Shown here: positions 1 through 64,000 of the stretch, piece after piece | Position numbering within the stretch: position 1 is the stretch's first letter | Layout: every line of letters starts with the position of its first letter | Virus record (IMG/VR): IMGVR_UViG_3300044825_001403 | Coordinates: 62,001-126,000 of that record | DNA: 64,000 nt | Direction: 5' to 3' (one strand) | DNA from: an uncultured virus (IMG/VR IMGVR_UViG_3300044825_001403) | Lineage: Duplodnaviria > Heunggongvirae > Uroviricota > Caudoviricetes | The notes under the pieces: model-generated | What the model saw: only the letters and a program-made list of their open reading frames with translations | Told to the model about the DNA's origin: nothing | Database searches by the model: none | Program-made: the position numbers and the translations under genes

Positions 1-1
1 T

Positions 2-181
2 GCTCTTTGTATTAATGGAGGATCTGTGTCAACACCTTTTGCAAATAATTCTCATTCTCCATCTGGAGGTTCTGTAGTAGGATTTAACAGTAGTGGATCA
101 ACACTAAATGGATATTTAAATCGTTTAACATATTGGCCTATAAGATTATCCAATCGGACATTACAAAGACTTACCGAATAA
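2..181 (+). CDS. 3' end of a virion spike/LamG-like protein (partial), paralog of 1021..2271
   Basis: Frame 2 is open from the window edge and ends ...LNGYLNRLTYWPIRLSNRTLQRLTE*, matching the C-terminus ISRLTYWPRRLPNNMLQNLTR of 1021..2271. Confidence 0.7.
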   Translation, partial: ALCINGGSVSTPFANNSHSPSGGSVVGFNSSGSTLNGYLNRLTYWPIRLSNRTLQRLTE

Positions 182-215
182 TCATAAATAATTAAAAATA
201 ATAGAGAGATCTATC

Positions 216-563
216 ATGCTTAAAGATTATTATTTAAAATTTGCTTCCAAAGAAGAAGCTCTTGAAGTGTTTTCTTCAATTTCAGAGCATACTATTACTA
301 ATCCACAAACTCAAGAAGTAACAGTTTCTCAAGGTAACGGAACTTTTGCAATTGATGAAGTTGGTGTTATTTACAATAATGATGCAGTTTTTTCAACTGA
401 TCAAGAAACTGGAGAAATTACTTTAGTAACTCCAGCAACTTCCGTAGAAGGTTATCATTATAATTATAGAATTGTATTTGGTAACAATGAAGAAATTCCT
501 CTACCAACTGAATTAGAACCATACATAGTAACTCCCCAAACACCTGTTAGAGTTTGGTTCTAA
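216..563 (+). CDS. hypothetical protein, probably tail-fibre/spike associated
   Basis: 115-aa ORF after a TAAATA late-promoter motif, located among structural paralogs. Confidence 0.6.
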   Translation: MLKDYYLKFASKEEALEVFSSISEHTITNPQTQEVTVSQGNGTFAIDEVGVIYNNDAVFSTDQETGEITLVTPATSVEGYHYNYRIVFGNNEEIPLPTELEPYIVTPQTPVRVWF

Positions 564-602
564 ATAATTAAAATTTTTCTGTACTACAGAGGTAACTAAT
601 AA

Positions 603-1010
603 ATGGCTAGTTTGATTGGATCAGCACCAAACCAAATTTCAACCAATGGAATGCTTGGTGAATTGGCATTTATGAATTCTTCTGGGATTACAGTAGAAAG
701 AATTCAATCTACTGTTGGTTTATCACAGACCTCACCAACATTCACTGGTGCTACAGTTACAACTAATGATTTTACTAACCTTGTTTTACAGCCCCAAGGA
801 GGAAACGTAGTCGTCAATGGTTCTGGTTCTGCACTAGCCACTACAACTACTTCTGGTTTTCTGTGTATAACTAGTTGTGCAGGAATTCCTTCTGGTGCTC
901 CTGCTTCTGGTGCAATTCCCACTGGAATGGTTCCAATGATTGTTGATTCAACAAATAACAGATTGTATTTAAGAATTGGTTCTACTTGGCGTTATGCTAC
1001 ATTAACGTGA
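603..1010 (+). CDS. small Gly/Ser/Thr-rich virion structural protein
   Basis: 135-aa ORF, GAGGT RBS, upstream TAAATA, fibre-like C-terminus (DSTNNRLYLRIGSTW). Confidence 0.55.
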   Translation: MASLIGSAPNQISTNGMLGELAFMNSSGITVERIQSTVGLSQTSPTFTGATVTTNDFTNLVLQPQGGNVVVNGSGSALATTTTSGFLCITSCAGIPSGAPASGAIPTGMVPMIVDSTNNRLYLRIGSTWRYATLT

Positions 1011-1020
1011 GGAATTTGGT

Positions 1021-2271
1021 ATGAGTATAGACAATTTATCTGGTTCTACTGCGTCTTTAGATTATCCAGAATTTAGACCAACGTTAGATTTAAATTTTGC
1101 TAGAACAAAAACATTAGATCCTAGAGTTACTTTTAGTAGAAGTTCTGGTGGTACTTTTGTTGGTCCTGATGGGTTGATTAAAATTGCTGGCGTAAATCAA
1201 CCAAGATTCGATCACAATCCTATTACTGGGGAATCTTTGGGATTGTTAATTGAAGAGAGTAGAATTAATTATGCAAGTCAATCTTTTGTTGCTATCAATT
1301 CAACATTAGTTTCTTCTAACGATACAACATATCAACCTGTGCAAGGAGGTAGTGTTTATAGATTTAGAATAGGGGCAAGTGGATTACAATTTTATATTCC
1401 TTTATTTAATGCCCCTGGTTATTCTAGTACTGGATTATCTGATGTTTTAACATTTTATTTAAGATCTGATTTACCCGTTACTATTACTTCAAACGTTGAT
1501 GGCGGGAATGCATTGAATTCAGGATTATATTTTAGTAACGGAACAACAACTAATTATAGTACATCTATTACTTCGCAGCCAGAACTACTAGGATTTACTA
1601 AGTATACTATAGTTTATACTGCATTACAGACGAATGGCAATAATATTTCTAGAGCACAAATTAATGTAAGTGGTACTCAAGGAACTGATTTCTATGTTTT
1701 TGGTGCTCAATGGGAAAGTAGATCTATATACCCAACTTCATATATTCCAACTACCACTGCGTCCGTAACAAGAGCAGTTGATGTTGTTAATATGACTGGA
1801 TCTAATTTTAGTAGTTGGTTTAATTATAATTCATCTACTTTATATTACGAAGGAATTGTAAAAAGTGATTTTTACAATGGAACTCATTCTTATATAGCAA
1901 CCATTGATAGTGGTACAAATGATGGGTCTTTTTATATGAGAGATAGAATTGTATTATCTGGCAATACAATAACTTTCCAATCTACATTACCTTCTAGTGG
2001 ATCTACTGTTGGAAATGTGTCTCTTTCATATGGTAAGCCTGTTGTAAATACTTTCAACAAATATGTACATGCATTAGACTCATCTGGCGGTGCTTCTGCT
2101 TCTCTTAATGGAAATCTTGGTACTTCATATTTTTCTAATTCAATTCATGTTCCTAATACATTGCAATTAGGAATGCATGGAACTGCATATAGAACAAGTT
2201 GTATTATTTCTAGACTTACCTATTGGCCTAGAAGATTACCAAATAATATGCTTCAAAATCTTACTAGATAA
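1021..2271 (+). CDS. virion spike/fibre protein with ConA/LamG-like fold
   Basis: 416 aa; LDLNF...TFSRSS..TFVGPDG...NQPRFDH...GLLIEESR N-terminal motif and PTSYIPT...TRA motif typical of phage spike/LamG-like proteins. Confidence 0.6.
   Translation: MSIDNLSGSTASLDYPEFRPTLDLNFARTKTLDPRVTFSRSSGGTFVGPDGLIKIAGVNQPRFDHNPITGESLGLLIEESRINYASQSFVAINSTLVSSNDTTYQPVQGGSVYRFRIGASGLQFYIPLFNAPGYSSTGLSDVLTFYLRSDLPVTITSNVDGGNALNSGLYFSNGTTTNYSTSITSQPELLGFTKYTIVYTALQTNGNNISRAQINVSGTQGTDFYVFGAQWESRSIYPTSYIPTTTASVTRAVDVVNMTGSNFSSWFNYNSSTLYYEGIVKSDFYNGTHSYIATIDSGTNDGSFYMRDRIVLSGNTITFQSTLPSSGSTVGNVSLSYGKPVVNTFNKYVHALDSSGGASASLNGNLGTSYFSNSIHVPNTLQLGMHGTAYRTSCIISRLTYWPRRLPNNMLQNLTR
1132..1214 (+). repeat. about 80-bp near-identical direct repeat, second copy at about 2389..2471
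   Basis: agtagaagttctggtggtacttttgttggtcctgatgg(g/c)ttgattaaaattgctgg occurs in both spike paralogs. Confidence 0.85.
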
Positions 2272-2274
2272 ATC

Positions 2275-4173
2275 ATGACCGTATACAGAGTACAACCAGC
2301 AAAATCTTCTGAGGCTTCTTACCCAAGATTAAGACCTACTTTTGATGAAAATTTTATTGAGACTAAAACATTAGATCCATCAATGACTTTCAGTAGAAGT
2401 TCTGGTGGTACTTTTGTTGGTCCTGATGGCTTGATTAAAATTGCTGGAGTTAATCAACCAAGGTTTGATCATGATTTAACTACAGGTACATGCAATGGTT
2501 TATTAGTAGAAGAAAGCAGAGGTAATAGCCTTCCATATTCTCAAGGATTTACTACAGGTTGGCATACAGCAAGAGCACAAGTAGTAACAGGTCAATTAGA
2601 CCCAATGGGAGGAACTAATGCAATATTAGTAAGACAAACCAATGGAACCTCTACTAGGCAGTATATTTCTAATTTATCATCTACAAGAATTACTGCAAAT
2701 TTTACAGTAAGTGTTTTTGTAAAATATGTTAATTATGATTTTGTTATTTTAACAGGTGCAGACGAAGATAGTGGATCTACTGGTGATCGTTTTGGATATT
2801 TGCTACCAAAATTAAGATTCCAATTTTCTACCGAAACAATTGCATTTCAAGAAAGTACTTGGCCTGGTACTTCTACATCAACTTTAGGATATGGATTTCA
2901 AAAATATCCTAATGGATGGTATAGACTATGGTTTACTAGAAATACTGCAGTAAGAAATAATTATTGGGGTATTGCTGTACAATCCAATCCTTTTGTTGAT
3001 ATAAATGATCTAAATTTAGTGACTGGGGATGGATCTTCTTCTGTACTTGCATTTGGTTTTCAGGTAGAAACTGGATTCAGACCAACAAGTTATATTATAA
3101 CAGGAGCTTCTGGTGTTACTAGAGCAGCAGATAGACCAATCATTAATAGAAGTATAAACACTTCAGGAACTCTATATGTTGAAGCAATTACACCAACAAC
3201 TTCTGGGGTTATTGTTGCTACAGACAATGGTACTCAAGGATTATCAATTACCTTAAATAATGCGAATGATTCTAGATATGCTTTGTATTATAATACAAAT
3301 AGATATTTACAAACAAGTTCTTCAAGTACATTAATTCCAACAGAAATTAGAGACATAACTATTCCGTCAAATATGAATAGAATTTCTTTGGGATATTCTG
3401 AATTGGCTTCTAGTGGTTATATAAATGGAACTATAAAGAGATTTACTTACTATGCAGCTCCTTTAACAGAACCTAATATCAAAGCTTTAGTTGGAAATAC
3501 TAATAATACATTTAGAGATCCTTTTGGTATTGTTACTCCAGGATTAGTTTTAAATCTTGATGCTGGTAATGTTATTTCTTATTCTGGAGCTGGGACAGCA
3601 TGGAGAGATTTGAGTGGTAATGGTCTTAATGGAACATTAATAAATGGTCCATCTTATAATAATTCAAATAATGGATCGGTAGTTTTTGATGGAACTAATG
3701 ATCTAGTATCAATTACTTATAATTCTGTATTTAATTTAGTTACATCAACAACTATTAATATTTGGTATTTTACTTCTGGTAGTAGTGGATATATTCTGAA
3801 TAGGGATAAAGGTGGTTGGGAAGGTTACAATATAGGACCAGGGAGTATATCTTATTCTGGTCAAGTTGGAGGAAATGATTTTGACTACAGTTGGGGCTAT
3901 TCAACTAATAGATGGAATATGCTTACATGGGTCGTAAATAGACAAAGTGGATTTTACTTAATTTATTTAAATGGCGTTCAACAAGGAACATCATTTGCTA
4001 TTACACATCCAGCATTAAATTCAACAAATCCACTTTATTTGGGATCTAGAGGAGGTGTTCCTGACAATTTCTTCAATGGCAGAATATCCAATGTTTTAGT
4101 ATACAATAGAGCATTATCTGCAACAGAAATTACACAAAATTTTAATGCTGTTAGATCTAGATATGGAGTTTGA
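2275..4173 (+). CDS. virion spike/fibre protein with additional C-terminal LamG domain
   Basis: 632 aa; same N-terminal module as 1021..2271, plus GLVLNLDAGN...SY.G.GT.W.DLSGNG.NGTL...FDGTND...YNRALSATEI.QNFNA LamG-like domain. Confidence 0.7.
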   Translation: MTVYRVQPAKSSEASYPRLRPTFDENFIETKTLDPSMTFSRSSGGTFVGPDGLIKIAGVNQPRFDHDLTTGTCNGLLVEESRGNSLPYSQGFTTGWHTARAQVVTGQLDPMGGTNAILVRQTNGTSTRQYISNLSSTRITANFTVSVFVKYVNYDFVILTGADEDSGSTGDRFGYLLPKLRFQFSTETIAFQESTWPGTSTSTLGYGFQKYPNGWYRLWFTRNTAVRNNYWGIAVQSNPFVDINDLNLVTGDGSSSVLAFGFQVETGFRPTSYIITGASGVTRAADRPIINRSINTSGTLYVEAITPTTSGVIVATDNGTQGLSITLNNANDSRYALYYNTNRYLQTSSSSTLIPTEIRDITIPSNMNRISLGYSELASSGYINGTIKRFTYYAAPLTEPNIKALVGNTNNTFRDPFGIVTPGLVLNLDAGNVISYSGAGTAWRDLSGNGLNGTLINGPSYNNSNNGSVVFDGTNDLVSITYNSVFNLVTSTTINIWYFTSGSSGYILNRDKGGWEGYNIGPGSISYSGQVGGNDFDYSWGYSTNRWNMLTWVVNRQSGFYLIYLNGVQQGTSFAITHPALNSTNPLYLGSRGGVPDNFFNGRISNVLVYNRALSATEITQNFNAVRSRYGV

Positions 4174-4213
4174 TAACTCAAATAAATAGTTGAAATGATT
4201 CTTTTGTTCTTTC

Positions 4214-5194
4214 ATGAGTGAAACTTTTGTCAAGTATGCACTGGAAAATAATGGTACAATTGCTCCTTTATTAATTCCATCACAAGATTTAAATGGTCCT
4301 GGATTAACAAATCCATCAGTCTTAGTTATAGAAGGCAGAATTTTTGTAAATCTCAGAAATATAAATTATACCCTATATCACTCAGAGAAAAAGAAGTATG
4401 AGCATGTTTGGGGTCCTTTAGTTTATATTCATCCAGAGAATGAATTAAAACTTAAAACAGTAAATATTTTCTGTGAATTAAATCCAGACCTTAGTATTAA
4501 AAGTTATTCAGCAATAGATACTAGTGCTTTAGATCAAGAACCCATTTGGGAATTTGTTGGTCTTGAAGATGGTAGATTAATTTATTGGGATAATAAATTG
4601 TACCTCTGTGGTGTAAGAAGAGACACCACAACGAATGGTCAAGGTAGAATGGAGTTATCTGAATTAGTTTTGGATGGCTCTAGAGTAGTGGAAATTGCAA
4701 GAACTCGTATTCCTTGTCCAGGAAACGATGATTCATATTGCGAAAAAAACTGGATGCCTATCTTAGATCAACCATATAGATTTGTCAAGTGGTCTAATCC
4801 ACTAGAATTAGTTGACGTTGATATGGGAGGTATTACTTGCCATACTGTTTTAAATGGTCCTCAAATTCCAGGGCATAAAGATTGGCGAGGAGGGTCTCAA
4901 GTTGTTAGATGGGGAGATTATTATATTTGTCTTGTTCACGAAACAAATCTTCTATGGAGCGAGGCAGGTAGAAAAGATGCAGTCTACCGTCATAGATTTA
5001 TTATTTGGGACGAGCATTGGAGATTTGTCAACTGTTCTAGAGAGTTTTCATTTATGAATGCAGACATTGAATTTGCAGTTGGTATGGATTTATATCAAGA
5101 TCATTTTTTAATTACATTTGGTTATCAAGATAACGCAGCATATATTCTTAAAGTTCCAGAAATTGTAGTGGAGAATTTTATCAATGAACAATAA
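4214..5194 (+). CDS. five-bladed beta-propeller glycoside hydrolase/phosphorylase-like protein (GH130/GH43-like clan)
   Basis: NPS, GLEDGRL, EKNWMP, RGGSQ and IEFAVG...ITFGYQD motifs characteristic of this fold. Confidence 0.6.
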   Translation: MSETFVKYALENNGTIAPLLIPSQDLNGPGLTNPSVLVIEGRIFVNLRNINYTLYHSEKKKYEHVWGPLVYIHPENELKLKTVNIFCELNPDLSIKSYSAIDTSALDQEPIWEFVGLEDGRLIYWDNKLYLCGVRRDTTTNGQGRMELSELVLDGSRVVEIARTRIPCPGNDDSYCEKNWMPILDQPYRFVKWSNPLELVDVDMGGITCHTVLNGPQIPGHKDWRGGSQVVRWGDYYICLVHETNLLWSEAGRKDAVYRHRFIIWDEHWRFVNCSREFSFMNADIEFAVGMDLYQDHFLITFGYQDNAAYILKVPEIVVENFINEQ

Positions 5195-7742
5195 ATTAGA
5201 AGGTCTTCCATCAATTTATTATATTAGTATCGAGGAATCTACGCAAAGGCGTGAACACATGTTCAAGCAATTTGCTGAATATGGCATTACTAATTTGAAT
5301 GGATTAGTGTATAAAAGATTTCACGAATATAATTTCCATCTTTACGGAAAATACGTTGATCAACTTCACCATAATAGTAAGGGACCTGTAACATCTCACC
5401 TTAATGCAGTAAGATGGTGGGTAGAGAATACAGATGAAGATTACTGTTTTATTATTGAAGATGATATTTCACTAGAGCCAGTCAAGTATTGGAATTTTAC
5501 TTGGAAAGAATTTTACGAAAGACTTCCCAAGAAATGGGATGTTATTCAAATGTCTTGGATTCGTCAAGATAATTTAGAGCCTTGTTTTAGAAAAAGAGTT
5601 GAAACCGATTGGGGTGCTTGTGCATATCTGATTAAAAGAGAATATGCAAAAAAATTAATTGAAACTTATATCAAACCAGATGGATATCACTTAGAAGTTC
5701 CTAATCGAACAATTCTTCCAATCATTGAAAACATTATGTTTACTGGTATGGGAACAGTTTATAACTTCCCATTATTTACAGAAGATGTTTATAATGTTGC
5801 ATCTACTTTTGATGGAACAGATCCAACTATTATATCTGGACAAGGAGATTGTCATGTTACTTCACATGAATACATTATGTACTGGTGGAAAACAAAAGGG
5901 ACTAAATTAACAATTGATGAGATAATGACTATGAAGCACATTTACCAAGAAGAGCAGTTTGGAGAAGATTGGTTTAGTTATCCAAATTTGTATAAAAATA
6001 TAGTTAATGAATTTTCTGACGGTAGTAAATTTGTTGAAGTTGGTTCTTGGAAAGGAAAGTCTTCTGCTTATATGGCAATTGAAATTGCTAACTCAAGAAA
6101 AGATATTGAATTTACTTGTGTTGATACTTGGGAAGGAAGCGTAGAGCATCAAGGTCAAAAAGATTTACATCAACTCTATGATGTTTTCATTGAAAACATG
6201 AAACCAGTTGAAGAATTTTATACTCCTAAAAAGATGACTTCTCAAGAAGCTGTACACCTTTTTGACGATGGTTCTCTAGACTTTGTTTTTATTGATGCTT
6301 CTCACGAATATGAAGATGTCAAAGAAGATATTAAAGCTTGGATTAAGAAAGTTAAACCTGGAGGAGTTTTAGCTGGGCATGATTATTATGTAAACACCCA
6401 CGATTATTTTCCTGGTGTTAAACAAGCTGTCAATGAATGTTTAGATAATTTTGAAACTTCCGAAAACTGTTGGATTTATCGTGTAGGTACTCCGTCAAAG
6501 AATAGCTTAAATGTATTTGCGATGGATACCGAAAACCCAGAAGCAAACTTTGAATTAGGATTATGGTATAAAAATCAGAATCATTTAGCACCAGCAATGA
6601 CGTATTTTCTCAGAGCTTCTGAAAGAACTGATGATAAAGATTTGGCATACGAGTCTCTTATTAACGGATTTTTCTGCTATGACAAACAAGGTCATCGAGA
6701 AATTTCAGCACAAAGTATGTTGCATCAAGCACTACTTGTAAATCCAAAAAGACCAGAAGCATATTACTTGCTTAGCAAATATTTTGAGCGTCATCAAGAT
6801 TGGATGAGATCTTATCTATTTGCTGATCTTGGTTTACAGCTTTCTGAATTTGATTGCAAACCTCTTAAATCCAACGTAGAGTATCCAGGAATTTATGCTT
6901 TAAAATTCCAAAAGGTTACTGCTGGTTGGTGGTGGGGGAAAGCAAATGAATGCAGAGAAATTTTGCAAGATCTTATGGATAATTATTGGGATGAAATGCC
7001 AGATGAATATAGAATTTCTGTCGAAAATAATTTTTCTAGATTAGGTCTCACTAAAGATTCTCAAGCTTACTTACGTTATAGTAGTTCGGATTACAGTAAA
7101 TTAAAATTTAAATTTACCGACTGCGAAGATATTGATTGTAATTTTTCTCAAGTATATCAAGATATGTTTGTTCTTGCTGCCTCAAATGGCAAACGTAACG
7201 GAACTTTCTTGGAAATTGGTGGTGCAGAGCCATTCCATAATAACAACACAGCACTGCTTGAAAAAAATTATAAGTGGACAGGTGTTTCTGTTGAGTTAAA
7301 TCAAGATTTTGTAAATCAATATAAAAATGCAAGACCAAAAGTAAATTTAATTCATGCGGATGCTACTAAATTAAACTACAAAAAAATATTGAAAGATAAT
7401 TTTGAGGGAGATACGATTGATTATTTACAATTAGATATTGAACCTGCAAAAAATACTTTTGAAGTTCTTTTAAATATTCCTTTTGATGATTATAAATTTA
7501 CAGTAATTACATATGAACATGATTATTATGTTGATGTAACTAAATCATATCGAGATAAATCTAGAAGATACTTAGAAATGATGGGGTACAAATTAATTGT
7601 GAATGATATTTCAACCGATGGAGTAAGTACATTTGAAGATTGGTGGGTTCATCCTGAACTTATTGATCCAGATATTATTAATAAATTAATTTGTTGTGAC
7701 GACAAAATTAAAAAAGTTACTAATTATTTCCTCAATAAATAA
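5184..7742 (+). CDS. multidomain protein: GT25-like glycosyltransferase + class I SAM methyltransferase + TPR + FkbM-like methyltransferase
   Basis: YYISIEESTQRR...SHL...IIEDDI...AYLI (GT25-like); VEVGSWKGKS...FIDASHEYEDV..D...VKPGGVLAGHDY (Methyltransf_24-like); NPKRPEAYYLL (TPR); FLEIGG...NNT..LE...W.GVSVE...IDYLQLDIE (FkbM-like). Confidence 0.7.
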   Translation: MNNKLEGLPSIYYISIEESTQRREHMFKQFAEYGITNLNGLVYKRFHEYNFHLYGKYVDQLHHNSKGPVTSHLNAVRWWVENTDEDYCFIIEDDISLEPVKYWNFTWKEFYERLPKKWDVIQMSWIRQDNLEPCFRKRVETDWGACAYLIKREYAKKLIETYIKPDGYHLEVPNRTILPIIENIMFTGMGTVYNFPLFTEDVYNVASTFDGTDPTIISGQGDCHVTSHEYIMYWWKTKGTKLTIDEIMTMKHIYQEEQFGEDWFSYPNLYKNIVNEFSDGSKFVEVGSWKGKSSAYMAIEIANSRKDIEFTCVDTWEGSVEHQGQKDLHQLYDVFIENMKPVEEFYTPKKMTSQEAVHLFDDGSLDFVFIDASHEYEDVKEDIKAWIKKVKPGGVLAGHDYYVNTHDYFPGVKQAVNECLDNFETSENCWIYRVGTPSKNSLNVFAMDTENPEANFELGLWYKNQNHLAPAMTYFLRASERTDDKDLAYESLINGFFCYDKQGHREISAQSMLHQALLVNPKRPEAYYLLSKYFERHQDWMRSYLFADLGLQLSEFDCKPLKSNVEYPGIYALKFQKVTAGWWWGKANECREILQDLMDNYWDEMPDEYRISVENNFSRLGLTKDSQAYLRYSSSDYSKLKFKFTDCEDIDCNFSQVYQDMFVLAASNGKRNGTFLEIGGAEPFHNNNTALLEKNYKWTGVSVELNQDFVNQYKNARPKVNLIHADATKLNYKKILKDNFEGDTIDYLQLDIEPAKNTFEVLLNIPFDDYKFTVITYEHDYYVDVTKSYRDKSRRYLEMMGYKLIVNDISTDGVSTFEDWWVHPELIDPDIINKLICCDDKIKKVTNYFLNK

Positions 7743-7769
7743 TACAGTAGTTATGTTTTGAAAAATACT

Positions 7770-7958
7770 ATGGATCCAAATGCCCTCAAAGAAAATTTTA
7801 ATAATCAACTGAAATCAGTAGAAGATCAAATTAAACAACTTGAAGCTGATCTAGAAAAAGCAAAAGAATATAAAGTTAAACTTCTCGGTGGTCTAGAAAC
7901 TCTAGAGCTACTCACTAAACAAGAAGAAGAGGAACCAGAAGAAGTTCCTGCTGAGTGA
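7770..7958 (+). CDS. small coiled-coil hypothetical protein
   Basis: ATG at 7770, heptad-rich 62 aa, upstream TAAATA. Confidence 0.6.
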   Translation: MDPNALKENFNNQLKSVEDQIKQLEADLEKAKEYKVKLLGGLETLELLTKQEEEEPEEVPAE

Positions 7959-7962
7959 TCAC

Positions 7963-7998
7963 AAATCCCTATCTGCTAAATACAGGTAGGGATTTTTT
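7963..7998 (+). terminator. intrinsic terminator whose loop contains a late promoter (TAAATA)
   Basis: aaatccctatctg-CTAAATA-caggtagggattt followed by T run. Confidence 0.75.
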
Positions 7999-8012
7999 GT
8001 ATCTAAAAATAA

Positions 8013-8843
8013 ATGGCAAAGCCATCTACCAGACAGCAACTAATTGACTATTGCAAAAGGCAGTTAGGTGCTCCTGTGCTGCAAATTAATATTGATGATA
8101 ATCAAATTGATGATATTATTGATACAGCAATTCAATATTATCAAGAATATCATTTCGATGGTATTGAAAGGATGTATCTTAAGCATGAATTTACAGCCGA
8201 GGATGTAGAAAGATTTCAAGAAACTAATGAACTTTCAAACACAACTAATCCAGATGGTGCTGACTGGGAAAATAGAAAGAATTTTATTGAAGTTCCAGAC
8301 CACGTAATTGGTATTCAAAAAGTATTTGGTGTTACTTCAAACCTTTCTGCGAACGAAATGTGGGGCTTAAGTAACCAGTATTTCTTGCTTGATATTTTTT
8401 CATTCTCGTCAGGTTATACTTTTGGCAACTTTGATATGTCATACTACTATATGATTAAACAGTATTTTGAAACCCTTGATATGGTTGTCAATACTGGTGG
8501 TCTTGTAGAGTATCGTTATAACAAACGTCAAGATAGACTCTATATTGATATTGATAGAAAGAGAGTTATTGAAGGAAGGTATCTTATTATTGATTGCTGG
8601 AGAGCACTAGACCCAGCAGAATGGAATCAGGTTTGGAACGATAGTTTTGTCAAGCGTTATGCCACTGCTTTAATGAAGCGTCAGTGGGGTCAGAACCTTA
8701 TCAAGTATAACAACGTTCAGTTGCCTGGTGGTATCACATTAAATGGTCGTCAGATCTGGGAGGATGGCGATGCTGAAGTTAAAGATCTGGAAGCAAGAAT
8801 GCTTACGGATTACTCCCTACCTCCAATGGATATGATCGGATAA
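8013..8843 (+). CDS. g13: neck protein gp13
   Basis: LIDYCKRQLGAPVLQINID...QWGQNLIKYNNVQLPGGITLNG; T4-like synteny. Confidence 0.93.
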   Translation: MAKPSTRQQLIDYCKRQLGAPVLQINIDDNQIDDIIDTAIQYYQEYHFDGIERMYLKHEFTAEDVERFQETNELSNTTNPDGADWENRKNFIEVPDHVIGIQKVFGVTSNLSANEMWGLSNQYFLLDIFSFSSGYTFGNFDMSYYYMIKQYFETLDMVVNTGGLVEYRYNKRQDRLYIDIDRKRVIEGRYLIIDCWRALDPAEWNQVWNDSFVKRYATALMKRQWGQNLIKYNNVQLPGGITLNGRQIWEDGDAEVKDLEARMLTDYSLPPMDMIG

Positions 8844-8844
8844 A

Positions 8845-9717
8845 ATGCCTACCAGTCCTTATTTTCCAAGCTATTACGATGGTTATCAAGGCGAACAAGA
8901 TCTAGTTCAGGATCTTGTTGACGAACAGATCAAGCTGTTTGGATCTGATATCTATTATCTACCAAGAACTATTCTTAAGGATAATACATTAGATGATCTA
9001 ATCTATTCAAAATTTGAAGATCAGTTTCAAGTTGAGATGCTTCTGCAAAATGTAGAAGGATTTGGTCAATCAGAATTTGTTAGTAAGTTTGGTCTCAAGA
9101 TAACTCAAGAAATTAAGTTTCATGTTTCTTCTAGAAGATGGAGAGAAGAAGGTGCTGCTTTTAATTTGGATGTTAGACCTTTAGAAGGAGATTTACTTTA
9201 TTTCCCGCTAACTAAAGACTTATACGAAATTAAATTTGTTCAGGTGGAAGAGGTATTCTTCCAGTTTGGTCAGCTACCATTCTATTCTATCACTGCTGAA
9301 ATCTACGAGGTTGGTAGTGATAAATTTGATACTGGTGTTGGTGATATTGACACGGTAGAACTAACCACTAGTGCTGCTATCAATATTGTATTTGAGGAAG
9401 ATAGCGGAGATACTGATTTTGAAATTGGCGAAACAATTACTAGCCTGTTGTCTGATGTAACTGCCACAGTATCTGCTTGGAATGCAGAAACAAGAACATT
9501 AACTGTGATTAATAGATCAGGAACATTTATTGAAAGTGAGTTTGTAACTGGTGCTGATAGTGGTGCTCAATGGACTATCGAATCATTCTCAACTATCGAA
9601 GATACAAATACTGAGTACGACGAAAATAAATATATTGAAAACGAGTCAGACGATATTCTTGATTTTTCTGAAAGAAATCCGTTTGGTGAATATGGTAATT
9701 TCATGGATAGCTTCTAA
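8845..9717 (+). CDS. g14: neck protein gp14
   Basis: EQDLVQDLVDEQIKLFG.DIYYLPR...RPLEGDLLYFP...DFSERNPFG. Confidence 0.93.
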   Translation: MPTSPYFPSYYDGYQGEQDLVQDLVDEQIKLFGSDIYYLPRTILKDNTLDDLIYSKFEDQFQVEMLLQNVEGFGQSEFVSKFGLKITQEIKFHVSSRRWREEGAAFNLDVRPLEGDLLYFPLTKDLYEIKFVQVEEVFFQFGQLPFYSITAEIYEVGSDKFDTGVGDIDTVELTTSAAINIVFEEDSGDTDFEIGETITSLLSDVTATVSAWNAETRTLTVINRSGTFIESEFVTGADSGAQWTIESFSTIEDTNTEYDENKYIENESDDILDFSERNPFGEYGNFMDSF

Positions 9718-10529
9718 TGTTAGGTAATCATTTTTATAACGAGGCGATACGAAAAACGGTAGTCGGCTTCGGAACACTATTCAATAATATCGAAGTTCAA
9801 AGGAAAGATCCTCAGACTAAAGAAGTCATTGAGGTTCAGAAAGTTCCTCTTGCTTACGGACCAAAGGATAAGTTTATTGCTCGTATCGAGCAAAACATAG
9901 ATCCTACTCCAGGAGCACCATATGAGAATATGAGAATTCCTCGTATGTATTTTGAAATGAAAGGAATTAATTATGATGGATCAAGAAAAGTAAGTCCTAT
10001 TCAAAAATACAAAAATGTTATTGCAGACAATGGGAATGAAATAAGGGTGCAGTATGTTCCTGTTCCTTACAATGTTGATTTTGAACTTGGCGTTCTTGTC
10101 AAATCACAAGATGATGGGCTGCAGATTGTTGAGCAGATTCTACCATACTTTCAACCAAATTTCAACATCACTGTCAATTTTATTCCAGAAATGGATGAAA
10201 AGAAAGATGTTGCTATCGTAATGAATAGTGTTGATCTTGATGATGCTTGGGACGGTGAGTATGCCAGCCGAAGATCTATTATTTGGACTTTTCAGTTTAC
10301 TGCTAAGTCATACATTTATGGTCCCTTTAATCAGGCTGACATCATTCGTAAAGCTATTATTTACGAAACAGTTGGTGATCTTGATCAAGGAAAGCGTAAT
10401 GCTAGATTTACATATTCTCCGCAGGCATTACAAGATTATAATGAAGATGGTGTAATTAATCAAGCGGATGATCCGTTTGTAACTGCAGACGATGATTTTG
10501 GATTTAACGGAACTATTGATCTACTATGA
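9717..10529 (+). CDS. g15: tail sheath stabiliser/terminator gp15
   Basis: FYNEAIRKTVVGFGTLFNNI...VPLAYGPK...QIVEQILPYFQP. Confidence 0.93.
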   Translation: MLGNHFYNEAIRKTVVGFGTLFNNIEVQRKDPQTKEVIEVQKVPLAYGPKDKFIARIEQNIDPTPGAPYENMRIPRMYFEMKGINYDGSRKVSPIQKYKNVIADNGNEIRVQYVPVPYNVDFELGVLVKSQDDGLQIVEQILPYFQPNFNITVNFIPEMDEKKDVAIVMNSVDLDDAWDGEYASRRSIIWTFQFTAKSYIYGPFNQADIIRKAIIYETVGDLDQGKRNARFTYSPQALQDYNEDGVINQADDPFVTADDDFGFNGTIDLL

Positions 10530-10948
10530 ACGAGTTTGAAAAAAATATGGAACAAATATTTGATATTGAAGTTACAGCAGAAGAAACCGAGATTATTGAA
10601 GAGAAGCCAAAACCCCCAGCAAAGAAAGAAGACCCAGAAAAAGATTACGAATATACCAGGGGTCAACTATACGACCTCATAGAGAAGGGCCAGGAGGCCG
10701 TACAAGGGGCCTTAGAGGTTGCTCAGGAGTCAGGGCACCCTAGAGCGTTTGAAGTCGCTGTGAACGCTATGAAGCAGGTCTCAGACATGACTGATAAATT
10801 AATTGATCTTCAAAAGAAAATGAAGGATCTTGATGCCCCAGTTAAAGGCAAAGGACCTACTACTGTTAATAATACAATGTTTGTTGGCAGCACTGCTGAT
10901 CTTCAAAAAATGATTAAAGAAATGGGCAAGAATATGGCGGGAGAATAA
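10526..10948 (+). CDS. g16: terminase small subunit gp16
   Basis: DYEYTRGQLYDLIEKG...HPRAFEV...FVGSTADLQK. Confidence 0.93.
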   Translation: MNEFEKNMEQIFDIEVTAEETEIIEEKPKPPAKKEDPEKDYEYTRGQLYDLIEKGQEAVQGALEVAQESGHPRAFEVAVNAMKQVSDMTDKLIDLQKKMKDLDAPVKGKGPTTVNNTMFVGSTADLQKMIKEMGKNMAGE

Positions 10949-10971
10949 ATATAAAATAAACGGTAATTAAA

Positions 10972-11250
10972 ATGAGATTCAAAATTCTCGATGAAGCGGT
11001 AACGCTAACAACAACCCCAAATGATATTGGTAAAGCAACCGACGTTTACCTATACAATAGTCATTCAGAACTATCTGGTGAAGCTTCTACCAGAACTATT
11101 TCTTTATATGAAGCTGATGGCACAACTGTTGTAGGAAGTTTTGCTTTGACGGTTGGTATTCCTGTCATCATTAATAAAGATGCTGAGCAAAAACTCAAAG
11201 TAGATGGCGATAACAACGTCACTGCTACAAAAGTCGCTTACCTAGGATAA
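10972..11250 (+). CDS. hypothetical protein
   Basis: 92-aa ORF after TAAATA, translationally coupled to the next gene. Confidence 0.65.
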   Translation: MRFKILDEAVTLTTTPNDIGKATDVYLYNSHSELSGEASTRTISLYEADGTTVVGSFALTVGIPVIINKDAEQKLKVDGDNNVTATKVAYLG

Positions 11251-12641
11251 TGGCACAGTATAGCAAACACTACGAAGATTTCCTACCACAGGAGAAAACA
11301 AACTTTGAGGTAGTCATGATTGCCGATAACTTCGGTAATCTCACTGCTGGTACAGGTGCCACTGCGGTTGATGCTTTCGGTCGTTTGAGAGTTGCTGAAA
11401 CATTCACTCTCGGTGATTACAAACATCTCTATGCTATTGATCCAAATTTTATTGATTTAAAAGAAAACGGTGGTGATATTCAATTTGCTGCCAATAAAGC
11501 AGCTGCCACGATGACTACAACATCTAATGTTGCTTCTCGTGCTTTACATCAAACAAAGTTCTATCACCATTACCAGCCAGGTAAATCTCAAGTTATCTTT
11601 AGTTCAGTATGCTTTGGTTACGCCCAGCAGAATGTAACCAAAAGAACTGGATACTTTGATGACAGAGATGGCATTTACTTTGAGCAAGTTGGAAATGGAA
11701 CTTCTAACGGTACAACCAATGGCACACTCAATTTTGTAGTTCGTTCATATGTTAGTGGTAGTGCTAGTGAAACAACGGTAGGAAACTACAAGAGAAGAGT
11801 TCCTCAATCAGAATGGAATATCGATCCTTGTGATGGAACTGGTCCTTCCAAATTTAACATCGATACTTCAAAAACACAACTAGTTTATATTGACTTTCAA
11901 TGGCTTGGAGTTGGTAGAATTCGATGTGGATTTGTACACAACGGACAAATTATTTTAGCACATGAATACTACTGCTCTAACGAACTAGCAGAAGTTTATA
12001 TGTCAAATCCTAATCTCCCAGTAAGATGCGAGATTAAAAATACTGGCACAACTACTGGTGGATCTATGAATCAGATTTGCTCTACGGTAATGTCGGAAGG
12101 TGGATATGTTGAGAGTGGTATTGACTGGGCAGTTACTTCTCCAGCAACTAGAACGAGTATTGCTCCTGGAGGAACTAGATTTCCTTTGCTGGCAATCCGT
12201 CTCAAAAACGATTTCAAAGGTTATCCAAATAGAATTAGTGTAAGACCAAATACGATTGGAATTTTTGCTCAATCTGGCGATTGCTATTATGAATTAATCA
12301 AACTATCAAATGCCAGTCAATTAACCACATCTTTAAATGGTGGCACTTTGACTTGGACAGATGCTGATGATGATAGTGGTGTTCAATATTGTGTAAATGC
12401 CGAAGCAATTACTGGAAGTGTTGATGTATTTGCTGCTGGTATTGTAACTGCTGGGGCATCGCCAAACTCACTTACTCCAGTAGCATCTGGTGGTCTAACG
12501 ACGGCGAAGAAAAATATTATTGTTCAGAATTTAGATTCAACAAATTCTGAAGTGTTTGTTATTGCTGTAAAAACTATTAGTGCTGCTAGTAATGCTACTG
12601 CTAATGTTGCCGCTACTATTCAATGGAGGGAGATTTACTAA
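11250..12641 (+). CDS. hypothetical beta-rich protein, probably virion-associated
   Basis: 463 aa; DAFGRLRV...YQPGKSQ...IDFQWLGVGRIRCGF; lies in the g16-g17 variable interval. Confidence 0.6.
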   Translation: MAQYSKHYEDFLPQEKTNFEVVMIADNFGNLTAGTGATAVDAFGRLRVAETFTLGDYKHLYAIDPNFIDLKENGGDIQFAANKAAATMTTTSNVASRALHQTKFYHHYQPGKSQVIFSSVCFGYAQQNVTKRTGYFDDRDGIYFEQVGNGTSNGTTNGTLNFVVRSYVSGSASETTVGNYKRRVPQSEWNIDPCDGTGPSKFNIDTSKTQLVYIDFQWLGVGRIRCGFVHNGQIILAHEYYCSNELAEVYMSNPNLPVRCEIKNTGTTTGGSMNQICSTVMSEGGYVESGIDWAVTSPATRTSIAPGGTRFPLLAIRLKNDFKGYPNRISVRPNTIGIFAQSGDCYYELIKLSNASQLTTSLNGGTLTWTDADDDSGVQYCVNAEAITGSVDVFAAGIVTAGASPNSLTPVASGGLTTAKKNIIVQNLDSTNSEVFVIAVKTISAASNATANVAATIQWREIY

Positions 12642-13387
12642 TGAAAAAGAAAGTTCCCACCGAAAAAGAAATTGCTCGTAAGCATGGTGTGCCTGTTGAA
12701 AAAATTATCAAACAGGCAGAAGTTGGTTCGACCGTAGAGCGAGAGCATGTTACTACACATGAAGAAGCATATGGTATTGCCCTTCAACATTTAGATGAAT
12801 TTCCAGACTACTACACTCATTTACTCAAAATGGAAAAAGAATTAAAAGCAAAACACAAAAAGAAAAAATCATACAAAGAAATCAAAGAATCTCTTGGTAT
12901 GGTAGAGAACCATATCGATGTTGCTATGGGCAGAGAACTTGATGATGAAGGAGCAATGATTCTCAATCAACTTGATGAAATTGAAATGTGTTGTCAACAC
13001 TTAAGAAAAACAATCACAGGAATGAATATGCAAGTTCCTGGCTGGGTACAAGCAAAGGTCACTCTTGCTGCTGATTATATTGATACTGCTGCTTCTTACA
13101 TGGACAACAAGAATGAAGAAACCGAAAAAAAGTCGATAGGCGAGTCTACATGGACTCGCAAAGCAGGACAAAATAAAAATGGTGGTCTAAACGAAAAGGG
13201 ACGCAAATCTTACGAAAGGGAAAATCCTGGCAGTGATTTGAAAGCTCCATCAAAAGAAGTTGGAAATCCTCGTAGAGCATCTTTCTGTGCCAGAATGCGG
13301 GGGTTAAAGAAAAAATTAACTTCAAAGAAAACTGCCAACGATCCAGATAGCAGAATCAATAAATCTCTTCGTGCTTGGAATTGCTAA
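12641..13387 (+). CDS. modular charged late protein with a basic C-terminal domain (WTRKAGQNKNGGLNEKGRKSY...RRASFCARM...SLRAWNC)
   Basis: 248 aa from the ATG overlapping the previous stop; contains an internal A_AAA_AAG plus hairpin (see findings). Confidence 0.7.
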   Translation: MKKKVPTEKEIARKHGVPVEKIIKQAEVGSTVEREHVTTHEEAYGIALQHLDEFPDYYTHLLKMEKELKAKHKKKKSYKEIKESLGMVENHIDVAMGRELDDEGAMILNQLDEIEMCCQHLRKTITGMNMQVPGWVQAKVTLAADYIDTAASYMDNKNEETEKKSIGESTWTRKAGQNKNGGLNEKGRKSYERENPGSDLKAPSKEVGNPRRASFCARMRGLKKKLTSKKTANDPDSRINKSLRAWNC

Positions 13388-13463
13388 CATAATATTGGTA
13401 ATATTTGTTACACCGTAAACACTGTATTCTAAATATAATATTAACAGTCTAAAGGTGAGAATT

Positions 13464-13700
13464 ATGGATACTAAAACCTGTCCCAAGTGTGGGGCACAGT
13501 GGATCGGCGGGCAGCATTTCTGGACTGGTACAAACAAGAAAGGTGATGAAACAGAGTTAGCATCTCTTGTTTGTGATAAGTTCGGGAATGATACATGTAT
13601 TAATCCTTGCAAAGGAACTACCGATGGTAAAGGGTGGGAAAATAGATTAAATAATATGGATGCTATTGATAAAGATATACAGAGGACTTTGAATGAGTAG
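13464..13700 (+). CDS. small Cys-rich hypothetical protein
   Basis: CPKCGA.W...C...CINPC; overlaps the g17 start. Confidence 0.65.
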   Translation: MDTKTCPKCGAQWIGGQHFWTGTNKKGDETELASLVCDKFGNDTCINPCKGTTDGKGWENRLNNMDAIDKDIQRTLNE

Positions 13701-15339
13701 TGATCAGATTTATTTGGGCAACCCGCTGCTAAAAAAAGCGAACGTTGCCCACAATTGGACAAAGGATGAAATTAAAGAATATATTAAGTGTAAGGAAGAT
13801 CCTGTATACTTTGCGGTAAACTACGTCAAAATTGTTTCGGTTGACGAAGGTTTGATTCCTTTCAGAATGTATGACTTCCAGAAAGAATTAGTTAATCGAT
13901 TCCACAACAATAGATTTAATATTGCCAAGCTTCCAAGACAGACAGGGAAATCAACCGTTGTGGTTTCCTATCTGCTTCACTATGCTTTGTTCAATGATAG
14001 TTCTAATATTGGTATTCTAGCAAACAAAGCGTCTACTGCTAGAGACCTATTGGGAAGATTGCAGACAGCATACGAGAATCTTCCTAAGTGGTTGCAACAG
14101 GGTGTTATCTCCTGGAACAAAGGTTCTATGGAACTAGAGAATGGTTCCAAGATCATGGCGGCGTCAACCTCAGCATCTGCCGTCCGAGGAATGTCATTCA
14201 ACATTATCTTCTTGGACGAATTTGCGTTCGTTCCAAATCACATTGCTGACGACTTCTTCTCGTCTGTATATCCTACCATTTCATCTGGTAAGAGCACGAA
14301 GGTTATCATCATCTCTACCCCGTATGGTATGAACCACTTCTACAAGTTGTGGGTAGATGCTCAAAACAAACGAAACAATTATATTTGGACAGAGGTTCAC
14401 TGGTCTGAAGTTCCTGGTCGTGATGCTAAGTGGAAAGAAGAAACAATCAAGAACACTTCAGAACGTCAATTCACTCAGGAATTTGAGTGCGAATTCTTAG
14501 GATCGGTTGACACTCTTATTTCTGCATCTAAACTTAGATCACTTGTTTTTGATACTCCAATCAGTTCAAACAAAGGTTTAGATGTTTATGAAAAACCAAA
14601 CGAAAAATCAGAATACATTATTACTGCCGACGTTAGTAGAGGTATAGGCGGTGATTATTCAGCGTTTATTGTTTTCGATATCACAACTGTTCCTTATAAG
14701 ATCGTAGCAAAATATAGGAACAACGAGATCAAACCGATGCTTTTCCCCAACGTTATTAATGACGTTGCTAGGGCATACAATAATGCTTATGTATTGTGTG
14801 AAGTGAACGACGTTGGTGATCAGGTAGCATCTATTCTTAACTACGATCTAGAGTATCCGAACGTATTGATGTGTTCTATGCGAGGTAGGGCAGGTCAAAT
14901 TGTTGGACAAGGATTCTCTGGAAATAAAACTCAGCTTGGATTGAAGATGTCCATTACTGTGAAGAAGGTTGGATGTGCCAATTTAAAACAGATGATCGAG
15001 GACGACAAGCTGTTGTTTAGAGATTACGAAATCATCTCTGAGCTTACCACATTTATTCAGAAAAAGCAATCTTTTGAGGCTGATGATGGATTTCATGATG
15101 ACCTTGTAATGTGTCTCGTTATCTTTGCCTGGCTTGCTGTTCAGGATTACTTTAAGGAAATGACGGACAATGATGTTCGTAAAAGAATCTACGAAGAGCA
15201 GAAAAATCAAATCGAACAAGACATGGCTCCATTTGGTTTTATCACAACAGGGTTAGAGGGTGATGAAGGTTTTGTTGAAGATGGAGTTCTTTGGTATGGG
15301 GATACACAAGAAGACATATCATATATGTGGAACCTTTAA
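13693..15339 (+). CDS. g17: terminase large subunit gp17
   Basis: Walker A PRQTGKST, Walker B IIFLDEFAF, ISTPYG, nuclease motifs ADVSRG and HDDLVM. Confidence 0.97.
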   Translation: MSSDQIYLGNPLLKKANVAHNWTKDEIKEYIKCKEDPVYFAVNYVKIVSVDEGLIPFRMYDFQKELVNRFHNNRFNIAKLPRQTGKSTVVVSYLLHYALFNDSSNIGILANKASTARDLLGRLQTAYENLPKWLQQGVISWNKGSMELENGSKIMAASTSASAVRGMSFNIIFLDEFAFVPNHIADDFFSSVYPTISSGKSTKVIIISTPYGMNHFYKLWVDAQNKRNNYIWTEVHWSEVPGRDAKWKEETIKNTSERQFTQEFECEFLGSVDTLISASKLRSLVFDTPISSNKGLDVYEKPNEKSEYIITADVSRGIGGDYSAFIVFDITTVPYKIVAKYRNNEIKPMLFPNVINDVARAYNNAYVLCEVNDVGDQVASILNYDLEYPNVLMCSMRGRAGQIVGQGFSGNKTQLGLKMSITVKKVGCANLKQMIEDDKLLFRDYEIISELTTFIQKKQSFEADDGFHDDLVMCLVIFAWLAVQDYFKEMTDNDVRKRIYEEQKNQIEQDMAPFGFITTGLEGDEGFVEDGVLWYGDTQEDISYMWNL

Positions 15340-15569
15340 TGGATATAGAAGATCAATTTTTGCTGGACCATCTTTTGTTTAGAGAAAGACGTTGTAGGTC
15401 TTGTGGAAAAGTAAAGGATCTTTTATCTGAATTTTATTTGACTAGAAAAGATAGAGCAACTGCAGCTTCTGCATATTCATATGAGTGTAAAAGTTGCACA
15501 ATGCAAAGAATAAAAAAATCTAGAGGCAAAAAAAATTTGAAATCATTGTGGGAATATCCTGACTGGTAG
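15339..15569 (+). CDS. small zinc-finger protein (CxxC...CxxC)
   Basis: RRCRSCGKVK...YSYECKSC...WEYPDW; ATG overlaps the g17 stop. Confidence 0.7.
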   Translation: MDIEDQFLLDHLLFRERRCRSCGKVKDLLSEFYLTRKDRATAASAYSYECKSCTMQRIKKSRGKKNLKSLWEYPDW

Positions 15570-15655
15570 ACTGTTCACGCATTGTTTCCCCATTCAAAAG
15601 ATACGAAATCATAAATAATTTTAGATTTAATCTGGATCACCAAGAGGATATTAAA

Positions 15656-17623
15656 ATGTCAAGTCAAGTCTCTCCTGGAATTGTTCTCAAAGAGCGTGAC
15701 CTATCTAATGTTGTGGTAACTAATGCATTGCAAATTACCGCTGCCTTTGCTTCTACATTTAAGAAAGGACCTATCAATCAAATTGTAAACATCAGCACTC
15801 AGAAAGAATTTGTTGATGTTTTTGGAAAGCCATCTGATGCTAATGCAGATGATTGGTTTGTTGCATCAGAATTTTTAAACTACGGTGGTAGACTAGCCGT
15901 TGTTCGTGCATCTTCTGGCGTTCTTAATGCTACTGCTGATGGCTCTGCCGTGCTAGTTAAAAACCAATTAGATTGGGAAGCTGGCACTGGATCATCAGAA
16001 AGATTTGTAGCTCGTACTGCTGGAACCTGGGGCAACTCACTCAAAGTAGTTGTTGTTGACAGAGGTGCTGATCAAATTATTACTTTAGCTGAAGTTCCTG
16101 ATACTGTTCCTTCGGCTGGTTCCAATGTCACTTTCAATGTTGGTGCTGGAACCAAAACCGCTGAGGTTGTATCTTGGGATGGCACCACTAAGAAGCTTGT
16201 TGTTGTATTAGATGATCCTACCACTTTAATTACTACAGCAAACACTCTTGAAGATGGTGCAAGTGATGTTGCTATTACTGCTGTAACTGATTGGTATCTA
16301 AACACAGAAATCGGCACCACTGGTATCGCTCTTTCTGCAGTTGGTCCTCGTCCTGGCACTTCTGAGTTTGCTGCTGCAAGAGGAATCAAGTATGACGAAG
16401 TACACGTTGCAGTAATTGATACGACTGGAGAAATCTCTGGTTCACCTAACACAATTCTAGAAAGACTAACTTATCTTTCAAAATTATCTGATGCAAGAAG
16501 TTCTGAAGGTGCAGTATCTTACTATAAGGATGTAGTTAATCTACAGTCTTCATACATCTATTCGGGAACTGCTCCAACCGCATCAATCAATCCTAGCACA
16601 ACTGGTGCAGGTGAAGCTTGGGGTCAAGTATCCACAGCTTTAACTTCTGGTGATCTATTTGCTCTTTGTGCATTATCAGAATCTTCGCTCAGCGGTGGAA
16701 CTGATGACTATGCTTACTCAGAAGCAGAAATTGGTGATGCATACGATCTATTCTTAGATACCGAAGAGGCTTCAATTGACTTCGTACTCATGGGTGGTTC
16801 ACTCTCAACTGAGAATGCTACTCTATCGAAGGCAAACAAAGTTATTCAAATTGCAACTTCAAGAAAGGATTGCCTAGCATTTGTTTCTCCTCACAAAGGA
16901 AATCAAATCGGTACTAGCGGTGCTTACACTGCTACTCAACAAAGAGATAACACGGTTGCATTCTTCCGTGGTTTAACTTCAACTTCTTATGCTGTATTTG
17001 ATAGCGGTTATAAGTATTACTACGACCGCTTCAATGATAAGTATCGTTACTTAGCTTGCAACGGAGACGTAGCAGGTTTATGTGTTGCTACTTCAGCATC
17101 TCTAGATGACTGGTTCTCGCCTGCTGGTGTCAACCGTGGTTCTCTAAGAAATGCTATCAAACTAGCATACAATCCAAACAAAGCTGATAGAGACCTTCTA
17201 TATCAAAACAGAATCAATCCTATTGTTTCTTTCCCTGGATCTGGTATTACTCTATTCGGTGACAAAACTGCCCTTGCTTCTCCAAGTGCATTCGACAGAA
17301 TTAACGTTCGTCGTTTATTCCTCAATATCGAGAAGCGTGTAGAGCAACTAGCCAAGCAAGTTCTGTTTGAGCAGAACGATGAAGTTACCAGAGCTTCATT
17401 TGCTGGTGCAGTGAATTCATACCTCAACGAAGTTCAAGCTCGTAGAGGTCTTACTGATTACCTTGTGGTATGTGATGTATCAAATAACACTCCAGATGTT
17501 ATTGACAGAAATGAATTTGTAGCTGAACTATTCATTAAACCAACCCGCTCAATTAACTATGTTACCGTAACATTTACTGCAACGAAGACTGGAGTTTCGT
17601 TCAGTGAAGTAGTGGGACGATAA
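15656..17623 (+). CDS. g18: tail sheath protein gp18
   Basis: SPGIVLKERDL...WFSPAG.NRG...INPIVSFPG...FDRINVRRLF. Confidence 0.97.
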   Translation: MSSQVSPGIVLKERDLSNVVVTNALQITAAFASTFKKGPINQIVNISTQKEFVDVFGKPSDANADDWFVASEFLNYGGRLAVVRASSGVLNATADGSAVLVKNQLDWEAGTGSSERFVARTAGTWGNSLKVVVVDRGADQIITLAEVPDTVPSAGSNVTFNVGAGTKTAEVVSWDGTTKKLVVVLDDPTTLITTANTLEDGASDVAITAVTDWYLNTEIGTTGIALSAVGPRPGTSEFAAARGIKYDEVHVAVIDTTGEISGSPNTILERLTYLSKLSDARSSEGAVSYYKDVVNLQSSYIYSGTAPTASINPSTTGAGEAWGQVSTALTSGDLFALCALSESSLSGGTDDYAYSEAEIGDAYDLFLDTEEASIDFVLMGGSLSTENATLSKANKVIQIATSRKDCLAFVSPHKGNQIGTSGAYTATQQRDNTVAFFRGLTSTSYAVFDSGYKYYYDRFNDKYRYLACNGDVAGLCVATSASLDDWFSPAGVNRGSLRNAIKLAYNPNKADRDLLYQNRINPIVSFPGSGITLFGDKTALASPSAFDRINVRRLFLNIEKRVEQLAKQVLFEQNDEVTRASFAGAVNSYLNEVQARRGLTDYLVVCDVSNNTPDVIDRNEFVAELFIKPTRSINYVTVTFTATKTGVSFSEVVGR

Positions 17624-17655
17624 TTATATACCAAAAATCATCGAGGTAAACAACA

Positions 17656-18309
17656 ATGGCGTATACAAGTAAACTCAGCGATTTCATTAGTAAGGTAGGA
17701 CAAGGCGTAAAGCCTAACATGTTCCTAGTTGATCTTCAGTTTCCATCAGGATCTATCGGTGCTGGTGGAACTGGAACTGGTACTGTAACTGCAGACGAAA
17801 AAGAACTTACCAATTTAATGTGTAAGTCTGCTGCACTTCCAGCATCAAACCTAGGAGTTATCGAAGTTCCTTTCCGTGGTCGTACAGTAAAAATTGCTGG
17901 CGACAGAACTTTCGATACCTGGAGCCCAACATTCATCAATGATAAGGACTTCAAGGTTCGTGCAATCATGGAGCAGTGGTCAGAAGCGATCAATGGTCAT
18001 GCTGGTAACACGGCTGATCTTCTTACTCCTTCTGCTGCAGATGCAAATGGTTACACAGCACACCTTCTAGTTCACCAACTAGAGAAAGCTCCAACTCCAG
18101 ATGCAAATGGCATTGGTGGTAATATTCTCAGAACTTACAAGCTCTGGTATGCATTCCCAACCAATATTTCTCAGATTGATCTTGCTTATGATAGCAATGA
18201 CCAAATTGAAGAGTTCTCAGTTGAGTTCCAGTATTCATACTGGACTACAGAAACTCCAAGCAACGCAAGACAAAACGCATCAAATCGTCAAATTAACGCT
18301 GACGTTTGA
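17656..18309 (+). CDS. g19: tail tube protein gp19
   Basis: CKSAALPASNLGVIEVPFRGRTVKIAGDRTF...FPTNISQIDL...IEEFSVEFQY. Confidence 0.95.
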   Translation: MAYTSKLSDFISKVGQGVKPNMFLVDLQFPSGSIGAGGTGTGTVTADEKELTNLMCKSAALPASNLGVIEVPFRGRTVKIAGDRTFDTWSPTFINDKDFKVRAIMEQWSEAINGHAGNTADLLTPSAADANGYTAHLLVHQLEKAPTPDANGIGGNILRTYKLWYAFPTNISQIDLAYDSNDQIEEFSVEFQYSYWTTETPSNARQNASNRQINADV

Positions 18310-18343
18310 TAACTAAATAGAGTATCGAATTAAATAATTTAAT

Positions 18344-20032
18344 ATGAGTCAACTGTTTGGTTTTAAAATCAACAAAAAGGAGGGATTGAAAGGTCAGTCC
18401 CCAATCCCTCCTAATCAAGAAGATGCGGTAGCCACTGTAGCAGGTGGCTATTTTGGCACGTATGTTGACGTTGAAGGCATATCAAGAAACGAATACGAAC
18501 TCATTCAACGATATCGTAGCATGGCACTTCACCCTGAGTGTGATACTGCTATTGACGAGATCGTGAATGAGTTTGTTGTTTCTGACGCCGACGATGCTCC
18601 AGTAGAAATTGAGTTATCTAATTTAGACTTAGCTGATAATATCAAAGCAAAAATTAGAAAAGAATTTTCTACAATTCTTAGAATGCTTAAGTTTGATAAG
18701 CACTGTCATCAAATTATTCGCAATTGGTACATTGATGGTAGATTACATTACCATAAAGTGGTTGATTTAGATAATCCAAAAAAAGGCATCTTAGAGTTAA
18801 GATATATTGATGCCTTAAAGATTAAAAAAGTTAGACAAAAATTTCCTAAGACAGAAGCAGATAGACATATTGAAAGAGGATCTGCTTTAGAGTTTGACTG
18901 GGGGGATTACATTGAGTATTATCTTTACAACCCACAGGGATTTGGTGTAGCAAATGTTCCTACCACAACAGGTTCATTTAACTATGCTAATACACAAGGA
19001 ATTAAAATTGCAGCAGACTCAATTGCTTATTGCGATTCTGGTTTGAAGGATACTAATAAAAAGATGACTATTAGTTTTCTTCATAAAGCAATTAAGTCTC
19101 TCAACCAACTTAGAATGATTGAGGATTCTCTGGTTATCTATAGATTATCAAGAGCACCAGAAAGAAGAATCTTCTATATTGATGTTGGCAATCTCCCTAA
19201 AGTAAAAGCTGAACAATATCTCCGTGACGTAATGACACGTTACAGAAATAAACTTGTTTATGATTCTGCTACTGGAGAAATTCGTGATGATAAAAAGCAT
19301 ATGAGTATGCTTGAAGACTTCTGGCTACCTCGTCGTGAAGGTGGTAGAGGAACTGAAATTTCTACACTTCCTGGTGGACAGAATCTAGGAGAACTCAAAG
19401 ACGTAGAATATTTCAAAAAGAAACTTTACAATTCACTTAACCTTCCTCCATCAAGATTAACTGACGATAACAAAGCTTTCAATCTTGGCAAGACAACTGA
19501 AATTCTTAGAGACGAACTTAAATTTGCTAAGTTTATTGGTCGTCTCCGCAAGAGATTTAGCGAATTATTCCATGATATTCTCAAGACTCAATTAATTCTC
19601 AAAGGTATTATTACCCCAGAAGATTGGGAGGATATGGAAGAGCATATTCAATATGACTTCCTATTTGATAATCACTTTAATGAGTTAAAGCAAGTTGAGC
19701 TTATGAAGGAGCGTATCCAACTTATTACTCAAATGGATCCGTTTGTTGGTAAATATTTCTCCACAGAATATCTTCGTCGCCAAATTCTTATGCAAACTGA
19801 AAAAGAATTTAAAGAAATGGATCGTCAGATGAAAAAAGATATTAAATCTGGGGTTGCAATTTCTGCATCTGATTCAATGGCATTGGATACTATGGCAAGA
19901 CAAAATGATGCATTTGCCCCAGAAATTCAGGATGCTCAAGCAGATGCTGATGCTCAAAGATCTCTAGAAGCAGAAAAAGAGAAGGCAAAACTTGCTCCAA
20001 AACCTTCTTCAAATAGTGGTTCTACTAAATAA
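18344..20032 (+). CDS. g20: portal protein gp20
   Basis: YRLSRAPERRIFYIDVGNLPK.KAEQYL...EDFWLPRREGGRGTEI. Confidence 0.97.
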   Translation: MSQLFGFKINKKEGLKGQSPIPPNQEDAVATVAGGYFGTYVDVEGISRNEYELIQRYRSMALHPECDTAIDEIVNEFVVSDADDAPVEIELSNLDLADNIKAKIRKEFSTILRMLKFDKHCHQIIRNWYIDGRLHYHKVVDLDNPKKGILELRYIDALKIKKVRQKFPKTEADRHIERGSALEFDWGDYIEYYLYNPQGFGVANVPTTTGSFNYANTQGIKIAADSIAYCDSGLKDTNKKMTISFLHKAIKSLNQLRMIEDSLVIYRLSRAPERRIFYIDVGNLPKVKAEQYLRDVMTRYRNKLVYDSATGEIRDDKKHMSMLEDFWLPRREGGRGTEISTLPGGQNLGELKDVEYFKKKLYNSLNLPPSRLTDDNKAFNLGKTTEILRDELKFAKFIGRLRKRFSELFHDILKTQLILKGIITPEDWEDMEEHIQYDFLFDNHFNELKQVELMKERIQLITQMDPFVGKYFSTEYLRRQILMQTEKEFKEMDRQMKKDIKSGVAISASDSMALDTMARQNDAFAPEIQDAQADADAQRSLEAEKEKAKLAPKPSSNSGSTK

Positions 20033-20056
20033 GATTATAAATTAGGTTATATTTAT

Positions 20057-20233
20057 ATGTCTAATACTTTGAATATTGTAAGTGCAATTGCCGATAAAAA
20101 CAAATCGGATGCTTTGGATATGGTTCATGATTTGATGAAAACATCTGCAGCAGAAGCTTTGGGTATGTACAAAAAATCCGTTGCTTCTACTTATTTTGAT
20201 GAACCAGTAGAACCACTAGAGACAGAAGAATGA
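20057..20233 (+). CDS. small prohead core protein candidate (gp67/gp68 position)
   Basis: 58-aa ORF MSNTLNIVSAIADKNKSDALDMV...EPLETEE read by hand; between g20 and g21, stop overlaps the g21 ATG. Confidence 0.65.
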   Translation: MSNTLNIVSAIADKNKSDALDMVHDLMKTSAAEALGMYKKSVASTYFDEPVEPLETEE

Positions 20234-20874
20234 AACTCATCACAGAAAATATCGAGGACATTAATGTTCTTGTAGAAGAAACCGCTGGGAAAAAGCACCT
20301 ATACATTGAGGGTATTTTTCTTCAATCAGAAATTAAAAATAGAAACGGTAGAGTATATCCATTTGATGTACTAAATCGTGAAGTTCAAAGATATAACGAA
20401 AGTTATGTTAAGTCTGGTCGTGCTCTAGGAGAACTAGGACACCCAGATGGACCTACTGTGAATCTCGATAGAGTATCACATAGAATTATCGAACTTCGTT
20501 CTGAAGGAACTAACTTCTACGGAAAGGCTAGAATTCTTGATACCCCAATGGGACAAATTGCAAAGTCTCTTCTTGATGAAGGAGTAAAGCTAGGAGTTTC
20601 CTCTAGAGGCATGGGTTCTCTTGAAGAGCGTAACGGTGCGAATTATGTTCGTGACGATTTTATGCTAGCAACTGCTGCTGACATTGTAGCAGATCCATCA
20701 GCTCCTGATGCATTTGTTAACGGAATCATGGAAGGCAAGGAATGGGTATGGGACGGAGGAATTCTCCGTGAACAACAAGTTGCTAAATATCATAGATATA
20801 TTTCTGAATCTACCAGAAAAAATCTTGAAGAAAGGAAGCTCAAAGCTTTTGAGCATTTCCTGTCAAATCTATAA
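20230..20874 (+). CDS. g21: prohead protease gp21
   Basis: NRNGRVYP...ALGELGHP...GVSSRGMGS...DIVADPSAPDAFV. Confidence 0.96.
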   Translation: MKLITENIEDINVLVEETAGKKHLYIEGIFLQSEIKNRNGRVYPFDVLNREVQRYNESYVKSGRALGELGHPDGPTVNLDRVSHRIIELRSEGTNFYGKARILDTPMGQIAKSLLDEGVKLGVSSRGMGSLEERNGANYVRDDFMLATAADIVADPSAPDAFVNGIMEGKEWVWDGGILREQQVAKYHRYISESTRKNLEERKLKAFEHFLSNL

Positions 20875-20922
20875 TTTGATAAATAATCTTAGAATAATTG
20901 TTAGAAATACGAGGAAACTCAA

Positions 20923-22077
20923 ATGTCAGATATGTTAAACGAAAGATTTGAGGAGCTTGTAAAAGAACAAAATATTGTTCTTGAAGCAGGTGATCCAATG
21001 CCTACCGTTTCTGCTTCCGTAATTCCTGGTACAGGTAAGGAGCCTTCACAAATTTCCGATGTTCAAACCGCTAAGGCTGGTGGTAAGGATCCACAACCTT
21101 CTGTTCCTCCTACGGTTGCTATCGGTCAGAAAGCTGCTACTGATCTAGGTGGTACTACAACCACTCCTCATGAACATGATGAGGATGGCGAAGAGAATCC
21201 TGGTGCTAAGGCGGCGGCTCCTATTTCTCAAATTTCGGGTGATGCACAACAGGCACATCAAAAAAGCCCTGGAGATATGGCTGCAACTCCTACTGTAGGA
21301 ACACAAGTTGCATACGGAACCACAACTGGTCCAAACGTAACTTATCCAATCAAGCCTTCTTTTGAAGAGCTTGATCTTTCTTCTGATGTTGCTGCATTGA
21401 CTGAAGGAGAAGAGCTTTCAGAATCATATAAAGAGAAAGCAAAAACAATTTTTGAAGCTGCTGTAAAAGCTAAGCTTAACGAAGAGTACGCTAAGCTTGA
21501 AGAGCACTTTGAAGCAAAACTTGCTGAGCAAGTTGAAGCTGTTAAAGCTGAACTTGCTGAAGAAGTCATGGGCACTGTTAACTATGGTATTGCCCAATGG
21601 ATTGAAGAAAATCAAGTCGCTATTGATCGTGGCATCCGTAACGAAATCACCGAAGATTTCATTGCTGGTTTCATGAATCTCTGTAAAGAGCATTGGATCA
21701 ACATCCCAGAGGATAAGACCGATGTTGTAGAAGAAATGGCTGACGAGCTTCGTGAGATGGAAGAACGCCTCAACGAACAAATTGAGCGTAATGTGGAATT
21801 AAATAATCGTCTTGCTGAGTCGAGCAAAGTCGTAATTCTAAACCAAGTTTCAGAAGGACTTGCTGATACTCAAAAAGAAAAACTCGCTTCACTATCTGAA
21901 GGTGTTACTTTTGATAACGCAGATCAATTTACTCAAGCAGTAAAAACTCTACGTAAGTCATATTTCCCAGAAGCAGTAACCAAATCAGAAGTAGGTGATG
22001 ACGCTCCAGTAGCACTAAGCGAAGATGTATCGCCAACTATGGCTGCATACCTCCAAGCTCTTTCACGCTGGAAATAA
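20923..22077 (+). CDS. g22: prohead scaffold protein gp22
   Basis: Acidic coiled coil, ELSESYKEKAKTIFEAAV, between g21 and g23. Confidence 0.92.
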   Translation: MSDMLNERFEELVKEQNIVLEAGDPMPTVSASVIPGTGKEPSQISDVQTAKAGGKDPQPSVPPTVAIGQKAATDLGGTTTTPHEHDEDGEENPGAKAAAPISQISGDAQQAHQKSPGDMAATPTVGTQVAYGTTTGPNVTYPIKPSFEELDLSSDVAALTEGEELSESYKEKAKTIFEAAVKAKLNEEYAKLEEHFEAKLAEQVEAVKAELAEEVMGTVNYGIAQWIEENQVAIDRGIRNEITEDFIAGFMNLCKEHWINIPEDKTDVVEEMADELREMEERLNEQIERNVELNNRLAESSKVVILNQVSEGLADTQKEKLASLSEGVTFDNADQFTQAVKTLRKSYFPEAVTKSEVGDDAPVALSEDVSPTMAAYLQALSRWK

Positions 22078-22127
22078 TTAAATCATAAATATTATCAAAC
22101 GACAATAATACGTTTTAAGAGGTAAAA

Positions 22128-23576
22128 ATGTTCAACGCTTCCCATCTTACAGAAAAGTGGGCACCTGTTTTAAATGCTGCTGAAGCTCCTGCTATCACAG
22201 ATAAGCACAAACAGGCTGTAACCGCTGTAATCCTAGAAAACCAAGAGCGTGCTCTCCGTGAGGACAGAATGCTCACCGAGGCTCCCAACACTGTTGGTGC
22301 TATCGGTCCTAACGCACTTTCAGGTTCAGGTCTTGACACCAAAACTGGTGGTCTAGCTGGTTTCGATCCTATCATGATCAGCCTAGTCCGTCGTGCCATG
22401 CCTAACCTAATGGCTTATGACATCTGTGGCGTTCAGCCAATGAGCGGTCCTACAGGTCTCATCTTCGCCATGAAGGCTCACTATCAGCATCGTGGTGCTG
22501 CTGGTCTACGTAAAGGACGTGAAGCTCTCTTCAACGAGCCTGATGTAAACTTCTCAGCTAACACCCAGGGTCCTGATGCTTCAACTGGTTACAACGATCC
22601 AGTTGTACCTATCGGTGTTGCTAACGATCCTTCCTACGCTGAATCCAACCCTGGTCTTCTTAATGATGACGGTTCGGGTGCTGGTACTTACGAGCGTGGC
22701 GTTCGTCCTATCGCCCGTGAGACCGCTGAAGTTCTTGGATCAGGTTCAACCCTATTCAACGAAATGAGCTTCAGCATCGAGAAGACTGCTGTAACCGCCA
22801 GAACCAGAGCACTACGTTCGGAGTACACTCTAGAGCTAGCTCAGGATCTTAAGGCTGTTCACGGTCTTGACGCTGAGCAAGAGCTTGCCAACATTCTCTC
22901 AAGCGAGATTCTCGCTGAGATCAACCGTGAAGTCGTTCGTACTGTATACACCATCGCTAAGCCTGGTGCTCAGAACAACGTTGCTACCGCTGGTGTATTC
23001 GACCTTGACGTTGATTCAAACGGTCGTTGGTCTGTTGAGAAGTTCAAGGGTCTTCTATTCCAGGTTGAGCGTGATGCCAACGCTATCGCTCAGGAAACTC
23101 GTCGTGGAAAGGGCAACTTCCTCATCTGCTCGGCTGACGTAGCTTCAGCTCTAGCGATGGCTGGTGTTCTTGACTATAGCTCGGGTCTAACTGGTGCTGG
23201 TGGTCCTTCCATCGGTCAGGTTGATGACACTGGCAACCTCATGGTTGGCACCATCAACGGTCGTATCAAGGTCTTCGTTGATCCTTATTCGGCTAACGTA
23301 TCTAGCGATCATTACTATGTCATGGGTTATAAGGGAACCAATCCTTATGATGCTGGTCTCTTCTATTGCCCATACGTTCCTCTCCAGATGCTACGTTCGA
23401 TTGATCCTAACACCTTCCAGCCTAAGATTGGCTTCAAAACCCGTTACGGCATGGTTGCTAACCCATTCGTATTCAACGGTGTTGATGCTGACGGTGTACC
23501 TATTCCTGATGCCGAAGCTCTTACTGCTTCCAAGAATATGTACTACAGACGTGTTCGTATCAAGAACCTCATGTGA
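22128..23576 (+). CDS. g23: major capsid protein gp23
   Basis: LVRRAMPNLMAYDICGVQPMSGPTGLIFAM...YCPYVPLQ...FQPKIGFKTRYG. Confidence 0.98.
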   Translation: MFNASHLTEKWAPVLNAAEAPAITDKHKQAVTAVILENQERALREDRMLTEAPNTVGAIGPNALSGSGLDTKTGGLAGFDPIMISLVRRAMPNLMAYDICGVQPMSGPTGLIFAMKAHYQHRGAAGLRKGREALFNEPDVNFSANTQGPDASTGYNDPVVPIGVANDPSYAESNPGLLNDDGSGAGTYERGVRPIARETAEVLGSGSTLFNEMSFSIEKTAVTARTRALRSEYTLELAQDLKAVHGLDAEQELANILSSEILAEINREVVRTVYTIAKPGAQNNVATAGVFDLDVDSNGRWSVEKFKGLLFQVERDANAIAQETRRGKGNFLICSADVASALAMAGVLDYSSGLTGAGGPSIGQVDDTGNLMVGTINGRIKVFVDPYSANVSSDHYYVMGYKGTNPYDAGLFYCPYVPLQMLRSIDPNTFQPKIGFKTRYGMVANPFVFNGVDADGVPIPDAEALTASKNMYYRRVRIKNLM

Positions 23577-23594
23577 GTCTTTCTTACAAATTTC

Positions 23595-23621
23595 AAGAGT
23601 CCCTTCGGGGGCTCTTTTTTT
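23595..23621 (+). terminator. intrinsic terminator after g23
   Basis: aagagtccc-TTCG-ggggctctt followed by T run. Confidence 0.85.
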
Positions 23622-23656
23622 ATGCAAATAAATATATTATAGCTTGGGAAGTTGAC

Positions 23657-24169
23657 ATGACTGCTGAATGGTATAAAGAGCAACCTAGAAATAGGAATTT
23701 TCTTGCTCCAGTAGGTTTTCAAATGAAACTAGAATTATTTGAAGGAGTAGATTTTTTCTGCCAACAGGCTAATCTACCTGGAATTTCTATGCCAGTTACA
23801 GAAGTTCCAACTCCATTTAGATCTTTCCCCATTGTTCCTGGTGGTGGAGTTTCATACGATGATTTGCAATTAACTTTTATTGTTGATGAAGATTTAAAAA
23901 ATTATTATTCTATTCATGAATGGATTAGAAAAAACGCCAATAGTGATCAAATAGAATCAGGTCCAGTAGAATATTCTAACGGTCAATTAATGATTATAAC
24001 TTCTAATTTTAATCCATCTTTTTTTATTGATTATAGAAATATTTTTCCAATTAACTTATCTTCAATAGATTTTGATGCTACTGTAGATGACATAGAATTT
24101 TTTACAGCTACTGCCACATTTAAATTCCAAAATTATTTTATTCGTGATAAAAATTTTAAGTTACTATGA
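23657..24169 (+). CDS. g3: tail completion/sheath stabiliser gp3
   Basis: NRNFLAPVGF...FFCQQANLPGI...FIVDEDLKNY; ATG at 23657 after TAAATA. Confidence 0.88.
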   Translation: MTAEWYKEQPRNRNFLAPVGFQMKLELFEGVDFFCQQANLPGISMPVTEVPTPFRSFPIVPGGGVSYDDLQLTFIVDEDLKNYYSIHEWIRKNANSDQIESGPVEYSNGQLMIITSNFNPSFFIDYRNIFPINLSSIDFDATVDDIEFFTATATFKFQNYFIRDKNFKLL

Positions 24170-24642
24170 AATTTGAAAACATCGTTAAATTATTTGAAAC
24201 AATTAAAGAAGAATGGAAAGAAGACAGTCATGTTGATTTCCAATTTAAAAACAAACAGTATACAGAAGATCTCGGTAAGTTAGCATTAGAGATCCCTTTT
24301 CAGCACAATAAATACTTAAACTACTACACAGATCTTAGTCAAGTTAAAACTTCTTTAGAGTTTGAATGCAGGCGTGTAGTAAAAGAAAAAAGAGAATATT
24401 ATTCTGGCGAAGCAGACGCCAAGGTATACGCCGAGAAACCTTTCGGTGCAAGTATTAAAACAGCAGAAAAGATGAAGACTTATCTGGAATCAGATGAGGA
24501 TATCATCAATATAGAAGCAAAAATTAAATACGTTGAACAGGCACTTTACTTCCTGGACAGTGTAATGAAAATGATTTCCAATCGTGGATTTCAAATCAAA
24601 TCGGCTATTGACTGGGAAAAGTTTATTAATGGTACTACTTAA
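24166..24642 (+). CDS. uvsY: recombination mediator UvsY
   Basis: H.KYL...K.EYYSG...YLESDEDI...I.NRGFQIKSAIDW.KF. Confidence 0.9.
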   Translation: MKFENIVKLFETIKEEWKEDSHVDFQFKNKQYTEDLGKLALEIPFQHNKYLNYYTDLSQVKTSLEFECRRVVKEKREYYSGEADAKVYAEKPFGASIKTAEKMKTYLESDEDIINIEAKIKYVEQALYFLDSVMKMISNRGFQIKSAIDWEKFINGTT

Positions 24643-26105
24643 TGACACGAATCATTGTTAAGAAAAAGAACGAAGTATTTTTACAGATCCAAGCAGAACC
24701 ATACGTTCATCAAGAATTATCTGATTACTTCACCTTTGAAGTTCCTGAAGCAAAGTTCCTAAAAAGAAATCCAAAGTATAGATATTGGGATGGTACTATT
24801 CGTTTATACTCTCCTGGCACAGGAGAAATCTATGTTGGTCTATATCAACAGTTTCTTCTATGGGCTAAAGAAAGAGGATACTCCATTGAATCAGTTAAGA
24901 ATGATTGGTATGGAGAAGCTAGTGATACCAACTCAATGGTATCTCCTGAAGGTGTAAAAACTTTCATGGATAAAATCTCTAGTATCAAAGCTAGAGACTA
25001 TCAATATTACACTGTTTATCTTGCTCTTAAATATAACAGAGGATTATTCTTGTCTCCTACTGGATCAGGTAAGTCCTTAATGATTTATTCTCTTGTTAGA
25101 TATTATCACGCTACAGATAAAAAAATTCTCATCATTGTTCCTACTACATCTCTGGTAGAACAGATGGTAAAAGACTTCACCGACTATGGATGGAATGCTG
25201 AAGAACATATTCACAAAATTTATTCAGGTCAAGAAAAGAATTCTGACAAACCTATTATCATTTCTACATGGCAGTCCATTTACAAATTTCCTAAAAGATA
25301 TTTTGATGACATTGATTGTGTAATTGGAGACGAGGCACATCTATTCAAATCAAAATCTCTCACAGGTATTATGGAGAAGCTTCATAATGCCAAGTATCGT
25401 TTTGGTTTTACAGGAACACTTGATGGAACCAAAACACACAAGTGGGTTCTAGAAGGTTTGTTTGGACATTGTGAAAAAGTTACGAAGACTGATGATCTAA
25501 TTAAAAAAGGACATCTATCTAATCTTCGCATTAAAATTCTTGTGTGCAAACATGAGTATCAATACTTTGAAGATTATCATCAAGAGATGGATTATCTTGT
25601 TACAAACAAGAAAAGAAATAACTTAATTAAAAATCTTGTAAACGATCTTGATGGCAACACATTAGTTCTTTTCAATTACGTAGAGAAGCATGGGGAGCCT
25701 TTATACGAACTCATAAATAGTACAGTTGGTGACAACCGTAAAGTATTTTTTGTTCATGGATCGATTGATACTGAAGATAGAGAAGAAGTAAGAAAAATTA
25801 CTGAACAAGAAAGTAATGCTATTATTATTGCTTCCTACGGAACGTTTAGCACTGGTATTAATATTAAACGTCTTCATAATATTATATTTGCTTCGCCATC
25901 TAAATCTCGTATCAGAAATCTCCAAAGTATTGGAAGAGTACTTAGAAAAGGAGAAGGAAAAGAAATAGCTACTCTTTATGATATTGCTGATGATATCTCA
26001 AGTAAAACAAGACAAAATTATACTCTAAGACACCTTCAAGAAAGAATTAAAATTTATCAAGAAGAAAATTTTAAATACGAAGTTATCAAGGTAAATCTAA
26101 AATGA
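24642..26105 (+). CDS. uvsW: SF2 helicase UvsW
   Basis: SPTGSGKS, DEAH, GFTGT, LQSIGRVLR motifs. Confidence 0.95.
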   Translation: MTRIIVKKKNEVFLQIQAEPYVHQELSDYFTFEVPEAKFLKRNPKYRYWDGTIRLYSPGTGEIYVGLYQQFLLWAKERGYSIESVKNDWYGEASDTNSMVSPEGVKTFMDKISSIKARDYQYYTVYLALKYNRGLFLSPTGSGKSLMIYSLVRYYHATDKKILIIVPTTSLVEQMVKDFTDYGWNAEEHIHKIYSGQEKNSDKPIIISTWQSIYKFPKRYFDDIDCVIGDEAHLFKSKSLTGIMEKLHNAKYRFGFTGTLDGTKTHKWVLEGLFGHCEKVTKTDDLIKKGHLSNLRIKILVCKHEYQYFEDYHQEMDYLVTNKKRNNLIKNLVNDLDGNTLVLFNYVEKHGEPLYELINSTVGDNRKVFFVHGSIDTEDREEVRKITEQESNAIIIASYGTFSTGINIKRLHNIIFASPSKSRIRNLQSIGRVLRKGEGKEIATLYDIADDISSKTRQNYTLRHLQERIKIYQEENFKYEVIKVNLK

Positions 26106-26509
26106 TGGAAGAAGAATTCTTCTCTACATTAAAATTAACATCTGGTGAAGAAATTATAGCTAAAGTATGTTACTTACCAGATGAAGATTCTTTATTAGTA
26201 GAGAACCCTAAATTAGTTGAAAAATTAATACAAAAAAGAAATGGTAAATCTATTCAAGGTTTTGTATTAAAAGATTGGATACATTCCACTTATGATTCTT
26301 TGTTCGTTATTAAAATGGAACAGGTAATCACTATGACAGAACTAGATAAGAAGATAGAATCATTTTACTTAAGTAATTTAAATGATACTGATGATTCTAG
26401 TGAAGATGGTATTGATATTAAACCTAATAAATTTAGTAAACAAATGGGTTACTTAGGATCAGTTAAGGAAACTAAAAGGTTTCTTGAAGAAATCTATAAA
26501 AAATCCTAA
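26102..26509 (+). CDS. conserved hypothetical protein (Sm-like fold candidate)
   Basis: LKLTSGEEIIAKV motif; usual position between uvsW and g55. Confidence 0.7.
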   Translation: MMEEEFFSTLKLTSGEEIIAKVCYLPDEDSLLVENPKLVEKLIQKRNGKSIQGFVLKDWIHSTYDSLFVIKMEQVITMTELDKKIESFYLSNLNDTDDSSEDGIDIKPNKFSKQMGYLGSVKETKRFLEEIYKKS

Positions 26510-26565
26510 AGAACTTAAAGACTCTAAAGTATTAGATATATTATTCATGAACCCTGGACAGAGTT

Positions 26566-26594
26566 ATTCTACTGGGTTTCTGAGGTTTTGTCAA
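26566..26594 (-). promoter_or_regulatory. leftward sigma70-type promoter with no cognate gene
   Basis: Reverse complement reads TTGACA-N17-TAGAAT. Confidence 0.7.
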
Positions 26595-26600
26595 CCCCCC

Positions 26601-26629
26601 TTGACAAACCCATGATAATGGTCTATACT
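26601..26629 (+). promoter_or_regulatory. sigma70-type promoter for g55
   Basis: TTGACA-N17-TATACT. Confidence 0.85.
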
Positions 26630-26662
26630 GATACCATAACAATTTGGATAGAGACATGCATC

Positions 26663-27154
26663 ATGGCAAAAAAGAAAACAGAAAATTACGTCAATAACAA
26701 AGAATTCCTAGAGGCTATTAGCGTTTACAGGAAGAAAGTTCTTGAAGCAAAAGAGAAAGGTCTGCCTAAGCCTCGGGTTCCGAATTATATTGGCGACTGT
26801 TTTCTTAAAATTGCTACGCACTTATCCTATAAACCAAACTTTGTAAACTATATGTTCCGTGATGAGATGATCTCAGACGGGATTGAAAATTGTTTACAAT
26901 ATATTCACAACTTCGATCCAGAAAAATCAAGTAATCCCTTTGCCTATTTTACTCAGGTAATTTACTTTGCCTTCCTTCGTAGAATCGCCAAAGAGAAAAA
27001 GCAACTGGAAATCAAAACTAAGATCCTTGAGCGTAGTGGATACGATCATGTGATGTATACTGAAAGTTTTGAAGGAGATATGGCAGGACTTAATCAAAGC
27101 TATTCTGATATGTCTGGCATTAAAGAAAACCTTGAGATTAAAAATAAGCGATGA
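26663..27154 (+). CDS. g55: late-transcription sigma factor gp55
   Basis: YVNNKEFL...YIGDCFLKIA.HLSYKPNF.NY...MISDGIENC...NPFAYFTQ. Confidence 0.95.
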   Translation: MAKKKTENYVNNKEFLEAISVYRKKVLEAKEKGLPKPRVPNYIGDCFLKIATHLSYKPNFVNYMFRDEMISDGIENCLQYIHNFDPEKSSNPFAYFTQVIYFAFLRRIAKEKKQLEIKTKILERSGYDHVMYTESFEGDMAGLNQSYSDMSGIKENLEIKNKR

Positions 27155-28200
27155 CAGTAGCTCTTATTACCGATCAGCATTTGGATGGTCGTAAAGGTAG
27201 TGTGATTTTCTGGGAATACTTTTTGGAATTTTATAATGAAGTATTTTTTCCAACTCTTCAAAAGAAAGGAGTATCAACCATCATCGACCTTGGAGATACG
27301 TTCGATAATCGCAAGGGCATTGATTTTAATGTTTGGACTCGTATTCGCCGTCATTACTTTGACCGTATCCGTGAGCTTGGCATTACTCTTCATATGATTA
27401 CTGGAAATCATGATGTGTATTATAAAAACACAAATGATATAAACTCTCCAGAGCTTCTCCTTTCTGATTATGACAACATCATTGTCTACTCTAAACCAAC
27501 TACGGTAAACATCGAAGGTACAGATATCTGTATGCTTCCCTGGATCAACTCAGAAAATGAAGCAGAGGTTCATCAACATCTCAAACAAACTTCTGCTAAA
27601 ATTGTGATGGGACATCTTGAACTGAATGGGTTTGAGGTTTCTCCTGGTCTTGTTCATGAAGGTGGCATGGACCCAGATGTATTCATTAAATTTAAACAAG
27701 TGTTTTCTGGACACTTCCATCACAAGTCAAGAAAAGGAAATGTAACTTATCTTGGCAACCCATACCAGATGTTCTGGAATGATTACAAAGACCCTAGAGG
27801 ATTCCATCTTTATGAACCGTCATCCAATAAGTTACAATTCATCAAGAACCCATACGAAATTTTCCAAAAGATTTATTATGATGATGCTGATCCTAATTTC
27901 AGCGTCAATCCCAACGACTATGCAAATACTTTTGTCAAGGTTATCGTAGAAAATAAAACAGATTATTTTAGATTTGAAAAAACTATTGAAGCATTATTTG
28001 ATGTTGGTGTTCATGATTTAAAAGTTGTTGAAACTTTAGTTGAAAAAGATACAGTTAAACATGTTGACTCAGAACTTGAAGCTAAGGATACTCTTTCACT
28101 TCTCAATGAATATATTGATGATGTAGAAATTTCCGTAAATAAAAATCAACTCAAAAATATTATGAAAACACTATATATTGAAAGTTGTGAAGTAGTATGA
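27151..28200 (+). CDS. g47: recombination endonuclease gp47 (Mre11/SbcD-like)
   Basis: ITDQH, DLGDTFD, GNHD, GHLE, SGHFH metallophosphoesterase motifs. Confidence 0.95.
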   Translation: MTVALITDQHLDGRKGSVIFWEYFLEFYNEVFFPTLQKKGVSTIIDLGDTFDNRKGIDFNVWTRIRRHYFDRIRELGITLHMITGNHDVYYKNTNDINSPELLLSDYDNIIVYSKPTTVNIEGTDICMLPWINSENEAEVHQHLKQTSAKIVMGHLELNGFEVSPGLVHEGGMDPDVFIKFKQVFSGHFHHKSRKGNVTYLGNPYQMFWNDYKDPRGFHLYEPSSNKLQFIKNPYEIFQKIYYDDADPNFSVNPNDYANTFVKVIVENKTDYFRFEKTIEALFDVGVHDLKVVETLVEKDTVKHVDSELEAKDTLSLLNEYIDDVEISVNKNQLKNIMKTLYIESCEVV

Positions 28201-28466
28201 TGTTTATTCTCACGCTTAAGGACAAACCAGAAGGAGTGTTCTCCGTTATTGATGATATCAATGGAGATCAAATCATCCCGATCTTTGAGTGTGAGGATGA
28301 TGCTGAGAGATACCAAGAACAACTTGAATTTCAAACTCAACGATATAAACTTCAGGTTCTTGAAATACCAGAAGAAGTAATTATTAAAGCTTGTCGAGAG
28401 CGTGATCAAAAATATGCTATAATTACCGAAGATGATTTTATTGTTCCCCCAAATGAATTAGTATGA
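28197..28466 (+). CDS. conserved hypothetical protein
   Basis: 89 aa, FECEDDAERY motif, coupled between g47 and g46. Confidence 0.7.
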   Translation: MMFILTLKDKPEGVFSVIDDINGDQIIPIFECEDDAERYQEQLEFQTQRYKLQVLEIPEEVIIKACRERDQKYAIITEDDFIVPPNELV

Positions 28467-30202
28467 TTATTTTTAAAAAATTGAAATGGAAAAATTTTCT
28501 TTCCACAGGTAATAACTTTACAGAATTTAATTTGAATGGATCTAAAACTAATCTTATTGTAGGAACAAATGGTGCTGGCAAGAGCACTATTCTGGATGCC
28601 CTCACCTTCTCTTTGTTTGGTAAGCCATTCAGAAAAATCAACAAACCGATGCTTTTGAACAGCGTTAATGGTTCTGATCTTGTTACTGAGATTGAGTTTG
28701 AGTCTGGTAAAAATCAATTCAAAATCATTCGTGGAATCAAACCAGCAATTTTTGAAGTCTGGCAAAATGGAGTTCTGTTAGATCAATCATCATCTACAGC
28801 AGATTACCAAAATTATCTTGAGAAAAATATTCTTAAGATGAATTACAAATCATTCACTCAGATTGTAGTGCTTGGTTCTTCTACGTTTGTTCCATTCATG
28901 AGATTGCCTTTGGCATCACGACGGGAAATCATTGAAGACATTCTTGATATTCAGATCTTCTCGGTGATGAATATTAACCTTAAAGAGAAACTTAAATTTG
29001 CTAACGACGATATTAAAGATCGTGACTATCAAATAGATCTTCTTGAAGAAAAAGTTACGATGCAGAAGAACTTTATCGTTAACCTTGATCTTCAAAATCA
29101 AAACGACATTCAAGAAAAGAACAATAAGATTGTTCACTTTACAGGTCTTGAGCAAGAAGTTAATGTCAAGCTAGAAAAACTTGATGAACAAAGAAATACT
29201 TTAAGCAAAGAAATTGAAAATTTTGCTACTGCCACAGGCAAACTTAGAAAGCTTGGTAATCTTCGTGGTAAGATTCAGCAGAAGTTTACCACTCACAAAA
29301 AAGAACATCAGTTCTTTACAGAGAATACCACTTGCCCAACCTGTACACAGCACATTAGCGAAGACCTTCGGGATGCTAAGGTGTCTGAAATTATGGAATC
29401 CATAAAAGAACTGAAACAGGGTATGGAAGAAATGGAGTTGGCAATTAAACTGGAAGAAGAGCGTGAATTTAAATACACTGAATTAAGTCAACAATTGACT
29501 AGTATTTTTAACGAAATTCAAATTCAACAGTTCCAAATTAGTTCATATCAATCACAGATTCAAGATCTTCAACGAGAAATTTCTGAACTACAGAACAATA
29601 ACTCCAATCGCAACGAAGAAGATTCTAAGCTCCAGGGTTTAGAAAAAGCATTACAGGAAGCTAAAGATCAGATGATCGCTGTTAAAGAAGAACGTGATTG
29701 CCTTTTGGCAGCCAGTCAACTTCTAAAAGATAACGGCATTAAAACTAGAATTATCAAACGTTATCTTCCTGTGATGAACAAACTCATCAATGAGTATCTT
29801 CAAAACATGGACTTCTATGTGAACTTTACATTGAATGAAAGTTTTGAAGAAACAATTAAATCACGTTATCGGGACTCGTTTTCTTATGAATCTTTTTCTG
29901 AGGGAGAAAAAGCTCGTATCGATATTGCTCTTCTGCTTACTTGGAGAGCTGTTGCTAAGCTTAAGAGTAGCGTGGATACTAACTTACTAATCCTTGACGA
30001 GATCTTTGACGGTTCGCTTGACCAGTCTGGAACCAGTGAGCTAGGATGGATCCTCAAAAACTTTGACGAGAATACAAATGTGTTTGTTATCTCTCACAAA
30101 GAAGGCATGGAAGAAAAGTTTGATAAAACATGGAAGTGTGAAAAAATTAAGAACTTCAGCATCGTCCGAGAGACAGTTAATGAAGTGGCACAGGAGGGGT
30201 AA
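28463..30202 (+). CDS. g46: recombination ATPase gp46 (Rad50/SbcC-like)
   Basis: GTNGAGKS, CPTC zinc hook, FSEGEK signature, LILDEIFD. Confidence 0.96.
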   Translation: MIIFKKLKWKNFLSTGNNFTEFNLNGSKTNLIVGTNGAGKSTILDALTFSLFGKPFRKINKPMLLNSVNGSDLVTEIEFESGKNQFKIIRGIKPAIFEVWQNGVLLDQSSSTADYQNYLEKNILKMNYKSFTQIVVLGSSTFVPFMRLPLASRREIIEDILDIQIFSVMNINLKEKLKFANDDIKDRDYQIDLLEEKVTMQKNFIVNLDLQNQNDIQEKNNKIVHFTGLEQEVNVKLEKLDEQRNTLSKEIENFATATGKLRKLGNLRGKIQQKFTTHKKEHQFFTENTTCPTCTQHISEDLRDAKVSEIMESIKELKQGMEEMELAIKLEEEREFKYTELSQQLTSIFNEIQIQQFQISSYQSQIQDLQREISELQNNNSNRNEEDSKLQGLEKALQEAKDQMIAVKEERDCLLAASQLLKDNGIKTRIIKRYLPVMNKLINEYLQNMDFYVNFTLNESFEETIKSRYRDSFSYESFSEGEKARIDIALLLTWRAVAKLKSSVDTNLLILDEIFDGSLDQSGTSELGWILKNFDENTNVFVISHKEGMEEKFDKTWKCEKIKNFSIVRETVNEVAQEG

Positions 30203-30217
30203 CACCCTCCTTTTTTA
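30193..30217 (+). terminator. terminator after g46, overlapping a promoter region
   Basis: ggaggg-gtaaca-ccctcc followed by T6. Confidence 0.7.
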
Positions 30218-30251
30218 TGGGCTATACTGACTTCAGTTCAGAGAAATTCCA

Positions 30252-32435
30252 ATGCCCGTTGTTAACCACGAAGTCAAAGGTACTCTTGCCAAACTGCTGG
30301 CAACGGAGAACCTCATCATTGAGCACAAGAAGGTGCCTACAGCATGTTTTGATGTGCAACGCCGTGTCCTGACCCTGCCGATCTGGGACAGGGCTTCTGG
30401 GGTCGTATACGACCTTCTGGTGGGGCATGAGGTTGGACATGCTCTCTACACCCCGAACGAAGATTGGCGAGAGATCGCTGACGTTCCCAAAGATTATGTG
30501 AACGTTGTAGAAGATGCTCGTATCGAAAAACTGATGAAGCGTAAGTTTCCTGGTCTCGCCCGTACTTTCTACAATGGTTATAGCGAACTGAATCGTGATG
30601 ACTTCTTCAGTATTGCTGATGAAGATCTTAGTAAACTTACTCTCATTGACCGTATTAATCTTCACTTCAAGATTGGTGCCTATGCTCAGATGCCGTTCAA
30701 CGAGTTTGAGCAGCAGTTTGTTGAGATGATTGAAGGTGCAGAAACCTTCCAGCAAGTGCTGACCATCTGTGAACTGATTCACAAATATGTGAAAGAGAAG
30801 CAGCAGGAAGAACTGTCGCTTTCTATTCAATCCAGTTCTGGTCAACAAGGCGGCGGAGATTCTGCTGGACAATCTGATCAACAAATGACCAGTGAAGGGC
30901 AAAGCATGATCAATCCTGGTAGTGATGCTCAGCAGGAACAAGCTAGCGGTGGTGTCAGTGCTGAAGCACCAGAAGCTCCCATCGGCTCTGGTGGTGGCGG
31001 TCCCAACGAAGAATTGAACGAAGAAGTTTCTAAAACCCAGCAAGCATTTGATCAGCAAGCAGAAAAGCTGACCAATCACTATGCCAGCGAAACTACTTAC
31101 ATCGAACGTCCCCAACTAAAGATGGATGATGTGATTGCTGATTACAAAATCCTTAACGATTACATTAATGCCCACTTCAGTGAAGTTGCTAATGTTTCTC
31201 AGTATCGTGAAAATGCTTTTAAAGAGGTCGATGCTGATTATAAGAAGTATCGTACCGAAGCACAAAAGGAAGTGAACTATCTGGTTAAAGAGTTTGAGAT
31301 GAAGAAGTCGGCAGATGCTTACCAGCGTATGTCTACTGCTCGTACTGGTACTCTCGACACCAGCAAACTTCACACCTATAAGTACAACGAAGATTTGTTC
31401 CGTAAGGTTTCTGTGATTCCTGATGGCAAGAATCATGGTCTGGTGTTCGTGCTGGACTGGTCTGGTTCGATGAATGATTATCTGCTTGATACGGTGAAAC
31501 AACTGCTGAACCTTGTGTGGTTCTGTAAGAAAGTTCAGATTCCTTTTGAGGTGTATGCTTTTACCTACGAGTGGAGCAACTCTTATGTTGATTCCAACTA
31601 CAGTGCTCCCAAGTCTTTGTACAAAAAGCAAGACGGCACTATTGAAGTTCATCGTCGCTTCCGTCTGCTGAACTTTCTGAGTTCTCGTGCCAACAACAAA
31701 GTGCTGGACAACTGTATTCAAAATCTGTGGCGTCTTGCTGCCCGTGAGGATTCCAATTACAATGGTGCTACTTATCATCACTATGGTGTTCCTGCTGGTC
31801 TTGATCTCAGTGGAACTCCTCTTAATGAATCCATCATTGCTCTTCATCAGATCATTCCTCAGTTCAAGACTCGCAACAAACTTCAGAAAGTTAACGTTGT
31901 CATTCTGACTGACGGTGAAGCAAATCATCTAAATTTTGATTTGAATATTCAACGCCCTAATGGTTCTTACAATTACATTGGACAAAACTACATCAGTGGT
32001 GGTAATGCTCTTCGGGATCGTAAGATCGGTTATGTTTATCGTAACTTTGAAATGGATAACGTGAACAGCAACTTGACTGCTATTCTTCTGGAGAATCTGA
32101 AAGATAACTTCCCCGAAGTGAATCTGATTGGATTCCGAATCTGCAGTGGCAATAGTTTCTCTTATCTTTATCGGTCTCTTTACAAATCCAATGGCGGTGG
32201 AGTTGAACCCGATGAAGCCATGAAAGTATGGCGTAAAGAAAAGTCCTATGAAATTAATGGTGCTGGGTATGATGCCCTGTACATGATTTCTTCTCACGAC
32301 TTGGCAGTTGACACTACTATGACAGTTGACGAAGAGGCTACTGCTGCTGACATCGGACGGGCATTCCGTACTATGCTCAAGAAGAAGACAACGAACAAGA
32401 AGCTCCTGTCTTCCTTCGCTACCCTGGTCGCTTGA
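30252..32435 (+). CDS. metallopeptidase-like/vWA domain protein (CobT-like partner of CobS)
   Basis: HEVGH zincin motif and NVVEDARIE; MIDAS motif LDWSGSM, GTPL, LTDGE. Confidence 0.8.
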   Translation: MPVVNHEVKGTLAKLLATENLIIEHKKVPTACFDVQRRVLTLPIWDRASGVVYDLLVGHEVGHALYTPNEDWREIADVPKDYVNVVEDARIEKLMKRKFPGLARTFYNGYSELNRDDFFSIADEDLSKLTLIDRINLHFKIGAYAQMPFNEFEQQFVEMIEGAETFQQVLTICELIHKYVKEKQQEELSLSIQSSSGQQGGGDSAGQSDQQMTSEGQSMINPGSDAQQEQASGGVSAEAPEAPIGSGGGGPNEELNEEVSKTQQAFDQQAEKLTNHYASETTYIERPQLKMDDVIADYKILNDYINAHFSEVANVSQYRENAFKEVDADYKKYRTEAQKEVNYLVKEFEMKKSADAYQRMSTARTGTLDTSKLHTYKYNEDLFRKVSVIPDGKNHGLVFVLDWSGSMNDYLLDTVKQLLNLVWFCKKVQIPFEVYAFTYEWSNSYVDSNYSAPKSLYKKQDGTIEVHRRFRLLNFLSSRANNKVLDNCIQNLWRLAAREDSNYNGATYHHYGVPAGLDLSGTPLNESIIALHQIIPQFKTRNKLQKVNVVILTDGEANHLNFDLNIQRPNGSYNYIGQNYISGGNALRDRKIGYVYRNFEMDNVNSNLTAILLENLKDNFPEVNLIGFRICSGNSFSYLYRSLYKSNGGGVEPDEAMKVWRKEKSYEINGAGYDALYMISSHDLAVDTTMTVDEEATAADIGRAFRTMLKKKTTNKKLLSSFATLVA

Positions 32436-32518
32436 CCAGTTCCCAATCTGTCCACTGGGGGTGGCAACGCCCCCAACCCCTGCTATAATTAACACATCCA
32501 CAAAGGAGATTACTCATC

Positions 32519-33652
32519 ATGGCTCGTAAAGCAAACATTGAACAAGAAGCCCTCATCGCTTATATTTCCACTCACTTTGGCGAAGACTTTGGTAGCAACG
32601 CTGTAATTGCTGCTGCCGAAGAATTTGGTAGTTCGTATCCCACCATCGCCAAGCGTCTTGATCAATACAAGACTGGTCATGGTCGTTGGAACCTGACTGC
32701 CCAAGATATTGAAAACACTTACAACGCTCCTGCTGCTGAACCTGCTGAGCAAGCAGTTGAGCATGTTGTGATCCACCGTGAAAATCTGATTCCTGATAAA
32801 GATGCTAACTTCGTCAGCTTTGGTAACTTCAGTGATGTTAAGAAAATCATTTCTTCTGGTATTTTCTATCCTGTGTTCATCACTGGTATGTCTGGCAATG
32901 GTAAAACTTTCGGTGTGGAGCAAGCTTGTGCTCAACTGAAGCGTGAACTGATCCGTGTGAACATCACCATCGAGACTGATGAAGACGATCTGATCGGTGG
33001 TTTCCGTCTGATCAATGGAGAAACTGTGTGGCACAACGGTCCTGTTATCGAAGCTCTTGAGCGTGGTGCTGTTCTGCTGCTTGACGAGATCGACCTTGCT
33101 TCTAACAAGATCCTGTGCCTTCAGTCGATTCTTGAAGGTAAGGGCGTGTTCCTGAAGAAGACTGGTCGTTATGTGAAGCCTGCCGCTGGGTTTACCATCG
33201 TTGCCACTGCCAACACCAAAGGTAAGGGTTCTGATGACGGTCGTTTTATTGGCACCAATGTTCTGAACGAAGCGTTCCTTGAGCGATTCGCTCTCACCTT
33301 TGAACAGGATTATCCTGGTCCGAAAACTGAGCAAAAGATTCTTGAGAAACTTTCCAAGAAGCTTGGCTGTCTGGATGAAGAATTCTGTGAGAAGCTTGCT
33401 GCTTGGGCAGACATTATCCGTAAGACTTTCAAGGATGGTGGCGTTGATGAAGTGATCAGCACCCGTCGTTTGTCCCACATCATTCGTGCCTACAGCATCT
33501 TCGGCAAGCGTATGAAAGCGATTCAAGTTTGTGTGAATCGTTTCGATGACGAAACCAAGTCCAGCTTCCTGGAGCTGTATGACAAGATCGACGCTAGCGT
33601 TGGTGCCGATATCAATAACGATGCTCCAGTGGAAGAGAATGAAGAAGCCTGA
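32519..33652 (+). CDS. cobS: CobS-like MoxR AAA+ ATPase
   Basis: GMSGNGKT, ETDEDDLIGG, LLLDEID, ATANTKGKG, NEAFLERF, ISTRRL. Confidence 0.9.
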   Translation: MARKANIEQEALIAYISTHFGEDFGSNAVIAAAEEFGSSYPTIAKRLDQYKTGHGRWNLTAQDIENTYNAPAAEPAEQAVEHVVIHRENLIPDKDANFVSFGNFSDVKKIISSGIFYPVFITGMSGNGKTFGVEQACAQLKRELIRVNITIETDEDDLIGGFRLINGETVWHNGPVIEALERGAVLLLDEIDLASNKILCLQSILEGKGVFLKKTGRYVKPAAGFTIVATANTKGKGSDDGRFIGTNVLNEAFLERFALTFEQDYPGPKTEQKILEKLSKKLGCLDEEFCEKLAAWADIIRKTFKDGGVDEVISTRRLSHIIRAYSIFGKRMKAIQVCVNRFDDETKSSFLELYDKIDASVGADINNDAPVEENEEA

Positions 33653-33806
33653 GTTTCACGGTTACGTTGGTAACATTGCCGTCCTTCGGGACGGCAGTTC
33701 CGTCAAGATTCTTGGTGGACATAATTCAAAACTTTTCGTGAAGACACTTGACGGAACAATCAAAGAGTGCTATCATGAAGATCTACAGTATGTAACGGAG
33801 GAATGA
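33639..33806 (+). CDS. small hypothetical protein
   Basis: 55 aa from ATG 33639 (MKKPEFHGYVG...), overlapping the cobS end. Confidence 0.55.
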   Translation: MKKPEFHGYVGNIAVLRDGSSVKILGGHNSKLFVKTLDGTIKECYHEDLQYVTEE

Positions 33807-33811
33807 TTTAA

Positions 33812-34120
33812 ATGCAATGGAAATACAACGAGGAAAAGATCCTCAAAGACATCGAAGAATATGTAGTCAGTACCTATAATGGTCACTACTGTGGTGATGA
33901 AGATGGTTATTGTGATATTCAAACCATTGATCTGATGGCAGCTAAAGGTCTCGCTGCCCCCTTTTGTCAAGCAAACATCCTTAAGTATGGCAGCCGATAT
34001 GGCGACAAGGATGGGCTTAACAAGCGAGACCTGCTTAAAGTTATTCATTACGCCATGCTGCTACTTCACTTTGATCGTCACTATTCTCGCACTGAAAATG
34101 GTCTCCAGGAGTTTAAATGA
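33812..34120 (+). CDS. DUF3310-like conserved phage protein
   Basis: HY...IQTIDL...FCQANILKYGSRYG.K.G....DLLKVIHYA. Confidence 0.75.
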   Translation: MQWKYNEEKILKDIEEYVVSTYNGHYCGDEDGYCDIQTIDLMAAKGLAAPFCQANILKYGSRYGDKDGLNKRDLLKVIHYAMLLLHFDRHYSRTENGLQEFK

Positions 34121-34785
34121 ATAAGGTAACGCTTTCTAATCAAACTAAAGAAGTTCTGAAGAACTATTCTACGATCAATGGTTCTATTCTGATTCGGGAA
34201 GGCTCCCAACTAAAGACAATCAATGTTGGGGAAAATCTTATTTCTCAATACGATTGCGAAGAAGTGTTCCCACAAACTTTCGCTATCTATGATCTGAACC
34301 AGTTTCTTGCTGGTCTTTCTTTGTTTCAGAACCCAGTTCTTGAATTTAACAATGCTGAGTATCTGACCATTCGTGGTGATGGGCGTAGTGCAAAATACTA
34401 TTTCTCGGATCCAGAGATCACTCTTAAGACTGCTCCTGACCGTAAAGTAAATTTCCCTGGTGCTGATATTGAGTTTTCCATTAGTGGGGATCAACTTGAA
34501 GCACTTCGTAAAGCAGCGAATGTTTATGGCATTCCTGATCTTGTGTTCAAATCTTCTGCTGGTGGTACGGTATCACTGAATTTGTGTGATCGAGAAAATG
34601 AAACCAGCAATGTTTATTCTCAAGAAATTTTTGGGGACAATACAGGTGAATATGAGTTGACGATGAAGATGGAACATGTTAATCTTGTTCCTGGTAACTA
34701 TGATGTAAAAATTTCTAGTAAGTTGATTACTGAATGGAAACATAGTCGCCTCCCCCTTGTATATTACATTGCACTTGAACCTTGA
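34117..34785 (+). CDS. g45: sliding clamp gp45
   Basis: LS..T..VLKNYSTIN.SI...FAIYDLNQFL...GNYDVKIS...YYIALE. Confidence 0.93.
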   Translation: MNKVTLSNQTKEVLKNYSTINGSILIREGSQLKTINVGENLISQYDCEEVFPQTFAIYDLNQFLAGLSLFQNPVLEFNNAEYLTIRGDGRSAKYYFSDPEITLKTAPDRKVNFPGADIEFSISGDQLEALRKAANVYGIPDLVFKSSAGGTVSLNLCDRENETSNVYSQEIFGDNTGEYELTMKMEHVNLVPGNYDVKISSKLITEWKHSRLPLVYYIALEP

Positions 34786-35729
34786 TGAATAAGAAATTTT
34801 TGTGGGTGGAAGAGTATCGTCCTCATACTCTTGAGGATTGTATTCTTCCAGTGAATATTAAAAACTCTTTTAAGGGCTTTATCGAGCAGAAGGAAATTCC
34901 TAACCTTCTGCTTTGTGGTTCTGCTGGTGTTGGTAAGACTACTGTTGCTAAAGCAATCTGTGATGAGATTGGTGCTTCCTACATCGTGATCAATGGATCA
35001 GATGAGGGACGCTTCCTGGATACGGTACGAAACAAGGTCAGGCAATTCGCCACAACTGTCTCCTTGACCTCTGGGGCAGCCCACAAGGTCGTCATTATTG
35101 ACGAGGCAGACAACACCACTAGTGACGTTCAGCTCTCGCTCAGGACCGCTGTGGAAGAGTTTCATGGTAACTGCCGCTTCATTTTTACTTGCAACTTCCC
35201 GAACAAAATCATTGACCCTCTGCACTCTCGTTGTACGGTAATTGATTTTAAGATTAAGAATGAAGAGGTTGACAAACTTCAAGCGAAGTTCTTTATTCGT
35301 CTCAAGAATATTCTTGATGAGAACAATATTAAATATGATGATAAAGTATTGATCAAATTGATCAGACGTTATTATCCAGATTGGAGGAGATTACTAAATG
35401 AAACACAGAGACACAGTGCCAACGGATGCATTGATTCTTCTATTCTTATTGACATTGCCGACATTAATCTGGATGATTTGGTCAGGGCATTAAAGAATAA
35501 AGAATTTACTACGGTCAAAAAATGGGTTGTTGATAACATTGACAACGATCCTGCTATTGTCATGAGAAAGATTTACGATGCTCTTTATGATACTCTCAAG
35601 GGTCCTTCTATCCCAGAAGCAGTGCTAATCATCGCCAAGTACATGAGAGACATCAGTATTGTTGCTGATCAAGAGATTAATCTTCTTGCTTGCTTAACTG
35701 AAATTATGGTGGGATGTGAATTCAAATGA
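34782..35729 (+). CDS. g44: clamp loader large subunit gp44
   Basis: WVEEYRP, GSAGVGKTT, IIDEAD, PLHSRC. Confidence 0.95.
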   Translation: MMNKKFLWVEEYRPHTLEDCILPVNIKNSFKGFIEQKEIPNLLLCGSAGVGKTTVAKAICDEIGASYIVINGSDEGRFLDTVRNKVRQFATTVSLTSGAAHKVVIIDEADNTTSDVQLSLRTAVEEFHGNCRFIFTCNFPNKIIDPLHSRCTVIDFKIKNEEVDKLQAKFFIRLKNILDENNIKYDDKVLIKLIRRYYPDWRRLLNETQRHSANGCIDSSILIDIADINLDDLVRALKNKEFTTVKKWVVDNIDNDPAIVMRKIYDALYDTLKGPSIPEAVLIIAKYMRDISIVADQEINLLACLTEIMVGCEFK

Positions 35730-36118
35730 ACAATTTTCAATCAGAAAGTAAAAAATCTGGAGATGAATTTGAGTATTTTGTTGAACAAGATCTTCTTTGC
35801 CGTGGAGGTTTGATTGTTGGAAAAGATTATTGCGTAAAAGAAATTGGCATTGAGCTTGATTATATTGCTGATCTACCAACACGAACTGAATATGTTGAGG
35901 CTAAAGGTGGACATACTGGAGGTAAAAAACGACCAGGAGCACAACGTACTGACAATGTTAAAAAGGCGGTATGTAATGGTGCTTTGTTAAAGCATATTAA
36001 TAAATCTGCATATTATGTAATCTATTTTTCTGCCCCACCAAAGCCAAATAGTTATTCCTATAATATGATTGAAACTGCTCTTGAAGCTGGTTATGTTGAC
36101 GAGGTTCGTTACCTATGA
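35726..36118 (+). CDS. PD-(D/E)XK restriction-endonuclease-like protein
   Basis: SGDEFE...ELDYIA...VEAKGG...RTDNVKKA. Confidence 0.6.
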   Translation: MNNFQSESKKSGDEFEYFVEQDLLCRGGLIVGKDYCVKEIGIELDYIADLPTRTEYVEAKGGHTGGKKRPGAQRTDNVKKAVCNGALLKHINKSAYYVIYFSAPPKPNSYSYNMIETALEAGYVDEVRYL

Positions 36119-36375
36119 AAATAAAATCTACATCTATAAAAATAAAAACTACTCCCGAAAATGTTCGGGAAGCTAACGAAGGATTATTTCGTTCCACAAT
36201 GAATTTGCCAAATGCGGCACAGCATTGTGGGATGACTCAGAAAGAAATGAAAATGACTTTTAGAGAATTTCTTAAATACAATTTGCCTGACTATGACACT
36301 ACGGGAACTGGCACTGTGCTGAACCACGGGGCTCAGTACCCGTTTATGATTGATGAAACCGAAGGAGGAATTTAA
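36115..36375 (+). CDS. conserved hypothetical protein, possible HTH
   Basis: KTTPENV.EANE.LF...MNLP.AA.HCGMT.KEMK.TF.EFLK. Confidence 0.6.
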   Translation: MKIKSTSIKIKTTPENVREANEGLFRSTMNLPNAAQHCGMTQKEMKMTFREFLKYNLPDYDTTGTGTVLNHGAQYPFMIDETEGGI

Positions 36376-36377
36376 TT

Positions 36378-36515
36378 ATGCGTTGCCGTGTTCAACTCTA
36401 TGTCGCTGGTAAAGTCTTCAACGAAGAAGTAGAAGCTCGTAATTACGAAGAAGCAAAAGAAACTGCTCTTGCTAGGAATCCAAACGCCAAAGTTATGGGT
36501 GTAACTGCAGTATGA
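36378..36515 (+). CDS. small hypothetical protein (45 aa)
   Basis: MRCRVQLYVAGKVFNEEVEARNYEEAKETALARNPNAKVMGVTAV read by hand; GGAGG RBS; stop overlaps the g62 ATG. Confidence 0.75.
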   Translation: MRCRVQLYVAGKVFNEEVEARNYEEAKETALARNPNAKVMGVTAV

Positions 36516-36898
36516 AGTATGAGTTAAAAGATTATCTTAACGCAATTAATCAATCAAAAAAGAAACTTCTTGATGATGATCAAGAAGCGGTAAAAGGCTA
36601 TCCATCTTTTATCATTAATAAATGCTTGTCTTCATTTACAGATACTGTTCTGTATGCTAACGAGATGAACAAGAATGCTCATCTAGACAAGAAACTTCAG
36701 TTTGACTTCTATATAAATAGTTTGAAACCAAGGAAACGTTTTAGTCCCTGGGTTAAAAAACAAACACTTGAGAATCTTGAATTGGTGAAAGAGTATTATG
36801 GCTATAGTCATAACAAAGCTTTAGAAGCATTACAAATTCTCACAACTGATCAACTTGAAGCTATCAAAAAAGCATTGTATAAGGGTGGAACAAAATGA
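36512..36898 (+). CDS. g62: clamp loader small subunit gp62
   Basis: DYLNAIN...YPSFIINKCLS...ANEMN...RKRFSPW...VKEYYGYS..KA. Confidence 0.92.
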   Translation: MKYELKDYLNAINQSKKKLLDDDQEAVKGYPSFIINKCLSSFTDTVLYANEMNKNAHLDKKLQFDFYINSLKPRKRFSPWVKKQTLENLELVKEYYGYSHNKALEALQILTTDQLEAIKKALYKGGTK

Positions 36899-37314
36899 CA
36901 ACTGATATTGAAATCCAGTGGCAGCAATCTGATATGGTAGAGGTTTCTCTGGCTGAGCCAGACGACTTTTTGAAAGTTCGTGAAACCCTTACGAGAATTG
37001 GTGTTGCTTCACGTAAAGAAAAAAAGATCTATCAATCTTGCCACATTCTTCATAAGCAAGGTAGATACTATATTGTTCACTTTAAAGAATTGTTTGCTCT
37101 CGATGGAAAGCATACCAATCTTTCATTGAATGATGTTCAGCGTAGAAATCGTATTATTCAATTACTTTCTGATTGGGGTCTCATTACTGTAGTAACGCCA
37201 GAAAAAATTGAAGACGTTGCTCCGCTCAATCAAATTAAAGTACTCTCTTTTAAAGAGAAAGATGAGTGGACTTTGGAAAGTAAGTATAACATTGGTAGAA
37301 AGAAACCAGAATGA
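36895..37314 (+). CDS. regA: translational repressor RegA
   Basis: DDFLKVRETLTRIGVAS...YQSCHILHKQGRYYIVHFKELF.LDG. Confidence 0.96.
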   Translation: MTTDIEIQWQQSDMVEVSLAEPDDFLKVRETLTRIGVASRKEKKIYQSCHILHKQGRYYIVHFKELFALDGKHTNLSLNDVQRRNRIIQLLSDWGLITVVTPEKIEDVAPLNQIKVLSFKEKDEWTLESKYNIGRKKPE

Positions 37315-37439
37315 GAACAGTCAAGGTTCAATTTCTAACCCCAGATAAACGTGTGGTTTGGATTTTGGTTCCTTGGGGTAAAGCTCATTTGGATTGGTAT
37401 CGTCATCGTGGATACACGATACTGATGACCGAACAATAA
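37311..37439 (+). CDS. small hypothetical protein (42 aa)
   Basis: MRTVKVQFLTPDKRVVWILVPWGKAHLDWYRHRGYTILMTEQ; ATGA overlap with the regA stop. Confidence 0.5.
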   Translation: MRTVKVQFLTPDKRVVWILVPWGKAHLDWYRHRGYTILMTEQ

Positions 37440-37468
37440 TGGTGGGGCAATCCGCCCTGCCATTTTTT
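37438..37468 (+). terminator. intrinsic terminator
   Basis: aatggtggggc-aatcc-gccctgccatt followed by T run. Confidence 0.7.
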
Positions 37469-37540
37469 ATGATCTGTGCTAAATTATATTGGATGCCTTC
37501 GGGGTCCTAAAACAAACTCGCTTATTTAAGGAGAACAAAA

Positions 37541-38035
37541 ATGAATACACAAGCAAAATATACTTGGGATATTTACTCCCCATTTTCTGTAGGATTGGAT
37601 GATATTTTTAATCGTCTTGATACCATCAGTAATCACGGCACAAATTATCCTCCCTACAATTTAATCAAAAATGATTCAAGCAATTACGAAATTGAAATTG
37701 CTCTTGCAGGATTTAAAGCAGATGAGATCGAAGTCTCTACAGAACAAAACATTCTCAGAGTTGCCTCAAAAATTGAGAAACGAGATACTGAACGAACCTA
37801 CCTCCACAAAGGATTGTCCAAACGTTCTTTCAGTAATTCCTGGCAACTTGCAGATGATGTCAAAATAGCATCAGTTGATTTCGTTGATGGTCTGTTGACG
37901 ATCTCTTTGGAAAAAATTATTCCAGAGGAAAAAAAGAAAACTGTCTACAACATTGGACGAACTGTAAGTGCCCCAAAGTTTTTAACAGAAGATCGAAATT
38001 CAAATTTCCCTGGAGAAAACACGATCAATAAATAA
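37541..38035 (+). CDS. hsp20: small heat-shock protein Hsp20
   Basis: NYPPYNLIK...IEIALAGF...YLHKGLSKRSF...W.LADDV...DGLL.I.LEKIIPE. Confidence 0.95.
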   Translation: MNTQAKYTWDIYSPFSVGLDDIFNRLDTISNHGTNYPPYNLIKNDSSNYEIEIALAGFKADEIEVSTEQNILRVASKIEKRDTERTYLHKGLSKRSFSNSWQLADDVKIASVDFVDGLLTISLEKIIPEEKKKTVYNIGRTVSAPKFLTEDRNSNFPGENTINK

Positions 38036-38091
38036 TTTGGGGCTACCCAAATATCGTCGTCGCACAGGCAAGAGCTGGTCAGAATCAGCAC

Positions 38092-38120
38092 TTGCCTTTT
38101 TTTCTTTGGTGTGGTATAAT
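38092..38120 (+). promoter_or_regulatory. sigma70-type promoter for the g43 operon, overlapping a terminator-like hairpin
   Basis: TTGCCT-N17-TATAAT with TG extension; upstream aggcaag...cttgcct stem plus T run. Confidence 0.65.
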
Positions 38121-38143
38121 GTCAGCACCCTAACGTCTATTAA

Positions 38144-38470
38144 ATGGATAACACAGTAATAGTAGTTTTAAAAAATGGCACTCAAGTTATTTGCAATCTA
38201 AAGGAAGTTTTTGAAGGTGAAGATGAAAGCAGAAAAGGATTGTGCTTGTTGATGATTCATCCTTATACTTTAGAACTTGTTCAGACATATGATCAACAAA
38301 ATAGTTCTGGAAATGTTCAAGTTAGATTTGATAAGTGGTGTCCATATAGCCCAGATACTGAATTTAAAATTCCTTATGATGCTGTAATGGCTATAGGTTC
38401 GTGCGATCCTACTTTAGTGGATGCATATAATTCTAAAATTTCTACATTAACAAAACAAGATCATGAATGA
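38144..38470 (+). CDS. conserved hypothetical protein (Sm-like candidate)
   Basis: VVLKNG..VI...HPY...F.KW.PYS; usual hsp20-g43 interval. Confidence 0.7.
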   Translation: MDNTVIVVLKNGTQVICNLKEVFEGEDESRKGLCLLMIHPYTLELVQTYDQQNSSGNVQVRFDKWCPYSPDTEFKIPYDAVMAIGSCDPTLVDAYNSKISTLTKQDHE

Positions 38471-38753
38471 AACAATTAAATTAATCCGATTTGATGGAGT
38501 ATGGATCGTTTCAGAAGTTGAAGAAATTCCTGATGTGGAGTTTGGAGACCCAGACTGTGTGCTAAAATACCCGTATGAAGTGGAAGGGAAATGCTTGGGT
38601 CCCTTCCCGCCACACTCTAGAGAACGTGAGTTCATCGTGAGATCGTCTGAAATCAGTTTAATTACTGAACCTACAGACTTTTTATATAATCTATATCGTG
38701 CTTCTGTCGATATGGAAACCCATGTACCTCCTGCTGAAGAATCTGAAGAATGA
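38463..38753 (+). CDS. conserved hypothetical protein
   Basis: GDPDC.L.YPY motif; coupled to g43. Confidence 0.7.
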   Translation: MNETIKLIRFDGVWIVSEVEEIPDVEFGDPDCVLKYPYEVEGKCLGPFPPHSREREFIVRSSEISLITEPTDFLYNLYRASVDMETHVPPAEESEE

Positions 38754-41245
38754 AATTTTACACCAGTGTTGAACAATCAGGAAATAATATTCTTGTACGT
38801 GGTTATGATCATGGTAAAAGATTTCAAGACAAAGTGCAATTTGATCCAACACTGTTCCTTCCTTCTGCCAAAAAAGAAGAGTGGAAAACTCTTGACGGAA
38901 AGAATGTTCGCCCCGTGAAACAGGGCAGCATCCGTGATGCAAAGCAGTTTATTGAAGACCATAAAGATATTGATGACTTCAAGATCTATGGTCAGACTCG
39001 TTTTTTAAATCAGTATATTTTTCAAGAATATCCTGATGAAGAAATGAAATACGACACCAGCAAGATCCGTGTATTCACTTTGGACATTGAGACTGGTGCC
39101 GAGAATGGATTCCCTGATATTGAATCTGCTGACCAAGAGATTCTTTTGATCAGCATTAAAGACAGTGAAATGAAAAAGATTACTGTCTTTGGTTCTCGTC
39201 CTTATGATAATGATGACAAAGAAGTTAACTATCTTCACTTTGAAACTGAAATTGGTTTGCTTAAAGGATTCCTTCACTGGTGGATGGAAAACTATCCTGA
39301 TGTAATTACTGGATGGAACATTCAGTTGTTTGACATCCCATACATCTATCGTAGGATTGAACGTATGGTTGGCGAAGCTGAAGCTCGTCTTCTCTCGCCA
39401 TGGAAAAACACAATGGCTCGTGAGATTTTTATCAAAGGTCGTAAGAACTTTGCTTATGATTTAATGGGCATTGCCACGTTGGATTATCTTGAACTATACA
39501 AAAAATTTACTTATACTAATCAAGAGTCGTATCGCCTGGACCACATTGCTTTCGTGGAGCTGGATGAAAAGAAACTTGATCACTCTGAGTTTGATACTTT
39601 CAAAGAGTTCTATACAAAAGATTGGGACAAGTTTGTAAAATACAACATTCATGACGTTCGCCTGGTAGATCGTCTTGATGATAAAATGAAACTACTTGAA
39701 CTGGCATTCACTATGGCATACGATGCTAAGGTGAATTTTGAGGATGTGTATTCTCAAGTTCGTATGTGGGACAACATCATTTACGTGTACTTGGCTAGAC
39801 AAAAAATTACCATACCACCAAAGAAAGAAAGCAGTAAAGATAATAAGTATGCTGGGGCTTATGTAAAAGAGCCAGTCCCAGGAATGTATGATTGGGTTGT
39901 TAACTTCGACTTGAATAGTCTGTATCCACATCTTATCATGCAGTACAATCTTTCCCCAGAAACTCTTTTGGGCGAAAGACATCCACAGGCTAATGTAGAT
40001 AGATTGTTAAAACAGGAGATTGATCTAAGTGACTTGTCTGGAAAAACTCTCTGTGCTAATGGCACTTTTTATACAACTGAGTATCAAGGATTCCTGCCAA
40101 AGCTCATGGAAAAGATCTATGAGGAACGTACTATCTACAAAAAGAAAATGCTGGCTGCAAAGCAGGAGTACGAAAATAATCCAACGGTTGAATTGAAGAA
40201 AGAGATTGCCCGATGCAATAATATTCAGATGGCACGAAAGATTCAACTCAACTCTGCCTATGGTGCTATTGGTAACGAGCACTTCCGTTATTACAAACTT
40301 GAAATCGCTGAGGCAATCACTCTTTCAGGGCAGCTATCTATTCGCTGGATTGAGAAGAAGATGAATGCTTATCTCAATAAAGTTCTAAAGACAAAGGATG
40401 TTGATTATGTTATTGCTTGCGATACTGATTCTATGTATTTGTGCTTGGACGGCTTGGTTCAAACTGTATACAAGGGGCGAGAGGTTACTAATGAAAAAAT
40501 TGTTGGGTTCCTTGATAAGGTCTGTCAGGTGGAACTTGAGCCTTTTATTGAAAGTTCTTACCAAGAATTGGCCCAGTACGTAAATGCTTATGCCCAGATG
40601 ATGAAGATGAAGCGAGAGAACATTGCCAATCGTGGATTCTGGACTGCCAAAAAACGTTATGTTCTTAACGTCTGGGATAGTGAAGGTGTGCGATATGCCA
40701 AACCGAAGATGAAAATCTGTGGTATGGAAACCGCTAGGTCTTCCACTCCAGCATACTTCCGAGACAAATTGTACAAAGCGTACACAATTATTATCAATCA
40801 AACTAATGATGATATAATTGATTTCATTGAACAGATTAAAGAAGATACTCGGAAACAAAACTATCTTGATATCGCTTTCCCAAGAGGTTGCAATGGATTA
40901 CAAAAATATGGATCTAAAGGATCGATTTATAGAGAGAGGACGCCTATTCAGGTCAGAGGTGCATTATTGTATAATCACTATGTACGGAGTAATAACCTTA
41001 CTCATAAGTACCCTCTTATCCAAGAAGGAGAGAAGATCAAGTTTCTCTACCTCAAGATGCCAAACCCCATCCAAGAAAATGTGATCTCATTTTTTAGTAC
41101 TTTGCCTGTCGAGTTCAACCTTGACAAGTATGTTGACTATCGAACACAATTTGAAAAGTCATTTTACGAACCGCTGAAAAATGTGCTAGAATGTATTGGA
41201 TGGAATGCTGAGCGAAAGATCTCGCTCATGAGTTTTTTTAGTTAG
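38750..41245 (+). CDS. g43: family B DNA polymerase gp43
   Basis: Exo [31 protein letters not shown]; uninterrupted 831 aa. Confidence 0.98.
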
Positions 41246-41252
41246 GAGATTT

Positions 41253-42284
41253 ATGGATTTTTTACAACAAGTAATTAAAGATAGCAAAAATGAATTTGCA
41301 TCACTCGCTGCTGATGGTATCGCTGCTGGCGATATTGAATCTTTCGTTGATACTGGTAGCTACGTTTTTAACGCCTTGGTTTCTGGATCGTTGTTTGGAG
41401 GCATTCCCTCAAATAAGATCACGGCTATTGCTGGAGAATCGGGAACAGGTAAGACATTCTTTTGCCTTAGTGTCGTTCGCAATTTCCTTAATACCAACCC
41501 TGATGCTGGTGTTATATATTTTGAAACTGAATCTGCTATTAGCAAAAATATGATTGAGAGCAGGGGAATTGATTCCAAACGTATGGTAATTTTTCCCGTA
41601 GATACAATTGAAGAGTTTCGTACCCAGGCTGTACGTATTATCGATAAATACATGGAACAACCAAAAGAGGAGCGTAAGCCCCTCATGTTTGTTCTTGATT
41701 CCCTTGGGATGCTTGCAACTAACAAAGAAGTCGAGGATGCTTCCAACGACAAGAATGTTCGTGACATGACCAAGGCACAGCTAGTCAAATCAGTGTTTAG
41801 AATTCTTACGCTGAAACTTGGCAAAGCAAACATTCCAATGTTAGTTACTAATCATACCTATGACGTTGTTGGCTCGTATGTTCCTACTAAGGAAATGGGT
41901 GGGGGCAGTGGTCTTAAGTATTCTGCTAGCACAATCATTTATCTCTCAAAGAAAAAAGAAAAAGATGGAACCGATCTCATCGGAAACATTATTAAATGTG
42001 AGGCGAAGAAGTCCCGTCTGACCCGTGAGGGGTCAAAGGTGGAGACTCGTCTATTCTTTGACGAGCGTGGCCTGGAGCGGCACTATGGGTTGCTAGAACT
42101 GGGAGAACGTGCTAACATATGGAAGAACTCGGCTGGTCGCTATGAAATCAATGGTAAGAAAGTATATGGTAAGGAGATTCTACGAAACCCTGAGCAATAC
42201 TTCACTGATGAGGTGATGGCAAAACTTGAGGAACAAGCAGCGATAGAATTTCTTTATGGAGTAAGTAATGACGGAGAAGATTGA
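41253..42284 (+). CDS. uvsX: RecA-like recombinase UvsX
   Basis: [31 protein letters not shown]. Confidence 0.95.
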
Positions 42285-43656
42285 ACAATCTATATTACGT
42301 AATCTGCTTTGTAATGAAGAGTATTACCGAAAGGTAGTGCCCTTCCTCAAAGCAGATTACTTTCAAGAGATTGATGATCGAATTATATTTGAGGAGATTC
42401 AAGACTTCTCTGTAAAGTACGATAAAATTCCAACCAAAGAAGTAGTAATTATCAATCTACAGAATAGAAATGACCTTACTGAAGAAGTTTACAAACAAAG
42501 TGTTACGAAGATCAACCAGTTCACTACAGAATGGGTTGACAAAGATTGGCTTATTAACTCCACAGAAAAGTGGTGCAAAGACAGGGCCATTTACAACGCC
42601 CTACTCCAGTCAATCAAAATTGCTGACGGGGGAGATCAAAAAATATCAAGAGATGCAATCCCGACCATCCTTCAAGAGGCCCTGGCAGTATCGTTTGATG
42701 AATACATTGGACACGACTACGTAGACAATGCTGAGCAAAGATATGATTACTATCATAAAGATGAAGCAAAGATTCCTTTTGATCTAGAGAAATTCAATCT
42801 CATTACTAAAGGTGGTCTCCCCAATAAAACGCTTAACGTTGCTCTTGCTGGAACTGGCGTTGGCAAATCTTTGTTCATGTGTCACGTTGCTGCTGCCTGC
42901 CTTTCTCAAGGCAAGAATGTTTTATACATTACTCTTGAAATGGCAGAAGAAAAGATTGCTGAAAGGATTGACGCTAATCTATTGAATGTGAATATCAAAG
43001 ATATTGGTTCTCTTCCTGAATCTATCTTTACTTCACGAGTCATGGAGATTGGCAGAAGAACACAAGGCAAACTTATCATTAAAGAATATCCAACAGCGTC
43101 TGCTCATGCAGGACATTTTAAATCACTACTGAGCGATTTGAAATTGAAGAAAGATTTTAGTCCAGATATTATCTTTATTGACTATCTTAACATTTGTGCC
43201 TCAGCTAGATATAAAGGACATATTGTAAACTCTTACACGTATGTTAAAGCAATTGCTGAGGAACTTCGTGGTCTTGCTGTTGAGCACGACGTACCAGTTG
43301 TCAGTGCTACTCAGACTACTCGTTCTGGTTTCGGGAATTCTGACGTTGATCTTACCGACACTTCTGAATCCTTTGGTCTACCTGCTACAGCAGATTTTAT
43401 GTTTGCTCTTATTGCTACTGAGGAGCTTGAACAGTCTGGGCGTATCATGGTTAAACAACTTAAAAACCGATACAACGATCCGACTTACTACAAGAGATTC
43501 ACAGTGGGTATTGACAGAGCGAAGATGAAGCTGTATAATGTAGATGACTCTGACGGAGACATCACCAATGATGTCGAAGAAGAATCTTTTGAATCTTTTG
43601 AAGAAACTTCTGTTAGACAAAATCGTTTTGATAAATTTTCTAAATTTGTAATTTAA
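42268..43656 (+). CDS. g41: replicative helicase gp41
   Basis: [47 protein letters not shown]. Confidence 0.96.
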
Positions 43657-43659
43657 CTT

Positions 43660-44070
43660 ATGGCTGATACTATTGTGTTTAAGCGTTACGAGGAATTCGT
43701 GGATGCCGTTACCAGCGATGCTTCTAAAGATTTTTGTTCACTGGCTGATCGCCTTGTTGAGCTTGATTCTAAGGGTGCCAATATTGAACGACTGCTTACT
43801 GCTGGCGTTGGTATTAATGCTGAAGGTGGTGAATTCCTTGAGATCGTTAAGAAGATGGTGTTTCAGGGTAAACCTTGGAACGATGACAATCGGGAGCATC
43901 TTATTATTGAACTCGGTGATATTATGTGGTATGTTGCTCAAGCAACTCAAGCTCTTGGAGTTTCTTTCAATGAAGTCATTGAACGTAATGTAAAGAAACT
44001 TGAAAAGCGTTATCCTGGCGGTAATTTTGACATCTATTATTCCGAACATCGTGCAGAAGATGATCGCTAA
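43660..44070 (+). CDS. mazG: MazG nucleotide pyrophosphohydrolase
   Basis: GINAEGGEFLEIVKK...ELGDIMWY...NV.KL.KRYP. Confidence 0.92.
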   Translation: MADTIVFKRYEEFVDAVTSDASKDFCSLADRLVELDSKGANIERLLTAGVGINAEGGEFLEIVKKMVFQGKPWNDDNREHLIIELGDIMWYVAQATQALGVSFNEVIERNVKKLEKRYPGGNFDIYYSEHRAEDDR

Positions 44071-44078
44071 ATAACCAA

Positions 44079-44131
44079 GATAGAGTTCAAGTCCCTGTTA
44101 TATCCTTGAGGTATATCACACTTGAACCATC
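44079..44131 (+). ncRNA. long intergenic hairpin ahead of tRNA-Ser (candidate structured RNA)
   Basis: gttcaagt (44085-92) pairs with acttgaac (44120-27) around an inner tgttatatcc/ggtatatca stem; follows TAAATA at 44068. Confidence 0.4.
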
Positions 44132-44133
44132 AT

Positions 44134-44220
44134 GGAGGGTCAAGCCGATAGGTGACGGCAGCTGTCTTGAAAACAGTCGAGGTGTTAAAGCCCTTAGGCG
44201 TTCGATTCGCCTACCCTCCG
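44134..44220 (+). tRNA. tRNA-Ser(UGA)
   Basis: Acceptor ggagggt/accctcc, anticodon arm gctgt-ctTGAaa-acagt, long variable arm, T arm with gttcgatt; CCA not encoded. Confidence 0.92.
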
Positions 44221-44224
44221 CTTC

Positions 44225-44297
44225 GGGGAATTAGCTCAGTTGGTAGAGCATCGCCTTTGCAAGGCGGGTGTCAGGAGTTCAAGTCTCCTATTCTCCA
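44225..44297 (+). tRNA. tRNA-Ala(UGC)
   Basis: Acceptor ggggaat/attctcc with G3:U70, anticodon loop ttTGCaa, T loop gttcaag. Confidence 0.95.
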
Positions 44298-44325
44298 TAA
44301 AAAATAAATAATAATAAAACCTTAA

Positions 44326-44538
44326 ATGAAAAGTTTTAAACAACTAAGACAAGAAGTAACTCAAGAGTTTTATCTTCAAAAAGAAATTTTTCAAGAAGGT
44401 GATTATATTATGAATGTTAATACTGGACAGAAAGGCAAAATTATTCGTCCAGGAGTTAATTATGTAATTGCTGTAACGGAAGATAATCAAATGTTTCGTG
44501 CTTGGGTAAAAGATATTCGTGAAGTAAACGTTTCCTAA
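44326..44538 (+). CDS. small late protein resembling the C-terminal domain of cyanophage cytidylyltransferase-like proteins
   Basis: EIFQEGD...N.NTG.KG.IIR.G.NYVI.VTED..MFRAWVKDI.E; upstream TAAATA; similarity recalled, not searched. Confidence 0.55.
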   Translation: MKSFKQLRQEVTQEFYLQKEIFQEGDYIMNVNTGQKGKIIRPGVNYVIAVTEDNQMFRAWVKDIREVNVS

Positions 44539-44575
44539 ACATAAATAAATTAAGGAAATCATATATACTTTACAA

Positions 44576-45487
44576 ATGGAACGACAAAGAGCAACGACCC
44601 AACTAGCACATTATGACGATTTTTCTAAAGCATTGATTGAGTCGTCAGTCAGATATCTTGGCGAAGAAGGAATTCCTTCATTGCAAAAGAAAGGTAATGA
44701 AGATGATTTCTCAAAGAAAGATCCTAAAGCAAAAGCAGCTCCTGCTGACCCAGCAATCAATATTGCTGCTGGCACTGGCACAAAACAATCTCATGGTGCA
44801 GAGATTGAATATACTACAGTTCGTGCCAAGAACGTACAGCGTGAAGAAGTAGAAAAGGAAGACGAGAGTAAAGCTGAAGAAGAAAAAGAAAAGAAGATGA
44901 GCAAGACTGCCAAGGAAAAGCATGAGAAGGCAGAAGACAAGAAAGAAAAGGAAATGAAGGAAACCTACGAGTTAGAACTGGATGGCAATACTTACATCTT
45001 TGAGAAAAAGATGGATGGTAAGGATGACAATGGTTTCACGTCATGTTGGAAAGGATACAAGAAAGTTGGCACCAAAATGAAGGGTGGCAAAGAAGTTAAT
45101 AATTGTGTTAAAGCAGGTTATGAACCAATTGGTGAATTAGTGCTTGATGAAAAAGCCCCCGCTGGGGCTAAGTTTGAAAGAATGGTTAAACATATTAAGA
45201 AGAGCTATTCTAAAGATGGTTTAACTGATAAAGAAAAGGGTATTGCTTACGCTACTGCATGGAAGCAAAAGAATAAAGAACAGAAAGAAGAGTTTGATTT
45301 AACTGAAAAGAAACTTGATGCAGTAGGAAAGGAAGATAAAGATATTGATAATGATGGTGATCATGATAAGTCAGATAAGTATCTTTTAAATCGTCGTAAA
45401 ACAGTAGGTAAAATTCTTGCTGCCAAGAAAAAAGTTAATGAAATGATTGCTTGGGAACAGGAGATTATCGCTGAAAAAAAGAACTGA
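44576..45487 (+). CDS. Lys/Glu-rich late protein, possibly head-internal; probable -1 frameshift extension to 45636
   Basis: 303 aa with CWKGY...G.K.K.GK.V.NCV, AYATAW and LDAVGKED.DIDNDGD.D.SD.YL.NRR modules; ends GAA AAA AAG AAC TGA. Confidence 0.7.
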   Translation: MERQRATTQLAHYDDFSKALIESSVRYLGEEGIPSLQKKGNEDDFSKKDPKAKAAPADPAINIAAGTGTKQSHGAEIEYTTVRAKNVQREEVEKEDESKAEEEKEKKMSKTAKEKHEKAEDKKEKEMKETYELELDGNTYIFEKKMDGKDDNGFTSCWKGYKKVGTKMKGGKEVNNCVKAGYEPIGELVLDEKAPAGAKFERMVKHIKKSYSKDGLTDKEKGIAYATAWKQKNKEQKEEFDLTEKKLDAVGKEDKDIDNDGDHDKSDKYLLNRRKTVGKILAAKKKVNEMIAWEQEIIAEKKN

Positions 45488-45646
45488 AGGCATCCACTGT
45501 AGAAGTGATGCCTGAAATTCCAAATAGTCCTGAAGACGGAGAAAGCTCTAAGAAGAATAAAAAGTACATCGGTAGAGCAGTAAACACACAGAAAAAAGAT
45601 AAGCTAAATATTACGGGGTCCCCTCGATCAATTTAGGAGCAAAATT

Positions 45647-45817
45647 ATGAAAGTATTTTTAGGCGTAGCACAAAAAGTTGTAGAGCATTTCATGGCTAGC
45701 CGTGAAGTCAAGGAGTTTGTTATTCATCTTCTTGAGCGTTATGCTGCAACAACCGACAATGATGTTGATAACATGGTTGTCGTAATGGTTAAGAAGGCTC
45801 TTCTTCGTGAAGAGTGA
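45647..45817 (+). CDS. small hypothetical protein (56 aa)
   Basis: MKVFLGVAQKVVEHFMASREVKEFVIHLLERYAATTDNDVDNMVV...; AGGAG RBS. Confidence 0.7.
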   Translation: MKVFLGVAQKVVEHFMASREVKEFVIHLLERYAATTDNDVDNMVVVMVKKALLREE

Positions 45818-45969
45818 TGGAATGTTTCTTAGGAAACATTTTAGCTGACATATTACTTTTACTTTTACTTGCCCTTTCCGAATGGATGGGGCACAATAAA
45901 AATATAAAAGAAAATAGTATCTACGATTGGATACATACTAAACTTAAAAAAATTGTAAGGGGAGACTAA
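45817..45969 (+). CDS. small membrane protein (50 aa)
   Basis: MECFLGNILADILLLLLLALSEWMG..K.IKENSIY; TGATG coupling. Confidence 0.6.
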   Translation: MECFLGNILADILLLLLLALSEWMGHNKNIKENSIYDWIHTKLKKIVRGD

Positions 45970-45983
45970 CTCCCCTTTTTTTA
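45958..45983 (+). terminator. terminator followed immediately by a TAAATA late promoter
   Basis: aggggag-actaa-ctcccct, T run, then ataaata. Confidence 0.75.
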
Positions 45984-46027
45984 TAAATATGTTTTAGATA
46001 ATAAAAGATAATTAAAAGAGGGAACCG

Positions 46028-47128
46028 ATGGCAATTCTCGGAAAATTAGATGCTAAAGCATTGGCTAATAATGTAGGTGTTGTTAATGGCGATGCTACTG
46101 TAACATTAGCTTCAGGAAGCTTTTTCAACAAAGCAACAGCCAATTACATTGTAGCTGGCGATATTCTTTCACTAAGCGGTGTCCAGTATGTAGTAAAAGC
46201 AGTTACTTCTGCAACTACTCTTGAATTACATAAAGCTTACGCTGGAAGCACTGCAACCATCACTGCAGCAAATGCTATTAGAAGAACTGCACCAAAGCAA
46301 GTTGCTCAATATGTTGTTGGTGGTGCTGATACAAATACAGGATCTCTTGTATTTTTAGACTCTGCTGAGGCACTATTAAATGAAAATAAAATTAGAGGTT
46401 TGACTGGCCCTGGTTGGTGGGTATATAAAACATATACTGATGCTTCTGGATCAACACGCCATAAGTCAGAGTGTATTGCCCCTCTTTATGTTAGTGCTGC
46501 TGTTGCTGGTGACTTTGCAGATAACCCTGCTGCTGACGTTGCTTCTGCTATTAGCATTTCTGTTCAACCTGCCAACCAATCAACAAGAACTCCTGCTGGT
46601 GCGTTCTTGACTGTAACTAGTGCGGGAACTGCTGCCACAGGAACAGGAACATATACAATTACTAATTCAACTGCTGGGGTAACTGTCACTAATGTTTCTG
46701 GTGGTGCTGCCCCAAGCGGAACATGGTCTGTTGGAGTTTCTAGAGCTGGTGGTGTATATACTGTAACAGTTAATTCTGGTGGTGCTGGATTTGCTGCTAC
46801 TGACACAATTTTAATTCCTGGAAGTGCATTGGGTGGTGTTGATACTACTAATGATCTTACAATTACTGTTGCTACTGTTGCTACCGCTGCAGCTACATTC
46901 TCTGTAACTGCTTCCGCAACAACTGGTTCACTCATTTATCAGTGGCAGCGTAGAACAAGCAGCACCGCTAAGTGGACTAATGTTTCTGGTGCTACTAGCT
47001 CTTCGCTTGCTCTTACAGCACTCACCACAGCTTCTACTGGTTATCAGTATCGTGTTAAGCTCACATCTTCTGCTGGTGCCGAAGAAGTTCTTTCTAATGC
47101 TGCAACCTTGACAGTAACTGCTGCATGA
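46028..47128 (+). CDS. virion surface protein with Ig-like domain (head/tail decoration)
   Basis: Ala/Thr/Gly-rich 366 aa; ISVQPANQ...ATFSVTA...YQWQ...W.NVSGAT...GYQYRV...SNAATLTV Ig-like motif; PGWW.YKTY.D..G..RHK.E motif. Confidence 0.7.
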   Translation: MAILGKLDAKALANNVGVVNGDATVTLASGSFFNKATANYIVAGDILSLSGVQYVVKAVTSATTLELHKAYAGSTATITAANAIRRTAPKQVAQYVVGGADTNTGSLVFLDSAEALLNENKIRGLTGPGWWVYKTYTDASGSTRHKSECIAPLYVSAAVAGDFADNPAADVASAISISVQPANQSTRTPAGAFLTVTSAGTAATGTGTYTITNSTAGVTVTNVSGGAAPSGTWSVGVSRAGGVYTVTVNSGGAGFAATDTILIPGSALGGVDTTNDLTITVATVATAAATFSVTASATTGSLIYQWQRRTSSTAKWTNVSGATSSSLALTALTTASTGYQYRVKLTSSAGAEEVLSNAATLTVTAA

Positions 47129-47134
47129 TTTTAA

Positions 47135-47491
47135 ATGAAATTTGATGAATTGACCAAAGATAATTGGGTTATCTTTGCTATTAAACATTATGATAATCCT
47201 TCTTCAGTCACATACGAAGATTTTGAAGAGGATCTAAATCGTTTTAAGTATATCAAAAGATTGCTTAAAAGATATGAAATGACAGGTGAATTGAAAACTC
47301 ATTTAATTCTAAACCATATTATTTTAATGTATAATGTTTTTGATGATGCAGCTACTCCTTTATTATTTTTTAAAATTGAAGCTATATACTGGCCTATTTT
47401 GAAAGCATTTTTGTTATTCCTAAATAGATTACCAGAGTCCCTTAATAAAAATGTTGATCAAGAATGTCTAAAACATTTGAACCTTCTATGA
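47135..47491 (+). CDS. conserved T4-like hypothetical protein
   Basis: FAIKHYDNP...F.EDLNRFKYIKRL...LILNHII..YNVF. Confidence 0.8.
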   Translation: MKFDELTKDNWVIFAIKHYDNPSSVTYEDFEEDLNRFKYIKRLLKRYEMTGELKTHLILNHIILMYNVFDDAATPLLFFKIEAIYWPILKAFLLFLNRLPESLNKNVDQECLKHLNLL

Positions 47492-48189
47492 ATGAAATGA
47501 TTAATTCTGCTGGTGATGGTAGCGGATTACAACTACCTCCATCATTTGTATTAGTCAATCCAAAACAACATAGAAAGTATAAGAAAAACAATAGTGAATA
47601 TATTGATGGTAGAACAAGGGGTGCAAAAAATTTACTCTCTCGCATTTCAAGGCGTAAAAAAATGAAAGAACAATTAGAATCAATTATTAGTGAGGCGGCT
47701 CCCTCCGAGACCGAGAGAGCCCAGAAACAAATTGCTCAACAGAAAAAGCTTACTCGTCAAAAAGATCTTCAAAAGAAGAGAGACGAAGCTAAGTCAAAGA
47801 TGATGAGCAAAACTAAAGAAATGGATATCTTGATGAAGGCAAGATTATCAGACTTTAAAAAAAGAGCTTCTGAACAACAGAAGAAAGTATCATTGAAAAA
47901 TTCTTATGAAATGGAAGGCGAAACTATGAATGAAAATACTGCTCAATTAGATACTGTTGAAGTTGCACTTCAAGTTGCTACATCAGAATTGACTCACGGC
48001 GAAACTCAATTCGCAAAAATTCAATTTGAAGATGGATCAGTTCAAAATCTAGATAATTTTTCTGCTAAGAAAATTGCTGCTACTTACGCTTCTCTTTCAC
48101 CAGAGAATCAAGAACAATTCAGATATATGTTAAACAAGAGTGCTGCAACATATCAAAGTGCTCTTGATTTTGCAGTCCGCAATATCTGA
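47488..48189 (+). CDS. hypothetical coiled-coil late protein
   Basis: 233 aa from the ATG overlapping the previous stop; DGRT.. motif. Confidence 0.7.
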   Translation: MNEMINSAGDGSGLQLPPSFVLVNPKQHRKYKKNNSEYIDGRTRGAKNLLSRISRRKKMKEQLESIISEAAPSETERAQKQIAQQKKLTRQKDLQKKRDEAKSKMMSKTKEMDILMKARLSDFKKRASEQQKKVSLKNSYEMEGETMNENTAQLDTVEVALQVATSELTHGETQFAKIQFEDGSVQNLDNFSAKKIAATYASLSPENQEQFRYMLNKSAATYQSALDFAVRNI

Positions 48190-48204
48190 TAGAGGATTAA
48201 GTAG

Positions 48205-48639
48205 ATGTTTAATAAAGATATCACAAGAGAGCTATCAAAATTAGATGTTTTAGAATCTAAATTAAACATCTACGAAACTCTATCAAGGGAAATGTTAGAC
48301 AAGTTAGAAAACGCTGTAGATAAGATCTCAGAATCTAATCAACGAATTGCTAATATACTTGCTAAGCATGATGAACGTATTGATCAAAGTATTAAAACTG
48401 ACGAGCTTCTCGTCAAAATGATTGATGAAGTTAAAAGTAAAAACACAGAAGAACATAAAGCAGTTATCAAAAGATTAGAAACAGTAGAATCTACTATCAA
48501 CGATCTATCTAAGTTCAAATGGCAGGCGGTTGCCCTTGTGGGGGCCGCCGTTTTGATTGCTGGGTTCGTCGTCCCGTTTGTTGACAATATGCTGGGGATG
48601 TCCTATAATGGGAGGACTGAGCAAACCCAATCTAGATAA
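48205..48639 (+). CDS. coiled-coil protein with C-terminal transmembrane helix
   Basis: Heptad repeats, LAKHDERI, then FKWQAVALVGAAVLIAGFVV. Confidence 0.7.
   Translation: MFNKDITRELSKLDVLESKLNIYETLSREMLDKLENAVDKISESNQRIANILAKHDERIDQSIKTDELLVKMIDEVKSKNTEEHKAVIKRLETVESTINDLSKFKWQAVALVGAAVLIAGFVVPFVDNMLGMSYNGRTEQTQSR
48581..48609 (+). promoter_or_regulatory. perfect sigma70 promoter for g61-nrdA-nrdB, inside the upstream CDS
   Basis: TTGACA-N17-TATAAT. Confidence 0.88.
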
Positions 48640-49625
48640 TGAGTTACATTGATGTCAAGTACATTGGTCTAGTATCCCCCCAACTTCAAAAATTTTCAAA
48701 GAAAAAAGATTCCCTCTACAATTTCCGATGCCCTTACTGTGGTGATAGTAAGAAGCATCAGAATAAAACTAGAGGGTATCTTTTTAAGGTAAAGAATGAT
48801 TTTGTATTTAAATGCCACAACTGTGGTGTGGGGAGAACCTTTACCAATTTCCTAAAAGATAACTGTGCCCATCTGCATAATCAGTATGTGATGGAACGTT
48901 ATCGTGAAGGACTTACTGGTAAAAATACACAAACTAAAAATCCAGATTTCAATTTCAAGAAACCAGAATTCCAGAAGAGAAAAACAGGAATTGATCTGGA
49001 AAAGATTTCAGAACTAAATATTACACACCCAGCTCGGGTGTACTTAGAAGAAAGAAAAATTAAAGATCTCGATTATTTTTATTACTGTCCCAAATTTAAA
49101 GAATGGACGAACTCACAGCGACAAGTTTTCCCAAACTTAAAGCAAGATGGTCCTAGAATTATCATACCTCTCAGGGATAAAGATGGAAACATGTTTGGAT
49201 ATCAAGGTAGGTCAATGGCTCCCAAAGCCAAGATTAGATACATCACAATCATGTTAGATGATTCTAAGACCAAAATATTTGGGATGGACAGGGTAGACGA
49301 AGACAAACCAATTTATGTTACCGAAGGACCATTTGATAGTATGTTCCTTTCTAATAGCATTGCTATGTGTGGTAGTGATGTCAACATTAACAATAAAAAT
49401 TTGGTATATGTTTTTGATAACGAACCTAGAAATAAAGAGATTGTATCCAAATATGATAAAGCAATTGACGATGGAGAACGGATAGTTATCTGGCCACAAA
49501 CCATTGTTGAAAAAGATATCAATGACATGGTATTGGCTGGACATGACGTTCAAAGTGTGGTAGAATCAAACACCTACCAAGGCTTAGAAGCAAAACTTAA
49601 ATTTACAACCTGGAAGAAAGTATGA
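48639..49625 (+). CDS. g61: DNA primase gp61
   Basis: NFRCPYCGDS...CHNC zinc finger, YQGR, TEGPFDSMF, FDNEPRN, KDINDM. Confidence 0.96.
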   Translation: MSYIDVKYIGLVSPQLQKFSKKKDSLYNFRCPYCGDSKKHQNKTRGYLFKVKNDFVFKCHNCGVGRTFTNFLKDNCAHLHNQYVMERYREGLTGKNTQTKNPDFNFKKPEFQKRKTGIDLEKISELNITHPARVYLEERKIKDLDYFYYCPKFKEWTNSQRQVFPNLKQDGPRIIIPLRDKDGNMFGYQGRSMAPKAKIRYITIMLDDSKTKIFGMDRVDEDKPIYVTEGPFDSMFLSNSIAMCGSDVNINNKNLVYVFDNEPRNKEIVSKYDKAIDDGERIVIWPQTIVEKDINDMVLAGHDVQSVVESNTYQGLEAKLKFTTWKKV

Positions 49626-51934
49626 GTAACGGCATTAAAGTTCAAAAACGTGATGGCACTATTGAAGCTTTAAATCTAGATAAGATTCATCGTATGGTCG
49701 ATGAAGCTTGTGATGGACTTGCTGGAGTTTCTGCGTCTCAAGTAGAAATGAATTCTGGCATTCAATTCTATGATGGCATTACAACAGAAGAAATTCAAGA
49801 AATTCTAATTCGTTCTGCCAGTGATCTTATTTCACTGGACAATCCTAATTATCAATTTGTTGCGGCTCGTCTTCTTTTGTTCGCCTTACGCAAGCAAGTT
49901 TTCCACAAGAACATTTGGAAAGAAGGTATGCCCAGCATTTATGATGTGGCCCTATATAATTCAACTGTGCTGGGAGTATATGATGAAGAAATTCTTGACA
50001 AGTATACAGATGAAGATTGGACAAAGATTAACAGTTGGGTAGAGCACGATAGAGATTATCTTTTCTCCTATGCTGGTCTTCGCCAGGTAGTTGATAAGTA
50101 TCTTGTTCAAGACAGAAGCAGTGGAGAAATTTTTGAAACTCCACAGTATATGTACATGATGATTGCTTTGACCCTGTTTGCAGAGTATCCACTTTCAGTA
50201 CGATTGGATTACGTTCGCCGTTACTACAATGCCATCTCAAAGCACAAGATCAACATCCCCACGCCAATCATGGCGGGAGTCAGAACAACTCTTAGACAAT
50301 TCGCTAGTTGTGTTCTTATTGATTCTGATGACACCCTCAATAGCATCTTTAGCAGCGACATGGCTATTGGTCGCTACGTTGCTCAGAGGGCGGGTATTGG
50401 TATCAACGCTGGCAGAATCCGTGGAGTCAACAGTAAGATCCGAGGGGGAGAAGTTGCTCATACAGGGGTTATCCCATTCCTCAAAAAGTTTGAAGCAACT
50501 GTCAGATGCTGTACACAAAACGGGATTCGTGGTGGAAGTGCTACTGTCCACTTTCCAATCTGGCACCAAGAAATAGAAGACATTATTGTTCTTAAGAACA
50601 ATAAAGGCACAGAAGATAATCGAGTGCGTAAGCTTGATTACTCAATTCAAACTAGCAAATTGTTCTATGAGAGATTCATTCAAAACGGAGATATCACATT
50701 ATTCTCACCTCACGATGTTCCTGGTCTTAATGATGCTTTTGGTACTCCCGATTTCGATGACCTATATAAGCGTTATGAGTCTGATGATTCAATTCCCAAA
50801 AAACGAGTTAGTGCCCAGGAATTAACCCTTTCTCTACTCAAAGAACGTGCAGAAACTGGTCGTGTTTATATTATGAATATCGACCATTGTAATTCACACT
50901 CTTCTTTCCTAGATAAAGTTTGGATGAGTAATCTCTGTCAAGAAATCACACTTCCCACAGATCCTATTCAACACATTGACGGTGATGGTGAAATTGCTCT
51001 TTGTATTCTTTCTGCTATCAATGTAGGCAAACTCAAGAATCTTGATGATCTTGAAGAACTATGTGATCTTTCTGTTCGTGGTCTTGAAGAGTTAATTGAT
51101 TATCAAAACTATCCCGTGAAAGCAGCTGAGATTTCTACAATTAATCGTCGTTCACTTGGAGTTGGCTATATTGGCTTAGCTCATTATCTAGCAAAACATG
51201 GAGTAAAATATGACGACCCAACCGCTTGGAAACTCGTCCACGACCTTACTGAAGCTTTCCAGTTCTATCTGCTCAAGTCATCAAACACCATCGCCAAAGA
51301 GAAAGGAGCATGTGGATATTTTAATCGAACGAAGTATTCAGACGGTATTCTCCCAATCGACACTTATAAAAAAGACGTAGACGAAATTGTACCTAATAAT
51401 TTAAATTATGATTGGGAGACTTTACGTTCCGAGATTCAAACATATGGACTACGACATTCAACGTTGTCCGCACAAATGCCTTCGGAAAGCAGTTCCGTTG
51501 TGTCAAATGCCACAAATGGAATTGAGCCGCCTAGAGATTACTTGTCCGTTAAGAAATCAAAGAAAGGACCTCTTAAGCAGATTGTCCCCAGTTATCAAAC
51601 TCTCAAAAATGCTTATACGCTTCTTTGGGATATGCCTAACAATACTGGTTATATCAATATTGTTGCTGTTATGCAGAAGTTCTTTGATCAAGCGATTTCT
51701 GGAAACTGGTCGTATAATCCAGAGAATTATGCCGATAATGAAGTTCCTACTTCGGTAATGGCTCAAGACTTCCTCAATACTTATAAGTATGGATGGAAAA
51801 CTTCTTACTATCAAAATACATATGATGCTAAGAAGGATGAAGTTACCGAAGATCGACGCCAGCAAGATGTCGAAGATATGCTCAATGATTTGTTAAACCT
51901 ACAGGAGGACGATTGTGACAGTTGTAAAATTTAA
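49622..51934 (+). CDS. nrdA: class I ribonucleotide reductase alpha subunit
   Basis: ATP cone (VQKRDG), PTPIMAG, QFASC, SNLCQEI, MPSESSS, C-terminal CDSC. Confidence 0.97.
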   Translation: MSNGIKVQKRDGTIEALNLDKIHRMVDEACDGLAGVSASQVEMNSGIQFYDGITTEEIQEILIRSASDLISLDNPNYQFVAARLLLFALRKQVFHKNIWKEGMPSIYDVALYNSTVLGVYDEEILDKYTDEDWTKINSWVEHDRDYLFSYAGLRQVVDKYLVQDRSSGEIFETPQYMYMMIALTLFAEYPLSVRLDYVRRYYNAISKHKINIPTPIMAGVRTTLRQFASCVLIDSDDTLNSIFSSDMAIGRYVAQRAGIGINAGRIRGVNSKIRGGEVAHTGVIPFLKKFEATVRCCTQNGIRGGSATVHFPIWHQEIEDIIVLKNNKGTEDNRVRKLDYSIQTSKLFYERFIQNGDITLFSPHDVPGLNDAFGTPDFDDLYKRYESDDSIPKKRVSAQELTLSLLKERAETGRVYIMNIDHCNSHSSFLDKVWMSNLCQEITLPTDPIQHIDGDGEIALCILSAINVGKLKNLDDLEELCDLSVRGLEELIDYQNYPVKAAEISTINRRSLGVGYIGLAHYLAKHGVKYDDPTAWKLVHDLTEAFQFYLLKSSNTIAKEKGACGYFNRTKYSDGILPIDTYKKDVDEIVPNNLNYDWETLRSEIQTYGLRHSTLSAQMPSESSSVVSNATNGIEPPRDYLSVKKSKKGPLKQIVPSYQTLKNAYTLLWDMPNNTGYINIVAVMQKFFDQAISGNWSYNPENYADNEVPTSVMAQDFLNTYKYGWKTSYYQNTYDAKKDEVTEDRRQQDVEDMLNDLLNLQEDDCDSCKI

Positions 51935-53099
51935 ACTCAACGAAGAACCCATGAGCCACATTCAAGGAATGACTGTATTCAATACAGAAGAAGTCAATAC
52001 TCTAAAACAACCGATGTTCTTTGGTGCCCCCTTGGGGGTCCAAAGATATGATCAATTTAAGTATCCTGTCTTTGATAAACTGACTCAACAACAACTTGGT
52101 TATTTCTGGAGACCTGAAGAAGTTTCTCTTCAGAAAGATCGTGCTGATTATCAAACTCTTCGTCCTGAACAAAAACACATTTTCACTTCTAACCTTAAGT
52201 ACCAGATCCTCTTGGATTCTGTACAGGGGCGTGGTCCTGGGATGGCTTTTCTTCCTTACTGTTCACTACCTGAGCTTGAATCTTGTATGACGGCGTGGGA
52301 ATTTATGGAGATGATTCACTCCCGTTCATACACTTATATCATCAAGAATGTGTATCCAGATCCTTCAGAAGTTCTTGATACTATTATCAATGATGAGCAA
52401 ATCCTTCAACGTGCTCAAAGTGTAACTAAGTCATACGACGAATTCATTCAAGCTGCTCAGGATTATTCTTCTGGTAATCAATGGCAGCATCAACTTGAAG
52501 GTGTTCCTGCTGCTAAAGAAACTCTTTATGAACTCAAAAGAAAACTATACCGTGCCATTGTTAACGTTAATATTCTGGAAGGTATACGCTTTTATGTCTC
52601 GTTCGCTTGTTCTTTTGCCTTTGGCGAACTCAAACTCATGGAAGGAAACGCCAAAATCATCGGACTAATTGCCCGTGATGAATCACAACATCTTGTAATC
52701 ACACAGAATATTATTAATAAGTGGCATAGTAATGATGACCCAGACATGCTACAGATTGCCAAAGAAGAAGAGCAAACTGTTTATGATATGTTTAGGCAAT
52801 GTGTTGAGGAAGAAAAATGTTGGGCAGATTATCTTTTTAAAGATGGTTCTATGATTGGTTTGAATGCTAAATTACTTCAAAAGTATGTTGAGTGGACAGC
52901 TAATCGTCGCCTCAAAGCAATTGGTCTCAACCCAATCTTTGATGCTCCTTTGAATAACAATCCTCTTCCCTGGACTGAACATTGGCTATCTTCTAAAGGT
53001 CTTCAAGTTGCCCCACAAGAAACAGAAGTTGAATCTTATGTGATCGGTGGTCTTAAACAAGATGTGAAAGAAGATACTTTCGCTGGATTCCAGCTTTAA
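51915..53099 (+). CDS. nrdB: class I ribonucleotide reductase beta subunit
   Basis: FWRPEEVSL, EMIHSRSY, LEGIRFYVSF, IARDESQH, QVAPQETE. Confidence 0.97.
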   Translation: MTVVKFKLNEEPMSHIQGMTVFNTEEVNTLKQPMFFGAPLGVQRYDQFKYPVFDKLTQQQLGYFWRPEEVSLQKDRADYQTLRPEQKHIFTSNLKYQILLDSVQGRGPGMAFLPYCSLPELESCMTAWEFMEMIHSRSYTYIIKNVYPDPSEVLDTIINDEQILQRAQSVTKSYDEFIQAAQDYSSGNQWQHQLEGVPAAKETLYELKRKLYRAIVNVNILEGIRFYVSFACSFAFGELKLMEGNAKIIGLIARDESQHLVITQNIINKWHSNDDPDMLQIAKEEEQTVYDMFRQCVEEEKCWADYLFKDGSMIGLNAKLLQKYVEWTANRRLKAIGLNPIFDAPLNNNPLPWTEHWLSSKGLQVAPQETEVESYVIGGLKQDVKEDTFAGFQL

Positions 53100-53109
53100 A
53101 CTGAATAGA

Positions 53110-53135
53110 TAAATACCTCCGAAAGGAGGTTTTTT
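53110..53135 (+). terminator. terminator overlapping a TAAATA late promoter
   Basis: TAAATA then acctcc-GAAA-ggaggt and T run. Confidence 0.75.
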
Positions 53136-53138
53136 ATT

Positions 53139-53477
53139 ATGAAAGTGCAATCAGCAAAAGCGAAAGGTCGCCGTCTTCAACAATGGGTTCGTGATAAACT
53201 TATCGAAATGCTTGATGTCCATCCTGAAGATATTGAAAGTAGATCTATGGGTGCTGGTGGGGAAGATTTAATTATGGCACGAGCTGCCAGACAAAAGTTT
53301 CCTCACAGCATTGAATGTAAAAATGTAGAAAAGTTAAATGTTTGGGAAGCATATGAACAAGCCCAAGCAAACTCAGGTGATTATGAACCAGTCCTTGTCA
53401 TGAAAAAGAATGGCAAAAAGCCATTGGTTGTAGTAGATGCCGAGTATTACATTCAACTTCACGGAGAAAAACAATGA
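53139..53477 (+). CDS. PD-(D/E)XK Holliday-junction-resolvase-like nuclease
   Basis: SAKAKGRRLQQ...GEDL...SIECKN...W..YEQA. Confidence 0.7.
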   Translation: MKVQSAKAKGRRLQQWVRDKLIEMLDVHPEDIESRSMGAGGEDLIMARAARQKFPHSIECKNVEKLNVWEAYEQAQANSGDYEPVLVMKKNGKKPLVVVDAEYYIQLHGEKQ

Positions 53478-54178
53478 AAATTACTTTACAAAATTTCTTT
53501 GAACACTTTGATAAGAATAATCCGAATCATGTAAAAGCAGTACAAATGTTTCTACATGCCCTAGAAAAAGCAGCACCAGAAGAACTAGAAGATACTTCTG
53601 GCTGGGTCAAAACATTCAGAACACCTGTTCAAAAACAAGCAACAAATATTTTAGAAAACTTTCCTTGGTTTCCTCAGACAGACAACTACAGGGATGCACA
53701 AAGAACTTGTAATAGTTCTGCCTGTGCTATGTGCTTAGAATATTTAAAGCCAGGTACACTCAAAGGACCTAAAGGTGATGATGCTTATGTTCAAAAAGTA
53801 TTTGCTATAGGTGATACCACTGACCACACGGTTCAAACTCGTGTGTTGATGTCTTATGGTATTAATTCTGCTTTTAGATATAACTTAACATTTGATGAAC
53901 TCGATAAGCAACTTGCAGCCAAGCGTCCAGTTGTTATTGGAATCCTTCACAGGGGAACCCTAGCAGCCCCTACAGGAGGCCATATGGTTGTTGTGATTGG
54001 GAAGACGCCCGCAGGCGATTACATCGTTCACGACCCTTATGGCAGCCTTAACGACGGTTATACAGGACCTGTTACAAATGGCAGGGGTGCGGTGTATAAG
54101 CGTAGCGATCTTGTGCGTAGATGGTGTCCTGCAGGAAATGATGGTTGGGGTAGAGTTTTTGATGCTGTAAAAAAGTAG
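53474..54178 (+). CDS. C39-like (papain-fold) peptidase, putative cell-wall hydrolase
   Basis: PWFPQTDN...RTCNSSACAM (catalytic Cys), GGHMVVVIG (His), IVHDPYG (Asp). Confidence 0.8.
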   Translation: MKITLQNFFEHFDKNNPNHVKAVQMFLHALEKAAPEELEDTSGWVKTFRTPVQKQATNILENFPWFPQTDNYRDAQRTCNSSACAMCLEYLKPGTLKGPKGDDAYVQKVFAIGDTTDHTVQTRVLMSYGINSAFRYNLTFDELDKQLAAKRPVVIGILHRGTLAAPTGGHMVVVIGKTPAGDYIVHDPYGSLNDGYTGPVTNGRGAVYKRSDLVRRWCPAGNDGWGRVFDAVKK

Positions 54179-54651
54179 AAAGTTCTATCCCTCAAGCTGG
54201 GATAGAACTTATACGTGAGTTTGAAGGATGTCATTTACATGCCTATCCAGACCCAAAAACTGGCGGACCTCCTATTACAATTGGATGGGGAAGTACTAAA
54301 GATTTTAATGGTCAATCATTTAAAATGGGAAGGACAATAACACGAGAATATGCTGATAAACTTTTAGAATTTGATATTAAAAACAGATTCCTTCCTTATC
54401 TAGAAAAAATTCCTTATTGGGGAGAAATGAATGACAATCAACGGGGAGCACTTCTCAGCTTTGCTTATAATCTCGGTGCTGGCTTTTATGGCGGAGTTGG
54501 TTTTAATACTATCTCTCGCAATTTACGTGAGAAAGATTGGTTATCAATCCCAAAAACATTAGAATTGTATCGTGATCCTGGCACTAACGTAGAAGCAGGA
54601 TTACTGAGGAGAAGGAGAAGAGAAGGTTCTTTGTGGTTAGGAATAGGGTAA
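54175..54651 (+). CDS. GH24 phage lysozyme domain, reachable by -1 frameshift from the upstream peptidase
   Basis: -1 frame reads VESSIPQAGIELIREFEGCHLHAYPDPKTGGPPITIGWGST...ALLSFAYNLG...GLLRRRRREG.LW; the first ATG (54325) lies downstream of the catalytic E/D/T segment. Confidence 0.85.
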   Translation, partial: VESSIPQAGIELIREFEGCHLHAYPDPKTGGPPITIGWGSTKDFNGQSFKMGRTITREYADKLLEFDIKNRFLPYLEKIPYWGEMNDNQRGALLSFAYNLGAGFYGGVGFNTISRNLREKDWLSIPKTLELYRDPGTNVEAGLLRRRRREGSLWLGIG

Positions 54652-54975
54652 AGCAATACCTTCGCTTAACATTTTTTCATTTAATGTGACAGGATCGCCA
54701 ACAAGATAAAGAGTGCCAAGTATTCTTCCATACTTGTCCTCTTTTGTTGTTTCAATAATCCACTCTCCTTCACGGGAGAGTTCTTTTTTTAGCCATTCTT
54801 TTGCCGATAGACCTTTTTCTTTCTCTGCTAGGTCTTTGGTTCTAGTTTCGGCAGCATTAATATCTTTTAGTCTTATTCTTTGAGAGAGTGTGATACCAAA
54901 ACCTAAATCAATATCAACATCAATAGTGTCGCCATCAATGATTCTCTTGATCTTCTTGATCTTGTATTGATACAT
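54637..54975 (-). CDS. thermonuclease (staphylococcal-nuclease-like)
   Basis: RIIDGDTIDV.IDLGF...RIRL..I.A.E...DKYGRILG...LNEKML.EG.A..Y. Confidence 0.88.
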   Translation of the reverse strand: MYQYKIKKIKRIIDGDTIDVDIDLGFGITLSQRIRLKDINAAETRTKDLAEKEKGLSAKEWLKKELSREGEWIIETTKEDKYGRILGTLYLVGDPVTLNEKMLSEGIALPYS

Positions 54976-55084
54976 CTTTCATCTCCAAATATGCTAACCT
55001 TAATATGTAGTAAATTATCCAAGCAGTGAATACCAATCCACTGCCAAGTATAATAACTACTCCCCAAGGAAAATCGTGAATCAT
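54935..55084 (-). CDS. small single-TM membrane protein (49 aa)
   Basis: MIHDFPWGVVIILGSGLVFTAWIIYYILRLAYLEMKD... read by hand; coupled to the upstream stop. Confidence 0.6.
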   Translation of the reverse strand: MIHDFPWGVVIILGSGLVFTAWIIYYILRLAYLEMKDVSIQDQEDQENH

Positions 55085-55287
55085 TTTTTAACTTCTCTCA
55101 AAATCTCCATCATTAAATCTTGTTGTTTTTCAGAATCATTCTTCATTTCTTGAAGAGTTTTTTCCATCTGAATAATTTTTTGCTCTTGAACTACAGTCTT
55201 TTGTTGAAGACCCCAAAAACTTGTTACACCACCAATGATGGCAGCTCCTATTAGAGATGTTGCTATCGTGCCCATATTGAGTTCCAT
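55081..55287 (-). CDS. small protein, N-terminal TM plus coiled coil
   Basis: IATSLIGAAIIGGVTSFW followed by heptads. Confidence 0.6.
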   Translation of the reverse strand: MELNMGTIATSLIGAAIIGGVTSFWGLQQKTVVQEQKIIQMEKTLQEMKNDSEKQQDLMMEILREVKK

Positions 55288-55288
55288 T

Positions 55289-55483
55289 TTAATATCTACC
55301 TTCCTGTTTATGTATCCAAGTTTTTAATTCGTGAAGATATTGTCTAAGTTGATCTGCTTTTTCTAGATGCCATTTATCACCACTCTTGAAATACTCTTGA
55401 GTGTGGTTGTCTATTGCTTTGAGAATATTATGTATTGGTGCGTTCCAAGGCTCACGTTTGGGAGTATTCCATTCTCTTGGCAT
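55289..55483 (-). CDS. conserved hypothetical protein
   Basis: MPREWNTPKREPWNAPIH.ILKAIDNH...WH..KA..LR.Y..ELK.WIH..E. Confidence 0.7.
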   Translation of the reverse strand: MPREWNTPKREPWNAPIHNILKAIDNHTQEYFKSGDKWHLEKADQLRQYLHELKTWIHKQEGRY

Positions 55484-55590
55484 ACTTCACTTTTTTTACC
55501 TCCATTCTTTGCCTTCTTCGCAGTAGCATTACCTTGATTTTGCTTTGGTTTCTTGGCAGCTTTGCTACCTTTGTTCTTTTCCTTAGACAT
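55411..55590 (-). CDS. small basic Lys-rich protein
   Basis: MSKEKNKGSKAAKKPKQNQGNATAKKAKNGGKK...; minus-strand TAAATA at about 55614-55619; 3' end uncertain. Confidence 0.5.
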   Translation of the reverse strand: MSKEKNKGSKAAKKPKQNQGNATAKKAKNGGKKSEVCQENGILPNVSLGTHQYIIFSKQ

Positions 55591-55628
55591 GATTCGGTAT
55601 ACCGATACACTAATATTTATGTGGGGGG

Positions 55629-55657
55629 TTGACAAGAGGCTAAATAGATGCTATATT
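55629..55657 (+). promoter_or_regulatory. sigma70-type promoter with a TAAATA in its spacer
   Basis: TTGACA-N17-TATATT; TAAATA at 55641. Confidence 0.65.
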
Positions 55658-55661
55658 ATGA

Positions 55662-55771
55662 ATTCCTCACATGTGGGGATCACATCATGAGAGAGTGAGT
55701 GACAATTAGAGCCCAGGAAGGTGCCCCCCGAGAGGGGCGGTGTACCCCCCTTCTATTGGGATGTAGAGTTC
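55662..55771 (+). ncRNA. structured 5' leader of the RlpA-like gene
   Basis: GC-rich nested stems: cccaggaagg/ccttctattggg enclosing cccc-GAGA-gggg. Confidence 0.5.
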
Positions 55772-55782
55772 TATTCAATTAA

Positions 55783-56145
55783 ATGCTTTTTAAAACCCTG
55801 TCTATTCTCGCCATTGCTACTGTAGGACTGGCACCCCTTCAAGCAAAGGCATCGAGCGGATGTTCCCTCGCATCACATTATGGAGTTGGTGACGGATATC
55901 ACGGTCGCACCACCGCTAACGGTGAAAGATATAATGCTTACGGTCATTCCACAGCCCACAGATACCTTCCTTTTGGAACACGTCTCAGGGTAACTAACCA
56001 AGCGAATGGCAGATCTGTAATTGTTCGTGTGAATGATCGGGGTCCTTTTGTGGGCGGACGATCACTTGACCTTTCTTATGGAGCATTCACTACTATTGCT
56101 TCTCCTGGTCAAGGCGTTGCCCGAGTCTGTTATTCCCGAGTATAA
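55783..56145 (+). CDS. rlpA: RlpA-like double-psi beta-barrel lytic transglycosylase with signal peptide
   Basis: ASHYG...HGRTTANGERYN....TAHRYLPFGT.LRVTN..NG.SV.VRVNDRGPF...R.LDLS..AF. Confidence 0.88.
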   Translation: MLFKTLSILAIATVGLAPLQAKASSGCSLASHYGVGDGYHGRTTANGERYNAYGHSTAHRYLPFGTRLRVTNQANGRSVIVRVNDRGPFVGGRSLDLSYGAFTTIASPGQGVARVCYSRV

Positions 56146-56182
56146 CAGCATAAATATGGGGGAGGTATCTCCCCCTTTTTTA

Positions 56183-56479
56183 ATGTCTATTCAAGATTTA
56201 CCAGATGATGAAAAAGATGCTATTGATATTTTAGCAAAAGCTGGATACCTCAAAGCTTCCAATGATAAAATTGAAGTATCTTTAGAATCATCAAATACTT
56301 TAAATATTCAACCAAAGGGAAATGTTTTTGGAGCAAAAGTAAAAGTAGAAAATGATGGAAGCATCACACCTACTCTCACTTTCGACACAAAAAAATTAAG
56401 AGATTCTAAAAGAATAGATGCTAAATCTGCTGTAGATCAAGCACTAGAAGATTATCTGAATGGTGGAGGCAATGTTTAA
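56183..56479 (+). CDS. hypothetical protein
   Basis: 98 aa from ATG 56183. Confidence 0.6.
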   Translation: MSIQDLPDDEKDAIDILAKAGYLKASNDKIEVSLESSNTLNIQPKGNVFGAKVKVENDGSITPTLTFDTKKLRDSKRIDAKSAVDQALEDYLNGGGNV

Positions 56480-56945
56480 ATTATTTGAAGTTAAGGAAGG
56501 AAAATTAAAAATTTTACCTTCATTAAGGTTTAAAAATATTGGTGGGTTTATTATAATTTCAATTGTTGCAATTATAATTGCTAACTTATCAGGAGCATTG
56601 AAAGTAAATGAAAGAGATCTTTGGAAATTTTATAATCTTTTAATTAATAGACTTGGTTTACAACAGGAACTACCTGACATAAGAGATCATGAAAAACAAC
56701 TTGACGCTCAAATTGAATTGGAAGTTGATAAAGCAATTCGTGATTACGAACGCTTGACAGGAGACGATGGAACTGTTAGAATACCACCACCACGACGTTC
56801 CGAGAAACCAGTAGACACCTCGGTGTGCTACACTCCTGAATGTCAAGCACTTGGAGGAGAAATCCGAATCTGTGCTCCATGGGTTCCAGATTGCCCCTTG
56901 ACAAACCAAGAACAATCTGGTACAATAAACAAGTTGTCTCAGTAG
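56472..56945 (+). CDS. membrane-anchored hypothetical protein with Cys-containing C-terminus
   Basis: TM GGFIIISIVAIIIA; CYTPECQALGGEIRICAPWVPDC; GGAGG RBS. Confidence 0.65.
   Translation: MFKLFEVKEGKLKILPSLRFKNIGGFIIISIVAIIIANLSGALKVNERDLWKFYNLLINRLGLQQELPDIRDHEKQLDAQIELEVDKAIRDYERLTGDDGTVRIPPPRRSEKPVDTSVCYTPECQALGGEIRICAPWVPDCPLTNQEQSGTINKLSQ
56898..56926 (+). promoter_or_regulatory. sigma70-type promoter for the tRNA-Arg/Val pair
   Basis: TTGACA-N17-TACAAT, 9 nt before the tRNA 5' end. Confidence 0.8.
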
Positions 56946-57058
56946 CTCAGTGGAATAGAGCAACCGCCTTCGGGAGTTCCGAGTGGACTTAATGGGGAGC
57001 ATTACCCTATACTCTCATAAGCGGTCGGTCGCTGGTTCAAATCCAGCCTGAGACGCCA
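56936..57058 (+). tRNA. tRNA-Arg (probably UCU) with a 46-nt insertion in the anticodon loop
   Basis: Acceptor gtctcag/ctgagac, G73, encoded CCA; D arm gctc/gagc with A20; anticodon stem accgc/gcggt; removing 56972-57017 gives loop ctTCTaa and a 77-nt tRNA. Confidence 0.85.
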
Positions 57059-57130
57059 GGGCGATTAACTCAGCGGTAGAGTAATTCCCTTACAAGGAAT
57101 GAGTCACTGGTTCGATTCCAGTATCGCCCA
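57059..57130 (+). tRNA. tRNA-Val(UAC)
   Basis: Acceptor gggcgat/atcgccc, attcc-ctTACaa-ggaat; abuts the CCA of tRNA-Arg. Confidence 0.95.
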
Positions 57131-57147
57131 TTACATCTATAAATATT

Positions 57148-57435
57148 ATGGACAAAGAACGATATTTAAAACTTAGAAAAGAACTTGACGATATAAAAGG
57201 AATGTTGAGAGATGTTAGTTATCAGATGCAAGAATTGCGGGAAAGTATTAGAGGAGCATCCTTCCCAACTACGATGCTGTCAGTGCCCCAACCTTACCAG
57301 CATCCGTGGTGGACATATCAGCGGTATGGATCTGTCGTTGGTGGAAATAATCTCGGGAGCCAAGTCCAAGCGTCAGGATCAATCGATCTTGACGAAACAA
57401 GATCTAGAATTTCAGGAACAACGAAAGCAGCGTAG
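57148..57435 (+). CDS. possible overprinted ORF (95 aa)
   Basis: ATG right after TAAATA; overlaps 57212..57466 in another frame for 224 nt. Confidence 0.4.
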   Translation: MDKERYLKLRKELDDIKGMLRDVSYQMQELRESIRGASFPTTMLSVPQPYQHPWWTYQRYGSVVGGNNLGSQVQASGSIDLDETRSRISGTTKAA

Positions 57436-57466
57436 AGTTCGTAGACTTGACTTTGAAGTAAGATAG
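57212..57466 (+). CDS. small Cys-rich (zinc-ribbon) protein
   Basis: IRCKNCGK.LE......CC.CPN...LT.QDLEFQE.RK.R.VR.LDFEVR. Confidence 0.7.
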   Translation: MLVIRCKNCGKVLEEHPSQLRCCQCPNLTSIRGGHISGMDLSLVEIISGAKSKRQDQSILTKQDLEFQEQRKQRRVRRLDFEVR

Positions 57467-57475
57467 CCCTATAAT
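57447..57475 (+). promoter_or_regulatory. sigma70-type promoter for tRNA-Pro
   Basis: TTGACT-N17-TATAAT. Confidence 0.8.
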
Positions 57476-57485
57476 GGGCTCATAA

Positions 57486-57557
57486 CGGGGTGTAAGTCAG
57501 CGGTAGACGGCTTGCTTTGGGAGCAAGAAGACACTGGTTCGATCCCAGTCACCCCGA
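57486..57557 (+). tRNA. tRNA-Pro(UGG)
   Basis: Acceptor cggggtg/caccccg, cttgc-ttTGGga-gcaag, T loop gttcgat. Confidence 0.94.
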
Positions 57558-57575
57558 TTGTCATTACGACATACC

Positions 57576-57770
57576 ATGATTGAAATTACACAAGATGAAT
57601 TTGAAAGCAACTTTGATGCCTACATGGATCGAGTTGAACAAAACCAAGAAATGTTTCTAATCAGACTACCTGATGGTAGAGGTGTTGTGATGGCACCTGT
57701 TGATGAAGAAACTAAAGAAGTTTTTGACAACGTTATTCAAAAAAATTATGTCCCTGAACTCACAGATTGA
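57576..57770 (+). CDS. Phd/YefM antitoxin-like small protein
   Basis: MIEITQDEFESNFDAYMDRVEQNQEMFLIRLPDGRGVVMAP fits the Phd/YefM beta-alpha-alpha-beta-beta pattern. Confidence 0.5.
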   Translation: MIEITQDEFESNFDAYMDRVEQNQEMFLIRLPDGRGVVMAPVDEETKEVFDNVIQKNYVPELTD

Positions 57771-58005
57771 AACTGCGAAAGATGCTGTAAGTAAAGCACT
57801 TATCACAGCACTTGAAAATAAAAATGAACTTGTTGTTAGCAAGTTAATGAATTGCTATACAAGTTTGAGTACGATTACTGTTGCCGATACGTTTGCATCG
57901 TCATCGAAATATAAAATTGATTTTGGCGGTGGAATTTATACAAACAATTATAACATTCCTTGTTCTATGAACGATGATGTAATTTCATTCACTGGTCTGG
58001 GTTAG
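57748..58005 (+). CDS. hypothetical protein
   Basis: 85 aa from ATG 57748 (MSLNSQIETAKDAVSKAL...DDVISF). Confidence 0.6.
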   Translation: MSLNSQIETAKDAVSKALITALENKNELVVSKLMNCYTSLSTITVADTFASSSKYKIDFGGGIYTNNYNIPCSMNDDVISFTGLG

Positions 58006-58046
58006 ACTTTAAACTTACCCTGGTGGAGCCAATTACCCTAAATGCT

Positions 58047-58247
58047 ATGTCAGAAGTTAACATGAGGTTTGTCGAAGAACTCGACACAGGTGACAAAGTA
58101 ATCACGTATTACAGCGTGAAAGAGATTGACAATCGATTCTACTACGTGTATAATGATGTCAATCACGGTCCTTACGAGGACTTTGACGATGCTGTGGAAG
58201 CAGCTTATGAAGATTTGATTCTTCAAACAGTCACGGATGGACTATAA
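58047..58247 (+). CDS. small acidic hypothetical protein
   Basis: 66 aa, HGPYEDFDDAVEAA; flanked by RNA-like motifs. Confidence 0.55.
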   Translation: MSEVNMRFVEELDTGDKVITYYSVKEIDNRFYYVYNDVNHGPYEDFDDAVEAAYEDLILQTVTDGL

Positions 58248-58400
58248 CAGCACTGGTCGGGACCCCCTCGATTGTCCTCGTCGGATTGGACATTAAATAT
58301 GCCGACTGGTGCGGATGGGGTTTTTAACTCCCGCCGAGTTTCCAATTTTCTCGTAATCAAAATTGGTGGCGAGCCTGCTCACGGGGATTGACCGTCCCCA
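58230..58400 (+). ncRNA. structured non-coding RNA, manA-RNA-motif-like
   Basis: Stems gtcgg/ccgac, gcgg/ccgc, ccaatttt/aaaattgg with cgag/ctcg pseudoknot, gggga/tcccc; next to tRNAs; family recalled, not searched. Confidence 0.6.
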
Positions 58401-58404
58401 CCCT

Positions 58405-58476
58405 GCGAGATTAATTCAGTGGTAGAATGTCAGCCTTCCAAGCTGAACGTCAGGGGTTCAAATCCCCTATCTCGCT
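58405..58476 (+). tRNA. tRNA-Gly(UCC)
   Basis: Acceptor gcgagat/atctcgc, U73, tcagc-ctTCCaa-gctga. Confidence 0.95.
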
Positions 58477-58522
58477 TGCCCACTATGGGCTAAATAAACC
58501 TTGTAGTTAATTATACAATACT

Positions 58523-59404
58523 ATGATGATTCGTTCGTTTATTGCCGCTGGTGTTGCTGCCGCTTCTATGGCTGCTCCTGCTATGGCACAAGTTACCAGT
58601 GTTAAGCAACTGAGTGATGTTCAACCTACCCAGTGGTCGTATCAAGCGATTACTAATCTTGTTGAGCGTTATGGTTGTGTTGCTGGTTATCCCAATGGCA
58701 CTTTCCAGCCTGGTCAACCTGCTACCCGTGCTGAGCTTGCTGCTCTCACGAATGCTTGCCTCGACCGTATCACTGAGTTCTACAGTGCTGCTGATGCCGC
58801 TCTGGCTGCTGCTCTCCGTGCTGAGTTCGCTAAAGAAATCGGTGCTACCAATGCCCGTGTGAGTGCTCTGGAACTCGCTGCTGCCCGTAAGGCACAAGGA
58901 GTTGGTAACTACCTTGGTGCTGGTGTACTTCTTAACAAGCAAGGTGTTGCTGGCAACGGTTACACCGAGAACCGTACTATCTCTGGTGCTACCATTCAAG
59001 GTCGTTATGCTGTGAAGACTTTCAGCAATCAGAATGCTGTTGCTGTTCGTCCTTATGCTAACCTTGTCGGTACTCCTGCTGGTCAGATCGGTGCTGGTGG
59101 TGGTGCTCTCCTCTCTTATGATTGGAGCATTTCCCGTGCTGCTTCTGGTGTGAGCCGTGCTAACATCTACACTGGTGTTGGTTATCAAATTCCTTTCGTG
59201 AACGATACTGCTGCTAACTATCAGTCTGCTGTTGGCGAGAAGGGTCAAGTTGTGCTTGCTCTGGGTATCGAAGGTCGTCTGACCAACTCTCTCGTTGGTT
59301 TTGCTGATCTGAAGTTCCCCACCACCAACGCTGCTAATAGCTATGGTGCTACCAATGGGACTTATTCTCCTGTGTTCACCACGGGTCTCGGCTTCAAGTT
59401 CTGA
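58523..59404 (+). CDS. SLH-domain outer-membrane beta-barrel protein (cyanobacterial porin-like N-terminus)
   Basis: Signal peptide (APAMA), QVTSV.QLSDVQPT.W.YQA...LVERYGCVAGYPNGTF...TR.E.AA..NACLDRI, short coiled coil, amphipathic strands, terminal GLGFKF. Confidence 0.85.
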   Translation: MMIRSFIAAGVAAASMAAPAMAQVTSVKQLSDVQPTQWSYQAITNLVERYGCVAGYPNGTFQPGQPATRAELAALTNACLDRITEFYSAADAALAAALRAEFAKEIGATNARVSALELAAARKAQGVGNYLGAGVLLNKQGVAGNGYTENRTISGATIQGRYAVKTFSNQNAVAVRPYANLVGTPAGQIGAGGGALLSYDWSISRAASGVSRANIYTGVGYQIPFVNDTAANYQSAVGEKGQVVLALGIEGRLTNSLVGFADLKFPTTNAANSYGATNGTYSPVFTTGLGFKF

Positions 59405-59422
59405 TTTGCTGACACTGGGGGG

Positions 59423-59451
59423 TTGACAAACCCCCCTTTCCCATATATACT
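59423..59451 (+). promoter_or_regulatory. sigma70-type promoter for the hli-petF-hli cluster, within a terminator-like hairpin
   Basis: TTGACA-N17-TATACT; ggggggtt-gaca-aacccccc hairpin. Confidence 0.8.
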
Positions 59452-59478
59452 AGTGTAACAATTCTTAATAAATCTACA

Positions 59479-59682
59479 ATGACTGTAACGACTAATGAAT
59501 TTGGCCAACAAAATATGTGGGCTAAGGAACCTGAGATGGTCTATCAAGAATACAATCGTAAGGGTCTTTTGACCCCTATGCAAACTACGGAGATGTACAA
59601 TGGACGCTGGGCTATGGTCGGTATTATTGCTGGGGCTATTTCTTATATTAGCACTGGCAAACTATTCTTCGGGATCTTCTGA
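59479..59682 (+). CDS. hli: high-light-inducible protein
   Basis: TTNEFGQQNMWAKEP...EMYNGRWAMVGIIAG...TGKLFFGIF (ExxNGRxAM motif). Confidence 0.92.
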   Translation: MTVTTNEFGQQNMWAKEPEMVYQEYNRKGLLTPMQTTEMYNGRWAMVGIIAGAISYISTGKLFFGIF

Positions 59683-59695
59683 CAATTGATTGACA

Positions 59696-59782
59696 ATGAC
59701 TGAAATTTTGTTTACAATTACAGGAGTCAGCTTTTTAGTTCTGCTGGCATATTCTGTAGAAAAACTTTGCGAAACTTACTAA
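59696..59782 (+). CDS. 28-aa single-TM peptide
   Basis: [28 protein letters not shown]; stop overlaps the petF ATG. Confidence 0.5.
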
Positions 59783-60075
59783 TGACTACCTATAACGTTA
59801 CACTCCAATCCCCTGACGGCACTGAACAATCTTTTGAATGTCCTGAAGATCAGTACATTCTTGATGCTGCTGAATTTGCAGATATCGATCTTCCTTTTTC
59901 TTGTAAGGCAGGTGCTTGCTCTGCCTGTGCTGGTAAAGTGATTTCTGGGGAGATTGACAATGAGGAACAATCTTTCCTGGATGATGACCAAATGGCAGAT
60001 GGATTTGCTCTCCTTTGTGTGGCATATCCTAAATCCAATTGTGTAATTCTCACTGAGCAGGAAGAAAACCTGTGA
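59782..60075 (+). CDS. petF: plant-type [2Fe-2S] ferredoxin
   Basis: YILDAAE...[16 protein letters not shown]...QSFLDDDQ...LLCVAYP. Confidence 0.96.
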
Positions 60076-60236
60076 GTGCTGGAATGCTAGGGCAATTAAG
60101 TCTTGCCCTTCAACAACTCGTAGAAGAAGGTGTCTGGTCTAACGATGACGAACTTAAAGTTTGTATCGCAGGCACTTTAAAAAAAGACAAATTTATTGTT
60201 ATTCAGAACACTACTAAAAGAGGAGAAACAAAATGA
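60072..60236 (+). CDS. small hypothetical protein (54 aa)
   Basis: GTG start overlapping the petF stop; [15 protein letters not shown]...KV.IAGTLK.DKFIVI; stop overlaps the next ATG. Confidence 0.55.
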
Positions 60237-60352
60237 AATTCGGATTTACCCCTGAGGCTGAGATTCTCAACGCACGTCTGGCAATGCTTGGGTTTGTAAT
60301 TGCTATTGGTACTTACTTCACTACTGGGCAAATTATTCCAAGTGTTTGGTGA
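60233..60352 (+). CDS. hli: high-light-inducible protein, short form (39 aa)
   Basis: [39 protein letters not shown] read by hand; GAGGAG RBS. Confidence 0.9.
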   Translation: MKFGFTPEAEILNARLAMLGFVIAIGTYFTTGQIIPSVW

Positions 60353-60372
60353 TTAAAAAATAAATAAAAGAT

Positions 60373-60395
60373 GAGGTCGAGAGACCTCTTTTTTT
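60373..60395 (+). terminator. intrinsic terminator
   Basis: gaggtc-GAGA-gacctc followed by T7. Confidence 0.85.
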
Positions 60396-60432
60396 ATGCA
60401 GATAAATAATATTTAAACGGGTTATTGTCTCA

Positions 60433-63400
60433 ATGTCTAGACTAAGAGCTGATAGAGTTGTCAACAAAAATGCAAATGGTCCTTTTGAAGCAAGTGAAGG
60501 TATTAAAATACCATTAAATAAATCAATTACTATTGGAACTGATAGTGGTAGCACTGGGGACTTTTTAAAAAAATTAGGTAATAGTTTAGAATGGGGTAGT
60601 ATTCCTCCCGCATCTCAAGCAGAACTTGGATTAGTTTATATTGGATCTGGATTAAATGTAGATGAAAACGGATTACTTACCACGCAATTTGATGGCACTC
60701 TTGGTGATTTGCAAGATGTTGATATAACTACAGATCCTCCAGTTATAGGGCAAGTTTTAAAATGGAATGGTACTAAATGGGTTCCTAATACAGATGCAGT
60801 TTTTTCTGGAGACTATCTAGACTTAATCAATTTACCCGAATTAACTTTAAATGCTATAACTGAAAATGGTAATGCCACGTTGAATGAAATTCTTATTGGT
60901 GGGTTGGGAGTTTATGATCCTACTAATACAGATAGAAATAGTTTTTATGAATGGAGCGGTGATACTTATAATCAATATATTGAGACATTAACTAATCTAG
61001 GTAAATATAATATTACCATTGATGGTAATACAATTCTTTATGTTCATACCAAATCTGGGGATAATAATCCAGGTGTTGGAATCAATAAAGTTCCTGCGTT
61101 TAAAGGTCTTGATGTAGCAGGTAATTTTGGATTGAATGGTAGTATTCATATTAATGAAAGTATTAGATATGTACAATCATTGGTTCCAGAATCTACTGCT
61201 ACCAATATCGATTTAGGATCAACTACTAGATTGTGGAGATCTGGATATTTTCAAACTAGTGTATTGATTGGTTCTGGCACAGATACTGGAACAGCCAATC
61301 AAAAACTTCAAGTTACTGGTGGTGCTTATGTTTCTGATAATGTAGGTATAGGATACACAGCACCAACAGATAAGTTGGCAGTTAATGGCAATGAATATGT
61401 TAATGGAAACATTACTTTAACTGGCGAACTTCGTGGTCCTTCTGTATTTGTAATTGATCCAGCGGTAGTTGGAAACAATACAGGAACAGTTCAAATTAAA
61501 GGTGATCTTCAAGTTGATGGAACGACCACCACAATTAATTCTACGATTACAAGTATTGCTGACCCTATCGTAGAACTAAGAAGAGGCAATTCTTTATTAG
61601 GTGCTGATGGTGGCATTCAAGTTAACTTAACGACCAATGGCACTGGCACTGTTACTTCATACCAGAGAGTACAATGGAACAATAGCAATACTCGCTGGGA
61701 AACAACTGACGGCACTACACCAAAACCAATTGTTAATACTGTAGATAACTTTACTGTTGGTGGTACATTTACTTTTAACAATAACGTCACTTTTGGTGAC
61801 GTAGTAACTGACACTATTACAGTAAACTCACAGTTTGTAAATGGAACTAAGCTTAGAACTGCACAAAATATAAGCAACACTCTTGCATTGGCAGCATATG
61901 ATGTTGATGGAACATCCTATACAGATTTAATTACATTAACTGCATCTAATACACCAACACTAACACTGGTTTCTACTGGAGTTGGTTCTATTAACAACAT
62001 GAACATCGGTGCTACTACAAGAGCTACTGGTGCGTTCACAACTCTAGATGCTAATAGCACAACAACGATCAATCCAGCAAACGCTAACGTATCTATTACT
62101 CCTTCTGGAACTGGAGTTTTAACAATTTCTTCTGGTGCAGTTGGTTCAATTAATAATGTAAATATCGGTGCCACCACTAGAGGCACTGGTGCTTTCACAA
62201 CTCTAGATGCTAACGGTACTGTTATTCTGGGAGATGCTTCTGCAGATACAGTTACTGTAAATGGAACTTCTACGTTTAATGCTGATGTTACCTTAAATAC
62301 TAATCTTACTATAGGAAATGCTGATACTGATACAGTCACTATTTCTTCTCAATTTGCTGCAAGTACCCAACTTAAAACTTCCAAGGGAACAAATGAAACA
62401 TTAAATATTGCAGCTTATGATGTAGATGGAACTGCGTATACTAATTTAATTACTTTAACTGCAGCGAATAATCCTTTACTAACAATTAGTTCTGTTGCTA
62501 CAGGTACAATTAATAACATGAGCATCGGTGCATCTACTAGAAGCACTGGTGCTTTTACTACATTGCAAGCAAATAGCACCACCACAATTAACCCAGCAAA
62601 CGCTAACGTATCTATTACTCCTTCAGGAACTGGGGTTTTAACTATTTCTTCTGGTGCTGTAGGTGCTATTGACAATGTAAATATCGGTGCCAGCACTAGA
62701 GGTACTGGTGCATTTACAACATTAAATGCTAATGGTGATGTTACTCTCGGTGATGCATCAACTGATAACGTAACAGTAAATGCAACTTCCACATTCAATT
62801 CTAGCGTTACTTTATCTGGTGTAACTTCTAATTTAATTGTTGGAGGTGAACTTCGTGGTCCTTCTGTATTTGTAATTGATCCTGCTGTTGTTGGTGATGA
62901 TACAGGTCTTGTCAGAATTAAAGGTAATCTTGAAGTTCTTGGTACAACCACAACTATTAACTCAACAGTAACTACAATTGCAGATCCTTTCCTTGAACTT
63001 CGTAGAGGTAATTCTTTAACCGCTGCGGATGGTGGTATTCAAGTTAATTTAACTACAGACGGTTCGGGAAATGTTACTTCATCTCAAACTATTCAATGGA
63101 ATAATTCTTCATTGAGATGGGAAACTACCGATGGTACTACTGCAAAACCAATCGTTAATACAGTAGATAGTTTTACATTTGCGAGTTCTATTTCTTTTGA
63201 TGCAAACGTAACATTAGGCAATGCTGTATCTGATACGATTACTGTAAACTCACAGTTTGTAAATGGAACTCAATTTAGATCTTCGCAATCAAATGGCAAC
63301 ACACTTGCAATTGCTGCATATGATTTAGATGGAACTACTTATACTAATTTAATTACATTAACTGCATCTAATACTCCAACATTAACATTAGTTTCTACTG

Positions 63401-64000
63401 GTGTTGGTAGTATTGATAACATGAATATTGGTGCTACTACTAGAGGCACTGGTGCTTTTACAACATTAAGTGCCAACAATACCGTTAGCTTGTCTCCTGT
63501 TAATAATAATGTAACTATTTCTCCTACAGGCACAGGAGTTTTGACGTTATCTTCTGGTGCTGTAGGAACTCTTGACAACGTAAACATTGGTACTACCACA
63601 AGAGGTACTGGTGCATTTACTACTCTTAGTGCTAATGGTAATGTAATTCTAGGTGATGCTTCTGCGGATACTGTAACTATTAATGGAACAACAACCATCA
63701 ATGCCCCACTAACATTTACAGGTGCTACATCACACTTAACATTAACTGGAGAATTACGTGGTCCAGCCACGTTTATTATTGACCCAGCAACTGTTGGTGA
63801 TGACACTGGAATAGTTCAAATTAAAGGAAATCTTGAAGTTCTTGGAACTACTACAACAATTAATTCTACAATCACTACTATTGCAGATCCAATTGTTGAA
63901 CTTAGAAGAGGAAACTCTTTAACCGCTGCTGATGGTGGCATTCAAGTTAACTTAACAACAACTGGTGGCGGAGTAGTATCAACATATCAAAGAATTCAGT
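60433..64000 (+). CDS. very large tail-fibre-like protein (partial, more than 1180 aa, runs off the window)
   Basis: Frame open from ATG 60433 (MSRLRADRVVN...) to the window end; upstream TAAATA; GQVLKWNGTKW and VGIG..AP..KL.V.G fibre motifs; absent from the ORF track because it has no stop. Confidence 0.85.
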   Translation, partial: MSRLRADRVVNKNANGPFEASEGIKIPLNKSITIGTDSGSTGDFLKKLGNSLEWGSIPPASQAELGLVYIGSGLNVDENGLLTTQFDGTLGDLQDVDITTDPPVIGQVLKWNGTKWVPNTDAVFSGDYLDLINLPELTLNAITENGNATLNEILIGGLGVYDPTNTDRNSFYEWSGDTYNQYIETLTNLGKYNITIDGNTILYVHTKSGDNNPGVGINKVPAFKGLDVAGNFGLNGSIHINESIRYVQSLVPESTATNIDLGSTTRLWRSGYFQTSVLIGSGTDTGTANQKLQVTGGAYVSDNVGIGYTAPTDKLAVNGNEYVNGNITLTGELRGPSVFVIDPAVVGNNTGTVQIKGDLQVDGTTTTINSTITSIADPIVELRRGNSLLGADGGIQVNLTTNGTGTVTSYQRVQWNNSNTRWETTDGTTPKPIVNTVDNFTVGGTFTFNNNVTFGDVVTDTITVNSQFVNGTKLRTAQNISNTLALAAYDVDGTSYTDLITLTASNTPTLTLVSTGVGSINNMNIGATTRATGAFTTLDANSTTTINPANANVSITPSGTGVLTISSGAVGSINNVNIGATTRGTGAFTTLDANGTVILGDASADTVTVNGTSTFNADVTLNTNLTIGNADTDTVTISSQFAASTQLKTSKGTNETLNIAAYDVDGTAYTNLITLTAANNPLLTISSVATGTINNMSIGASTRSTGAFTTLQANSTTTINPANANVSITPSGTGVLTISSGAVGAIDNVNIGASTRGTGAFTTLNANGDVTLGDASTDNVTVNATSTFNSSVTLSGVTSNLIVGGELRGPSVFVIDPAVVGDDTGLVRIKGNLEVLGTTTTINSTVTTIADPFLELRRGNSLTAADGGIQVNLTTDGSGNVTSSQTIQWNNSSLRWETTDGTTAKPIVNTVDSFTFASSISFDANVTLGNAVSDTITVNSQFVNGTQFRSSQSNGNTLAIAAYDLDGTTYTNLITLTASNTPTLTLVSTGVGSIDNMNIGATTRGTGAFTTLSANNTVSLSPVNNNVTISPTGTGVLTLSSGAVGTLDNVNIGTTTRGTGAFTTLSANGNVILGDASADTVTINGTTTINAPLTFTGATSHLTLTGELRGPATFIIDPATVGDDTGIVQIKGNLEVLGTTTTINSTITTIADPIVELRRGNSLTAADGGIQVNLTTTGGGVVSTYQRIQ
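61423..64000 (+). repeat. tandem modular repeats in the fibre gene, order A-B-B-A-B-A
   Basis: GELRGP codons at 61423, 62845, 63748; AYD(V/L)DG codons at 61894, 62413, 63316; spacings of 519 and 903 bp. Confidence 0.9.

Follow-up and report, generated by a model that had tools for sequence, protein, structure and literature searches.

In the IS3 family, IS911 included, a -1 frameshift at the heptamer A_AAA_AAG fuses orfA to orfB, and in phage lambda a conserved -1 shift near the end of the tail assembly chaperone gene gives short and long forms (G and GT) in a fixed ratio. We know of no T4-like phage that uses the lambda-type G/GT shift. High shifting on A_AAA_AAG in E. coli has as its condition that AAG be read only by tRNA-Lys(UUU). 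The E. coli dnaX gene, with its tau and gamma products, provides a further point of comparison, and the details of its cassette are taken here partly from a review (PMC5009743) and partly from general knowledge. Among phage lysins, one dated 1994 and encoded in two overlapping frames is listed in the PRFect paper with those "known to contain a frameshift."

Here we analyze three A_AAA_AAG sites in a freshwater T4-like cyanomyovirus (Kyanoviridae), whose closest named relative is S-PM2. The mechanism that we propose for two of them is classical and already known, and our literature search found no cyanophage publication on an A_AAA_AAG frameshift cassette.

Results

The DNA analyzed, hereafter the window, is a stretch of 64,000 nucleotides from this phage. 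A first-pass annotation had claimed that the same heptamer occurs in the right phase at three loci, with a stem-loop 4 to 7 nt downstream, each at a stop or a domain boundary. Coordinates, phases, predicted hairpins and gaps were all confirmed (Table 1), as was the placement, next to a stop at sites 2 and 3 and before DUF6321 at site 1.

Table 1. Coordinates of the heptamers, hairpins and reading frames at the three sites
Feature	Position	Strand	Details
Site 1 ORF	12623..13387	+	254 aa; DUF5661 (15-73) and DUF6321 (183-252), Pfam
Site 1 heptamer A_AAA_AAG	13126-13132	+	in phase in ORF 12623-13387
Site 1 hairpin	13140-13159	+	-13.1 kcal/mol; z -5.69; lowest 1.0% of background
Site 2 zero-frame ORF	44576..45487	+	303-aa lysine-rich protein; phrog_4359; ends GAA AAA AAG AAC TGA
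Site 2 GGAG, Shine-Dalgarno-like	45460..45463	+	11 nt 5' of heptamer
Site 2 heptamer A_AAA_AAG	45475-45481	+	in phase in ORF 44576-45487
Site 2 -1 tail	45475..45636	+	53 codons (KKELKASTVEVMPEIP...); phrog_11250, E 7e-10
Site 2 stop TGA	45485-45487	+	one codon beyond heptamer
Site 2 hairpin	45488-45513	+	-13.4 kcal/mol; z -3.89; lowest 0.9% of background
Site 3 zero-frame ORF	53474..54178	+	234-aa C39-like cysteine peptidase; ends GTA AAA AAG TAG
Site 3 heptamer A_AAA_AAG	54169-54175	+	in phase in ORF 53474-54178
Site 3 -1 frame continuation	54169..54651	+	GH24 (phage lysozyme) domain; Pfam Phage_lysozyme, E 2e-21
Site 3 stop TAG	54176-54178	+	immediately 3' of heptamer
Site 3 hairpin	54180-54210	+	-18.3 kcal/mol; z -5.28; lowest <0.1% of background

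The heptamer itself is not enriched in the window, where 35 copies were counted on both strands against 35.7 +/- 5.8 expected. Predicted hairpin energies were compared with 200 dinucleotide shuffles per site for the z-scores and with 11,506 background windows in genes of the same contig for the percentiles, and none of the shuffles (0/200 at each of sites 1, 2 and 3) was as stable as the native hairpin. On the 127.7-kb contig, a rough collection of 168 ORFs contains 10 in-phase copies, and the binomial probability that three of these lie at or under the 1% hairpin level is ~1e-4. The heptamers in regA, g55, g62 and hsp20 had been described as lacking a comparable stem, which is mostly correct, with 0 kcal/mol at the in-phase copy at 26668 and a z of +0.36 in hsp20, but not for gp62 and regA, which have moderate stems (z -2.32 and -2.35). 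These two control heptamers drift, being kept in 10 of 79 distinct relatives for regA and in 1 of 76 for gp62, and of the contig's slippery sites close to an ORF end only two lead into a long -1 frame, so that the term "genome-wide" was an overstatement. The label "late genes" gained no support: the motif TATAAATA was counted four times in the window (4.8 expected), never just upstream of the three genes.

At site 3, the zero-frame ORF (Pfam Peptidase_C39_2, E 2e-10) matches phrog_10051, "endolysin," and positions 1-234 of the 405 in phrog_3617, while the -1 ORF matches positions 240-403, making the peptidase and lysozyme ORFs consecutive parts of one PHROG profile. Both catalytic domains (Peptidase_C39_2 and Phage_lysozyme) are present and collinear with single-ORF relatives, fused peptidase-lysozyme ORFs being found in S-CREM1 and ACG-2014f, and from its domains the product is predicted to be a bifunctional endolysin, peptidase plus GH24 muramidase. 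The -1 frame is open from 54163, has its first ATG, GTG or TTG only at 54325, and aligns with whole solved GH24 lysozymes starting at their residue 5-6; none of the three codons occurs ahead of the lysozyme's catalytic N-terminus in the window. Since the lysozyme lacks a start codon, shifting would set the lysozyme dose, as had been suggested, and the site 3 signal is probably the sole route to the phage's cell-wall lysozyme.

Relatives of site 3 were found at 85 loci, which reduce to 63 distinct junctions. The lysozyme lies in the -1 frame in 50 of these, and 48 of the 50 carry A_AAA_AAG in phase, with zero codons between heptamer and stop in 36 and one codon in 12. Both -1 junctions that lack the heptamer have an ATGA overlap start, the three junctions that are single fused ORFs all lack it, and it is absent from relatives without a lysozyme (0/10). 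Codon choice at the heptamer is constrained: AAA AAG is used in 48/48 junctions, versus 40 of 199 Lys-Lys pairs on the contig, and the residue ahead of this pair differs among junctions (Val in 27, Ala in 20, Glu in 1) while its codon is always GTA, GCA or GAA and thus ends in A. Contig-wide, GTA accounts for 33% of the codons for Val and GCA for 36% of those for Ala. Codons flanking the heptamer show synonymous drift among relatives.

The site 3 hairpin has 12 bp and a 7-nt loop, and its 3' arm sits on the G-I-E-L codons that open the lysozyme domain. Its arms covary across 42 relatives, with duplexes of -17.5 kcal/mol for arms of the same relative versus -9.0 for arms crossed between relatives (permutation p <= 1e-4). 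The 42 junctions that lack an overlap start have a median percentile of 2.4%, versus 17-88% in the six with one, and the spacers in the minimum free energy (MFE) structures are short (0-9 nt, modes 2 and 5). No Shine-Dalgarno (SD)-like element was seen 10-14 nt upstream of the heptamer. The layout in S-PM2 is as at site 3, with a lysin annotated as 72 aa.

At site 2, GAA AAA AAG plus stop is kept in 10 of the 11 distinct relatives whose sequence reaches the C-terminus; the exception reads AAG AAG TCA TGA and carries a separate ATGA start, 27 codons before the shared motif. GGAG stands 11 nt upstream of the heptamer in 8/8 distinct relatives of the window type and ends 8 nt 5' of it in S-PM2 and S-RIM32, and it is a candidate third stimulator. 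The outer stem of the hairpin, AGGCAUC...GAUGCCU, is kept in eight relatives (percentile 1-14%), shows no covariation among them, and is part of a structure that is weak in S-PM2 and S-RIM32. The S-PM2 tail is 97 aa long and carries DUF3008. Upstream of the internal ATG in the tail, all variation in the TVEV codons falls on third positions of the -1 frame, a pattern by which this part of the tail is judged to be under coding-type substitution.

No tRNA-Lys gene is present in the window, as had been stated, and the same phage encodes a tRNA-Lys(UUU) outside it, on its 171-kb contig. The full tRNA inventory of Synechococcus WH7803 (43 matches) contains Lys-UUU only and no CUU, and partial searches, by similarity or pattern, of four more picocyanobacteria found one Lys-UUU each and no CUU. 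In WH7803, a host-type strain, AAG is read only by tRNA-Lys(UUU). The annotation had suggested that the tRNA-Lys pool of host or phage could tune the isoform ratios jointly; with UUU alone in WH7803 and UUU again in the phage copy, these sets contain no CUU isoacceptor for such tuning.

Discussion

We consider it likely that sites 2 and 3 are programmed -1 ribosomal frameshift cassettes of the dnaX/IS911 type. While tRNA-Lys occupies A_AAA_AAG, with a stop following directly or after one codon, the downstream hairpin would stall the ribosome, and part of the stalled ribosomes would slip back one base and go on in the -1 frame. At site 3, translation without a shift would yield the 234-aa C39-like peptidase alone, and with a shift a peptidase-GH24 lysozyme fusion of ~391 aa; at site 2, the 303-aa protein would be made either as such or with a tail of ~50 aa. 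At sites 2 and 3, heptamer conservation goes beyond the need of the protein (48/50 at site 3, 10/11 at site 2, with an invariant wobble A); at site 1 it is confined to four close variants. What the analysis shows is the phase, the predicted structures, the conservation at the nucleotide level, the covariation, the absence of a lysozyme start codon and the tRNA-Lys complement of the host type; that slippage takes place, how efficient it is and what it does, we infer. No RNA run is among those listed as containing the sequence.

Whether the cassette was reused in a third gene, as originally proposed along with the two sites that comparative evidence now strongly backs, is less clear. The site 1 ORF is flanked by the genes for a virion protein and the large terminase, and its heptamer, which encodes E-K-K (residues 167-169 of 254), separates the N-terminal part from DUF6321, with PHROG matches that begin at residue 151-166. 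Were site 1 to work, it would act in the dnaX way and yield a shorter protein that lacks the terminal domain DUF6321. The GC-rich hairpin, GCGAGUC(U)...(G)GACUCGC, speaks for this through its rank in the background and its z-score, and its design is that of site 3: the linker contains the 5' arm, and the 3' arm falls on the earliest conserved codons of the domain that follows, here the codons for W-T-R at the start of DUF6321. Relatives L172 and L173 retain the stem, and in L446 a C-to-U change preserves the pairing as G-U. Relatives L192, L198 and L204 encode the N-terminal part alone, with the same end point.

The heptamer and hairpin are nevertheless found together in only four distinct close variants, which leaves site 1 plausible but unproven, and a working cassette here is in our judgment a tentative proposal. 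We lean toward two cassettes only, with site 1 a chance E-K-K codon choice beside a hairpin inherited in one small clade, a reading compatible with frameshifting at sites 2 and 3. Some 30 other distinct homologues carry different linkers, and in other lineages in-phase heptamers, common in this family because the linkers are lysine rich, occur at other linker positions with weak hairpins (percentile 6-74%). The -1 frame is a dead end of 3-16 codons, stopping in the window at 13174-13176 after 16 codons, and no SD-like element was seen upstream of the heptamer. The chance that one of the eight leftover heptamers reaches the 1% hairpin level is ~8%.

For sites 2 and 3, the alternative that survives best is translational coupling, in which ribosomes would terminate and then reinitiate in the -1 frame, using a start codon (in part noncanonical) that overlaps the stop or lies close to it and so producing two separate proteins, while the hairpin holds ribosomes or is opened by them. 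Some relatives are suited to this: an ATG, GTG or TTG precedes the lysozyme domain in 15 of the 48 heptamer junctions at site 3, in six of them as an ATGA or GTGA overlap with the stop. At site 2, the -1 codon over the stop is NTG in seven of eight relatives (GTG in four, ATG in one, TTG in one, CTG in the window), so that stop-start coupling could make the tail separately in most of them, and the 3' arm of the hairpin covers an ATG. However, in the other 33 junctions at site 3 the lysozyme fold is preceded by none of these three codons, the hairpins are weak precisely at the junctions with overlap starts, the codon over the site 2 stop is only CTG in the window and ATA in L112, and the GGAG of site 2, 20 nt from the NTG, is too distant to serve as the SD of a start site. 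Coupling also leaves unexplained why all seven bases of the slippery sequence are invariant, down to the wobble A of a preceding codon that otherwise varies, and why the heptamer has been lost precisely at junctions that possess a start codon or are fused. We therefore regard coupling as improbable and frameshifting as the better account of both sites.

Transcriptional slippage, by which RNA polymerase would add an A within the run so that some mRNAs encode an in-frame fusion, is very unlikely. A homopolymer is indeed present at each site, six A's at site 3 and seven at sites 1 and 2, but efficient slippage is known for runs of about 9 or more. Slippage would need no final G, phase, adjacent stop or covarying hairpin, all of which are conserved, and the A run has one and the same length, with no indels, in DNA contigs from independent samples.

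That nothing is programmed, and that sequencing errors or decaying genes have met with chance hairpins, is hardly credible at sites 2 and 3 and stands for site 1: homopolymers are error prone and public annotations call the downstream ORFs truncated or separate, but one frame break is shared by 48 distinct sequences, among them Sanger-era S-PM2 and its resequenced record, the lysozyme is intact at 60-77% identity, the hairpins reach z -3.9 to -5.7, and the control heptamers of regA and gp62 drift.

Among the known systems, the 1994-dated lysin differs in host, enzyme families and signal. The lambda G/GT shift is likewise a conserved phage -1 shift near a gene end, but its heptamer is G_GGA_AAG, it needs no hairpin, and its function is different.

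The likeness to E. coli dnaX is closer, within what the review and general knowledge tell of that cassette: the heptamer is identical and is followed by a hairpin a few nucleotides downstream, an SD-like element ~10 nt upstream resembles the GGAG of site 2, AAG is read by tRNA-Lys(UUU) only, likewise in WH7803, and the product is shortened, as site 1 would have it. Unlike dnaX, the phage genes belong to a cyanobacterial host system, the shift at sites 2 and 3 would extend the protein rather than truncate it, and a stop stands 0-1 codon after the heptamer at these two sites. No homology of sequence or structure joins the phage sites to dnaX; Rfam frameshift-element families gave no match at E <= 1 anywhere in the window, and because no covariance model matches, the likeness to the Rfam DnaX element is one of analogy.

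With IS911 and the IS3 family, the phage sites share a heptamer near the end of the upstream ORF, and they would also share a shift that fuses two domains into a single enzyme, an upstream product also made alone, and stimulators on both sides of the heptamer, the upstream one being the candidate GGAG of site 2. The two differ in that the IS elements encode a transposase, whereas the phage genes encode a lysin or a protein of uncharacterized class, and in that the downstream domain at most phage junctions is without independent initiation.

A T4-like phage with three phased heptamers and strong downstream folds

Pfam and PHROG scans identify the window as that of a T4-like phage, with portal gp20, gp23, sheath, gp17, UvsY, UvsW, gp43, gp41, gp44/62, regA, and NrdAB, as well as hsp20 and MazG genes. 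Of the named phages, Synechococcus phage S-PM2 is closest to it, with ~70% nucleotide identity. The window comes from a contig of 127,664 bases, spanning 62001-126000 of it, and exact copies of all three loci considered here lie on one 171-kb IMG/VR contig. Runs containing the sequence are labeled freshwater metagenome, and those listed with it include no RNA run.

The first-pass annotation had proposed a reused cassette for programmed -1 ribosomal frameshifting, A_AAA_AAG with a hairpin 4 to 7 nt downstream, at three loci, here sites 1 to 3. Site 1 lies inside an ORF with DUF5661 and DUF6321, site 2 in the gene of a phrog_4359 protein, and site 3 in the ORF of a C39-like peptidase. All three heptamers are present and phased as described. 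The heptamer as such is not enriched in the window (35 copies against 35.7 expected), and copies within ORFs fall 24/10/6 by phase, showing neither avoidance nor excess. A crude set of 168 ORFs from the whole contig has 10 in-phase heptamers, among which the three sites have the strongest downstream folds, ranking low among 11,506 genic windows (see the table), and none of 200 shuffles was equally stable at any of them. The accompanying claim that other in-phase sites carry no comparable stem is mostly right: gp62 and regA have moderate hairpins (z about -2.3), and stems are absent from the rest.

Features and their positions (window coordinates unless another record is named)
Feature	Position	Strand	Details
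Motif P-x-W-V-Q-x-K-x-T-x-A-A-D-Y...Y-M	13040-13125		Upstream of site 1
Site 1 heptamer	13126		-13.1 kcal/mol; lowest 1.0%; z -5.69
Four long ORFs (297, 270, 190, 338 aa)	30222-33526	-	Tile nearly all of that strand; may be a composition effect
727-aa ORF and AAA_5 ATPase gene	30252-33652	+	Face the four minus-strand ORFs; 727-aa ORF without Pfam match
gp62 in-phase heptamer	36556	+	Moderate hairpin; z -2.32
regA in-phase heptamer	37020	+	Moderate hairpin; z -2.35
Site 2 heptamer	45475		-13.4 kcal/mol; lowest 0.9%; z -3.89
Site 3 heptamer	54169		-18.3 kcal/mol; lowest <0.1%; z -5.28
DPBB_1 ORF (RlpA-like lytic transglycosylase fold)	55783-56145	+	1.1 kb downstream of lysozyme; corresponding place in S-PM2 annotated "lipoprotein precursor"
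tRNA-model match, 120 nt	56936-57055	+	55.1 bits; without ARAGORN call on the contig; perhaps a tRNA interrupted by an insertion or intron
wcaG RNA motif (Rfam)	58272-58380	+	58.6 bits, gathering score 42; between tRNA genes and SLH-domain ORF
ORF with S-layer homology (SLH) domain	58523-59404	+	E 2e-11
tRNA-Lys(UUU)-like gene of S-PM2	NC_006820 118652-118726		Downstream of the frameshifted lysin locus, at a distance of ~2 kb
Same motif as upstream of site 1	L100 about 2190-2590		In the -1 ORF downstream of another phage's site 2 homologue

When slippery sites near ORF ends were scanned over the whole contig, a substantial conserved -1 frame appeared only at site 2 (48 codons) and site 3 (156 codons); two more long -1 frames near ORF ends were read as artefacts of the crude ORF set. 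No Rfam frameshift element matched in the window. The late-promoter motif TATAAATA occurs 4 times against 4.8 expected, with none upstream of the three genes.

A candidate frameshift joining peptidase and lysozyme

At site 3, the zero-frame ORF encodes a 234-aa C39-like peptidase with TAG directly after the heptamer, and a GH24 lysozyme lies in the -1 frame, open from 54163 and without ATG, GTG, or TTG before 54325. The lysozyme ORF aligns with whole solved lysozymes from their residue 5-6, and a product begun at 54325 would therefore lack the catalytic N terminus. A single PHROG profile is covered by both ORFs (positions 1-234 and 240-403), and the two form one fused ORF in S-CREM1 and ACG-2014f; the peptidase sequence had 0 matches in the PDB. 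S-PM2 shares the layout of the window, its lysin being annotated as 72 aa. The A run is free of indels in DNA contigs from independent samples.

Our survey of site 3 took in the window, 4 isolates, and 80 IMG/VR loci; these 85 loci reduce to 63 distinct junctions. Where the lysozyme is in the -1 frame (n=50), the heptamer is in phase in 48 junctions, directly before the stop in 36 and one codon before it in 12; it is in phase in none of the 3 junctions with a single fused ORF and none of the 10 without lysozyme. The residue preceding it varies (27 Val, 20 Ala, and 1 Glu, the codon always ending in A) and flanking codons drift synonymously, with the heptamer itself invariant. Conservation of Lys-Lys alone does not hold a heptamer in this way, since the control heptamers drift, being kept in 10/79 distinct relatives for regA and 1/76 for gp62.

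Stop-start reinitiation, which would give peptidase and lysozyme as separate proteins, has its counterpart in the ATGA overlap at the S-SRM01 junction and in the ATGA starts of both -1 lysozyme junctions that have no heptamer (2/50). In 33 of the 48 heptamer junctions, nothing ahead of the lysozyme domain could serve as a start. The 42 junctions lacking an overlapping start have strong hairpins (median percentile, 2.4%), and the 6 with such a start have weak ones. The 3' arm falls on the first conserved lysozyme codons, and the linker holds the 5' arm, which varies in step with it: in a comparison of 26 distinct arm sequences, arms paired with their own partners form duplexes of -17.5 kcal/mol versus -9.0 kcal/mol for mismatched pairs (p <= 1e-4, by a statistic that ignores relatedness).

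A second probable frameshift junction

The 303-aa protein at site 2 ends GAA AAA AAG AAC TGA, and its -1 tail, 53 codons long, matches a small PHROG family. In 10/11 distinct relatives that reach the C terminus, including S-PM2 and S-RIM32, the heptamer is separated from the stop by at most one codon. S-PM2 carries its copies of this cassette and that of site 3 at p156/p157 and p142/p143. The eleventh relative has the sequence AAG AAG TCA TGA instead, and its separate ATGA start precedes the shared VEVMP motif by 27 codons, placing that motif inside the protein. In the four codons that lead up to the conserved ATG, variation is confined to third positions of the -1 frame, and GGAG lies exactly 11 nt upstream of the heptamer in 8/8 junctions of the window type. 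Against the frameshift reading stands reinitiation: in 7/8 an NTG forms the -1 codon that overlaps the stop (CTG in the window), and most relatives could produce the tail by that route as well.

A possible third cassette ahead of DUF6321

The site 1 heptamer lies between the N-terminal part of its protein and DUF6321, and the -1 frame ends after 16 codons, so that a shift would truncate the product before the domain. Relatives encoding the N-terminal part alone end at the same point. Heptamer and hairpin occur together in only four distinct close variants, one with a G-U-preserving change; in other lineages, the linker differs or the heptamer is found at another place with a weak hairpin. From these sequences, a working cassette at site 1 is plausible, if somewhat less probable than its absence.

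Of 80 loci surveyed, 13 lacked a DUF6321 match and the rest gave 54 distinct junctions, of which 52 join DUF6321 in frame and 2 have it stand-alone with an ATG. None of these 54 showed a -1 shift at G_GGA_AAG that adds DUF6321, nor did a degenerate pattern scan, by a pattern that may not fit such cases, find one. Proteins P0001 and P0002 have no direct similarity (E 0.45) and match some common multi-module PHROGs. Since a motif just upstream of site 1 recurs in the -1 ORF beyond another phage's site 2 homologue, the proteins of sites 1 and 2 take from one common stock of small shuffled modules with lysine-rich linkers between them.

The tRNA-Lys context

As the first-pass annotation had stated, the window contains no tRNA-Lys, and the absence extends to its 127,664-base contig; a tRNA-Lys with anticodon UUU is on the same phage's 171-kb contig. 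The full inventory of Synechococcus WH7803 (43 tRNA matches) has Lys-UUU only, and partial searches of four more picocyanobacteria gave one Lys-UUU each and no CUU. Efficient shifting on A_AAA_AAG in E. coli goes with this same situation, in which Lys-UUU is the only isoacceptor. The phage copy is 97% identical in S-PM2, which has the cassette, and S-CREM1, which has the fused ORF; ACG-2014f, also fused, has none. Among contigs with the cassette, a complete one has a copy and a 98%-complete one just a weak 75% match, and a complete contig without lysozyme has no copy.

The idea that one tRNA-Lys pool tunes these genes together would make the cassettes a small recoding regulon read through a single tRNA, host Lys-UUU plus the phage copy. 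The amount or modification of phage tRNA-Lys would rise in infection and change slippage at all cassettes at once, the peptidase-lysozyme fusion would accumulate late and help time lysis, and the same signal, used in the opposite sense at site 1, would drop a domain. Taken jointly, we consider these propositions highly improbable.

Discussion

Lysis genes of T4-like cyanophages, marine and freshwater, are poorly understood, and reference genomes, including that of S-PM2, list the lysozyme as a truncated stub. Should site 3 shift as proposed, the muramidase would arise solely as a peptidase extension, with the ratio set by the RNA sequence; many genomes would need their annotation corrected, and there would be a concrete handle on wall opening by these abundant phages. 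Recurrence of one cassette at two or three unrelated genes of a phage whose host has a single tRNA-Lys would offer a natural system for co-regulated recoding, and the window brings both cassettes and a possible third together in one genome with their tRNA-Lys context.

In the literature outside subscription journals, we found no report of frameshifting in a cyanophage gene, and the portion of the Atkins 2016 review covered by a term search has nothing on cyanophage, endolysin, lysozyme, or Synechococcus. The PRFect paper cites the lysin of a lactococcal phage, whose coding genes overlap. The mechanism is a textbook one, and the finding therefore extends known biology and overturns none of it.

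Follow-up and report, generated by a model that had tools for sequence, protein, structure and literature searches.

A candidate dnaX-type -1 frameshift cassette at the 3' end of a lysine- and glutamate-rich gene in T4-like cyanophages

The 3' end of a gene for a 303-aa protein was analyzed in a 64,000-nt stretch of DNA (hereafter the window) that forms part of a 127,664-nt record of a T4-like cyanomyovirus. Programmed -1 ribosomal frameshifting was judged the best reading of the site and is quite probable. Comparison with relatives strongly backed a dnaX-type cassette that would give a 303-aa short and a 353-aa long isoform, as the initial annotation had proposed; from sequence we infer the occurrence of shifting itself, its efficiency and a role for the tail. 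A ribosome at A_AAA_AAG would hold Lys-tRNAs on AAA and AAG while the AGGAG 11 nt behind it paired with 16S rRNA (SD:anti-SD) and the hairpin 6 nt ahead sat at the mRNA entry channel. Some of the ribosomes would slip back by one base, with both tRNAs re-pairing on AAA AAA. Shifted ribosomes would miss the TGA and read 51 more codons in the -1 frame, so that the long isoform would be made beside the 303-aa product.

Features of the site are listed in Table 1. The zero-frame gene ends in GAA AAA AAG AAC TGA, with one codon between heptamer and stop. A TGA at 45472-74 closes the -1 frame just 5' of the heptamer, and the -1 frame therefore opens exactly at the heptamer. All coordinates of the initial annotation were correct (AGGAG at 45459-63, heptamer at 45475-81, stop one codon on). 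Its bulged hairpin, given there as 9 bp after a 7-nt spacer, was borne out by folding, which gave 10 pairs at 45488-45513 beginning 6 nt past the heptamer. The 79-nt fold at the hairpin had a dG of -17.3 kcal/mol (z -2.50; 3 of 200 shuffles were as stable), and the 48-nt fold after the heptamer gave -13.4 (z -3.6). Translation from 45475 yielded 53 residues (KK plus 51) and reproduced the 51-aa extension to TAG 45634-36, which fills an otherwise empty gap, the downstream neighbor ORF beginning only at 45647. In ORFs of at least 100 aa, in-phase A_AAA_AAG occurs 7 times in the whole window, and AAAAAAG with a stop within two codons occurs 5 times in the 127,664-nt record. Only at 45475 and at 54169 does the whole record combine a long zero-frame ORF with a near stop and a long -1 ORF. 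A third AAAAAAG-plus-stop site, at 51368, was dropped as a spurious frame inside a 770-aa reductase ORF.

Table 1. Positions of the features discussed, numbered from the first letter of the window.
Feature	Position	Strand	Remarks
Zero-frame gene, 303-aa short isoform	44576..45487	+	From ORF list; stop TGA 45485-87
Internal Shine-Dalgarno-like AGGAG	45459..45463	+	11 nt 5' of heptamer
Slippery heptamer A_AAA_AAG	45475..45481	+	Zero-frame phase, X_XXY_YYZ
-1-frame extension	45481..45636	+	51 codons + TAG 45634-36; long isoform would be 353 aa
Candidate stimulatory hairpin	45488..45513	+	10 bp, one bulged C, 5-nt loop, 6-nt spacer
GTG-ATG pair	45505..45510	+	Rival start for a separate 42-43-aa gene; in hairpin 3' arm
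Terminator-like intrinsic hairpin and T run	45957..45985	+	End of transcription unit (context)
ORF with Peptidase_C39_2	53474-54178		E 2e-10
Heptamer A_AAA_AAG of peptidase ORF	54169-75		TAG directly after

The gene follows uvsX, gp41, MazG and tRNA genes and precedes a virion-structural gene. Its neighbors include uvsX-like, gp41-like helicase and MazG genes, two tRNAs and several small ORFs, with a head/virion-structural gene and a primase-like gene further on; the phage record carries 5 tRNAs, none of them for Lys. No Rfam family was found within 45300-45800 at E <= 1. The window stretch is present in runs labelled freshwater metagenome; runs X9 and X10 had no contig cover over the junction. 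Assembly did not create the frame break, since 45112-45587 is covered without gaps by an independent DNA contig (run X4, record 9). From an RNA library, which may contain DNA, one contig spans 45391-45552 with 15 substitutions, no indel and the heptamer kept; this read comparison used contigs only, which drop rare variants, and says nothing on transcription, expression level or rare A insertions.

The elements of the cassette, their conservation, and variants in which its two parts form a single ORF or separate genes were all found among relatives. A search with the upstream protein alone gave 18 IMG/VR loci with a match reaching residue 290 or beyond; 16 of these carry an in-phase A_AAA_AAG, a stop 0-1 codon on and a VEVMP ORF in the -1 frame, the exceptions being loci L015 and L024. 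A second scan used the DNA of the downstream motif, with the heptamer not required, and returned at least 118 stretches. Among the matches listed, at least 63 stretches had heptamer and stop; of the remaining 55, 53 were unrelated proteins and two (L137 and L179) were relatives whose longer ORF contains the motif in frame. Removal of duplicates left junction sets of 56-60, of which those of 56 and 58 were filtered for heptamer and motif. Among the matches listed, all 56 distinct junctions have an in-phase A_AAA_AAG that is followed by a stop within 0-1 codon, and clustering sorts them into 14 groups at 80% identity and 8 at 70%; the loci are mutually related, and the counts are not independent events. 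The codon holding the first A of the heptamer is GAA in 50, TCA in 2, GGA in 2, GCA in 1 and ACA in 1 of these 56 (among the matches listed), so that the amino acid before the heptamer varies while the wobble A is fixed. Upstream, Lys is encoded by AAA 699 times versus AAG 1026 times, and NNA codons make up 27%; with such mixed usage, synonymous drift should have broken the heptamer if the protein alone mattered. Ten cultured phages were examined: the cassette is present in S-PM2, putative S-RIM32, S-CAM1, S-CAM3, Sf-FR1, Syn1, S-H9-2, Sf-CH11 and Sf-CH3 and absent from S-CAM4.

The flanking elements recur as well. Among the matches listed, 82% of junctions carry a GGAG or GAGG in the interval -22..-4, versus 4.4% of background windows from upstream coding sequence. 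AGGAG or GGAG stands exactly 11 nt upstream in 34 of the 56 junctions, and an SD-like element is absent from 8 (both among the matches listed); the S-PM2 type has GGAGG 7 nt upstream of the heptamer. When 48 nt were folded for each of the 56 junctions among the matches listed, the MFE stem began 6-7 nt past the heptamer in 37, with a median dG of -13.75 kcal/mol and a median z of -2.3 over the set. The stems themselves are built from different sequence. In the window type, GGCAUCC.ACU is paired with the V-M-P codons, whereas an extended hairpin of roughly 42 nt is seen in the S-CAM3 type; among junctions with a CxC insertion, the S-CAM1 type has the stem GGCTTG/CAAGCC and the L113 type a stem from the unrelated sequence GGAGTGTCC/GGACACTCC, with the spacer unchanged throughout. 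For the extended hairpin in the 21-nt class (28 sequences), 79.3% of cells were paired versus 29-59% with a slid partner; the covariation score was 0.213, a value reached by 0 of 500 shuffles, and 4 pairs had changed on both sides. S-PM2-type junctions gave weak folds (z 0 to -1.5). With RNAalifold, the 24- and 27-nt spacing classes yielded no shared stem because the inner stems lie in different registers. The hairpin 3' arm consists of the conserved V-M-P codons, and the pairing may therefore partly follow protein constraint.

Relatives that lack the heptamer are arranged in other ways. The L179 record has, at the syntenic place, one 281-codon ORF covering both parts, followed by the same small ORF, the virion-structural gene and a DUF7207 gene; one HSP that bridges the junction (E 7e-41) aligned it with the predicted trans-frame product of the window. 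A search for longer proteins containing the extension, itself a weak test, returned none at E <= 0.001. In L015, L024, L030 and S-CAM4, which have no heptamer, the downstream ORF starts with an ATG over the stop and bears its own MKSFKxF N-terminal module, a module that also heads a 70-aa ORF of the window at 44326. In heptamer forms the downstream part lacks both this module and a reliable start. The distribution of the slip site, present where a reliable start is missing and absent where the parts are fused or separate, is as frameshifting would predict. The separate forms of L015 and S-CAM4 show that the downstream module can work alone.

The extension is conserved: the 53-aa -1 peptide matched phrog_11250 (E 6.7e-10), and its tail motifs are a conserved VEVMPEI and a lysine-rich KKxKKY. 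Upstream of the conserved Met, where the window phage has ASTVEVMPEIPNSPEDGESSK, a peptide of the form K-x-A/P-x-(T/S)-V-E-V is kept among relatives, with a CxC motif in the insertion types; the inserted CxC segment is homologous to L015 sequence that is certainly translated. Third-position changes before the ATG are synonymous in the 27-nt class (CCT/CCC, ACT/ACC, GTC/GTT/GTA). Codon-position entropy before the VEVMP motif was 0.76, 0.56 and 0.87, a weakly periodic pattern that lends weak support to translation of the pre-ATG stretch.

The 303-aa protein is modular, rich in Lys and Glu, and matched phrog_4359 (E 4.3e-67), with syntenic homologues in S-PM2, S-CAM1, S-CAM3, Sf-FR1, Syn1 and other phages. 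The protein has a low-complexity look. No Pfam family was found for it or for the extension, searches at E up to 5 giving one chance-level match, and PHROG 4359 (upstream part) and PHROG 11250 (extension) are both families of unknown function; the suggestion that the protein is head-internal was accordingly not upheld. The label of late protein could draw at most on CATAAATA at 44540-47, upstream of the gene, which we take to resemble a T4-type late promoter. Exact matches to the late-promoter consensus TATAAATA number 4 across the window, which does not exceed chance, and none of them precedes the 303-aa gene. Across relatives the protein family is a mosaic of short modules that include a CWKGYK...NCV loop, a DUF6321-like module and DUF3008; a DxDxDG loop module resembles EF-hand/dockerin loops at sub-threshold scores. 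The -1 ORF of S-PM2 carries DUF3008 (Pfam, E 7e-6), and that of other relatives carries the APPGKKYERMVKHIKK module, which in the window belongs to the zero-frame body. Since the -1 ORF of relatives holds whole modules, the second of which lies in the zero-frame body of the window, a fraction of the molecules would gain an optional module through the slip.

The site at 54169 has a similar layout. Its 12-bp hairpin (-18.6 kcal/mol) begins 4 nt on, and a 160-aa phage lysozyme (E 2.1e-21) is encoded in the -1 frame, so that a second candidate cassette of the same design would join a C39-like peptidase to a lysozyme. Among 56 distinct junctions of relatives, the heptamer lies directly before the stop in 33 and one codon earlier in 8, with lysozyme in the -1 frame of all 41; 11 of the 56 have neither heptamer nor lysozyme, and 3 have the heptamer with a negative lysozyme motif check. 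One of the 56, L278, is fused in frame over 395 codons, and its junction matches the slip product as predicted. A wider reading, in which A_AAA_AAG, an adjacent stop and a hairpin 4-7 nt on would serve as a portable general linker of shuffled modules in at least two unrelated genes of T4-like cyanophages, and shared dependence on Lys-tRNA would let the host translational state (tRNA-Lys modification, lysine supply, energy state) set the isoform ratios of several phage proteins together in the course of infection, is doubtful.

Translational coupling of two genes is an unlikely alternative to frameshifting and was weighed against the same junctions. Termination at the TGA would unwind the hairpin, and reinitiation at GTG 45505, at ATG 45508 or at the near-cognate CTG over the stop (45484) would yield a 42-50-aa peptide. 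Two genes are indeed annotated in the nine GenBank records bearing the heptamer, and no joined CDS was found in the GenBank records examined. Annotators called a separate small hypothetical gene in seven phages, but they disagree on its start codon: for S-CAM1 and S-CAM3 the GTG that overlaps the stop was chosen, for S-PM2 and Syn1 an internal GTG, and for Sf-FR1, S-H9-2 and Sf-CH11 the ATG of VEVMP. A GTG, ATG or TTG lies over the stop in 33 of 58 distinct junctions among the matches listed, and every collected sequence has the ATG of VEVMP, although the motif searches required that ATG; coupled reinitiation could therefore make the small protein in many phages. An ATGA-overlap start for the homologous ORF is clear in L015, L024, L030 and S-CAM4, and the window hairpin contains an ATG, as in classic unfolding-dependent coupling (ORF 45505-45636 is called from its GTG, and ATG 45508 is paired within the stem). 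Against coupling, the codon over the stop is CTG in the window and GTA, CTG or ATA in 25 of the 58 junctions (GTG 31, GTA 23, and CTG, TTG, ATG and ATA 1 each; stops TGA 34 and TAA 24; all among the matches listed), and a conserved canonical start at or near the upstream stop, as in coupled pairs, is absent from the family. In 8 of the 58 (among the matches listed) there is no ATG, GTG or TTG before the conserved ATG, yet the residues preceding it, CxC included, are conserved; in 11 further junctions among the matches listed, the sole start before that ATG is the GTG adjoining it. The outcomes that the initial annotation had named as overturning its reading mostly did not come about: the -1 ORF is conserved, and so are the residues 5' of the internal GTG/ATG, even in start-less relatives. 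Coupling also leaves unexplained the invariant phase-locked A_AAA_AAG with its fixed wobble A, the upstream GGAG and the fixed 6-7-nt spacer; a syntenic single-ORF form exists, and an extra N-terminal module is found in the separate-gene forms but not in heptamer forms. In some phages the frameshift product and a separate peptide may coexist.

Transcriptional slippage, in which RNA polymerase would add an A in the A7 run and some mRNAs would encode the fusion in frame, is very improbable. Homopolymeric A runs are known slippage sites (PMC5009743), and the run is 7 A long in 50 of the 56 junctions among the matches listed; the other 6 of 56 (same matches) have only 6 A, with the heptamer phase kept, and slippage would need no fixed phase, terminal G, SD at 11 nt or hairpin at 6-7 nt. 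The RNA-library contig without an indel also speaks against slippage, if weakly, as rare variants drop out of contigs. There is next to no likelihood that a continuous ORF has been broken by a 1-nt deletion through sequencing or assembly error or gene decay: homopolymer runs are error-prone and a single-ORF relative exists, but the same break occurs in 56-60 distinct junctions (among the matches listed) taken from many assemblies as well as in the genomes of nine isolates, the S-PM2 record among them, the independent DNA contig is gap-free, and both frames are still conserved. Programmed frameshifting was therefore retained as the preferred reading.

No report was found in searches of open full text for cyanophage or cyanomyovirus frameshifting or for the S-PM2 gene names, and the part of a 2016 recoding review that was covered mentions neither cyanophage, Synechococcus, Prochlorococcus nor T4-like phages. 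If the frameshift reading is true, cyanophages of a family widespread in oceans and lakes produce a fusion protein now split into two hypothetical genes with inconsistent starts. The fusion would have been missed in annotation, that of laboratory models such as S-PM2 and Syn1 included, and gene catalogues, core-gene counts and proteomic databases would consequently lack the product. The site would also add to the -1 frameshifts of bacterial viruses a well-conserved case that is neither a tail chaperone nor a transposase and, taken with the peptidase-lysozyme site, suggests that recoding may be a regular tool in this phage family. The cassette family offers natural variation in all three signals together with natural fused and unfused controls, and the reading is directly testable in culturable phage-host pairs.

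The design was compared with known systems. In E. coli dnaX, an SD precedes the slip site by 10 nt, an 11-bp hairpin follows it after 6 nt, and frameshift efficiency reaches up to 80% (PMC4344849); in E. coli, a single tRNA-Lys(UUU) decoding both AAA and AAG makes the heptamer highly shifty (PMC5009743). The window has the dnaX-type heptamer, internal SD and stem-loop: A_AAA_AAG is identical to that of dnaX (tau/gamma), the SD is at 11 nt rather than about 10, and the hairpin, likewise 6 nt on, has 10 bp. Shifting at dnaX leads to a stop one codon later and a shorter product, whereas in the window it would lead to a longer one. By Pfam the 303-aa protein has no homology to the dnaX gene family, so that a dnaX-like design is found with an unrelated protein.

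In IS911 and other IS3-family elements, A_AAA_AAG stands near the end of orfA, and a trans-frame orfA-orfB fusion is made beside a short product. The window similarly has A_AAA_AAG near an ORF end, flanking elements and a predicted fusion plus short product. The window site is, however, not part of a mobile element or transposase gene, it has a simple hairpin in place of the IS911 three-way junction, and in most of its relatives the zero-frame stop adjoins the heptamer. For IS911, an upstream SD-like element and 3' structural stimulators synergize (PMC5009743). In lambda G/GT, a -1 shift close to the gene's 3' end gives a minor, C-terminally extended fusion in a fixed ratio (PMC5009743). The window shares with G/GT a dsDNA phage context, a -1 shift site near the 3' end and a predicted C-terminal extension; it differs in its heptamer and in that the gene is not placed between tail tube and tape-measure genes, and no similarity of its protein to tail assembly chaperone families was found. 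Coupled phage genes that overlap by ATGA or GTGA likewise have a downstream -1 frame overlapping the stop, and L015, L024, L030 and S-CAM4 belong with them. Unlike such pairs, the window has CTG as its overlap codon, and its family conserves the slip site rather than a start.

The slippery heptamer is absent in four relatives, L203 (the record of L015), L024, L030 and S-CAM4 (L288, 1570-1720), in which the upstream gene terminates in KKS*, GKK* or KKK*. The downstream ORF in each begins at an ATG overlapping the upstream stop and carries its own MKSFKxF N-terminal module, followed by the CxC and VEVMP motifs. These four loci are a true separate-gene form. Two further relatives encode a single ORF with VEVMPEI in frame (listed in the table); in the shorter of these, a MKTFYQLRQE head of 18 residues precedes the motif. 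Across these proteins the motifs behave as shuffled modules.

Both length and content of the -1 ORF vary greatly among phages (window; S-PM2, L001 2404-2697; relatives L287 and L289). It spans 42-57 aa in the window type. The S-PM2 version reaches 97 aa and carries DUF3008, and those of other phages measure 65-86 aa and include a DUF6321-like module, which in the window is part of the zero-frame body (about residues 193-232).

Coordinates of single-ORF relatives, neighbouring genes and the peptidase-lysozyme frameshift candidate.
Feature	Location	Strand	Remark
Single-ORF relative, syntenic 281-aa protein	L204 1300-2145	minus	VEVMPEI in frame
Single-ORF relative, 186-aa protein	L205 1492-2052	minus	VEVMPEI in frame
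tRNA-Ser(TGA) and tRNA-Ala(TGC)	window 44134-44297		just upstream of gene cluster
70-aa ORF, begins MKSFKQLRQE	window 44326-44538		match to phrog_4808
Second -1 frameshift candidate, whole region	window 53474-54651		design as at main site (A_AAA_AAG, stop, hairpin)
Slippery heptamer A_AAA_AAG	window 54169-54175		at end of C39-like peptidase ORF
Stop TAG of C39-like peptidase ORF	window 54176-78
Hairpin, 12-bp	window 54180-54210		4 nt downstream of heptamer

The -1 frame at the 54169 candidate encodes a 160-aa phage lysozyme. Of 56 distinct relatives, 41 keep this arrangement, and one more (L278) has peptidase and lysozyme joined in a 395-codon in-frame fusion. The initial annotation had called the main site a second one; the 54169 site is probably the first that this wording implied.

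The phrog_4808 family matched by the 70-aa ORF is labelled 'ribonucleotide reductase alpha subunit', and in GenBank relatives the ORF goes under differing names (NrdB, RNR alpha, 'possible cytidyltransferase'). Given to a protein of 70-90 aa, these names look like inherited mis-annotation. Five tRNAs were found in the whole phage record, none of them tRNA-Lys.

Sequencing runs holding window 44300-46100 carry freshwater or lake metagenome labels, whereas its named relatives are phages of marine Synechococcus; the phage may be a member of a freshwater branch of the family.

What the first reader, a model, noticed from the sequence alone, without database searches (positions are those of the whole stretch)
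56936..57058. tRNA-Arg with a 46-nt structured insert in the anticodon loop: a candidate non-canonical mini-intron
Seen: all four arms, G73, encoded CCA and a dedicated promoter are intact, but the anticodon loop is 53 nt. The insert (56972-57017, gggagttccgagtggacttaatggggagcattaccctatactctca) closes on itself (gggagt/actctc) and has inner hairpins (tcc-gagt-gga; taatg/catta or atgggg/ccctat). The register of a 46-nt excision sets the anticodon: UCU (35/36), UCG (36/37 or 37/38), UAU (34/35) or CAU (33/34). A20 and G73 favour Arg. Known: bacterial tRNA introns are group I and hundreds of nt long; archaeal ones need a bulge-helix-bulge, which I could not build here. Inferred: either a small intron removed by an unknown nuclease/ligase route, or a tRNA-shaped decoy or shield against host anticodon nucleases. 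The intact body argues against simple decay.
Basis: partly seen in the sequence, partly recalled or inferred. Interest (0 to 1): 0.85.

Follow-up and report, generated by a model that had tools for sequence, protein, structure and literature searches.

The report
tRNA-shaped mini-intron in cyanophage tRNA-Arg
A freshwater cyanobacterial virus carries an arginine tRNA gene split inside its anticodon by a 46-base insert that folds like a miniature tRNA, and the evidence suggests it is cut out and the tRNA resealed by a route not yet described for bacteria or their viruses.

Summary
Window 56936-57058 is a complete tRNA-Arg gene (Rfam tRNA 55.1 bits) with a 46-nt insert at 56972-57017. Uninterrupted orthologues in four cyanomyoviruses place the insert between C35 and U36, so the anticodon is UCU.

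The insert belongs to a family. Nine cyanophage-type copies share a covarying 6-bp closing helix, a 6-bp hairpin with a 7-nt loop, and a 1-nt tail. The two helices stack to 12 bp, as in the acceptor/T-arm limb of a tRNA.

The same phage, seen in a 100% identical longer record, has:
- a second such insert at the same loop position in another tRNA, probably Thr-UGU;
- a T4-type RNA repair cassette (Rnl1 ligase, kinase, phosphatase).

Rnl1-positive cyanophages carry over-long tRNA genes in 3 of 3 cases; Rnl1-negative ones in 0 of 9.

Armatimonadota genomes carry 7+5-bp versions at the same site. In one, the interrupted gene is the only tRNA-Arg(UCU) found.

Best reading: a protein-spliced mini-intron. 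RNase P, RNase Z and Rnl1 are proposed as the enzymes; none is shown.

The closest precedent is the unexplained "enigmatic" tRNA introns of Lak megaphages (Devoto 2019). Earlier notes of this scan describe similar inserts on other DNA. No RNA data exist.

The parts
56898..56926 (+). sigma-70-like promoter (TTGACA, 17 nt, TACAAT, TG extension), 9 nt upstream of the tRNA
   Evidence: 11 of 12 matches. It lies inside the end of the upstream ORF 56460-56942. A consensus match only.
56936..56971 (+). exon 1 of tRNA-Arg(UCU): acceptor 5' strand, D arm, anticodon stem 5' strand, loop C32 U33 U34 C35
   Evidence: Rfam tRNA alignment; alignment to uninterrupted orthologues
56972..57017 (+). 46-nt insert (candidate mini-intron), type A of the cyanophage family
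   Evidence: present in DNA contigs of two studies
56972..56977 (+). P1 5' strand (GGGAGT). It pairs with 57011-57016 (ACTCTC) and forms the acceptor-like helix, which starts at the first base of the insert.
   Evidence: paired in 54 of 54 cells over 9 sequences; 4 different helices; G2-U kept in 8 of 9
56978..56991 (+). linker with a small hairpin TCC-GAGT-GGA and a GTGG motif (D-arm-like). It is the variable part of the family.
   Evidence: the hairpin is absent from the Thr-tRNA copy, so it is not a conserved pair set
56992..57010 (+). P3 hairpin ATGGGG-AGCATTA-CCCTAT (6 bp, 7-nt loop). Its 3' strand abuts the P1 3' strand, giving a 12-bp coaxial stack.
   Evidence: 53 of 54 cells paired, G-C/A-T covariation at pair 4. 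Relatives have the T-loop-like loops TTCAATT, TTCAAGT and TTCAAAT.
57011..57017 (+). P1 3' strand (ACTCTC) plus a single unpaired tail base A (discriminator-like) just before the 3' junction
   Evidence: the tail is 1 nt in 9 of 9 sequences (A in 8, T in 1)
57018..57058 (+). exon 2: U36 A37 A38, anticodon stem 3' strand, variable loop, T arm, acceptor 3' strand, G73, encoded CCA
57059..57130 (+). tRNA-Val(TAC), which abuts the CCA of tRNA-Arg with no spacer
   Evidence: 70.4 bits

Best explanation
The 46 nt are a true tRNA intron of a little-known, protein-dependent kind.

Proposed route:
1. The gene is transcribed from its own promoter as a 123-nt precursor.
2. The insert folds by itself into a mini-tRNA. 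A 6-bp acceptor-like helix is stacked on a 6-bp T-arm-like hairpin (12 bp in all), with one discriminator-like base at its 3' end.
3. The insert is cut out at C35|G and A|U36.
4. The two tRNA halves stay held together by the cloverleaf and are rejoined in the anticodon loop by the phage's own T4-type RNA ligase 1. The kinase and phosphatase would be used if the ends need healing. The product is a 77-nt tRNA-Arg(UCU).

My preferred cutters are the ordinary tRNA end-processing enzymes. RNase P would cut at the 5' end of the mini-tRNA. RNase Z would cut after its discriminator base. These cuts leave 3'-OH and 5'-phosphate ends, which Rnl1 seals directly.

What is shown: the anatomy, the family, its covariation, its exact site, the second copy in the same phage, the ligase cassette, and the bacterial cases.

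What is inferred: that the insert is removed at all, which enzymes cut it, and which ligase seals the exons.
For: 1. Exact site and intact exons. The insert lies between C35 and U36 relative to four uninterrupted orthologues. The interrupted gene still scores 55.1 bits on the tRNA model. Interrupted relatives score 50-61 bits in 17 of the 19 loci tested. Their exons differ by compensatory changes, for example acceptor GTCTCAG/CTGAGAC against GACTCAG/CTGAGTC.

2. Conserved structure, not sequence. In 9 cyanophage-type copies P1 is paired in 54 of 54 cells with 4 different helices. P3 is paired in 53 of 54 cells. P1 plus P3 is always 12 bp, and the tail is always 1 nt.

3. tRNA likeness.
- Loops of types B and A2 are TTCAATT, TTCAAGT, TTCAAAT and TTCAGCA.
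- An isolated type B insert gives sub-threshold matches to tRNA (17 bits, E 0.085; T arm plus acceptor 3' strand).
- It also matches the full mascRNA model (14.3 bits, E 0.46).
- The hairpin of an Armatimonadota insert matches the tmRNA T arm (E 0.026).

4. Second copy in the same phage. Record G001 is 100% identical to the window's record over 10 kb. It holds a 45-nt family member in another tRNA at CTTG|..|TAA, which gives Thr-UGU in the same register. This copy was found by its length, not by my pattern. No uninterrupted Arg-UCU or Thr gene was seen among its tRNAs.

5. Ligase. G001 encodes four relevant genes:
- Rnl1 (PF09511, 105 bits);
- a P-loop kinase;
- a PNKP-type phosphatase;
- a second RNA ligase.
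Among Kyanoviridae, 3 of 3 Rnl1-positive phages have tRNA matches longer than 100 nt (G001, B23, BUCT-ZZ01). Among Rnl1-negative phages the figure is 0 of 9, and 0 of their 138 tRNA matches exceed 95 nt.

6. Cellular need. Armatimonas MAG G005 has 42 tRNAs. Its Arg tRNAs are CCG, CCT, GCG and TCG, plus only the interrupted TCT gene. It also has a second insert at 35/36 in one of its three CAT tRNAs. A pattern for an uninterrupted gene found none in 4 of 5 such genomes.

7. Enzymes available. All 5 bacterial genomes have RtcB and a PF09414 ligase. RNase Z is above its cut-off in 3 of the 4 bacterial genomes searched.
Against: - No RNA evidence of any kind exists. No RNA run holds the locus.
- The ligase cassette is a general repair system against anticodon nucleases. 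Its link with odd tRNAs would also fit a decoy role.
- The inserts of B23 and BUCT-ZZ01 are of a different type, and no anticodon can be assigned to those genes.
- The window's own loop, AGCATTA, departs from the T-loop consensus. All matches of the isolated inserts to RNA families are below threshold.
- The rule of an RNase Z cut after the discriminator fits the 1-nt tail of the cyanophage family. It does not fit the bacterial relatives, whose tails are 2 or 4 nt (AC, AA, CAAG, TAGA, CAAT, TCAG). The 3' cut therefore needs another rule in at least some lineages.
- The same-site finding for the tRNA-Arg set was imposed by my search pattern (CTTC...TAA).
- The MAGs are incomplete, and one of the five (G007) also has an uninterrupted gene.
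- The ligase cassette and the second intron lie outside the window, and outside the window's own 127.7-kb record.
Confidence: 0.55

Rival explanations
1. The insert is not removed. The gene makes a stable tRNA-shaped RNA with a long, branched anticodon arm. This RNA cannot decode. It would act as a decoy, shield or regulator, for instance against host anticodon nucleases or tRNA-sensing defences, or as a binding platform for tRNA enzymes.
For: - The insert is conserved and structured.
- Its tRNA-like elbow could bind tRNA-recognising proteins.
- It co-occurs with an anti-nuclease repair cassette.
- B23 and BUCT-ZZ01 carry over-long tRNA-like genes with no assignable anticodon, and B23 has a normal tRNA-Arg(TCT) next to its one.
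Against: - The anticodon-loop bases on both sides of the insert stay exactly those of a working Arg-UCU loop (CTTC/TAA) across divergent lineages.
- The phage has no other Arg-UCU or Thr gene among the tRNAs seen.
- In a cellular genome the interrupted gene is the only AGA decoder found.
Confidence: 0.22
2. The insert is spliced, but by a dedicated or unknown endonuclease that measures from the tRNA body and leaves 2',3'-cyclic phosphate and 5'-OH ends. The ends are then healed by the phage kinase and phosphatase and sealed by Rnl1 (by RtcB in bacteria). On this view the mini-tRNA fold serves recognition or the later life of the excised RNA, not RNase P/Z cutting.
For: - The phage carries the kinase and phosphatase, which RNase P/Z products would not need.
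- RtcB is present in 5 of 5 insert-bearing bacterial genomes.
- The 3' junction always sits 3 nt before the anticodon stem, whatever the tail length of 1, 2 or 4 nt. This fits a ruler on the tRNA body better than RNase Z.
Against: - No candidate nuclease was found. No EndA is present (0 of 5), and no unexplained conserved gene sits next to the tRNA.
- This reading does not explain why the 5' junction always coincides with the first base of a 12-bp tRNA-like stack.
Confidence: 0.25
3. The insert is a small selfish DNA element, or a leftover of one, that landed in the anticodon loop and disabled the gene (recent pseudogenisation). Its hairpins would be DNA-level signals.
For: - Presence and absence vary among related phages.
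- Identical exons carry two different insert types (L013 against L015).
- The same hairpin module sits in two tRNAs of one phage.
Against: - The phage has only two copies, both in tRNA anticodon loops at the same position.
- There is no target-site duplication.
- Exons stay intact in 17 of 19 loci.
- Helices covary, as expected for RNA-level selection.
Confidence: 0.08
4. The insert is a self-cleaving or self-splicing small ribozyme.
For: It is a compact three-helix RNA placed exactly at the junctions.
Against: - No Rfam ribozyme or group I match at E<=10 in 56850-57150.
- The junction strands carry almost no conserved unpaired bases.
- The 5' exon ends in C and the insert ends in A, which is not the U and G of group I introns.
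Confidence: 0.04

Closest known systems
'Enigmatic' introns in tRNA genes of Lak megaphages (Devoto et al. 2019, PMC6784885; passages of the main text read, Table S6)
   Same: - Both are short inserts, not group I, in the anticodon loop of otherwise intact phage tRNA genes.
- One Lak intron, in tRNA-Thr(TGT), was said to 'itself encode a possible tRNA'.
- Related phages have or lack the insert at the same site.
- No splicing mechanism is known.
   Different: - Lak introns are 23-141 nt by tRNAscan's prediction, and the tRNA-like part is only the end of a longer insert.
- Here the whole 43-46 nt is the mini-tRNA.
- The host phage here is a T4-like freshwater cyanomyovirus.
- The site is fixed at 35/36.
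- A ligase link and bacterial relatives are shown here.
- Sequence homology to the Lak introns was not tested.
mascRNA/MALAT1-type tRNA-like elements, excised from a longer transcript by RNase P and RNase Z (Rfam RF01684; the processing route is recalled, not read here)
   Same: The architecture is the same: acceptor-like helix, small GG-containing hairpin, T arm, no working anticodon arm. The full model aligns end to end with a type B insert. This element is the model for the proposed cutting route.
   Different: - The match is far below threshold (14.3 bits against 42.5).
- mascRNA is eukaryotic.
- It sits at the 3' end of an mRNA-like transcript, not inside a tRNA.
- No re-ligation follows its excision.
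T4 anticodon-loop repair by Pnkp and Rnl1 after PrrC cleavage (pathway recalled; the families were tested)
   Same: The same enzyme families are present in this phage. They have the same substrate geometry: a break in the anticodon loop of a folded tRNA.
   Different: In T4 the break is host damage to a normal tRNA-Lys. Here the break would be a programmed, double cut that removes 46 nt.
Bacterial group I introns in tRNA anticodon loops (tRNA-Leu UAA, tRNA-fMet, tRNA-Arg CCU, tRNA-Ile CAU; recalled)
   Same: Both lie in a bacterial-type tRNA anticodon loop, close to the anticodon.
   Different: Group I introns are 200 nt or more and self-splice through a conserved core, with a U-G pair at the 5' site and a terminal G. 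None of this is present here.
Archaeal and eukaryal tRNA introns cut by EndA/Sen at a bulge-helix-bulge
   Same: Protein-dependent excision followed by ligation, which is how I think this insert works.
   Different: There is no BHB. The position is 35/36, not 37/38. No EndA family match was found in the phage record or in four bacterial genomes.

Membership tests
Group I intron | Conserved catalytic core (P3-P8), size of about 200 nt or more | tested here: not met
   The insert is 46 nt. No group I or other ribozyme family matched at E<=10 in window 56850-57150.
Group I intron | 5' exon ends in U paired to G; intron ends in G | tested here: not met
   The 5' exon ends in C35 and the insert ends in A.
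Archaeal/eukaryal BHB tRNA intron | Bulge-helix-bulge (3-nt bulges 4 bp apart) carrying both splice sites | tested here: not met
   Read by hand. Three exon bases (TAA) separate the 3' junction from the anticodon stem, and the 5' junction sits at a helix end without a 3-nt bulge.
Archaeal/eukaryal BHB tRNA intron | Splicing endonuclease (EndA, PF01974) available | tested here: not met
   0 of 5 records (G001, G005, G006, G008, G009). The control rings in 4 archaea only. The cyanobacterial host genome was not available.
Lak-type 'enigmatic' phage tRNA introns | Short non-group-I insert in the anticodon loop of an otherwise intact phage tRNA, absent at the same site in relatives | tested here: met
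Lak-type 'enigmatic' phage tRNA introns | Nested tRNA-like element in the insert | tested here: inconclusive
   The 12-bp stack and T-loop-like loops are present in relatives. Model matches are all sub-threshold. The window's own loop is AGCATTA.
Lak-type 'enigmatic' phage tRNA introns | Sequence or model homology to the Lak introns themselves | not tested
   Lak intron sequences were seen only in the paper's Table S6. They were not aligned with this insert.
tRNA-like RNase P/RNase Z substrate (mascRNA type) | Acceptor-like and T-like helices stack to 12 bp, with a discriminator base at the 3' cut | tested here: met
   6+6 bp and a 1-nt tail in 9 of 9 cyanophage-type copies. Bacterial relatives are 7+5 bp but have tails of 2 or 4 nt.
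tRNA-like RNase P/RNase Z substrate (mascRNA type) | Actual cleavage by RNase P and RNase Z | not testable with these tools
   No RNA run holds the locus.
Miniature mobile DNA element (MITE-like) | Many genomic copies, terminal inverted repeats with a target-site duplication | tested here: not met
   One copy in the window and one in the own record. The hairpin motif pattern matches G001 at three places, the two tRNA inserts and one differing sequence at 53180. No duplication flanks the insert.

The most novel reading that the evidence does not exclude
Bacteria and their viruses have a third, undescribed way of splicing tRNA. The intron is itself a miniature tRNA placed between anticodon positions 35 and 36 of tRNAs with U36-A37-A38. 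The cell's own tRNA end-processing enzymes (RNase P, RNase Z or a partner) cut it out as if it were a tRNA. An RNA repair ligase (phage Rnl1, bacterial RtcB or an Rnl) then reseals the anticodon loop. The released mini-tRNA may have a function of its own. This would give the widespread phage and bacterial RNA repair ligases a housekeeping substrate.
Probability: 0.3. Interest if true: 0.9.

Novelty: new variant of a known kind. Interest (0 to 1): 0.72.

Why it matters
Textbooks say that bacterial and phage tRNA introns are self-splicing group I ribozymes, and that protein-based tRNA splicing belongs to archaea and eukaryotes. This finding challenges that in three ways.

- A conserved family of 43-54-nt tRNA-shaped inserts sits at one exact anticodon position. 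It occurs in T4-like cyanophages and in Armatimonadota chromosomes. In one genome the interrupted gene is the only AGA decoder found. This points to a cut-and-rejoin route in bacteria.
- It would give a routine job to RNA ligases and Pnkp of phages and to bacterial RtcB, whose natural substrates are still debated.
- It offers a concrete, cheap test: one 123-nt transcript, RNase P, RNase Z and Rnl1.

There is also a practical point. Standard tRNA finders miss or misname these genes. Default ARAGORN missed this one, its intron mode called other anticodons (tcg here; Ser for the Armatimonas Arg gene), and GenBank lists the odd tRNA gene of B23 as 'tRNA-Undet'. Phage and MAG tRNA sets, and the codon-usage arguments built on them, are therefore incomplete.

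Tried and rejected
- RNA evidence. The look-up of sequencing runs listed no RNA holder. This says nothing about expression.
- Literature. Four searches found no paper on short tRNA introns in cyanophages or Armatimonadota, and none on RNase P/Z-based tRNA splicing. Only Devoto 2019 is close. bioRxiv supplements are closed and could hold more.
- MAFFT alignments A3 and A4 shifted the 5' strand of P1 by one column for types B and Thr. I therefore counted pairs with my own parse and did not use the count of structure pairs.
- Covariance model R1, built from four type A copies, was too sequence-specific. It found types B and Thr only as partial local matches without P1, so I did not use it for surveys.
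- The scan for the hairpin module alone gave 12 viral loci. Eight lie outside tRNAs, one of them between two tRNAs (L104). About that many are expected by chance from the pattern's information content (my estimate), so I draw nothing from them.
- A BHB fold, an RNase III-like 2-nt stagger and an RNase E site at the 3' junction were considered by hand and do not fit.
- The genome search could not reach the metagenome contigs L017, L037, L038, L039 and L049. The ligase link could therefore not be tested on them.
- Rows dropped. About half of the pattern hits are adjacent tRNAs or non-tRNA DNA. L018, L022, L035, L079, L087 and L097 look archaeal. L014 and L016 are giant-virus genes with canonical introns. 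L072, L073, L088 and L092 lack a full tRNA match (L072 and L088 were tested).
- I searched the called ORFs of the window's record for a dedicated nuclease next to the tRNA or anywhere else. Of 155 ORFs, 142 were scanned against Pfam and none was found.
Full report
**What is there**

Window 56936-57058 (+) is a full tRNA gene. Rfam's tRNA model aligns over its whole length at 55.1 bits (gathering score 29), with one long insertion in the anticodon loop. Default ARAGORN misses it. With the intron option it reports tRNA-Arg with a 46-nt intron, but forces the intron to a near-canonical place and so calls the anticodon tcg.

The gene ends in G73 and an encoded CCA, and tRNA-Val starts at the very next base. 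A TTGACA-17-TACAAT site with a TG extension lies 9 nt upstream. It is a consensus match only.

The window belongs to a 127.7-kb IMG/VR virus record, 67% complete by CheckV. Its genes are those of a T4-like cyanomyovirus: portal, gp23, sheath, UvsW/Y, RegA, ribonucleotide reductase and others. Runs that hold it are labelled freshwater metagenomes.

**Where exactly the insert sits**

Uninterrupted tRNA-Arg(TCT) genes of Synechococcus phages S-WAM2, S-PM2, S-RIM2 and DSL-LC02 align on both sides. They leave a clean 46-column gap between CTTC and TAA.

Only one register restores a 7-nt loop identical to theirs. The insert is 56972-57017, between C35 and U36, and the anticodon is UCU.

Of 725 phage records with a match to the gene, none covers 80% of it. 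No isolate in that collection therefore has this insert.

**The insert is real DNA**

Contigs of two runs from different studies carry it, one with 0 and one with 3 differences. Insert-less relatives occur in the same kind of samples: one contig joins across exactly the 46 nt, and loose ends read CTTC|TAAGCGG.

**It is a family**

tRNA-anchored gap patterns found further copies:
- in viral contigs;
- in metagenome contigs (parsed);
- in species genomes (parsed).

These patterns require CTTC...TAA, so within this set the common site is imposed by the search.

After dropping false hits (listed under Tried and rejected), the cyanophage-type copies fall into three types:
- type A: the window and L006, L019 and L034, L015 and L057;
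- type A2: L020;
- type B: L007, L013 and L056, L037, L039.

I parsed nine distinct copies by hand, because MAFFT shifted one strand. The result:
- The closing helix P1 is 6 bp and paired in 54 of 54 cells. It takes four different sequences: GGGAGT/ACTCTC, GGGAAT/ATTCCC, GGTCTT/AAGATC and CGCCTT/AAGGTG.
- A G-T wobble is kept at pair 2 in 8 of 9 copies.
- The hairpin P3 is 6 bp and paired in 53 of 54 cells. Pair 4 switches between G-C and A-T.
- The P3 loop is always 7 nt.
- The 3' strand of P3 runs straight into the 3' strand of P1.
- One unpaired base follows (A in 8 copies, T in 1).

The linker between P1 and P3 (11-14 nt) varies.

L013 and L015 have identical exons but carry type B and type A respectively. 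Their flanks are 84-86% identical. Insert types have therefore been exchanged or gained independently at one site.

**tRNA likeness**

P1 plus P3 make a 12-bp stack with a 7-nt loop and a single 3' base. That is the geometry of the acceptor/T-arm limb of a tRNA.

- The loops of types B and A2 read TTCAATT, TTCAAGT, TTCAAAT and TTCAGCA. The first three fit the T-loop consensus TTCRANY (recalled).
- The window's own loop is AGCATTA, which does not fit.
- An isolated type B insert gives sub-threshold matches to the tRNA model (17 bits, E 0.085: T arm, acceptor 3' strand, discriminator).
- It also aligns end to end with the mascRNA model (14.3 bits, E 0.46).
- The hairpin of an Armatimonadota insert matches the tmRNA T arm (E 0.026).

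These matches are leads, not membership.

**The rest of the phage**

Record G001 is 171 kb and 88% complete. It is 100% identical to the window's record over the 10 kb compared, and it extends beyond the end of that record. It holds the following.

(a) A second interrupted tRNA.
- It is 117 nt long and was found by its length in a tRNA-model scan, not by my pattern.
- Its 45-nt insert has P1 GGTCTT/AAGATC, the same P3 module and tail A.
- It lies between CTTG and TAA, which in the same 35/36 register gives Thr-UGU.

(b) An RNA repair cassette:
- Rnl1-type ligase (PF09511, 105 bits, with a weak T4_Rnl1_C match);
- a P-loop kinase;
- a PNKP-type HAD phosphatase, in a separate overlapping ORF;
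- a second ligase (PHA02142 OB fold plus PF09414).

No RtcB was found in the phage records. The window's own record has none of these genes among the 142 of 155 ORFs scanned. By the coordinate offset, the cassette lies past the end of that contig.

**Ligase link**

Among the 40 best rows of a protein search with this Rnl1, the only cyanophages are Synechococcus phages B3, B23 and BUCT-ZZ01.

I then compared tRNA-model match lengths with PF09511 in twelve Kyanoviridae.

| Group | Phages | Over-long tRNA matches |
|---|---|---|
| Rnl1-positive | G001 | 2 of 18 (120 and 117 nt) |
| Rnl1-positive | B23 | 1 of 20 (110 nt) |
| Rnl1-positive | BUCT-ZZ01 | 2 of 33 (114 and 113 nt) |
| Rnl1-negative | S-WAM2, S-PM2, S-RIM2, DSL-LC02 | none |
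| Rnl1-negative | S-CRM01, Syn9, S-CREM1, S-CAM9, S-RIM8 | none |

The nine Rnl1-negative phages have 138 tRNA matches in all, and none is longer than 93 nt. That is 3 of 3 against 0 of 9. An exact test gives 1 in 220 by my arithmetic, without correction for relatedness.

Caveats:
- The negative phages were chosen for convenience.
- The B23 and BUCT-ZZ01 inserts are another type (a hairpin followed by a CTGCAAT motif). No anticodon can be assigned to those genes, and B23 has a normal tRNA-Arg(TCT) beside its one.
- A repair cassette and decoy tRNAs could also travel together.

**Cellular relatives**

Armatimonas and Armatimonadota MAGs and one Proteobacteria MAG carry tRNA-Arg genes with 45-54-nt inserts at the same place.

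Their build is a 7-bp acceptor-like helix that starts at insert base 1. In two types that first pair is a G-G mismatch. It is followed by a 10-20-nt linker that often contains GG, then a 5-bp stem with loop TTCAATT, TTCGATT, TTCAACT or TTTGAGC. The stack is again 12 bp. The tails are 2 or 4 nt.

In Armatimonas MAG G005 I collected all 42 tRNA-model matches:
- The Arg anticodons are CCG, CCT, GCG and TCG, plus the interrupted TCT gene only.
- A second interrupted gene (122 nt) has a 49-nt insert of the same build between CTCA and TAA. That is anticodon CAT at 35/36. It stands beside two uninterrupted CAT tRNAs, which makes the usual three.

A pattern for an uninterrupted tRNA-Arg(TCT) found none in G005, G006, G008 and G009, and one in G007. 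MAGs are incomplete. Even so, this is the strongest argument that such inserts are removed, since a cell needs an AGA decoder.

All the tRNAs hit (Arg-UCU, probable Thr-UGU, CAU) have U36-A37-A38.

All five genomes have RtcB and a PF09414 ligase. RNase Z is above its cut-off in 3 of the 4 bacterial genomes searched. EndA is absent from all five records searched.

**How it most likely works**

The 5' junction coincides with the first base of the tRNA-like stack in every copy with that build:
- 9 of 9 cyanophage-type copies;
- L077, L085, L040, L096 and L145;
- L081 and L027, with a G-G first pair.

That is where RNase P cuts a tRNA-like substrate (established knowledge, recalled). In the cyanophage family the 3' junction follows one discriminator-like base, which is where RNase Z cuts.

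Both enzymes leave 3'-OH and 5'-phosphate ends. A break with those ends in the anticodon loop of a folded tRNA is the substrate of T4-type Rnl1. The eukaryotic mascRNA shows that a tRNA-like element inside a longer RNA can be released by exactly these two enzymes.

I therefore propose RNase P, then RNase Z, then Rnl1 for this phage.

The weak point is the 3' cut. Bacterial tails of 2 and 4 nt, both lengths within one genome, do not fit a cut after the discriminator. What is constant is that the cut lies 3 nt before the anticodon stem.

A nuclease that measures from the tRNA body, followed by kinase/phosphatase healing and Rnl1 or RtcB sealing, is therefore a serious rival for the cutting steps. 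Nothing here shows that any cut occurs.

**What it is not**

- Not group I: 46 nt, no model match at E<=10, and the wrong junction bases.
- Not a BHB intron: wrong position, no BHB, no EndA.
- Not a multi-copy mobile element: two copies in the phage, both in anticodon loops, with no target duplication.

**Known or new**

Devoto et al. 2019 (PMC6784885; main-text passages and Table S6 read) reported "enigmatic" introns in Lak megaphage tRNAs. One of them, in tRNA-Thr(TGT), "itself may encode a tRNA". They wrote that phage tRNA introns had not been reported before, and they gave no mechanism.

My four literature searches found nothing later on the subject.

Earlier notes of this scan describe similar inserts in other phages and point to the same paper. 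I did not check their claims beyond reading the paper.

This case adds:
- a compact form in which the insert is only the mini-tRNA;
- a new host group (T4-like cyanophages), plus bacterial chromosomes;
- a fixed 35/36 site in U36-A37-A38 tRNAs;
- the 12-bp rule;
- the ligase association.

I class it as a new variant of a known but unexplained kind.

Noticed in passing
locus L071 2151-2267 (G001:137651-137767), outside the window: A second interrupted tRNA of the same phage. It has a 45-nt insert of the same family between CTTG and TAA, probably in tRNA-Thr(UGU). ARAGORN calls it Pro with an intron.
   Followed up: yes
locus L068 6609-10536 (G001:164609-168536), outside the window: An RNA repair cassette: Rnl1-type ligase, P-loop kinase, PNKP-type phosphatase and a second RNA ligase with a PHA02142 OB fold. 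The kinase and phosphatase are two overlapping ORFs rather than one Pnkp gene.
   Followed up: partly
locus L145 (G005:C59:21000-21121) and L146 (G005:C57:18586-18703): An Armatimonas MAG has two interrupted tRNA genes (CAT and Arg-TCT) with 49- and 45-nt mini-tRNA inserts at 35/36. ARAGORN misnames them Thr and Ser.
   Followed up: yes
ON615601.1 111204-111317 and 111335-111447 (locus L155, minus strand); MN695335.1 220408-220517 (locus L153 209-318): Synechococcus phages BUCT-ZZ01 and B23 are isolates that also encode Rnl1. They have over-long tRNA-like genes with a different anticodon-arm insert: a hairpin followed by CTGCAAT. The genes are unannotated in BUCT-ZZ01 and listed as 'tRNA-Undet' in B23. 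BUCT-ZZ01 infects the model strain PCC 7942.
   Followed up: partly
loci L078, L041, L012: Other insert types occur at the same tRNA-Arg site: a 30-nt plain hairpin in a Candidatus Falkowbacteria (CPR) MAG, a 40-nt hairpin in a metagenome contig, and a 50-nt looser three-helix form in a viral contig.
   Followed up: no
loci L014, L016: Giant-virus MAG contigs carry tRNA-Arg(TCT) genes with inserts after CTTCTAA, the canonical eukaryote-like position.
   Followed up: no
window 58272-58380: A wcaG RNA motif (RF01761, 58.6 bits) sits just upstream of tRNA-Gly.
   Followed up: no
window 44134-44221: This tRNA is called tRNA-Ser(tga) by ARAGORN. Rfam's clan competition reports it as tRNA-Sec (49.3 bits against a cut-off of 47). 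It is most likely an ordinary long-arm Ser tRNA.
   Followed up: no
locus L071 2528-2564; locus L013 2957-2993: abiF RNA motif (RF03085, 55.8 and 50.3 bits) lies inside cyanophage tRNA clusters.
   Followed up: no
locus L071 3517-3609: A 93-nt tRNA-like gene with a good acceptor and T arm. Only ARAGORN calls it (Arg gcg), and Rfam does not report it at the gathering score. Its nature is unclear.
   Followed up: no
locus L034 798-1048; loci L013 1963-2168, L015 2500-2705, L037 1-200: A cyanobacterial-type permuted tmRNA (110.6 bits) lies next to an interrupted tRNA-Arg on a metagenome contig. manA RNA motifs lie near the interrupted tRNAs of type A and type B phages.
   Followed up: no
loci L100, L102-L107, L109, L110: The hairpin module AT..GGAGCATTACC..AT also occurs outside tRNAs in other viral contigs, once between tRNA-Glu and tRNA-His (L104). 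The number of hits is about what chance would give, by my estimate.
   Followed up: partly
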